NCBI GenBank assembly: GCA_046497485.1
Contig: JAWOFP010000055.1
Location: forward strand, 1 to 26,916
Reading direction: 5' to 3'
Origin: Candidatus Nanohaloarchaea archaeon
Lineage (GTDB): Archaea; Nanohalarchaeota; Nanosalinia; Nanosalinales; Nanosalinaceae
Length of the DNA stretch: 26,916 nt
The position numbers and the translations under genes were made by a program. The notes under the pieces are model-generated. The model was not told the DNA's origin. It worked only from the letters and a program-made list of their open reading frames with translations, and did no database searches. Positions 1 through 26,916 of this stretch are shown one piece after another. Each line of letters starts with the position of its first letter. Position 1 is the first letter of the stretch.

Positions 1-62
1 TCATCTTCATACCTCTCAGTGAAGAACTCTTCGAACTTAGTGACCGCCTCCCCATACTCCAT
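1..62 (-). CDS. 5' end of a gene running off the window; probably MCM replicative helicase N-terminus
   Basis: ATG at 62-60 opens MEYGEAVTKFEEFFTERYED..., open to the window edge. It resembles the first helix of archaeal MCM (..KFEEFF..Y.D), but only 20 residues are visible. Confidence 0.45.
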   Translation of the reverse strand, partial: MEYGEAVTKFEEFFTERYED

Positions 63-113
63 GATGTACTTATGGATAGAAAATAACAAAAAACAATCTA
101 ACAAAACAATGTT

Positions 114-413
114 ATGACAGACAAACTTGGGCAAGAAGAAATAGATGAAAGACTCGAAGGCCTGAAAATCTGGAGTATTCAAGCCGATAAACTTGTTACA
201 CGGATAGAGTTTGAGAACTACCGTGAGGCCTGTTTCTTCGCTAACACTGTATTCTCTCTGGCTGAACGAGAGTTCCATCACCCAGAAGTCAAAGTAGAGT
301 ATGGCGCAGTAGAGATTGACTTATGGAGTCATGATGTAGAAGGCCTGACCGAGAAGGACTTCAAATTAGCAAAGGAAATTGAAGACTCAATAAGCGACAT
401 CGACTGGGAATAA
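114..413 (+). CDS. Pterin-4-alpha-carbinolamine dehydratase (PCD/PhhB family)
   Basis: 99 aa; E-x3-HHP-x5-Y-x9-H-x8-D catalytic motif (EREFHHPEVKVEYGAVEIDLWSHDVEGLTEKD). Confidence 0.93.
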   Translation: MTDKLGQEEIDERLEGLKIWSIQADKLVTRIEFENYREACFFANTVFSLAEREFHHPEVKVEYGAVEIDLWSHDVEGLTEKDFKLAKEIEDSISDIDWE

Positions 414-417
414 ATTT

Positions 418-876
418 ATGAGAGTTCCAGAAAGTGCTGACAGAGACTTTGTAGCAGGAGCATTCATAATCGAAAACAATAAAGTCCTATTCTTGAGACA
501 TAAGAAGTACGGTTTGTGGCTTCAGCCCGGCGGCCATGTAGAGGAAAGGGAGACTCCTGATGAAGCTGCTATACGGGAAACTATAGAGGAAGTAGGCCTA
601 AAAATAGAGGTTTTGGATGATTTCAGGCCTGATACTTCTTTCGAGAATAAGTCTGAGGATCTGCCTCAGCCATTCAATATTAACTTACATCAGATTGAGG
701 AAGGTCACTGGCATCTTGACTTCCAGTACTTGGCTAGAACTGTAGATGAGATAGATGAAAAGGAGTATTCTGATGAAGATATGAAATGGTTCTCAAAAGA
801 CGAGCTAGAAAGCGAAGACTTAAATATGCCAGAGAATGCTAGAATAACTGCGTTGAAAGCATTAGAAGAGCTCTAG
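418..876 (+). CDS. Nudix hydrolase
   Basis: Canonical Nudix box GHVEERETPDEAAIRETIEEVGL, preceded by WLQPGG; downstream HWHLDFQY. Confidence 0.92.
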   Translation: MRVPESADRDFVAGAFIIENNKVLFLRHKKYGLWLQPGGHVEERETPDEAAIRETIEEVGLKIEVLDDFRPDTSFENKSEDLPQPFNINLHQIEEGHWHLDFQYLARTVDEIDEKEYSDEDMKWFSKDELESEDLNMPENARITALKALEEL

Positions 877-1329
877 CTAGAATTCTAGAGGCCTTACAGG
901 CACATCTTGAGAGCCTTTTTCTTTGAAATCATCTAGTATTGTATCGAGATCAAATCTGGTTTCAAACTCTCTAATCTCTTCTATTGAGACGTATTTTGCA
1001 TCGAGTATTTCTTCCTCGGCATCTGGCTCAATCTTACCTCCCGTCTTTTCTGCTTCAAAAAGAATCAATGTATTTTTAGCATCAGTCCTATCAGCATCTC
1101 TAGTATAGATCCCAATCAATCCTTTGAGTTGAACTTCCAGGCCTGTTTCTTCTCTTGTCTCTCTTATAGCGGCTTGTTCAATTGTTTCATCGTGATCCTC
1201 ATCTTCTTTGGCGTAACCACCGGAAGGGAGATTCCATTTACCTTTTACATGTTCTTTTCCTTCCTGAATCAGCAGTATTTCTCCTGATTCGTTCTCTATC
1301 AGTGTGCCTGCTCCAAGATGGACAGTCAT
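877..1329 (-). CDS. Nudix hydrolase (MutT/ADP-ribose pyrophosphatase-like)
   Basis: GKWNLPSGG followed by a Nudix box ...ETIEQAAIRETREETGL with a 4-residue insertion. Confidence 0.88.
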   Translation of the reverse strand: MTVHLGAGTLIENESGEILLIQEGKEHVKGKWNLPSGGYAKEDEDHDETIEQAAIRETREETGLEVQLKGLIGIYTRDADRTDAKNTLILFEAEKTGGKIEPDAEEEILDAKYVSIEEIREFETRFDLDTILDDFKEKGSQDVPVRPLEF

Positions 1330-1374
1330 AGAATAATGTTTAGAAAAATGAAGGGAAAAATGTTTTGGAGGTCT

Positions 1375-1938
1375 TTAAAGCGCTCCGATTTCTTTCAAGT
1401 TCTCTTCTAGTTTCTCGATTCCTTCTTCTACATCTTCATAGGTTCTGCCTCCTGTACAGACAAGATTTCCTGATGAGAACAGTAGGAATACGACTTTAGG
1501 TTCGTCAAGTCTATAAACAAGTCCTGGGAACTGTTCTGGTTCGTACTCTGTTCCTACAAGCTCGAATGCAATTCTGTTCAGGTTCAATGTTCCGTCTAAC
1601 TGGCTTGAAGCTACGATGTTCTGTACTGTTACTTCTGGTTTAGTTGCGATTTCTACGTCTGCTTCTCTGAGCTCGTCGATGATCTTGTGGGTTGCTTCTT
1701 TTGCCTGTTCCGGAGACTTGGTTCCTGTACAGACCACTTTTCCTGAGCCAAATAGAAGTGCTGCGGCTTTTGGGTCTTCTAGCCTGTAGACTAGGCCTGG
1801 GAACTGTTCTGGTTCGTACTCTGTGTTTTCGAGGTAGATTGCGATTCGGTCTAGAGGAAGTCTTTGGTCGAATGTTGCGGATGCGACCACGTTCTGAATT
1901 TCGATTTCTTCGTTGTCAATTTCGTCATTATTTGCCAT
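1375..1938 (-). CDS. tbp: TATA-box binding protein
   Basis: Two TBP repeats (IQNVVAS...YEPEQFPGLVYRL...LFGSGKVVCTG and VQNIVAS...YEPEQFPGLVYRL...LFSSGNLVCTG); SD-like AGGTGA at 1953-1948. Confidence 0.98.
   Translation of the reverse strand: MANNDEIDNEEIEIQNVVASATFDQRLPLDRIAIYLENTEYEPEQFPGLVYRLEDPKAAALLFGSGKVVCTGTKSPEQAKEATHKIIDELREADVEIATKPEVTVQNIVASSQLDGTLNLNRIAFELVGTEYEPEQFPGLVYRLDEPKVVFLLFSSGNLVCTGGRTYEDVEEGIEKLEENLKEIGAL
1523..1824. repeat. Perfect 29-bp direct repeat between the two TBP halves
   Basis: cctgggaactgttctggttcgtactctgt at 1523-1551 and 1796-1824. Confidence 0.9.
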
Positions 1939-2075
1939 AGTATTTTTTCACCTTAAGGTTGGAAAGGGTTAAAGAGTAGATGTTTAAATGGTTTATATAC
2001 TCTTTAAGTACCATTTATAAATAAACTCTTTTAAAAGGGAGCGCCTTGTTAAACCTGCAGAACTAATAACAATTG

Positions 2076-2381
2076 ATGAATAAATTTAGGCAGCAGCTAA
2101 TCCTTCTTTTCGCACTTATGGGGTTCCTATCAGCTGTAACAGTATTCTTTGTGACAGTTACATCATCCGATCCCGGTCAAGAAGCTGTAGATAATTCTCA
2201 GAATAATGAGAGTGTTCTACAAAGTATAGAAGTAACTGAACCTGAAGGAGACGGGTTAATAGCACAGTCAATTAAAGGCCTAATAGCTTTGAATGAAGAC
2301 TTCAATACAGGCCTCAGCGCTATATCTGGAGAAGTCAATGAAACTGAGGAAAATAAAAGTTTAGATTCTGATATTGAATAG
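2076..2381 (+). CDS. Hypothetical protein with N-terminal signal/anchor helix and acidic tail
   Basis: MNKFRQQ, then hydrophobic LILLFALMGFLSAVTVFFVTV, then a D/E/S/N-rich region; fills the gap between tbp and rpl15e. Confidence 0.65.
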   Translation: MNKFRQQLILLFALMGFLSAVTVFFVTVTSSDPGQEAVDNSQNNESVLQSIEVTEPEGDGLIAQSIKGLIALNEDFNTGLSAISGEVNETEENKSLDSDIE

Positions 2382-2402
2382 AAAAGTTAATAGAAAGATA
2401 TG

Positions 2403-2978
2403 TTATTTGTTCTTGCCGTCGTTTGCGTTACCTGAAGGCCTTAATTTCTCTGCGCCTTTTCCTTTGTTTTTCAGGCCTCTGCTCTTGTTTGAAGCAGGCG
2501 TCAAACCATTCTCGGCTCTGTTTCTGTTGTCCGCAATCCAGTTAATATCGTCGTCTGCCTGGATTTCAGGATGTTCTGGATCTACTGTGATGACTTCGAA
2601 CCATTTGTAGTTTCCGTCTTCTGCAAGCCAGTAACTATCTAGAACTTCTAGATTCTCAAACTTGGAGGATACTTTCTGTTCACCGATTACTTGTTTGGAT
2701 TTCTTAGAGCTGTATCGGCTCTGTCCTGCCTTTGAAGGCTTTCGTCCGCCGTCTGCTCTTCTTCTTTTGGTTCCTCCCTTATTTACTCTTACACGGTATA
2801 CTTGGAAGCCTTTCTTTGCCTTGTATCCTTTCTGGCGAGCTTTTGGAAGTCTTGTAGGATTCTCATGTCTCTCAATCACTCCTTCTTTTCTCCATTTCTG
2901 AAGTCTATTCTTCCAGATTTCATCCAGATTATCTTTAGGTTGTTCGTATTGTTCTCTGGCGTATTTGTAATAGCTCAC
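2403..2978 (-). CDS. rpl15e: 50S ribosomal protein L15e
   Basis: RLQKWRKE...PTRLPKARQKGYKAKKG...RVRV...NLEVLDSYWLAEDGNYKWFEVITVDPEHPEI; GTG start. Confidence 0.97.
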   Translation of the reverse strand: MSYYKYAREQYEQPKDNLDEIWKNRLQKWRKEGVIERHENPTRLPKARQKGYKAKKGFQVYRVRVNKGGTKRRRADGGRKPSKAGQSRYSSKKSKQVIGEQKVSSKFENLEVLDSYWLAEDGNYKWFEVITVDPEHPEIQADDDINWIADNRNRAENGLTPASNKSRGLKNKGKGAEKLRPSGNANDGKNK

Positions 2979-3083
2979 CGGTAATCAGCTCTAATTCATT
3001 TAGGCGGTGTAAATATTATAAACCCTATCAGATAGCATGGTTAGTAATATAAGAGTTTTTTGTCATTGGTTAGTTGTGATAAT

Positions 3084-3449
3084 ATGCATCCAGCAATAAA
3101 AGTAGCATTTGGAGCTTTAATGGTAGTATTGGGCGTTTACTCTTCACTGAGTTACACCTCAGAACTGGTAAACTTTGTACAAGCAGTTATCGGACCTCTA
3201 CTAATATTAGTAGGAGCATTCATCATTTGGCTTGAAAGTGATGAATGGAGACTGAACATGGAAGACGATTCAGATAGAGGGTTCGATGTACAGCAAAGCC
3301 TCAAACCTCAGACAGAGGACAACAACGATAAAGAGGCTATCAAAGAGGCAGCACAAGACAGTTCAGACAAGATTGCATGCCCAGACTGTGGAAAGGAATT
3401 CGATACAGAAAGAGGAATGAAAATCCACAGAACCCAGAAACACGCCTAA
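3084..3449 (+). CDS. Membrane protein (two TM helices) with C-terminal C2H2 zinc finger
   Basis: Likely ATG at 3084 (MHPAIK); two hydrophobic segments, an acidic linker, then CPDCGKEFDTERGMKIHRTQKH (C-x2-C-x12-H-x4-H). Confidence 0.8.
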   Translation: MHPAIKVAFGALMVVLGVYSSLSYTSELVNFVQAVIGPLLILVGAFIIWLESDEWRLNMEDDSDRGFDVQQSLKPQTEDNNDKEAIKEAAQDSSDKIACPDCGKEFDTERGMKIHRTQKHA

Positions 3450-5110
3450 CTCTGTGAACTATACAGAGATTCCACTCTTTTTTTATTATCTGCTTCTTCT
3501 TTATCATCTCTAAATCTTTTCAGACGCGGAAAACGCAACGCATAACCAGAATTATAATTAGGCGACTCCTGGATTTCTTCATACTCAACTTCTACCAATA
3601 CTTCAGGCCTCAACTCTACATCTCTGCCATCTTCAGACTGGATAAGCGGCTTCAATCTCTCAGTAACTTCTTCTAACTGCTTATCTGTAAGGCCTGAACT
3701 CATTCTACCGACCATCTCATACTCTTCAGTTTCCTCGTTCCAGCAGCCCAGCTTTAATCTCCCAAGCCAACCACTCTTTCTGCCCTCGCTCCACTGAGCT
3801 CCGATAATCGCAAGGTCTAGAGTCTCCATAACCGGCTTTAATTTAACCATGTAACCGACTCTAGAACCCGGTTTATACTCTGCATCTAATGACTTCATCA
3901 TAACGCCTTCATGGTTCTGGCCCAGCGAGGCCTGCTGCATCTCATTGACTTCCTCAACTTCAGAAGTCACAGTCCTATCCACCAAACTAACATCCTCGGA
4001 CTCACTCACAATATCTTCTAATATACTCCATCTCTCCTCGTAAGGCCTCTCCATAACAGACTCTTCATGGTATAAGACATCGAAAGGCCTTAAATCGACA
4101 GGGATTTCTTTCTCCATCTTCTCAATATCATACTTCCTCTTAATCCTCTTTGAGAGCCTCTGGAAAGGAATAACCTCTCCATCTTTCATCCCCACAATCT
4201 CAGAGTCAATTATACAGTTATCAGACTCAATGTTTTCTTCCACATATCTCTTAACATCAGGGAACTGAGAAGTGACATTCTCCAATCTCCGTGTAAAGAT
4301 CTTGACTTCTCCTTCTTTAACATGGATCTGGGCTCTCATGCCATCAAATTTATAATCAACTGCGGCAGGCTTCCCAACAGTCTCAAACCCTTCTTCAATA
4401 TTCTGAACTTTTTTAGCTAACATGGAGTTTACAGGCCTGAAAAGCTGTAAATCTATTTTCTCAAGTTCTTCTGTTCCTTTCCTTGAAGCGATTGCCACTT
4501 TTCTAAAGTCATTTGAGTAGTCATAGGCCTCCTGAATTAGTTCAGAGTTCTCTCCGTTTAGGAAGGCCTCATCAAGCGCGTCTCGTACTGTTCCTTCCCC
4601 TATGCCTATTCTCAGGTTTTCCAGCATTATTCTTGCTAGGTAACGAGCTTCTTCAGGCTCGGCGCTTGAAAGTAGATCGGCGAGAAGCTTCTTTTTCTTA
4701 TCCTGGCTGACACTCTGGGAAATCCCTTCCTTCTCCATTTTCGAGACTTTTTGCAATCTCTTCATGACTTTCTCAACCGTTAATTCGTTTGTCATCAGCT
4801 TTTGCTGGGTCTTTCCTTCAATCATTTTTTCTGCGGCATCACCAAGATCGCCGGAGGTCTTCCATACTTCTTCAACTTCTTCCTCTTTTCTGCCTGAGGC
4901 CTTAGAAATTATATCTACGACGGATTTGCTTGAGATCCCTAGATCGAGGTCTTCCCAAGATGGCGATATACGCCCGAGTGAAAGCATGACAACATCTTCC
5001 AGATCGTCCTCGGATTCACTGTATAGTTCAGATAGAATATCTATTTTTTCTAGTGAGGCCTGTGTGTCTTCAACTTCCTCTAAATAATCTACTAGGTTTG
5101 AAAACTTCAT
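3446..5110 (-). CDS. lig: ATP-dependent DNA ligase
   Basis: Motif I YKFDGMRAQIH, motif III IIDSEIV, motif IV EGVMMK, motif VI LRFPRLKRFRDDK. Confidence 0.97.
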   Translation of the reverse strand: MKFSNLVDYLEEVEDTQASLEKIDILSELYSESEDDLEDVVMLSLGRISPSWEDLDLGISSKSVVDIISKASGRKEEEVEEVWKTSGDLGDAAEKMIEGKTQQKLMTNELTVEKVMKRLQKVSKMEKEGISQSVSQDKKKKLLADLLSSAEPEEARYLARIMLENLRIGIGEGTVRDALDEAFLNGENSELIQEAYDYSNDFRKVAIASRKGTEELEKIDLQLFRPVNSMLAKKVQNIEEGFETVGKPAAVDYKFDGMRAQIHVKEGEVKIFTRRLENVTSQFPDVKRYVEENIESDNCIIDSEIVGMKDGEVIPFQRLSKRIKRKYDIEKMEKEIPVDLRPFDVLYHEESVMERPYEERWSILEDIVSESEDVSLVDRTVTSEVEEVNEMQQASLGQNHEGVMMKSLDAEYKPGSRVGYMVKLKPVMETLDLAIIGAQWSEGRKSGWLGRLKLGCWNEETEEYEMVGRMSSGLTDKQLEEVTERLKPLIQSEDGRDVELRPEVLVEVEYEEIQESPNYNSGYALRFPRLKRFRDDKEEADNKKRVESLYSSQS

Positions 5111-5127
5111 ACCTATTTTATAGGCCT

Positions 5128-5140
5128 GAAAGGTTTAAAC
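5128..5140 (+). promoter_or_regulatory. BRE/TATA promoter candidate for the nitroreductase-family gene
   Basis: GAAAGG-TTTAAAC about 26 bp upstream of the ATG at 5165, the spacing of a leaderless transcript. Confidence 0.6.
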
Positions 5141-5164
5141 AGTCCCGACCAATAAACATGTAGT

Positions 5165-5791
5165 ATGGCAGGCCTGGAAGATTTCAATAGTATCAAAGGT
5201 TTTGACACCGCGAAAGATGAAGTTATAGAGAGGAAGAAGATGGGTAGATTACTTGAAGCAGGTCGTCATGCGCCTTCTCCTGGAAATGTTCATACCGTCG
5301 AGTTTGTCGTAGTAGAGGATCATGGAAAGCTTGATCATCTTTCTGAGGTTGTTGGAGATACTAGAGTTCACAAAGCACCGACTTCTGTAGTTGTGCTTTG
5401 CGATCCGAACAGGATGAGTAGAAGGGTCGATAATGAGATGGAGGCCTGTTTTGCAGAGGTTTCTGCTTCGGTTCAAAATATGCGTATTTTGGCAAACAGT
5501 GAAGGCCTGTGCACTAATCTTGTGATGGGTTTTGATAGTACTGCTGTCGCTAATTTGATTGATTGTCCTGATAGCAAGATTCCCTTGGCAGTACTGAGTT
5601 TTGCATATTCCGATAACCCAACAGATTCCAGTGATAGATTTGGTCTCAATGAGATTTGTTTCTATAATGAATATGGAAACCAAATTGGCAGTGTGTTCGA
5701 TGGCTGGGAGTGGGAAGGTATCCATGAGGAGAGAGAAGTTTATACTAAGAAGCTTCGAGGCCTTGTTAAGAAGTTGAAAGACCGGATATGA
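5165..5791 (+). CDS. Nitroreductase-family protein (divergent)
   Basis: LLEAGRHAPSPGNVHTVEFVVV, KAPTSVVVL, SVQNMRILANSEGLCT..GFD. Confidence 0.85.
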   Translation: MAGLEDFNSIKGFDTAKDEVIERKKMGRLLEAGRHAPSPGNVHTVEFVVVEDHGKLDHLSEVVGDTRVHKAPTSVVVLCDPNRMSRRVDNEMEACFAEVSASVQNMRILANSEGLCTNLVMGFDSTAVANLIDCPDSKIPLAVLSFAYSDNPTDSSDRFGLNEICFYNEYGNQIGSVFDGWEWEGIHEEREVYTKKLRGLVKKLKDRI

Positions 5792-5872
5792 AAGGGTTTA
5801 TAAATATTCGACTCGATTATTTACTTGTTAATGATAACGGACTCAGTTGTGAGTTTGACGGGAAAAATCCAA

Positions 5873-5886
5873 GAAAAAGTTTATAA
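5873..5886 (+). promoter_or_regulatory. BRE/TATA promoter candidate for the trmB-family gene
   Basis: GAAAAAG-TTTATAA; a second candidate GAAAGGG-TTTATAAATA lies near 5790-5806; SD-like AGGTG precedes the ATG at 5927. Confidence 0.55.
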
Positions 5887-5926
5887 CTACTCTAAAGGAA
5901 ACATTCTCATAGGTGTATAGAAGAAA

Positions 5927-6763
5927 ATGGTAGCTAGCCAAGAGACTCTTGACAAATTAGAGGACATCGGACTGAACATGTACGAAAGAAAGATTTACTC
6001 AGCTCTTCTCGGAAGAGGTATCTCGACCGCAGGAGAACTAAGCGAAATGACAAACGTTCCAAGAAGCAGAGCTTACGACGTTCTGGAGTCTCTGGCAGAA
6101 AAAGGCTTCGTAGTAATTAAGTCCAACAAGCCAATGGAGTACGTATCAATCCCTCCACAGCAAGCTATCGAAAACATGAAGTCTCAGCACGAAGACAATT
6201 TAGAAGAGAAACTAAACAAGCTAGACTCAATGAAAGAAAGTGAGGCAGTCAATGAACTTGAGAACCTGTACGATCAGGGAGTAGAACTTGTTGATCCTGC
6301 AGAGATGTCAGGAAGCCTCAAAGGCTCAAGACAAGTCCACCAACACATGGGGACAATGTTCAAAGACGCAGAAAGCTCAATCAAAATACTTACAAGCGAG
6401 CAAGGCCTCAATGAACTAAACGAAAAACATGGAGACCTTCTAGAAGAAGCTAGAGAAGACGGAATCAATGTAAAAGTCCTTTCACCAGTCACACAAGATA
6501 ACAGAAAGGCCTTTGAAGAACTATCACAACATGCAGACGTCCGACACATGGACGAAAATGAACTATCAGCTGTACCAGACGGAAGATTTACAATTGTCGA
6601 TAACGATGCAGCCACAATCTCACTAACACATGACGATGTTCATTCTACTCAGGATACTCATCTTTGGAGTAAGTCAGATCATATGGCTGAAGCAATGCTT
6701 GAACCAATGTTCGACAATATCTGGGACCAAGCACCAGAGAAGCCAAAGGGACCTGAAAAATAA
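5927..6763 (+). CDS. TrmB-family transcriptional regulator / chromatin protein (TrmBL2-like)
   Basis: wHTH GLNMYERKIYSALL...TAGELSEMTNVPRSRAYDVLESLAEKGFV, coiled coil, C-terminal effector-type domain. Confidence 0.92.
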   Translation: MVASQETLDKLEDIGLNMYERKIYSALLGRGISTAGELSEMTNVPRSRAYDVLESLAEKGFVVIKSNKPMEYVSIPPQQAIENMKSQHEDNLEEKLNKLDSMKESEAVNELENLYDQGVELVDPAEMSGSLKGSRQVHQHMGTMFKDAESSIKILTSEQGLNELNEKHGDLLEEAREDGINVKVLSPVTQDNRKAFEELSQHADVRHMDENELSAVPDGRFTIVDNDAATISLTHDDVHSTQDTHLWSKSDHMAEAMLEPMFDNIWDQAPEKPKGPEK

Positions 6764-6786
6764 ATAACGAATATTTTTCCCTATAT

Positions 6787-7308
6787 TTATTCTAATTCAT
6801 TATATCTGTCAAGGAGTTCTAAAGCTCCCAACGCCACAGTCCGATCCATCTTATAACCTAGTTGTTCCACCATTTCTTCGATCTTCTCTTTTGAATCTGC
6901 CTCAATTTCCAAAAACCACGGAATATCTTCATGCTTATCCAAGACTACTTCGACGTCATCTTTAACCCATTTAACTCTCTTCTTGTTATTTTCAAGAGTT
7001 TTATTCAAACTAATTGATTTGAAAAAATTCCTAACTTCATCAGGATTGTCTACATCAAACTCTATCTCTTCTTTAATTTTCAGGTCAGAATCGGGGTTTT
7101 CAGAAGCCATCTTCCTAGTTACAAATGCCTCATCATCTCTTACTCTAAGCCTTAGAAGACCTTCATCGTCAATAGTATCTTTATTCTCGAATCTATAAAG
7201 TTCCGTATGAATCTCGGATTCAAAGATCTTAGATGCTCCAATCTCATATAGCCTTCTCTCAACATCTTCCTTATCTATTTCCAGAATTTTAAGTTCAATT
7301 TCGTCCAC
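6787..7308 (-). CDS. CYTH-domain protein (class IV adenylate cyclase / triphosphate tunnel metalloenzyme family)
   Basis: ExExK motif (EIELK), LRLR, EEIEF, KKR, FLEIE. Start placed at GTG 7308 behind SD-like GGGTG; the ORF track start is 7317. Confidence 0.9.
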   Translation of the reverse strand: MDEIELKILEIDKEDVERRLYEIGASKIFESEIHTELYRFENKDTIDDEGLLRLRVRDDEAFVTRKMASENPDSDLKIKEEIEFDVDNPDEVRNFFKSISLNKTLENNKKRVKWVKDDVEVVLDKHEDIPWFLEIEADSKEKIEEMVEQLGYKMDRTVALGALELLDRYNELE

Positions 7309-7322
7309 TACTGACACCCAAG

Positions 7323-8171
7323 TTACATTACTGCTTTCAAGCCTTGATTAGAGTTAATACTTCCTCCAGAGAAAAGCAGAGAGAAAAGATTGAAGTCCTG
7401 AGTCTGACTTACGCTTACAGGAGTCAAATCCATATCGGTCAAGTTTTCAGCCTTTTGAATCGCCTGATTTCTGCCACCGAGTGAATCGACCAGGCCTAAA
7501 TCTTGAGCTTCCGATCCTAAGAAGATTTCGCCTGTAGAAACTTCTTCTCGCTGATCTTCAGTCAAATTTCTTGCCTCTACTACATCTCCCAGAAATTCAT
7601 CTCCGATTAACCGGGATTTCTCCGCTAAGATCTCTTTTTCTTCCTCTGTTGGTTCTTTGTAAGGTGAGCCGACTTCTTTGTTTTCTCCAGCAGTTACATT
7701 GACATAAGAGACTCCTATTTCATCCATTAAATCCGAGAACTCTATGTATGAGCTGGTGACTCCTATGCTTCCTGTTATAGTTGCTGAATCCGCCACTATT
7801 TCATCACAGCCTAGAGCCGCTAAATATGCTCCTGATGCGCCAGTATCTCTAAATCTGCAGACTGTTGGAACATCAACCGCTTCAATATTTCTTCTCAAGT
7901 CTTTGGAAGCAACCACAGCTCCTCCACCAGAGTTAATCTCATAGATAACTGCATCCACATTTTGATTTTCTGCCTGCCGATTCAGGTTTCTGATACGGTC
8001 AGGAGTTATACCTGTAGAAAATCCTGAGGCCTCCGGAACAATATTTCCAGAGAGCTGGATAACTGCGACATCTCCATTTTCCTGTTGAGTATCGAGTAAG
8101 TCCTGAATTGATAGAGCTGCCGCCCCTGAAATCAAAAATAGAGTTGCCAAAAATACAATAACTTTCTTCAT
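7323..8171 (-). CDS. sppA: Signal peptide peptidase SppA (S49)
   Basis: INSGGG, GASGAYLAA, TITGSIGV, GLVDSLGG; signal peptide MKKVIVFLATLFLISGAAA supports a start at 8171. Confidence 0.93.
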   Translation of the reverse strand: MKKVIVFLATLFLISGAAALSIQDLLDTQQENGDVAVIQLSGNIVPEASGFSTGITPDRIRNLNRQAENQNVDAVIYEINSGGGAVVASKDLRRNIEAVDVPTVCRFRDTGASGAYLAALGCDEIVADSATITGSIGVTSSYIEFSDLMDEIGVSYVNVTAGENKEVGSPYKEPTEEEKEILAEKSRLIGDEFLGDVVEARNLTEDQREEVSTGEIFLGSEAQDLGLVDSLGGRNQAIQKAENLTDMDLTPVSVSQTQDFNLFSLLFSGGSINSNQGLKAVM

Positions 8172-8224
8172 ATGCAATTGAGGCCTGCTTTTTCTTTTTA
8201 ACTTTTCCATACTCACCTGTAATT

Positions 8225-9817
8225 ATGTCAGAACTGAAAACCCTATCAAGAAAAATAATTGAACAGATAGAAAACGGAGAACTAGAATCTAAAGAGGAGA
8301 TCGAGCAGGAGAAGAAGAACCTCTGTAGAGAGTTAAGTTTCCCAGGAATGCCAAAAAACAGCGATATACTAGATTTTGCTGAAGAAGACGAGAAAAAGGC
8401 GCAGAAGCTTTTAACCACTAAGCCGATGCGAACAATCTCTGGAATTGCTAACATTGCGATCATGGCGAGGCCTGCACCCTGTGGCGGAGGATGCATTTAC
8501 TGTCCTAAAGGAAAGGACGCGCCACAGAGTTACACAGGTAAGGAACCAGCCACAAGGAGAGCGATCAGGAACGGCTACGACCCATATGACCAGGTCCACG
8601 ACAGACTTGGCCAGTACGAAAAGAATGGTCACTCAATTGATAAATCCAAATTAATTGTAATGGGGGGAACATTTCCTTTCCAGGACCCAGATTATCAGAG
8701 GGAATTCTTAACAGAGGCCTTCAACGGATTCAACACATATCCTGAGGACTCAGATAACGAGAAAGTCGATACTCTGGAAGAAGCCAAAAAGATTAACGAG
8801 ACTGCAGAGGTCAGGAACGTGGGAGTTACTTTCGAGACCAGGCCTGATATCGCGGAGACCAAGCATATTGATAGAATCCTGGAGATGGGAGGAACCCGTA
8901 CAGAAATGGGCGTTCAGACAGTATTCGACGAGACTCATGAGCGAACAAATAGAGGCCATGGGATGGAGCCTGTGATTAAAGCCACTAAACGATTGAAAAA
9001 CGCAGGCTTCAAAGTATGTTACCATCTGATGCTAGGCCTTCCAGGGGAAGGATATGAAGAAGATATCGAAAAGTTCAAAGAAGTCTTCAGCAACGAAGAT
9101 TATCAGCCTGACGAGATTAAGATCTATCCTTGTGAAGTTATTCAGGGAACTGAGCTTTACCGCCAGTATGAGGAAGGAGAATTCGATCCAATTGATGATG
9201 AAGAAGCGAAAAAGCGGTTGAAGAAGGCTCAGAAAGATATAATTCCTCCACATGTGAGAGTGAAGAGAGTTATGAGAGATATTCCTTCGACTGAAGTCGA
9301 TGCCGGCCCACAACTAACAAATATGAGGCAAATGGCCTTACAGGAACTTAGAAAAGAAGGAAAGAGGTGTAGATGTATAAGATGTAGGGAAGTAGGGCAT
9401 GTGAAGAGAACTCACGATCTTGAACCTCACAAAGAGAATATCGAATTAATTGAGAGAGATTACGAGGCCTCAGGAGGGCAAGAATACTTTGAAAGCTTTG
9501 AGGACACTGAAAATGACATAATTCTGGGATTCACACGGTTAAGAGCTCCGGATGAGTCTCACAGACCTGAAATTGATGAAGATGCTTTACTCGTCCGACA
9601 ACTGAAGGTGCTTGGTTCTGCTACTGATATCGGTGCGGAGGGTTCAGACACTCAGCACAAGGGATACGGCACGAAGTTAATGGAAAATGCCGAGGAAAAA
9701 GCTAAGGAGCTTGGAAAAGAGAAAGTCGTTGTAATCTCTGCAGTGGGAACTAGGGAGTATTACCGGAAGCTTGGGTATGAGAAGGAAGGTCCTTACATGG
9801 TCAAGAATCTAGATTAA
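8225..9817 (+). CDS. elp3: Elp3 tRNA uridine(34) acetyltransferase (radical SAM + KAT)
   Basis: KPMRTISG, CGGGCIYCP, PQSYTGKEPA, ETRPD, CRCIRCREV, QHKGYG, ISAVGTREYYRKLGY. Confidence 0.97.
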   Translation: MSELKTLSRKIIEQIENGELESKEEIEQEKKNLCRELSFPGMPKNSDILDFAEEDEKKAQKLLTTKPMRTISGIANIAIMARPAPCGGGCIYCPKGKDAPQSYTGKEPATRRAIRNGYDPYDQVHDRLGQYEKNGHSIDKSKLIVMGGTFPFQDPDYQREFLTEAFNGFNTYPEDSDNEKVDTLEEAKKINETAEVRNVGVTFETRPDIAETKHIDRILEMGGTRTEMGVQTVFDETHERTNRGHGMEPVIKATKRLKNAGFKVCYHLMLGLPGEGYEEDIEKFKEVFSNEDYQPDEIKIYPCEVIQGTELYRQYEEGEFDPIDDEEAKKRLKKAQKDIIPPHVRVKRVMRDIPSTEVDAGPQLTNMRQMALQELRKEGKRCRCIRCREVGHVKRTHDLEPHKENIELIERDYEASGGQEYFESFEDTENDIILGFTRLRAPDESHRPEIDEDALLVRQLKVLGSATDIGAEGSDTQHKGYGTKLMENAEEKAKELGKEKVVVISAVGTREYYRKLGYEKEGPYMVKNLD

Positions 9818-10197
9818 TATTCTATTATTCTCTTCTCTAATTCTATATCGAGGCCTTGACAGGCGTTTTTTACTAGCTTGAAGTAAGGCTTTCTTTCATT
9901 CTCCAGCTTTCTAGTATGATAAATTACTTTGTCTACGTTATGAGATTCTAGAAAATTTTTGACTCCTGTAATAAGCTGAGGAATATTTCTTTCCCGTAAA
10001 AGCTCATCGTAGAACGGGATCTCCTCTTCAGGCCATATTAGACCGTATTTTCCTGAAAGTATCGCAAAATCCTCATTTCTTTTCTCTGCTAAGGCCTTTA
10101 TTCTATCGATTCTTTCCGAGTCGTATCTTTCTATAGCTGGGAGGTCTTTCCTTGTTCTGTCTTTTTCTTTTGTGCAGTATGTGATATGGAGCGTCAT
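9814..10197 (-). CDS. DUF6884/YaaA-like small protein
   Basis: CTKEK...LPAIERYDS...ILSGKYGLI...IPFYD pattern typical of this family. Confidence 0.7.
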   Translation of the reverse strand: MTLHITYCTKEKDRTRKDLPAIERYDSERIDRIKALAEKRNEDFAILSGKYGLIWPEEEIPFYDELLRERNIPQLITGVKNFLESHNVDKVIYHTRKLENERKPYFKLVKNACQGLDIELEKRIIEY

Positions 10198-10215
10198 TAG
10201 AGGGCTTTTGTAGAA

Positions 10216-10234
10216 GGAAAAATAAAAAGAAAAA
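10216..10234 (-). terminator. Oligo-T terminator candidate downstream of the 93-aa ORF
   Basis: Minus strand reads TTTTTCTTTTTATTTTTCC. Confidence 0.4.
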
Positions 10235-10287
10235 GTGGTTTGGCTTTTTGTCCCCTCCCCTGAGACTTAGTCGCCAATGAATGAGAT

Positions 10288-10569
10288 CTAGTTCGAGTGT
10301 GTTTGCTTGAGTGTCTGCCACTCCTCTGAAAATTCATCTTTCATCTCTTCGAGTGCAATTCTTTCTTCGTCTGTTAATTCGTTAGATTCTACTATATTTC
10401 GGAAGATTTTGTAAGGGTGTGTCGGTACTTCCTCGTTCATATTTTTCTGGAATCGTTCTGCAAATTTTTCCCTGTGTTTCTGAACTTTATCTTCTAAAAC
10501 ACCGTTGTCTTCCCATTCATCGGCGAGCTTCTCTTTTCTGCTCTTTCCAATATCCCAGAGGCTCGCCAT
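10288..10569 (-). CDS. Hypothetical protein (helical, charged)
   Basis: 93-aa ORF with ATG, genome-typical acidic composition, no competing gene. Confidence 0.7.
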   Translation of the reverse strand: MASLWDIGKSRKEKLADEWEDNGVLEDKVQKHREKFAERFQKNMNEEVPTHPYKIFRNIVESNELTDEERIALEEMKDEFSEEWQTLKQTHSN

Positions 10570-10710
10570 ATAAGTAATAAAAAATATTAATTCTTATTAA
10601 CCTTTCGTTAAAACAGGCTTAGCGGCCCGCACAGCAATCAAAGATTATTTTCTTTAAAGTAGTAACACATTGAAGGCTTTATGAATAAGCAAATTCAATG
10701 TAAATTCAAG

Positions 10711-11406
10711 ATGGCGCTCCAAAACTTGATCAAGGAATCCGCAGAAGAACTTAGAGAAAGACCTTCGCTTTTCGCGCCCAAGATATTGACAAGCATTGTA
10801 GGAAGCATATGGATGCTTTTCCTGCTTGAAGCTTCAAAAACAATGAACATGTCTCACATGCTTCTAGGCCTCGCATTTTTCCCGCTTATATTCTTCCTGG
10901 GGGTTCTGAGCCCAGTAATAGTAGCAGAAATGATCAAAAATGACTATAAATTGAAGAAAGGAGTATTACAGACTCTTGACTATATCCCAAAACTTTTACT
11001 CACAAGCCTAATACTAATTATAGTCTTAACAGCAGCCTTGCTCCCAGCATACATAGGGCTTGGAGTCGCCTTACTTTATGGAAGCTATATTCTGCTGATT
11101 ATAGGGCTTCCAATCACAATGATAGCAGCAGGAATGATTGTCTATGGAATTTATTTCCTCCCGATAACCTTGACAGAGAACTCAGCTTTAGACAGCTTCA
11201 AAGAATCATTTAAGGCCTCAGGAGAAAATAAGAGAGAAGTCGCAGCATTAGTATTATTCTCATTTGTGCTGCTTGGAATAACATATAGGGCGACAGGAAC
11301 ACTGGAAATTCTAGGAGCTGCAGGATTTATTCTGGGAAGAATTCTTTCCTCAATAGTATCAACCTATACAGTCACACTTAGTCCAAAATACTACATAGAA
11401 AAATAG
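10711..11406 (+). CDS. Integral membrane protein of unknown function
   Basis: About 6 hydrophobic segments and SALDSFKESF motif; likely ATG at 10711 (MALQNLIK). Confidence 0.75.
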   Translation: MALQNLIKESAEELRERPSLFAPKILTSIVGSIWMLFLLEASKTMNMSHMLLGLAFFPLIFFLGVLSPVIVAEMIKNDYKLKKGVLQTLDYIPKLLLTSLILIIVLTAALLPAYIGLGVALLYGSYILLIIGLPITMIAAGMIVYGIYFLPITLTENSALDSFKESFKASGENKREVAALVLFSFVLLGITYRATGTLEILGAAGFILGRILSSIVSTYTVTLSPKYYIEK

Positions 11407-11428
11407 AGAAATAAGAATATGAGAATAA

Positions 11429-11992
11429 TCAGGCCTTAAGAGTATCTACAAGCTCTTCTGCAGCCTTTTCCGCCTTACCATCAGGATTCTCAATTATCTT
11501 CAGGTAAGCACCAGTCAGCACACAGTCAGCAGAAGCCATCTCTCGTGCGACATGCTGGTACTCTGCAATACTCCCTGGAGAGTCATGTTCCCTATCTCTA
11601 TCATCATCGTCCTTTACTCTGCCCCAGATCTCCTCTGGCTTTGCAGTTAGCATGATGATTTTATCTGGATCCAACTGCTCTACACTCCACTTTGGAAGGC
11701 CTGGAATGTATCCATGAGGCGATTTAATCGTTGCATGTGTGTCGACTATTACTTCGTTATCTTCTGCTATCTCAAAGATTTTTTCTGCGGCTTCACTCTG
11801 AATCTGCTTGTATGTCTCGACATCAAGCTCCTTCATTTCATCTCTGGAATTGACTCCATGCTCCTTTGCAGTCTCCATCATTTTATCTCCATAATTTACG
11901 ATTTCATAATCTTGATCGGAGAGAAGCATTGCTTCCTCCAGAACTGTTCCTTTACCGACTCCTGATAATCCAACTATAATGTTTAAACTCAT
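11429..11992 (-). CDS. adkA: Archaeal adenylate kinase
   Basis: P-loop GLSGVGKG, NYGDKM, RDEMKEL, IVDTHATIKSPHGYIPGLP; ATGA overlap with the cca stop. Confidence 0.95.
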   Translation of the reverse strand: MSLNIIVGLSGVGKGTVLEEAMLLSDQDYEIVNYGDKMMETAKEHGVNSRDEMKELDVETYKQIQSEAAEKIFEIAEDNEVIVDTHATIKSPHGYIPGLPKWSVEQLDPDKIIMLTAKPEEIWGRVKDDDDRDREHDSPGSIAEYQHVAREMASADCVLTGAYLKIIENPDGKAEKAAEELVDTLKA

Positions 11993-13311
11993 TTTGATTC
12001 ACAGTTAAACTCTGTGAAAAGATACTTTAACCATTTATCCTCGCCCTCCATTGGGTCCACAAACTTTGACTCCTCTACATAGGAAGACAACTGGTTAGGG
12101 ACTCCGCGCTCCTTAAGTTCAGAGACATCTCCTCTCAATACATGCTTTAATAAGGCCTGAGCATCTGTAAACTCTCTATCAATTTTTGCGCAAACTCTTT
12201 CTTCTTCCACAAAGATATTGCTGTATTTCTCTGTGAACTGGTCAATATGCTTAGAGTTATGGAAAACTTGAGGTCCTTTCACAATCCTTGTATCCGGCAG
12301 ATGACGATCCACTTCAAAGAATATTCTGCATTGATTCCCTACAAACTCGCCTGAAGAATAGATTCTGAAATCATTTTTCTCTAACTTCTTCAAAAGCAGG
12401 CGTTTCAACTTCCGCATCTGAGGATAGAGAATATCATTAACCTGGTCAGGCCTGTCAAAATCCAGTACAAGTAAGTCAGCTCGTCTATCAATTTCTTTCT
12501 TCAATTCAAATTCTGAGAAATCTTCTTTTTTACTGAACATTGAGTAGCTGGGATTTTCTTTCAACCGATACGCCTTGAATATGAATTTGGCATAATTTTC
12601 TTCTGTCATCACTGCGGCTACATTCCTGTCCGGATCAACAGGGTCTACTACTACAAAGTTCGATTCAAACTCTTTTTCAGACTCTCCATAGTCTATCCTT
12701 TTTTCTCTTCTCCATTCTGAGGCCTCTCTAATTAATTCTTCAAAGCTTCCGAAGTAAGCGATCAGTATTTCACATAGGTATCCTGAAAAACCTTGAATCT
12801 CCAGAGAAGAACCATATAGGCCTTGTGCCTGTAGAAAAGCCTTAAGTACAACGACATCTTTCCTCTGTTGTTCATCTAAATTATTTTTAACCCATTCTGT
12901 ATGGTGAGGAGTCCTATCGACTGCGCTCTCTAACTCTCCTTTCTCCAAGTCGTAGCATGGGACGATTTCGACTTCATGTCCTTCTACAAAACCTTTAGTG
13001 TAAGGGTGCTCTGCATATTCGACATGGTATTCTTCTCCTAACTGCTCGAACACCTGTTTTCCTATTTTCAGGCCTTTGTTCTCGAGTTCCTGACGAGTAG
13101 TATCTTCTGGAAATAAGACAAATGTATCGATGTCTTTGTCACCAGTCATACAGGTGCCTCTTGAGGCTGAGCCTGCGAAATGTGACTCTAGACTGTATTC
13201 TTCTTGTATGAAGGCCTGGATTTTTTCAAATATTCTATTCGATGAATCTAGTTCTTCCTTTTCAGGGTAGAATTCATTTACTGCGCGTTGCTTAATTTTT
13301 TCCAGTTCCAT
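11989..13311 (-). CDS. cca: Class I CCA-adding enzyme (tRNA nucleotidyltransferase)
   Basis: GS..RGT...DKDIDTF, YAEHPY, VEIVPCY, SAVDRTPHHT, GFSGYLCEIL, VVDPVDPDRNVAA. Confidence 0.97.
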   Translation of the reverse strand: MELEKIKQRAVNEFYPEKEELDSSNRIFEKIQAFIQEEYSLESHFAGSASRGTCMTGDKDIDTFVLFPEDTTRQELENKGLKIGKQVFEQLGEEYHVEYAEHPYTKGFVEGHEVEIVPCYDLEKGELESAVDRTPHHTEWVKNNLDEQQRKDVVVLKAFLQAQGLYGSSLEIQGFSGYLCEILIAYFGSFEELIREASEWRREKRIDYGESEKEFESNFVVVDPVDPDRNVAAVMTEENYAKFIFKAYRLKENPSYSMFSKKEDFSEFELKKEIDRRADLLVLDFDRPDQVNDILYPQMRKLKRLLLKKLEKNDFRIYSSGEFVGNQCRIFFEVDRHLPDTRIVKGPQVFHNSKHIDQFTEKYSNIFVEEERVCAKIDREFTDAQALLKHVLRGDVSELKERGVPNQLSSYVEESKFVDPMEGEDKWLKYLFTEFNCESK

Positions 13312-13355
13312 AGAATCCTTTTGTAGAAAATTAAAGATAAAATGAGGGGTATATG

Positions 13356-13736
13356 TTATCGCTTGCCTTTCACAAGAACTCGGTCGTCTACTACCCAGTA
13401 CTTGATCTCTTCGCCTTCTCCAGCATCTAAGTCATCAGGCAGCTCCATTTCATCGGTCTCGTAAGTGTCCATATCCATGACTTGTGCAATGTTTCCGTCT
13501 CTTGAGACGATCTGGCCTACCTTCTTGTCTAGGTCCGGGGAGATCATTGTTGCGTCTCCAGGCTTTGTGATATGTCTGTCCTTGTCGTCAAAGATTCCAC
13601 GGGCTTTAATCTTGCATTTTGCGGATCCGTGTTTTCCAGGACTGGATTTGGACATTGATCTTACTTCGCATGGTTCTCCGTCGATCATAACCATTGAACC
13701 ATTTCTAACGGAAGAGGCCTCGATCTGTTTAGGCAT
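13356..13736 (-). CDS. eif5a: Translation factor aIF5A
   Basis: Hypusine loop SSPGKHGSAK, IDGEPC, QVMDMDTYET. Confidence 0.97.
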   Translation of the reverse strand: MPKQIEASSVRNGSMVMIDGEPCEVRSMSKSSPGKHGSAKCKIKARGIFDDKDRHITKPGDATMISPDLDKKVGQIVSRDGNIAQVMDMDTYETDEMELPDDLDAGEGEEIKYWVVDDRVLVKGKR

Positions 13737-13937
13737 TTAATGTTCCACCGCCATATCGATATCTTCCTTTTTTACAGTGTTTCTATCTGCGTAATCCGCA
13801 AACTTTGAAGCATCTGAAGCTATTTCTTCTCCAAGCTCCTCTATTGCGTCTCTTAGTTCTTCCACTGCGCCGCTGGAAACTCTCTCTGCTCCAGCACCTC
13901 TAATTATTCTTTCAACTGCTGCTTTAGGTAGACTCAT
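13737..13937 (-). CDS. Archaeal histone (HMf family, single fold)
   Basis: 66 aa, collinear with HMfB: LPKAAVERII..AGAERVS...R.TVK.EDI. Confidence 0.95.
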   Translation of the reverse strand: MSLPKAAVERIIRGAGAERVSSGAVEELRDAIEELGEEIASDASKFADYADRNTVKKEDIDMAVEH

Positions 13938-14000
13938 AGTTAATCACAATAAACATTGAGTGAACAACATTTTTTAACTATAGCCAATTTTAGGCCTGTT

Positions 14001-14438
14001 GTGAAAGCAATAGACGCAAATGTAATCATACATGGAAGAGGCCTAGACGGAGACCTAGTAACAGTCCCTGAAGTAATGGATGAGTTAAAGAGTGAGAAAG
14101 CGAGTTCTTCAGTTCACGGCTTCCAGATAGATACTTTCTCTCCATCTCAAGAAGCAATTGAAAAAGTCAATGGAAAAGCTGAGGAAATTAATTCGAAGGC
14201 CTCAAAGGTTGATCAAAAGCTTCTGGCATTGGCGATGGAGAAAGATATTGAGTTGATAACAGATGATAAAGAGTTACAGAACTTAGGCCTTCATCTTGAT
14301 GTAGATGTTTCTGGGTTTCTAGATCCTGTTACGGATAAGAAGATGACCTGGAAAGTTGTCTGCCCTAATTGTGGTAAAAGAGAGTGTAGCTGTGGAACTA
14401 CTCCTGTTCGGAAACTAGATCAGTGTAGTTCAGTATAA
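14001..14438 (+). CDS. nob1: Nob1 endoribonuclease (PIN domain + Zn ribbon)
   Basis: AIDANVII, TVPEVMDEL, SKVDQKLLALA, LITDDKELQN, WKVVCPNCG; likely GTG start at 14001 (ORF track start 13956). Confidence 0.85.
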   Translation: MKAIDANVIIHGRGLDGDLVTVPEVMDELKSEKASSSVHGFQIDTFSPSQEAIEKVNGKAEEINSKASKVDQKLLALAMEKDIELITDDKELQNLGLHLDVDVSGFLDPVTDKKMTWKVVCPNCGKRECSCGTTPVRKLDQCSSV

Positions 14439-15432
14439 ATTCTTTCGTTAGTATCAGCATCAATGGTCCGAGAATGATGCCTTTAAACCCTAGAACTAAT
14501 GGTCCTGCTAAAAACCCTATGAATATGATTAAAGGGTGCTCATTCAAGTTCTTGGATCCAAGCCATGGTCTGTAAAGGACTTCGGGCAGGATCTGAAGCA
14601 CTATTACTCCGTAAAGGAAGATTAATGTGGCTTTCAATGGTTCGGAGGCCATGAGATAGTATCCTGTCATTGGAGCATAGAACATGAAAGATGCAACAAG
14701 TGGAAGTATTGCTGCTACCGCAATTAGTAAAGCCCATATTGGGACAAGAGGTATTGGGGTTGTTATAATTCCTATAGCGTAGAATCCGGCGGCGGCGAGC
14801 AATCCCATGACTCCAGCAACCATTATCTGGGTAATAAATACTCCTCTGAAAATGTTATCGGTTGATTCAACTAGAGATCTAATTATGCTTGACTCTGTCT
14901 CGGGTAGGCCTTCCAGGACAGAATTAAATGCTTCGTAGATTCTTTGCCTGTCTCTGTAGAAATAAATTGCTGCTACTAGGAAGATGCCGGTTTGAATAAG
15001 GTAGTAAGGCATAGATGCGAACAATGAAAGCAGGAAGTCTGTGGCAAACCCTGAGGCCTGGTTGAAGAAGTCACTGATGTTTCCTGAAATGTAGGGTGGC
15101 GGGTTTAAAGGTTCAAGTGAGGCAAGTAGGATCTCCTCGAAATCTCTGGTAAATGAGTTCAGTCTCTCAATTATCTCGAAGATGTTGGAGAAGAAGAGGT
15201 ATAGGCCTGCTGATATCGTTGATAGCAGCGCTGATATAATTATTACTGTAGATAGTAACTCGCTTTTGATATGGTGTGTAAGATTTTCGTGAAGTATTGA
15301 GAGCAGGTAGGCTGTTACGATCGCGAGAATTATAGCATCTAGGAATGGATAGATTATAACGATGCTTCCTAGTATGAGTAGAATAGCTACAAACAGGATT
15401 TCTCTTTTTGCTCTCAATGGATCTTCAGCCAT
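14398..15432 (-). CDS. AI-2E family transporter
   Basis: PFLDAIILAIVTAYLL, multiple TM helices, LYRPWL...EHPLIIFIGFLAGPLVLGFKGIILGPL. Confidence 0.92.
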   Translation of the reverse strand: MAEDPLRAKREILFVAILLILGSIVIIYPFLDAIILAIVTAYLLSILHENLTHHIKSELLSTVIIISALLSTISAGLYLFFSNIFEIIERLNSFTRDFEEILLASLEPLNPPPYISGNISDFFNQASGFATDFLLSLFASMPYYLIQTGIFLVAAIYFYRDRQRIYEAFNSVLEGLPETESSIIRSLVESTDNIFRGVFITQIMVAGVMGLLAAAGFYAIGIITTPIPLVPIWALLIAVAAILPLVASFMFYAPMTGYYLMASEPLKATLIFLYGVIVLQILPEVLYRPWLGSKNLNEHPLIIFIGFLAGPLVLGFKGIILGPLMLILTKEFILNYTDLVSEQE

Positions 15433-15545
15433 TGTCTTCCAATTATAATTGGATAGTTAAATTACTCGGGATGGGTGAAAAACACATAGCTGATACTGTA
15501 ACTACCGAAAGGTCATTCAAGCTAGGAAAACATATTTAAAGATTA

Positions 15546-15560
15546 GGGAAACCTTTAAAT
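15546..15560 (+). promoter_or_regulatory. BRE/TATA promoter candidate for tfb
   Basis: GGGAAAC-CTTTAAAT about 27 bp before the ATG at 15587. Confidence 0.55.
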
Positions 15561-15586
15561 TATATTACGAGGTTCGATTCTAAAAA

Positions 15587-16675
15587 ATGACTGAAGATAC
15601 CGAGAATATTCCGAGGAGACAGATCGACGAATACGATATCCCCGAAGAATGGAAAGAAGAAGAGGAGGAAGAAGAGGAAAAAACAGAAGAAGAATCAGAA
15701 GCAGAAGTGCCTGAAGAAGGAGAAGAAGGCTACGACGTAGTACAGGAAGAAGCCGACGAAGGCGATACCGTACTGACATGTCCAGAATGTGGGTCACAAA
15801 GATTCGAAGAAGACTCCGCAAAAGGAGAACTCATATGTATAGAATGTGGAATGGTAATCGATGAGGACAGAATCGATGAATCCGCAGAATGGAGAGCATT
15901 CAACGCAGAAGAAAAAGAAAAGAAAGCCCGTGCCGGACAACCATTGACGTACACAAAGCACGACATGGGAATCAGCACAGAGATCGGAAAAGGTTCCGGA
16001 GAACTCTACAAAGTCTCAGGGAACAAACGTGCCCAATACTACAGACTAAGAAAATGGCACAAAAGACTGACAAAGAGCAAAGACAGGAACCTAGGATTCG
16101 CATTAAGCGAACTCAACTCAATGATCTCAAACCTGAACCTGCCTGAATCAGTCCACGAAGAAACAGCAAGACTATACGAAAAAGCAGTGGACCAAGGCCT
16201 TGTCAGAGGACGATCAATGGAATCCATTATTTCAGCACTGATTTACATCGTCGCAAGAAAACAAGGAACACCAAGAACACTGGACGAAATCAGCGACGCA
16301 TCCGGAATCGAAAAAAGAGAAATCGGACGCGCATACCGTTACGTAGCAAGAGAACTAGGCCTCAGAATCTTACCGGCCAAACCTCAAGACTATGTACCAA
16401 GATTCGCCGGAAAACTCCAGCTAAGTGGAGAAGTCCAGGCACGAGCAAGAAACATCCTCAAAGAAGCACGAGAACGAGACCTACTATCCGGAAAAGGACC
16501 AACAGGCCTCGCAGCTGCAGCACTCTACATCGCAGCAGTGCTTGAAGGAGAAAAACGAACACAGAGAGAAGTAGCAGATGTAGTCGGAGTAACAGAAGTA
16601 ACAATCAGAAACCGCTACAAAGAACTCGCAGAAAAACTAGGCCTAGAAGACGAACTAGAAGAAAAAAGCAACTAA
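15587..16675 (+). CDS. tfb: Transcription initiation factor IIB with long acidic N-terminal extension
   Basis: Zn ribbon CPECGS...CIECG, EWRAF B-reader, two cyclin repeats (GRSMES, PRTLDEI, GKGPTGLAAAALY, TQREVADVVGVTEVTIRNRYKEL). Confidence 0.98.
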   Translation: MTEDTENIPRRQIDEYDIPEEWKEEEEEEEEKTEEESEAEVPEEGEEGYDVVQEEADEGDTVLTCPECGSQRFEEDSAKGELICIECGMVIDEDRIDESAEWRAFNAEEKEKKARAGQPLTYTKHDMGISTEIGKGSGELYKVSGNKRAQYYRLRKWHKRLTKSKDRNLGFALSELNSMISNLNLPESVHEETARLYEKAVDQGLVRGRSMESIISALIYIVARKQGTPRTLDEISDASGIEKREIGRAYRYVARELGLRILPAKPQDYVPRFAGKLQLSGEVQARARNILKEARERDLLSGKGPTGLAAAALYIAAVLEGEKRTQREVADVVGVTEVTIRNRYKELAEKLGLEDELEEKSN

Positions 16676-16695
16676 AGGCCTAAAATCTCCCCACA

Positions 16696-16705
16696 TTTTT
16701 CTCTT
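16696..16705 (+). terminator. Oligo-T terminator candidate after tfb
   Basis: TTTTTCTCTT 20 bp after the stop codon. Confidence 0.35.
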
Positions 16706-16716
16706 AATTTTCTATT

Positions 16717-17025
16717 ATGGCTCCAAAAGATGTTGATTCAATCAAGAGATTTGGAGAAAGATGGGATAAAAATATAGAGGAAATAAAAGAGAAAGATCTA
16801 GATAGGAAGGCCTGTAAAAATATCTATTCTGATTTCCTTGACGATGCTGAAGACCTATTAATTTTCTCGAACAGATCTGATAGAGCTATTGAAGCTATCA
16901 AAGATCATAAATCTAGACTAACTATTGAGTTAGACTCCTCTAGAATAGATCACAAGTTATATCTTCTGAATATCCTTAGCAAAATTAAGCTCGAAATTAT
17001 TCTAATCAAAAACAAATTCTTCTGA
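16717..17025 (+). CDS. Hypothetical protein
   Basis: 102-aa ORF with ATG filling the gap between tfb and trm1; no recognisable motif. Confidence 0.6.
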   Translation: MAPKDVDSIKRFGERWDKNIEEIKEKDLDRKACKNIYSDFLDDAEDLLIFSNRSDRAIEAIKDHKSRLTIELDSSRIDHKLYLLNILSKIKLEIILIKNKFF

Positions 17026-17030
17026 ATATG

Positions 17031-18113
17031 CTAACTTTTCATAATTTCCAAAATATCTTCCAATGGTGCATCAGTCCTTATCCCTGTAGGCCCGAAATGA
17101 GTTCTTGAGACTGGATATCCTTTTTCATCTAAGGCCTCTATGACTTTATCTCTTTTCGGGACGGATACATCGTGGCGTGAAGCTAACTCATGGAGATCGT
17201 AGAAAGGTGTTACTATTTCTGATTCTGCGTGAACTTTTTCTAAGATATCTTTTGAGCTTTCCCATTCGTCCGGTGTTTTTTCCAGCATTTTTTCTGTGAA
17301 TCTTGAGTCTGCTATTTTCCCTGTCCATAGTGGGCCTGCGTGTTCTACTTCTTCTCCGCAGTGTTCGCATTCTTGGACTCTTTCGAGTTTTCTCCACCCA
17401 CATTCATCGCAGTAACTTAGGTATCTGATGTTTTCTAAGGCCTTGTTGGTTCTTTTCTTGGATTCTGTGACTCTTCCCATTACGCGCGTATAATGTTTAA
17501 ATTGGTAGCAGAATTTTGGGTCGAAGCATTTGTCGTAACGCGCAAAGTTTTCGAAGGCCTCTTTGATGTAGATCCGTAATGCGGTTTCGTGCATGAACCC
17601 GTTTTTCAGTGGTTTGCTGCCGTATCTTCTTTCGCATACTGTTGGGTAGCTTCCGGTCGGCGCCGAGTTATCGGTCGCTGTTAAACCTACGAAGGAGTTA
17701 TAGTTTGCTGCTCGAGCGGTCGAATCCAGGAAAGGCGTGAACGGTCCGTAAGGATCTACATCAATGAAATGGAAGAATCCGGGTTTTCCTGAGAGGAATA
17801 CATTTGCATCTTTATTTTCGACTGAGGCCTCGACATCGTTTTCTTTCAACGCTTCTTTCACTGATTCTACTGCGTTAGGGTTGGCATCATTTAGATAGAT
17901 GTCGCCTAGCTCTGAGTAACGCAGGCCTCTGATCCCTGTTCCTGTCAATGGATCGCCGATATTTGGGTCTTCTATATTTATTTTTTCAAAGAAGGTCTTG
18001 GCCGCGATTAGAGATAGGTCTCTGTTTTCCAGCATTTCTTCATTGAAGAAGACTTTATCGTCCATCTTGGGCTCTCCTTCCGGTGCAAAGATTTTCAGGC
18101 CTCGTTCTTCCAT
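17031..18113 (-). CDS. trm1: tRNA (guanine(26)-N2)-dimethyltransferase
   Basis: VFFNEEMLENRDLS, GTGIRGLRY, IDVDPYGPFTPFLDS, GLTATD, AGPLWTG, SRTHFGPTGIRTDAP; likely ATG at 18113. Confidence 0.96.
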   Translation of the reverse strand: MEERGLKIFAPEGEPKMDDKVFFNEEMLENRDLSLIAAKTFFEKINIEDPNIGDPLTGTGIRGLRYSELGDIYLNDANPNAVESVKEALKENDVEASVENKDANVFLSGKPGFFHFIDVDPYGPFTPFLDSTARAANYNSFVGLTATDNSAPTGSYPTVCERRYGSKPLKNGFMHETALRIYIKEAFENFARYDKCFDPKFCYQFKHYTRVMGRVTESKKRTNKALENIRYLSYCDECGWRKLERVQECEHCGEEVEHAGPLWTGKIADSRFTEKMLEKTPDEWESSKDILEKVHAESEIVTPFYDLHELASRHDVSVPKRDKVIEALDEKGYPVSRTHFGPTGIRTDAPLEDILEIMKS

Positions 18114-18207
18114 ACCGTGAAGTTCTTGTTTTATACTTATTAGTTGTAATAGAGACATGAGGTTACAACAACTTTTTTAAACGAGTCTTGAGCGAGCGTC
18201 GTGGTTG

Positions 18208-18216
18208 TTTTTATAA
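18208..18216 (+). promoter_or_regulatory. TATA candidate for the ATP synthase operon
   Basis: TTTTTATAA about 27 bp upstream of the ATG at 18243. Confidence 0.5.
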
Positions 18217-18242
18217 GCTTTTCAAGTGGATTCTTTTGTACG

Positions 18243-18560
18243 ATGGCTGATGTAGTAAAACAAGTGCAGAGTGCGGAAACCGATGCCAAAAATATAGTTG
18301 AAGAGGCAGAGGAAACTAAACGAGAGGAGATCCGCAAAGCAGAGGAAAAAGCAGAGAACATTATTGAACAGGCTGAAGAAACTGCAGAGGAGAAGAAAGA
18401 GTCAGAGCTCAAGAACTATAGAGAAGAGCTTGAAGAGGAGAAAGAAGAACTTCTTGAAGATGCAGAAGACCAGGCCTCGGATTTAAGAGATACTGCTTCA
18501 GATAACAGGGAAAAAGCCGTCAAGTTTCTGGAAGACAGATTCGAAGAAGAGTTTCTCTAG
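18243..18560 (+). CDS. atpH: A/V-type ATP synthase subunit H (G-like peripheral stalk)
   Basis: Charged coiled coil AETDAKNIVEEAEETKREEIRKAEEKAENII; first gene of the operon; likely ATG at 18243. Confidence 0.85.
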   Translation: MADVVKQVQSAETDAKNIVEEAEETKREEIRKAEEKAENIIEQAEETAEEKKESELKNYREELEEEKEELLEDAEDQASDLRDTASDNREKAVKFLEDRFEEEFL

Positions 18561-18567
18561 GTGATTA

Positions 18568-20343
18568 ATTATCAGGCCTGAAGAGATGACCAAAGTTTCA
18601 GTAACAGCGCCGAAGACACAGCTAGAGAATGTAGTGGAATCACTACACAGTCTAGGCCTGATGGACTTCGATGACTATGAAGGAGAACTAGAGACCGGAA
18701 GCCCAATGGAGGGCTCAGATGAGATCTCTCAATTATTAGTTGATATCCGTTCAATTCTATCGAAACTAGATGTTAATGAGACGGAACAAGCCACAGTTGA
18801 AGATGTAAGAGAGAAAGTTCCCGAAGTTCACAGCAGTTTAAAGGAATCAGAAGCAGAGATCAGCTCTCTGAAAAGCAGAAAAGAACAGTTAAAAGATAAG
18901 AAAAAGAGTTTTGAAAAGATACTTAGCGCGGATGTAAATCTCAGGGAATTAGAGGATACAGACACATTAAATTACAGAATACTGGATTTCAAGGAAGAAG
19001 AGTTCTCCCAGATTTATGGATCCAGGAATTATGAGGTTTTCCACGGTAAAACTGCTTCAGTATTGGCCTACATGAACAAGGAAGAAGATCATGTCAATGA
19101 GTCTCTTGAAGGCTTAGTCAAGAAAGAGTTCGATATTCCTGTAGAGGATGGAACGCCTGAACAGATTGTAAATCAGATTAATTCTGAGATTTCAGATATT
19201 GAGGCCTCAATTGAGTCCGAAAAAGAAAAAATAAATCGGCTTGAGTCAACTTGGGGACCAAAGTTCAACCATGTTGAACAGTTCCTAACGGAGAAGATTG
19301 AGAAGGCTGAAGCACCTCTGAAGTTCGGAACTACTGAAAAGAGCTTCATAGTAGAAGGATGGGTTCCATCAGAGGAAGAAGCCCAGCTCAAGAAAAGTAT
19401 TACAGCCTCTACTGACAATAAAGTACATATTGAAACTATGGAGGGTGAAGACCCTCCGGTCAAACACGATAATAACAAGATAGTAACTCCTTTCGAATCA
19501 CTTACAGATCTAATGGCGAGGCCTAAGTACGGCGAAGTCGATCCAAGCTTCTTGATTCTACTAACATTCCCATTGTTCTTTGGAATGATGATTGGGGACG
19601 CAGGATACGGAATTACTTCAGGCCTAGTATTTTTGGCAGGGATCAAGTTCTTCCCTCAGGCCTCCAAGCTGTTCAAGGCCCTACTATGGACCTCAGCAGC
19701 CACAATGGTCTTCGGAATAATTTACGGAGAGTTCTTTGGATTCCATGTGCTTGATACTCCTTTCTACAGAGGAGATCTATGGACGGAGATATTTTACCTA
19801 TCAATAGCGATAGGGGTAGCGCATGTCAACTTAGGCCTATTGATTGGAGCATACAATGAATATGTACATCATGGAATACTGGAGGCATTGTTCGCCAAAG
19901 GATCATGGATCCTACTGCAGATCGCAGGACTTGCAGGATACCTGACAGCTTCAAGCTACGGAACTACTCCGGGCCTTGCAATAGGCCTCGGAATCGGTAT
20001 TCCAACCTTAATGATGCTTTACAAGGGTGAAGGAATCGAAGGAATCGTAGAAATACCAAGCCTTGTATCAAATATCCTGTCTTACCTACGATTGTTCGGG
20101 GTATGTATGGCGGCTTACACGCTGGCTGGTACAGTCAATCAGATGGCTAATCCAATGCTTGCATCAGGCTCTCTGATGGGTATTGCTGGCGGAGTGCTGA
20201 TTATGATTATCGGTCACACAGTACTGACATTTGTTAAAATTATGGAAGGCTTCCTTCAAGGTATACGACTCCATTATGTAGAACAGTTCGGATGGTTCTA
20301 CGAAGGAGGAGGAAGAAAATACAGTCCGTTCGGAGGAGAATAG
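18568..20343 (+). CDS. atpI: A/V-type ATP synthase subunit I (a)
   Basis: MTKVSV N-terminus, PKYGEVDPS, FFGMMIGDAGYG, LSYLRL, RLHYVEQFGWFYEGGG. First ATG is 18586; the conserved-looking extension IIRPEE starts at ATT 18568. Confidence 0.95.
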   Translation: MIRPEEMTKVSVTAPKTQLENVVESLHSLGLMDFDDYEGELETGSPMEGSDEISQLLVDIRSILSKLDVNETEQATVEDVREKVPEVHSSLKESEAEISSLKSRKEQLKDKKKSFEKILSADVNLRELEDTDTLNYRILDFKEEEFSQIYGSRNYEVFHGKTASVLAYMNKEEDHVNESLEGLVKKEFDIPVEDGTPEQIVNQINSEISDIEASIESEKEKINRLESTWGPKFNHVEQFLTEKIEKAEAPLKFGTTEKSFIVEGWVPSEEEAQLKKSITASTDNKVHIETMEGEDPPVKHDNNKIVTPFESLTDLMARPKYGEVDPSFLILLTFPLFFGMMIGDAGYGITSGLVFLAGIKFFPQASKLFKALLWTSAATMVFGIIYGEFFGFHVLDTPFYRGDLWTEIFYLSIAIGVAHVNLGLLIGAYNEYVHHGILEALFAKGSWILLQIAGLAGYLTASSYGTTPGLAIGLGIGIPTLMMLYKGEGIEGIVEIPSLVSNILSYLRLFGVCMAAYTLAGTVNQMANPMLASGSLMGIAGGVLIMIIGHTVLTFVKIMEGFLQGIRLHYVEQFGWFYEGGGRKYSPFGGE

Positions 20344-20392
20344 ACTGTGTTTTCAATGCTAAATCTATATTTCGAGGTGAAAACCTAAACCA

Positions 20393-20611
20393 ATGGCACT
20401 AGAATTAGGAGCAGCACTAGGAGCAGCAATCGCAATCGCAGTCTCAGCCTTAGCAACAGCTTGGGCTCAGGCAAAGATTGGAACCGCAGGAATCGGAGCA
20501 CTAGCCGAAGACGACAGTCTTTTCGGTAATGTACTGATCCTTGTGGCTATTCCGGAAACAATTGTAATTTTCGGACTGGTTGTCGCACTAGTGATCGCAG
20601 GATTCATATAA
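20393..20611 (+). CDS. atpK: A/V-type ATP synthase subunit K (c, single hairpin)
   Basis: 72 aa, two TM helices, AQAKIG...IPETIVIFG; SD GAGGTGA at 20374-20380. Confidence 0.96.
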   Translation: MALELGAALGAAIAIAVSALATAWAQAKIGTAGIGALAEDDSLFGNVLILVAIPETIVIFGLVVALVIAGFI

Positions 20612-20620
20612 AAAACCAAA

Positions 20621-20641
20621 GAGGCCCTTTCAAGGGGCCTC
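20621..20641. promoter_or_regulatory. GC-rich stem-loop between atpK and atpE
   Basis: GAGGCCCTT-TCA-AGGGGCCTC, a 9-bp stem with one G-U pair. Confidence 0.7.
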
Positions 20642-20689
20642 AATTACTTTAATTTATTCAAACAACAAGAAAAGAGGAAAAAAGATATT

Positions 20690-21226
20690 ATGGGACTTCA
20701 ACAGGTAACAGACGAAATTTTGGACGAAGCAGAAGAAAAGGCAGAAGAAATAAAATCAGAGATGGAATCTGAAAGAGATGAAATAATTTCTGAGGCAGAA
20801 GATAAAGCTGATGAAATAGTCAGTGAAGCAGAAGAGGAAATCGAAGACGATAAACAGGCCTTGAAGCAGAAAGAAATGTCTAAGGCTAAGATGGAGTCCA
20901 AGCAAAAGATTCAGGAAGCCAAACAGGGCGAAATAACAAAAGTATTCGAAGAATTCAGAGAAGGCCTCGAGGACCTTAAGAAGTCTGAGAGAGAAGCACT
21001 AGTTGAGAATGGTAAAGAGTCCGCTAACTTTGAGGTAGGCCTTATCAAAGGTTCTGAAGAGTTTGAAGATGTAGTAGATGAAGATTTCGAGGAAATCGAT
21101 CAGAAAGGAATCATTCTTGAATCTGATGACGGCAGCAAATCAATCAACTTGACTTTCGACCGTATTCACCAAGAGTTCAGAAAGGATTACAGAAGTGAGG
21201 TGGCTCAGCGATTATTCGATCAATGA
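20690..21226 (+). CDS. atpE: A/V-type ATP synthase subunit E
   Basis: MGLQQVTDEILDEAEEKAEEI coiled coil, KGIILESDDGSKSINLTFD; operon position. Confidence 0.92.
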   Translation: MGLQQVTDEILDEAEEKAEEIKSEMESERDEIISEAEDKADEIVSEAEEEIEDDKQALKQKEMSKAKMESKQKIQEAKQGEITKVFEEFREGLEDLKKSEREALVENGKESANFEVGLIKGSEEFEDVVDEDFEEIDQKGIILESDDGSKSINLTFDRIHQEFRKDYRSEVAQRLFDQ

Positions 21227-22203
21227 TCCCTAAAGATTATCCTTACATGTATGCCAGGGTTTCAGCCAAGAAAAAGAAGCTTTACACCGAGAGAGACTAC
21301 GATAACTTTCTGAAGATGCAGGTAAACGATATCTCCAGAAAAATGGAGGAAGGAAGCTACAAGACAGAGATTAATGAACTTGGAAGCGAGTACGACGGCG
21401 CAGAGCTTATTGAGAAGGCCTTGAACCTTAATCTTGCTAATACTTACGAAAACTTGCTGAAGGTTGCTTCAGATGATGCTAAACCTATAATTAGAGTATA
21501 TTTGAGAAGATTCGATATAATTAATATCAAGAGAATTATTAGGTGGAAAGAAACCGATCAGTCTGAAAAAATTGAACATATTCTATACCCTATCGGGACA
21601 CTAGGCCTTGGATTTGAGGAAATTAGGGAAAACAGTGTTGAAGAAATACTTGAAGATCTAAACTTTGAAAACTCCAGAGTAGATTATCAAGCTGAGATAG
21701 AAGACTGTGAAACAGTTGGAGAAATCGAGACCTGTCTTGACAGACTGTATTCTGAAGAATTAAGAGATCTAGCAGATTCTTCTGGAAGTAAAGAGTTCCA
21801 GAAATTTGTGAAAGATGAACAATTCAACCAAGATCTGAAGATTGCATTGAGATTGAAGAGGTACAATATTGAGAAAGAAGAAATTCTAGAACGACTGTTC
21901 AATCATAAAGATGAGCTAGAAGAGCTTCTCGAATCAGAAAACTTTGAAGATGCCCTCAAATTAGCTGGAGAAATGACAGAGCTGGAAGCAGAGAATATGG
22001 AAGAATTTGAGAAAGAACTGGATAGAGACAGGCTTCAGAGAGCATTAAATGCTTTACATAGAGAGCCTCTAGGCCTTTCGTCTATGATTGGCTATATTGT
22101 GGCAAAGGAGATCGAAATCGAAAATATGAGAATGATCGCTAGAGCCAAAGAAACAGGTATTCAAAACAACGAGACGATCAAGAAGAACTTGGTGACAATG
22201 TAA
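21223..22203 (+). CDS. atpC: A/V-type ATP synthase subunit C
   Basis: YPYMYARVSAKKKKL, RFDIINIKRIIR, PLGLSSMIGYIVAKEIEIENMRMIARAK. Confidence 0.94.
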   Translation: MIPKDYPYMYARVSAKKKKLYTERDYDNFLKMQVNDISRKMEEGSYKTEINELGSEYDGAELIEKALNLNLANTYENLLKVASDDAKPIIRVYLRRFDIINIKRIIRWKETDQSEKIEHILYPIGTLGLGFEEIRENSVEEILEDLNFENSRVDYQAEIEDCETVGEIETCLDRLYSEELRDLADSSGSKEFQKFVKDEQFNQDLKIALRLKRYNIEKEEILERLFNHKDELEELLESENFEDALKLAGEMTELEAENMEEFEKELDRDRLQRALNALHREPLGLSSMIGYIVAKEIEIENMRMIARAKETGIQNNETIKKNLVTM

Positions 22204-22563
22204 AAAATGGAACAGGAAACAAAGAAAGAGATTGCAGTAATAGGTTCAGAGGAGTTTACTCTGGGGTTCAAGCTAGCAGGTATCAAAAAGAGCTTTGTAC
22301 CGGATGACTTCGATGAAAAAATCAGCGATCTTCTAGAAAGAGACGATCTAGGTATTATTGTAGCTGAAGAAGACATGATTTCGGAGGCCTCAAGAAAGAC
22401 AAGAAGCATGATCGATGGGTCAGTTGATCCGATTGTTATCGGTCTTTCAGAGGAAGCTGAAAGCGAAAGACTTCAGGAAAAAATCAAGAGAGCGATTGGC
22501 GCAGACATAACACAAAACTAATACTAATGGTGAAATTACAAAAAATGGAACACGAAACACAGA
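22190..22563 (+). repeat. 36-bp imperfect direct repeat of the atpF initiation region
   Basis: 22190-22225 tggtgacaatgtaaaaaatggaacaggaaacaaaga vs 22528-22563 tggtgaaattacaaaaaatggaacacgaaacacaga, 30/36 identical without gaps. Confidence 0.75.
22207..22521 (+). CDS. atpF: A/V-type ATP synthase subunit F
   Basis: [38 protein letters not shown]. Confidence 0.96.
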
Positions 22564-22601
22564 GTTTTTCGACAACTGGAGATCGCGGAGGCGATTTCTG
22601 A
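22545..22601 (+). CDS. Putative 18-aa leader/coupling peptide [18 protein letters not shown]
   Basis: Has its own GGTGA SD at 22529-22533; stop TGA overlaps the atpA ATG (TGATG). Confidence 0.45.
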
Positions 22602-24331
22602 TGTCAAAAGGAGAAATCTATAAAGTAGCAGGACCTGTTGTAATAGCGACAGGAATGCAGCCACAGATGTACGACGTAGTATCTGTGGGAGAAGAAGGCC
22701 TGATGGGCGAGGTCATCCAGATCGAAGGAGACCAAGCATACATCCAGGTCTACGAAGACACAACAGGAGTAAAACCAGGAGAACCAGTAGAGAACACTGA
22801 ACAGCCTCTATCCGTAGAACTCGGACCAGGCCTACTTGGAAGCATTTACGACGGACTGCAGAGGCCTCTAGTAGAATTACAGAAAAAGAGTGGAGACTTC
22901 ATTGAAAGAGGAGAAGACGCTCCAGGAATCGACATGGACGAAGAATATGACTTTTCTCCAAGAGTCGAGGAAGGAGACGAAGTTGAACCTGGCGATGTAG
23001 TCGGAACCGTTGAAGTAGAGTACGGAAAGCACAAAGTAATGGTGCCGCCGGACTTTGAAGGAGGAGAAGTAGAAAAAGTAAACTCCGGGGAACACACTGT
23101 AAAACAGACGGTAGTAGAGCTTGACTCAGATGAGGAAATCTCTATGAGACAGGAATGGCCTATCAGAGATTCAAGGCCTGCTGATGACGACCTGAAGCCT
23201 GAAGTACCTTTGATCACAGGTCAGAGAGTACTTGACGGATTATTCCCTCTAGCAAAAGGAGGAACAGCAGCAGTACCTGGAGGATTCGGAACAGGAAAAA
23301 CAGTTACACAGCAATCTCTTGCAAAGTTTTCCGACGCAGACATCATCGTATACATTGGATGCGGAGAACGTGGGAACGAGATGACAGAAGTACTGGAAGA
23401 GTTCCCAGAACTTGAAGACCCACAGACAGGAGATAAAATCATTAACAGAACAGTATTAATCGCAAACACATCAAACATGCCAGTAGCAGCAAGAGAGGCC
23501 TCAATCTACACCGGAGTAACTATTGCAGAGTACTTCCGTGATATGGGACTTGATGTTGCACTGATGGCAGACTCTACTTCTCGTTGGGCAGAAGCTATGC
23601 GTGAAGTATCGGCAAGACTGGAAGAGATGCCTGGTGAGAGAGGATATCCGGCATATCTTTCCTCAAGACTTGCGGAGTTCTATGAGAGAGCAGGTAGAGT
23701 AGATCCGCTTGCGGATGTCGATCCAGGTTCCGTCTCGATTGTTGGAGCAGTTTCACCTCCAGGAGGAGACTTCTCAGAACCAGTTACCCAGAACACTTTG
23801 AGAGTTGTAAAGAACTTCTGGGCTCTCGACTCAGACTTAGCAGAGAAAAGACACTTCCCATCTATTAACTGGGACGACTCCTACTCAGGATACAAAGATA
23901 AGCTAGCAGACCACTTCGAGGAAGAAGTGGACGAAGACTGGCAGACTAACATTCAGAGAATGAGAGACATTCTGCAGAAAGATGGAGAGCTTCAGGAAAC
24001 AGTTCAGTTAGTAGGTAAGGACGCATTACCTGACCGTGAGAGATTGACTCTTGAAATTGGTACAATGGTTAAGCAGTTCTACCTGCAGCAGAACGCTTTC
24101 CACCCAGTAGATGAGTACTCATCTCCTGAAAAAACCTATCATATACTTCAGACAATCCTTGACTGGGCTGATGAGGCCTACGATGCTCTAGAAGATGGAG
24201 CGATGGTCGAGGATATTATCTCACTGAGCAGCAAGAACCATATCAGTGAGTTAGCGACAAGTGAGGACTTCCTTGATGTCAAGGAGGAAATCAAGAACCA
24301 GATGAACGAAGAGTTCGAGGAGGTAAGATAA
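22601..24331 (+). CDS. atpA: A/V-type ATP synthase subunit A (catalytic)
   Basis: P-loop [42 protein letters not shown]; no intein. Confidence 0.98.
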
Positions 24332-24332
24332 G

Positions 24333-25718
24333 ATGGTACAGCAAGAATACAAGACAATCAGCGAAGTTAAAGGCCCTCTAGTTTTCGTCGAGAAGACTGA
24401 GGATATCGCTTACGGAGACATCGTAGAAATCGAAACCCCTGACGGAAATGTCAAACAGGGAGAAGTCCTTGAAACCTCAAAAGATGTGGTAATCATCCAA
24501 GTCTACGAGGAAACACAGGGAATCGGACAGGACGCAAAAGTCCGTTTCATGAACGAAAATGTCAAGATGCCTGTAACAGAAGACCTACTAGGGAGAGTCC
24601 TAGACGGTAAAGGAGAGCCTATCGACGATGGCCCAGAAGTAATCCCAGATGAGGAAAGAGATATTGTCGGAGAGGCAATCAACCCTTCCTCAAGAGAGCT
24701 GCCAGAGGACTTCATTCAGACAGGAGTCTCAAGTATCGATGTCATGAACACACTAGTTAGAGGACAGAAACTACCAATCTTCTCAGGCTCAGGCCTACCT
24801 CACAATGAGCTAGCGATGCAGATCGCTCGACAGGCCGACATCAAAGGAGATAAGGAGTTCGCAGTAGTCTTCGCAGGAATGGGAATTACAGAAGAAGAAT
24901 CCCAAGAATTCATCGAAGAGTTTAGAAACACGGGCGCACTTGAAAGATCAGTAGTCTTCCTGAACAAGGCCTCAGATCCGGCGCCGGAGAGAATCATTAC
25001 TCCAAGAATGGCTTTGACAACTGCAGAATACCTTGCGTACGAGAAGGAGATGGAAGTCCTAGTAATTATGACTGACATGACCAACTACTGTAACGCGCTT
25101 CGTGAAGTATCCGCAGCTCGTGAAGAAGTACCGGGTAGAAGAGGATACCCAGGATACATGTACACAGATCTAGCTAACCTTTACGAGAGAGCCGGAATTA
25201 TTGAAGGCCGTGAAGGATCAGTCACCCAGCTCCCAATCCTGACAATGGTTGGAGACGACATGACACATCCGATCCCTGACCTTACAGGATACATTACAGA
25301 GGGTCAGATCGTAGTAGACAGAGATCTTGACAATCAAGATGTCTCACCGCCAATTGATGTGCTTCCAAGCCTTTCCAGACTGATGGACAACGGTATTGGA
25401 GAAGGTTACACCCGTGGAGATCACGGAGATGTCAAAGACCAGCTTTATGCGCTCTACGCAGAAGGACAGGATCTCAGAGATTTAGTCGCGATTGTCGGAG
25501 AGGACGCATTATCTGACAGAGATGAGAAAGTCTTAGAGTTCACCAATATGTATGAGGAACACTTCGTAGATCAAGGATTTGATGAAAATAGAGACATAGA
25601 AGAATCGCTTGAACTTGCATGGGATTTACTTTCAATTGTTCCTATGGATGAACTTACAAGAATTGACAGAGAACTCAGGGAAGAAAAACTTGAAGGCCGA
25701 GAGCCAGAGTTCAACTAG
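24333..25718 (+). CDS. atpB: A/V-type ATP synthase subunit B
   Basis: [49 protein letters not shown]. Confidence 0.98.
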
Positions 25719-25727
25719 AGGATTAAA

Positions 25728-26357
25728 ATGGCACAGGATGTAAAACCTACAAGAAGTGAGGAGCTCAGGCTCAAGGAAAGCATTGACCTGGCCAGCAATG
25801 GCCACTCAATTCTTGAGCAGAAGAGAGACGGATTAATCCATGAGTTTATGGAAGTAGTTGGTGACGCTCAAGATGTAAATGAGGAGCTTGCAGAGCTTTA
25901 CAGTGAAGCCAGACTTAAGTTGCTTCTGACAGAGGTCTACGATGGAGAAGATGCTCTAAGAGCAAATGCACTGACAACTAAAAATGGTTCAGAGGTCAAA
26001 CTTGAATCCCAAAACATTATGGGAGTGAAAGTCCCTGAGATCGAATCTATTGAAGTCAGTCGAGGCCTTATGGAGCGAGAATATGGTCTTACAGACTCAT
26101 CTTCTAGAATCGATGCGACCGCTGACAAATATGAGGATCTACTTGAGAAAGTAGTAGATGCGGCCGAGACACAGACCAAGATCATGAGACTTCTCAATGA
26201 AATAGAGAAGACTAAGAGAAGGGTCAATGCCTTGGAGCACAAGATCATTCCGGAGATGGAAGCAGGCCTGAACAAGGTCTCCCAGCTCTTAGAGGAGCGG
26301 GAAAGAGAAGAGACTTTCCGGATGAAGAAGATTAAATCTATGGCAAGTCAAGATTAA
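25728..26357 (+). CDS. atpD: A/V-type ATP synthase subunit D
   Basis: KPTRSEELRLK, GHSILEQKRDGL, NIMGVKVP, EIEKTKRRVNALEHKIIP. Confidence 0.97.
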   Translation: MAQDVKPTRSEELRLKESIDLASNGHSILEQKRDGLIHEFMEVVGDAQDVNEELAELYSEARLKLLLTEVYDGEDALRANALTTKNGSEVKLESQNIMGVKVPEIESIEVSRGLMEREYGLTDSSSRIDATADKYEDLLEKVVDAAETQTKIMRLLNEIEKTKRRVNALEHKIIPEMEAGLNKVSQLLEEREREETFRMKKIKSMASQD

Positions 26358-26422
26358 TGCCTTTGATTCAGAATTAGACCTAAAGGTTAAAAATTTGGCA
26401 TTTACTGAATGGTCTGATAAAG

Positions 26423-26916
26423 TTAGTCTGCCCTTACGGTAGACTTCTTAAGTTCATTTATTTTATTTTTCGCTTCTTCTATGTTTTTCTCTTCTTCTGT
26501 TTCCAGTGAGCTTCTGATTTCGTCTAGACTATCTGAAATGCTTTTCTCTCCGTGATAATGAAGGACATCTACTCTATAGTTGGATTTCTCTGCGAGTGTT
26601 TCTGGGATATCGCTGTTGCTTCCATCTTTGAATTTGTCGACAGCTGTTTCGAATATTAATCTGGGGTCGTTTGATCCTTCCTTTAACTCGCTAATTTGGT
26701 CGAAAATAACCATCCATTCTGGCGCATCGTTGTCTTCCCAGTTAAACCGATCAACGCCTTTATAGAAATCTTCTAAAAGCATTTTTCGCAGACTCGATTC
26801 TTCTGTAATTTCTAAATATGTTGTAGTATATTTCTTCAAAAACTGAAAATCCTTACGCTCTCTTGCGTCTGAATCAGAAATTGTAGGTTCTATGTCGCCT
26901 ATTTCTTCTTTTATTA
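26423..26916 (-). CDS. 3' part of a hypothetical protein starting outside the window
   Basis: The frame of the 138-aa track ORF stays open upstream of TTG 26839 to the window edge (IKEEIGDIEPTISDSDARERKDFQF-LKKYTT...). Confidence 0.7.
   Translation of the reverse strand, partial: IKEEIGDIEPTISDSDARERKDFQFLKKYTTTYLEITEESSLRKMLLEDFYKGVDRFNWEDNDAPEWMVIFDQISELKEGSNDPRLIFETAVDKFKDGSNSDIPETLAEKSNYRVDVLHYHGEKSISDSLDEIRSSLETEEEKNIEEAKNKINELKKSTVRAD

Follow-up and report, generated by a model that had tools for sequence, protein, structure and literature searches.

The palindrome AGGCCT is over-represented to HIP1-like levels in some nanohaloarchaeal genomes and may mark dispersed protein-binding sites

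What makes a single six-base palindrome recur through an archaeal chromosome, in genes and spacers alike? In the window studied here, a stretch of 26,916 bp with 41.8% GC, the initial annotation had counted about 95 copies of AGGCCT by eye; the exact count is 95 (Table 1), which ranks the word first among the hexamers of the window. The gaps between copies average about 280 bp, the shortest being 31 bp and the longest 1,132 bp. The accompanying observation that three quarters of the GGCC tetramers are flanked by A and T also holds (95 of 123), as does the statement that copies lie in nearly every gene, on both strands and in all three frames: 28 of the 35 called genes contain at least one copy, and the 87 copies inside genes comprise 51 on the plus and 36 on the minus strand or, by frame, 14 Arg-Pro, 31 xAG-GCC-T and 42 A-GGC-CT. 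Shuffling synonymous codons within these genes 1,000 times gives 10.7 ± 3.0 copies, with a maximum of 21. The gene set comes from an ORF caller (89% coding) and its gene/spacer borders are approximate; the A-ATPase I gene, for example, was truncated by the caller, and two copies counted outside genes actually lie inside it.

Table 1. Coordinates of the repeated word and of three genes in the window
Feature	Position	Strand	Remarks
AGGCCT, 95 dispersed copies	158..26269	.	first copy 158-163, last copy 26264-26269
ATP-dependent DNA ligase gene	3446..5110	-	10 AGGCCT copies; example of a word-filled core gene
Archaeal histone gene, 66 aa	13737..13937	-	PF00808; no AGGCCT inside, one on each side (13715, 13992)
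A-ATPase subunit A gene	22601..24331	+	6 AGGCCT copies; marker used to place rich and poor genomes on a tree

The genome to which the window belongs (G000; about 1 Mb, 97% completeness, with acidic proteins, archaeal histones and associated hypersaline-lake sequencing runs) is likely that of a nanohaloarchaeon, a small, salt-loving archaeal symbiont; its rRNA was not located with the sequence patterns used. It holds 3,249 copies, one per 298 bp or 3,360 per Mb, at a density of 1.8-5.8 per kb on each of its 66 contigs. The excess over chance first estimated from the window extends across the genome, at 21x, 14.8x and 6.4x under Markov models of order 0, 1 and 2, with the runner-up palindromic hexamer reaching only 1.9x at order 1. 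An order-4 model reduces the excess to 1.09x because AGGCCT itself shifts codon usage. This absorption could be taken to favour an artefact of cloning or assembly, or a by-product of codon bias or peptide motifs, a reading that we consider next to impossible: the genes of G000 contain 2,821 copies against 397 ± 16 in 20 synonymous shuffles (7-8x), spacers are enriched about 30-fold, the word abounds in 12 independent assemblies, and its sites show the spacing and flank structure described below. Assemblies, spacers and protein-preserving shuffles together refute it. The initial annotation had held that no single peptide motif lies behind the copies, and had named two ways in which its claim could fall, loss of the excess under codon- and dipeptide-preserving randomisation and confinement to this contig or to an artefact. 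The first statement is borne out by the shuffles, and neither of the two failures occurs, because the excess survives at 7-fold above the shuffles and extends to all contigs and to 11 further genomes.

Quantitatively, AGGCCT is present at about two thirds of the places that the encoded proteins of G000 permit. Core-gene classes all realise 71-74% of their possible places, and spacers are alike whatever the orientation of the neighbouring genes, divergent (promoter) spacers being as rich as convergent ones. Around the word, no octamer dominates.

The closest precedent is HIP1 (GCGATCGC) of cyanobacteria, which occurs at 300-2,700 copies per Mb (PMC4390886, PMC5861425, PMC13756078). As HIP1 is portrayed in the cited parts of these papers, both words are short, perfect and strongly over-represented palindromes that occupy genes in all frames as well as spacers, are not tied to promoters and still await an agreed cause. 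Unlike HIP1, the present word is archaeal, differs in sequence, spans 6 bp with soft flanks at the density given above, switches between sister species, and shows short-range repulsion with no long-range period within the 1 kb tested. Of the features that characterise a HIP, AGGCCT has a genome-wide excess above 15-fold (21x relative to base composition) and occurs in all frames and in non-coding DNA beyond what codons or peptides explain; no cognate DNA methyltransferase is shared by the seven rich genomes searched. It therefore works like HIP1 except for the methylase, since these rich genomes have no DNA methyltransferase in common and relatives with a GGCC-type enzyme pair avoid the word. 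The suggestion that the motif had gone undescribed stands for archaea, for which a literature search without subscription papers and supplements returned no paper on AGGCCT over-representation, and falls for its core, known as CAGGCCTG, an alternate HIP of Synechococcus sp. PCC 6312 (PMC5861425, PMC13756078). The two share the AGGCCT core and a sporadic occurrence; in the passages cited, CAGGCCTG is an octamer found in a single bacterium, with a published link to GGCC methylation, whereas the trait described here spans four genera and has no dominant octamer.

Now we consider how the word is distributed among relatives. The proposed check of other Nanohaloarchaeota turned up 11 further rich genomes, for a total of 12 among the 70 of the phylum, all in four genera of one family; when rich and poor genomes are placed on a tree of A-ATPase subunit A, sister species are found to differ in state. 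Contrasts within a genus set G003 apart from G004, and G005 and G060 apart from G059, G061, G062 and G063. Individual sites turn over between genomes. Rich relatives share 30-60% of the G000 sites, only slightly above independence given opportunity and with pairs near synonymous saturation; between G000 and the rich genome G022, 415 of 829 jointly possible places carry the word in both, where 380 are expected if sites are independent. The effect reaches into proteins as well: across 498 orthologues, G000 has 14.2 opportunities per 1,000 codons against 8.6 in the poor G024, or 65% more compatible tripeptides. In a small sample of poor genomes we saw no remnant of such a peptide excess (8.5 per 1,000 codons inside the clade and 9.0 outside, against 11.4 in rich genomes). 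Half-sites in G022 form no two-replichore pattern in 50-kb windows. A viral scan covering 15 of 64 parts (121 loci) gave its highest densities mostly at short, repeat-like loci, with none of the top 25 having an acidic proteome.

The initial annotation had argued for a genome-wide force that creates or selects AGGCCT, with a methyltransferase as its first candidate. A DNA-level, peptide-independent force comparable to HIP1 is upheld; the candidate is not. Our methyltransferase searches covered 7 of the 12 rich genomes. PF00145 is matched in one of the seven, by the single m5C methyltransferase of G000 (G000:C53, adjoining a McrB-like AAA gene), and in none of the other six, three single-contig genomes among them; PF01555 exceeds the cut-off in one of seven, PF02086 in none of five, and no PF02384 DNA enzyme is held in common. 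A weak PF01555 match was read as a Trm11-like tRNA enzyme. By motif inventory, the methyltransferases shared by G000 and G022 are only of RNA, protein or small-molecule type, and the one other SAM enzyme that they share is present in poor genomes too. The orphan GGCC or AGGCCT methyltransferase that was to be looked for thus has no counterpart among these families common to the rich genomes searched.

Restriction is associated with the opposite sign. Two relatives, G020 and G024, carry a full-length M.HaeIII homologue and an NgoPII-family nuclease, both of which we take to be specific for GGCC, and few genomes of the family have less of the word than these two (73 and 97 copies of AGGCCT), with GGCC avoided in G024 (0.33x). 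The pair was not found in the seven rich genomes searched. Although it shares the GGCC core, such a system goes with avoidance, and AGGCCT is unlike a type II restriction target in being enriched, with the pair only in the poor G020 and G024.

These results also make it improbable that an overlooked methyltransferase or other modifier, possibly supplied by the haloarchaeal host or a virus, marks (A)GGCC(T) in a classical HIP1-type system. Such a modifier would fit the GC contained in AGGCCT, as in all HIPs discussed by Elhai, the tie in print between CAGGCCTG and GGCC methylation (PMC13756078, in the part cited), and the transfer of methyltransferases between nanohaloarchaeon and host proposed in a passage of PMC11001535; moreover, the G000 assembly is incomplete and full gene reading covered a third of G010. 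Beyond the four families and the two relatives with the GGCC pair, the main text of two nanohaloarchaeal methylome papers makes no mention of GGCC.

What, then, might read the word? In one-step synonymous choices all six positions are similarly favoured (log-odds 2.6-3.9 in G000 and 2.9-4.2 in G010), as recognition of the entire duplex word would predict. G022 has weaker outer bases (1.9-2.3) and an enrichment of GGCC itself, a drift of specificity. The preference extends outwards in graded form: with the amino acid controlled, flank position -1 in three genomes favours purines (odds ratios 1.3-2.0) over T (0.3-0.7), and further out there is a preference for T, seen at -2 to -4 in G000 (1.5-1.9), at -3 in G010 (2.1) and only weakly at -2 to -4 in G022 (1.05-1.27). 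In the spacers of G000, T stands at -3 in 46% against 31%.

Sites also repel each other below about 80-100 bp. G000 has 224 pairs closer than 60 bp where within-gene permutation of opportunities predicts 320, and the exclusion is a soft ramp without a step; site-to-site distances up to 1 kb have no 10-bp or longer period. Around the word, synonymous A/T peaks at flank positions 1-4, 11-15 and 21-23, a period of 10 bp that fades about 25-30 bp from the centre and appears around sites outside called genes too. This phasing is partly generic, since any GC-rich 4-mer shows it, in G024 as well. With three genomes pooled, its amplitude is 1.1 ± 0.26 points larger than around generic W-SSSS-W words; G000 taken by itself shows no significant excess (-1.59 ± 0.35 against -1.01 ± 0.21). 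According to the cited part of PMC10151503, tetramers of archaeal histones shield about 60 bp and have a preference for DNA in which A/T and G/C alternate. Histones occur in all 70 genomes, the poor G024 has histones similar to those of rich genomes, and no residue in their alignment separates the two. The histone gene of the window is one of five histone matches in G000 and may offer a context for the 10-bp phasing.

Our best explanation, which we favour only tentatively, is that selection weakly favours scattered sites at which a putative sequence-specific protein binds histone-wrapped DNA. Such a protein would bind the intact word, perhaps as a dimer whose footprint, of about 14 bp, is soft, and selection would favour one anchor per chromosome stretch; each site may lie within about 60 bp of bent or wrapped DNA, where a second copy would add little. 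Loss or retuning of the reader would let sites decay (as perhaps in G004), and a GGCC restriction system would turn the sign of selection around (G020, G024). Equal weight of the six bases, graded flanks, A/T phasing and repulsion back this explanation, at the tentative strength just given. Against it stand the universal histones, the generic part of the phasing, a matched one-step test of low power in which phasing adds nothing to site realisation (+0.009 ± 0.030), the weak T preference in G022, the lack of a distance period, promoter spacers that are not special, and the two results that follow: the fit of the exclusion, better under a rate model than under our selection model in two of three genomes, and a search for associated genes in which none of 12 candidates tracks the trait. 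Somewhat more doubtful is the fuller version, a methylation-independent, sequence-specific chromatin anchor in which a protein recognises AGGCCT in the middle of 60 bp of histone-wrapped DNA and phases chromatin every 300 bp, having rewritten synonymous and amino-acid sequence and having been repeatedly switched on, retuned or lost between sister species.

The exclusion is central to an alternative without function, possible though on the unlikely side and close behind the best explanation. Here a nicking or repair factor that reads the site would tilt short-patch mismatch repair toward the AGGCCT-bearing strand. This is Elhai's HIP model acting at about 75 bp, not 1 kb, and without a methylase; because an existing site within the patch restores unbiased repair, sites would pile up to about one-patch spacing, in line with the saturation by neighbouring sites that Elhai predicts (PMC4390886, section 3.4). 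Odds of realisation that rise as 1-exp(-d/lambda) beat a log-odds form in G000 (lambda 74 bp), by 6.5 log-likelihood units, and in G010 (80 bp), by 19.6, and tie with it in G022 (34 bp), both shapes being our own choices. The ratchet would also account for interchangeable sites, uniform realisation across core-gene classes and spacer orientations, and a drive that reaches proteins, and EndoMS/NucS is there in 46 of the 50 family genomes. Its presence does not follow richness, however, and no shared methyltransferase or nickase was found. A mismatch in the middle of the word should keep it from being recognised, yet the preference is equally strong at each of the six positions; fourfold-site divergence is not lower near sites, its profile being flat for genome pairs near saturation; and the inter-copy gene conversion tracts of Haloferax are kilobases long, too long for this scale (PMC8223754, in the part cited).

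Any factor behind the trait might be found by gene content. Comparing G000 and G022 with G024, plus the first 360 kb of G010, leaves 51 G000 genes common to G022 and weak or missing in G024. We tested 12 candidates (nine of the 51, two from a G022-based list, and NucS), and none tracks AGGCCT richness. DnaG is in 25 of 41 genomes, many of them poor, and a membrane OB-fold protein in 35 of 41; a 146-aa protein with an ADP-ribosyltransferase-like start was not found in the rich G005 and G010, nor a 205-aa protein with a DGNHR motif in G005, the latter being found in the poor G061. A SAM methyltransferase candidate (17 of 50 genomes), an HD hydrolase (21 of 50), a 124-aa RHH-like protein (5 of 50), a 68-aa winged helix protein, a nucleotidyltransferase with an RHH-like start, Ogt, an Orc1/Cdc6 paralogue and EndoMS/NucS likewise fail to track. 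The proposed check for repair genes came out divided, EndoMS/NucS being widespread without tracking and Vsr, like MutS and MutL, leaving no motif in G000, G022 and G024 by regular expressions.

The uptake sequences of Neisseriaceae and Pasteurellaceae and Chi occur in thousands of dispersed copies and are read by proteins without methylation; the former exceed AGGCCT in length or lack a palindromic form, and Chi has a strand orientation. AGGCCT resembles them in copy number and in reshaping codons and proteins, and differs in being a perfect palindrome with no strand orientation and a spacing effect below 100 bp. A self tag of this kind, which would give AGGCCT-bearing DNA an advantage in uptake, recombination or defence in the manner of the neisserial sequences, of Chi, or of HIP1 during transformation, seems improbable to us. 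HIP1 raises transformation in Synechococcus PCC 7002 (bioRxiv 10.1101/2024.09.10.611283) and correlates with uptake genes (PMC13756078), in the parts of these sources cited, but the former effect is largely methylation-dependent. Genes of G000 without orthologues in G022 or G024 realise only 55% of their places, against the core-gene level above, and a provirus-like region and two islands carry 0.9-1.4 copies per kb; recent arrival explains the low island density equally well. Repulsion over tens of bases lies far below the size of uptake fragments, and no uptake receptor, helicase-nuclease or other uptake gene among the 12 candidates tracks the trait.

To our knowledge, HIP1 has gone without explanation for three decades, its effects being hard to separate from those of its methylases. 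The archaeal word described here is comparable, with no methylase common to the rich genomes searched, and rich, decaying and poor sister genomes, together with relatives whose GGCC restriction goes with avoidance, make selection and molecular drive distinguishable by comparative genomics. They can be told apart by experiment too, because nanohaloarchaea can be co-cultured (PMC10266531, in the part cited). The shift in protein sequence that accompanies the word also bears on the phylogeny and binning of the group.

AGGCCT is the top-ranking hexamer of the window. The exact count is 95 copies among 123 GGCC tetramers, as the initial annotation had it (about 95 copies, with some three quarters of GGCC flanked A...T). 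The genes called here carry 87 of these copies, on both strands and in all three frames as claimed, and the excess survives protein-preserving randomisation: 1,000 synonymous shuffles of these genes lead us to expect 10.7 ± 3.0. In the whole genome (G000; 967,558 bp in 66 contigs, 97% complete) we count 3,249 copies, at 1.8-5.8 per kb on every contig. The excess is 21-fold against base composition, within the 15-25-fold first proposed, and 14.8-fold against an order-1 model, under which other palindromic hexamers reach at most 1.9-fold; the genome-wide count reveals no dominant octamer around the word. Where the encoded protein permits AGGCCT by synonymous codons (an 'opportunity'), the word is realised at 2,819 of 4,217 places, and spacers are enriched 29-38-fold in divergent, tandem and convergent orientations alike. 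When a 20-kb part of the window is split into 30 bins, contigs from four runs in four studies cover every one; likeness was required to be 85% or higher, so these contigs come partly from relatives. The AGGCCT excess is real and strong.

The enrichment also extends beyond this genome. AGGCCT reaches at least 2 per kb (our cut-off for 'rich', using densities from rounded genome sizes) in 12 of 70 genomes of the phylum, all others lying below 1 per kb. The rich genomes belong to a single family, in four of its 21 genera, one of which is mixed (two rich and four poor members). A tree of a single gene, AtpA (26 rows, excluding three partial loci), pairs rich G010 with poor G024 (99/95) and rich G003 with intermediate G004 (100/98), and clusters poor G007 and G017 with rich G005 (99/98). 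This patchy trait may reflect one gain followed by losses, or repeated gains. G004 realises about 30% of its opportunities and at G000 site positions mostly has transition neighbours of AGGCCT (13 of 19 cases), a pattern that would match the expectation of site decay. Such rich and poor sisters are natural on/off controls for the motif. Sites are not fixed in position: of 829 places where both rich genomes G000 and G022 could have the word, 415 carry it in both, against 380 expected under independence. The force on AGGCCT extends to amino acids; in a comparison of 498 orthologues, G000 has 14.2 opportunities for every 1,000 codons and G024 has 8.6.

In a conditional codon model, AGGCCT has log-odds of +3.5 in G000, +4.2 in G010 and +2.6 in G022, the last with a further +1.4 for GGCC. 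Single-mismatch words in G000 stay at or below +0.9, led by AGGCCC/GGGCCT. The six positions weigh about equally in G000 and G010, and the outer A and T carry less weight in G022. Flanks are graded: position -1 favours a purine, and positions -2 to -4 favour T, the T preference being weak in G022. Across the whole G022 chromosome (L080-L132) the motif is relaxed: AGGCCA/C/G are each enriched 3.2-3.6x, GGCC 2.8x and AGGCCT 12.2x. Separately, ACGT is strongly avoided genome-wide in G000 (log-odds -1.35) and G024 (-1.79), and slightly in G022 and G010 (-0.2).

AGGCCT is a highly iterated palindrome phenomenon, here in archaea, and resembles HIP1 of cyanobacteria and the alternate HIPs in behaviour. 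It differs from them in its methyltransferases, and is therefore not classed with the methylase-linked systems: the enzyme listed among the candidate drivers is not supported, since no PF00145, PF01555, PF02086 or PF02384 member is common to the rich genomes searched. G000 has one m5C methyltransferase, adjoining a McrB-like gene; in a search of six more rich genomes, three of which are single-contig assemblies, PF00145 had no match. PF01555 exceeded the cut-off in one of seven, PF02086 was found in none of five, and some genomes have PF02384 genes of the type I or IIG-like kind. A modifier that is unrecognised or external to the cell would rank fourth among our explanations, and is improbable. 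G020 and G024, among the family's most AGGCCT-poor genomes, both carry an M.HaeIII-like/NgoPII-family pair, presumably specific for GGCC, which is avoided in G024 (0.33x). Comparing the gene content of G000 and G022 with G024 leaves 51 candidates; none of 12 genes tested across relatives (nine of the 51, two from the G022 list, and NucS) tracks AGGCCT richness. Histones occur in all 70 phylum genomes and do not separate G024 from the rich genomes. The causal factor may have escaped this comparison (G000 incomplete, one third of G010, part of the candidates). Alternatively, it may be one version of a protein that every genome has, or be supplied from outside the cell. For archaea, our literature search found no report of over-representation, and the main texts of the nanohaloarchaeal methylome papers (PMC10266531, PMC11001535) and of an archaeal restriction-modification survey (PMC10609329) do not report it. 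In bacteria the core has been described, in Synechococcus PCC 6312, as CAGGCCTG (PMC5861425, PMC13756078).

Permuting realised labels among opportunities within genes, we find that sites repel one another: in G000, pairs less than 10 bp apart occur at 0.11 of the expected count and those 15-40 bp apart at 0.5-0.7, the ratio coming close to 1 from 80-100 bp, and G022 and G010 follow this trend too. Synonymous A/T flanking sites has a 10-bp period; it peaks at distances of about 5, 15 and 25 bp on moving out from the centre and fades by 30 bp. Controls weaken this phasing result: GC-rich words have identical phase at about half the amplitude, G024 included, the excess over them is 1.1 ± 0.26 pooled and not significant for G000 alone, and a matched one-step test of low power is null. 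We tentatively rank first weak selection for dispersed binding sites of a putative protein. It would read the intact duplex word, because the six bases weigh equally, flanks are graded and specificity drifts by lineage; the DNA might be bent, or wrapped in the way that archaeal histone tetramers wrap it (~60 bp; PMC10151503), since sub-additivity at 60-100 bp and the A/T phasing fit. Close behind, and somewhat more doubtful, comes a repair ratchet, for which passages of PMC4390886 predict saturation by neighbouring sites; a rate-type curve (scale 74-80 bp) beats a selection-type curve on repulsion in G000 and G010, both shapes being our choice and the data points non-independent. A self or uptake tag would be an unlikely third.

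Coordinates of features in the window, in G000 and in relatives' genomes
Feature	Location	Strand
M.HaeIII homologue (full-length), adjacent NgoPII-family nuclease	G020, L003 1456-3355	
M.HaeIII homologue (full-length), adjacent NgoPII-family nuclease	G024, L004 1456-3375	
Histone gene	window 13737-13937	
DUF6884-like gene (below Pfam cut-off), overlaps Elp3 gene end	window 9814-10197	-
A-type ATP synthase gene cluster, complete, ordinary	window 18201-26357	+
Archaeal DnaG	L207 (G000:C52:23216-24313)	
146-aa protein, no Pfam match	L100:12708-13145 (G022); G000:C17:11966-12406	
Two short histone-fold genes in tandem, divergent type	G000:C8:6336-6942	
99-aa gene, near-identical copies	window 114-413; G000:C27:304-603	
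Provirus-like region (integrase, primase-helicase)	G000:C59:5253-14000	

DnaG is present in most of the family and was not found in the single-contig genomes G018 and G024. The 146-aa protein, 66% identical across two genera and with a start that we take to resemble ADP-ribosyltransferase folds, does not track AGGCCT. The tandem histone-fold genes have single copies in G010, G022 and G024, and the 99-aa copies, which lie on two contigs, would reflect duplication or assembly redundancy. The provirus-like region holds 1.4 AGGCCT per kb, and its primase-helicase gene realises none of five opportunities.
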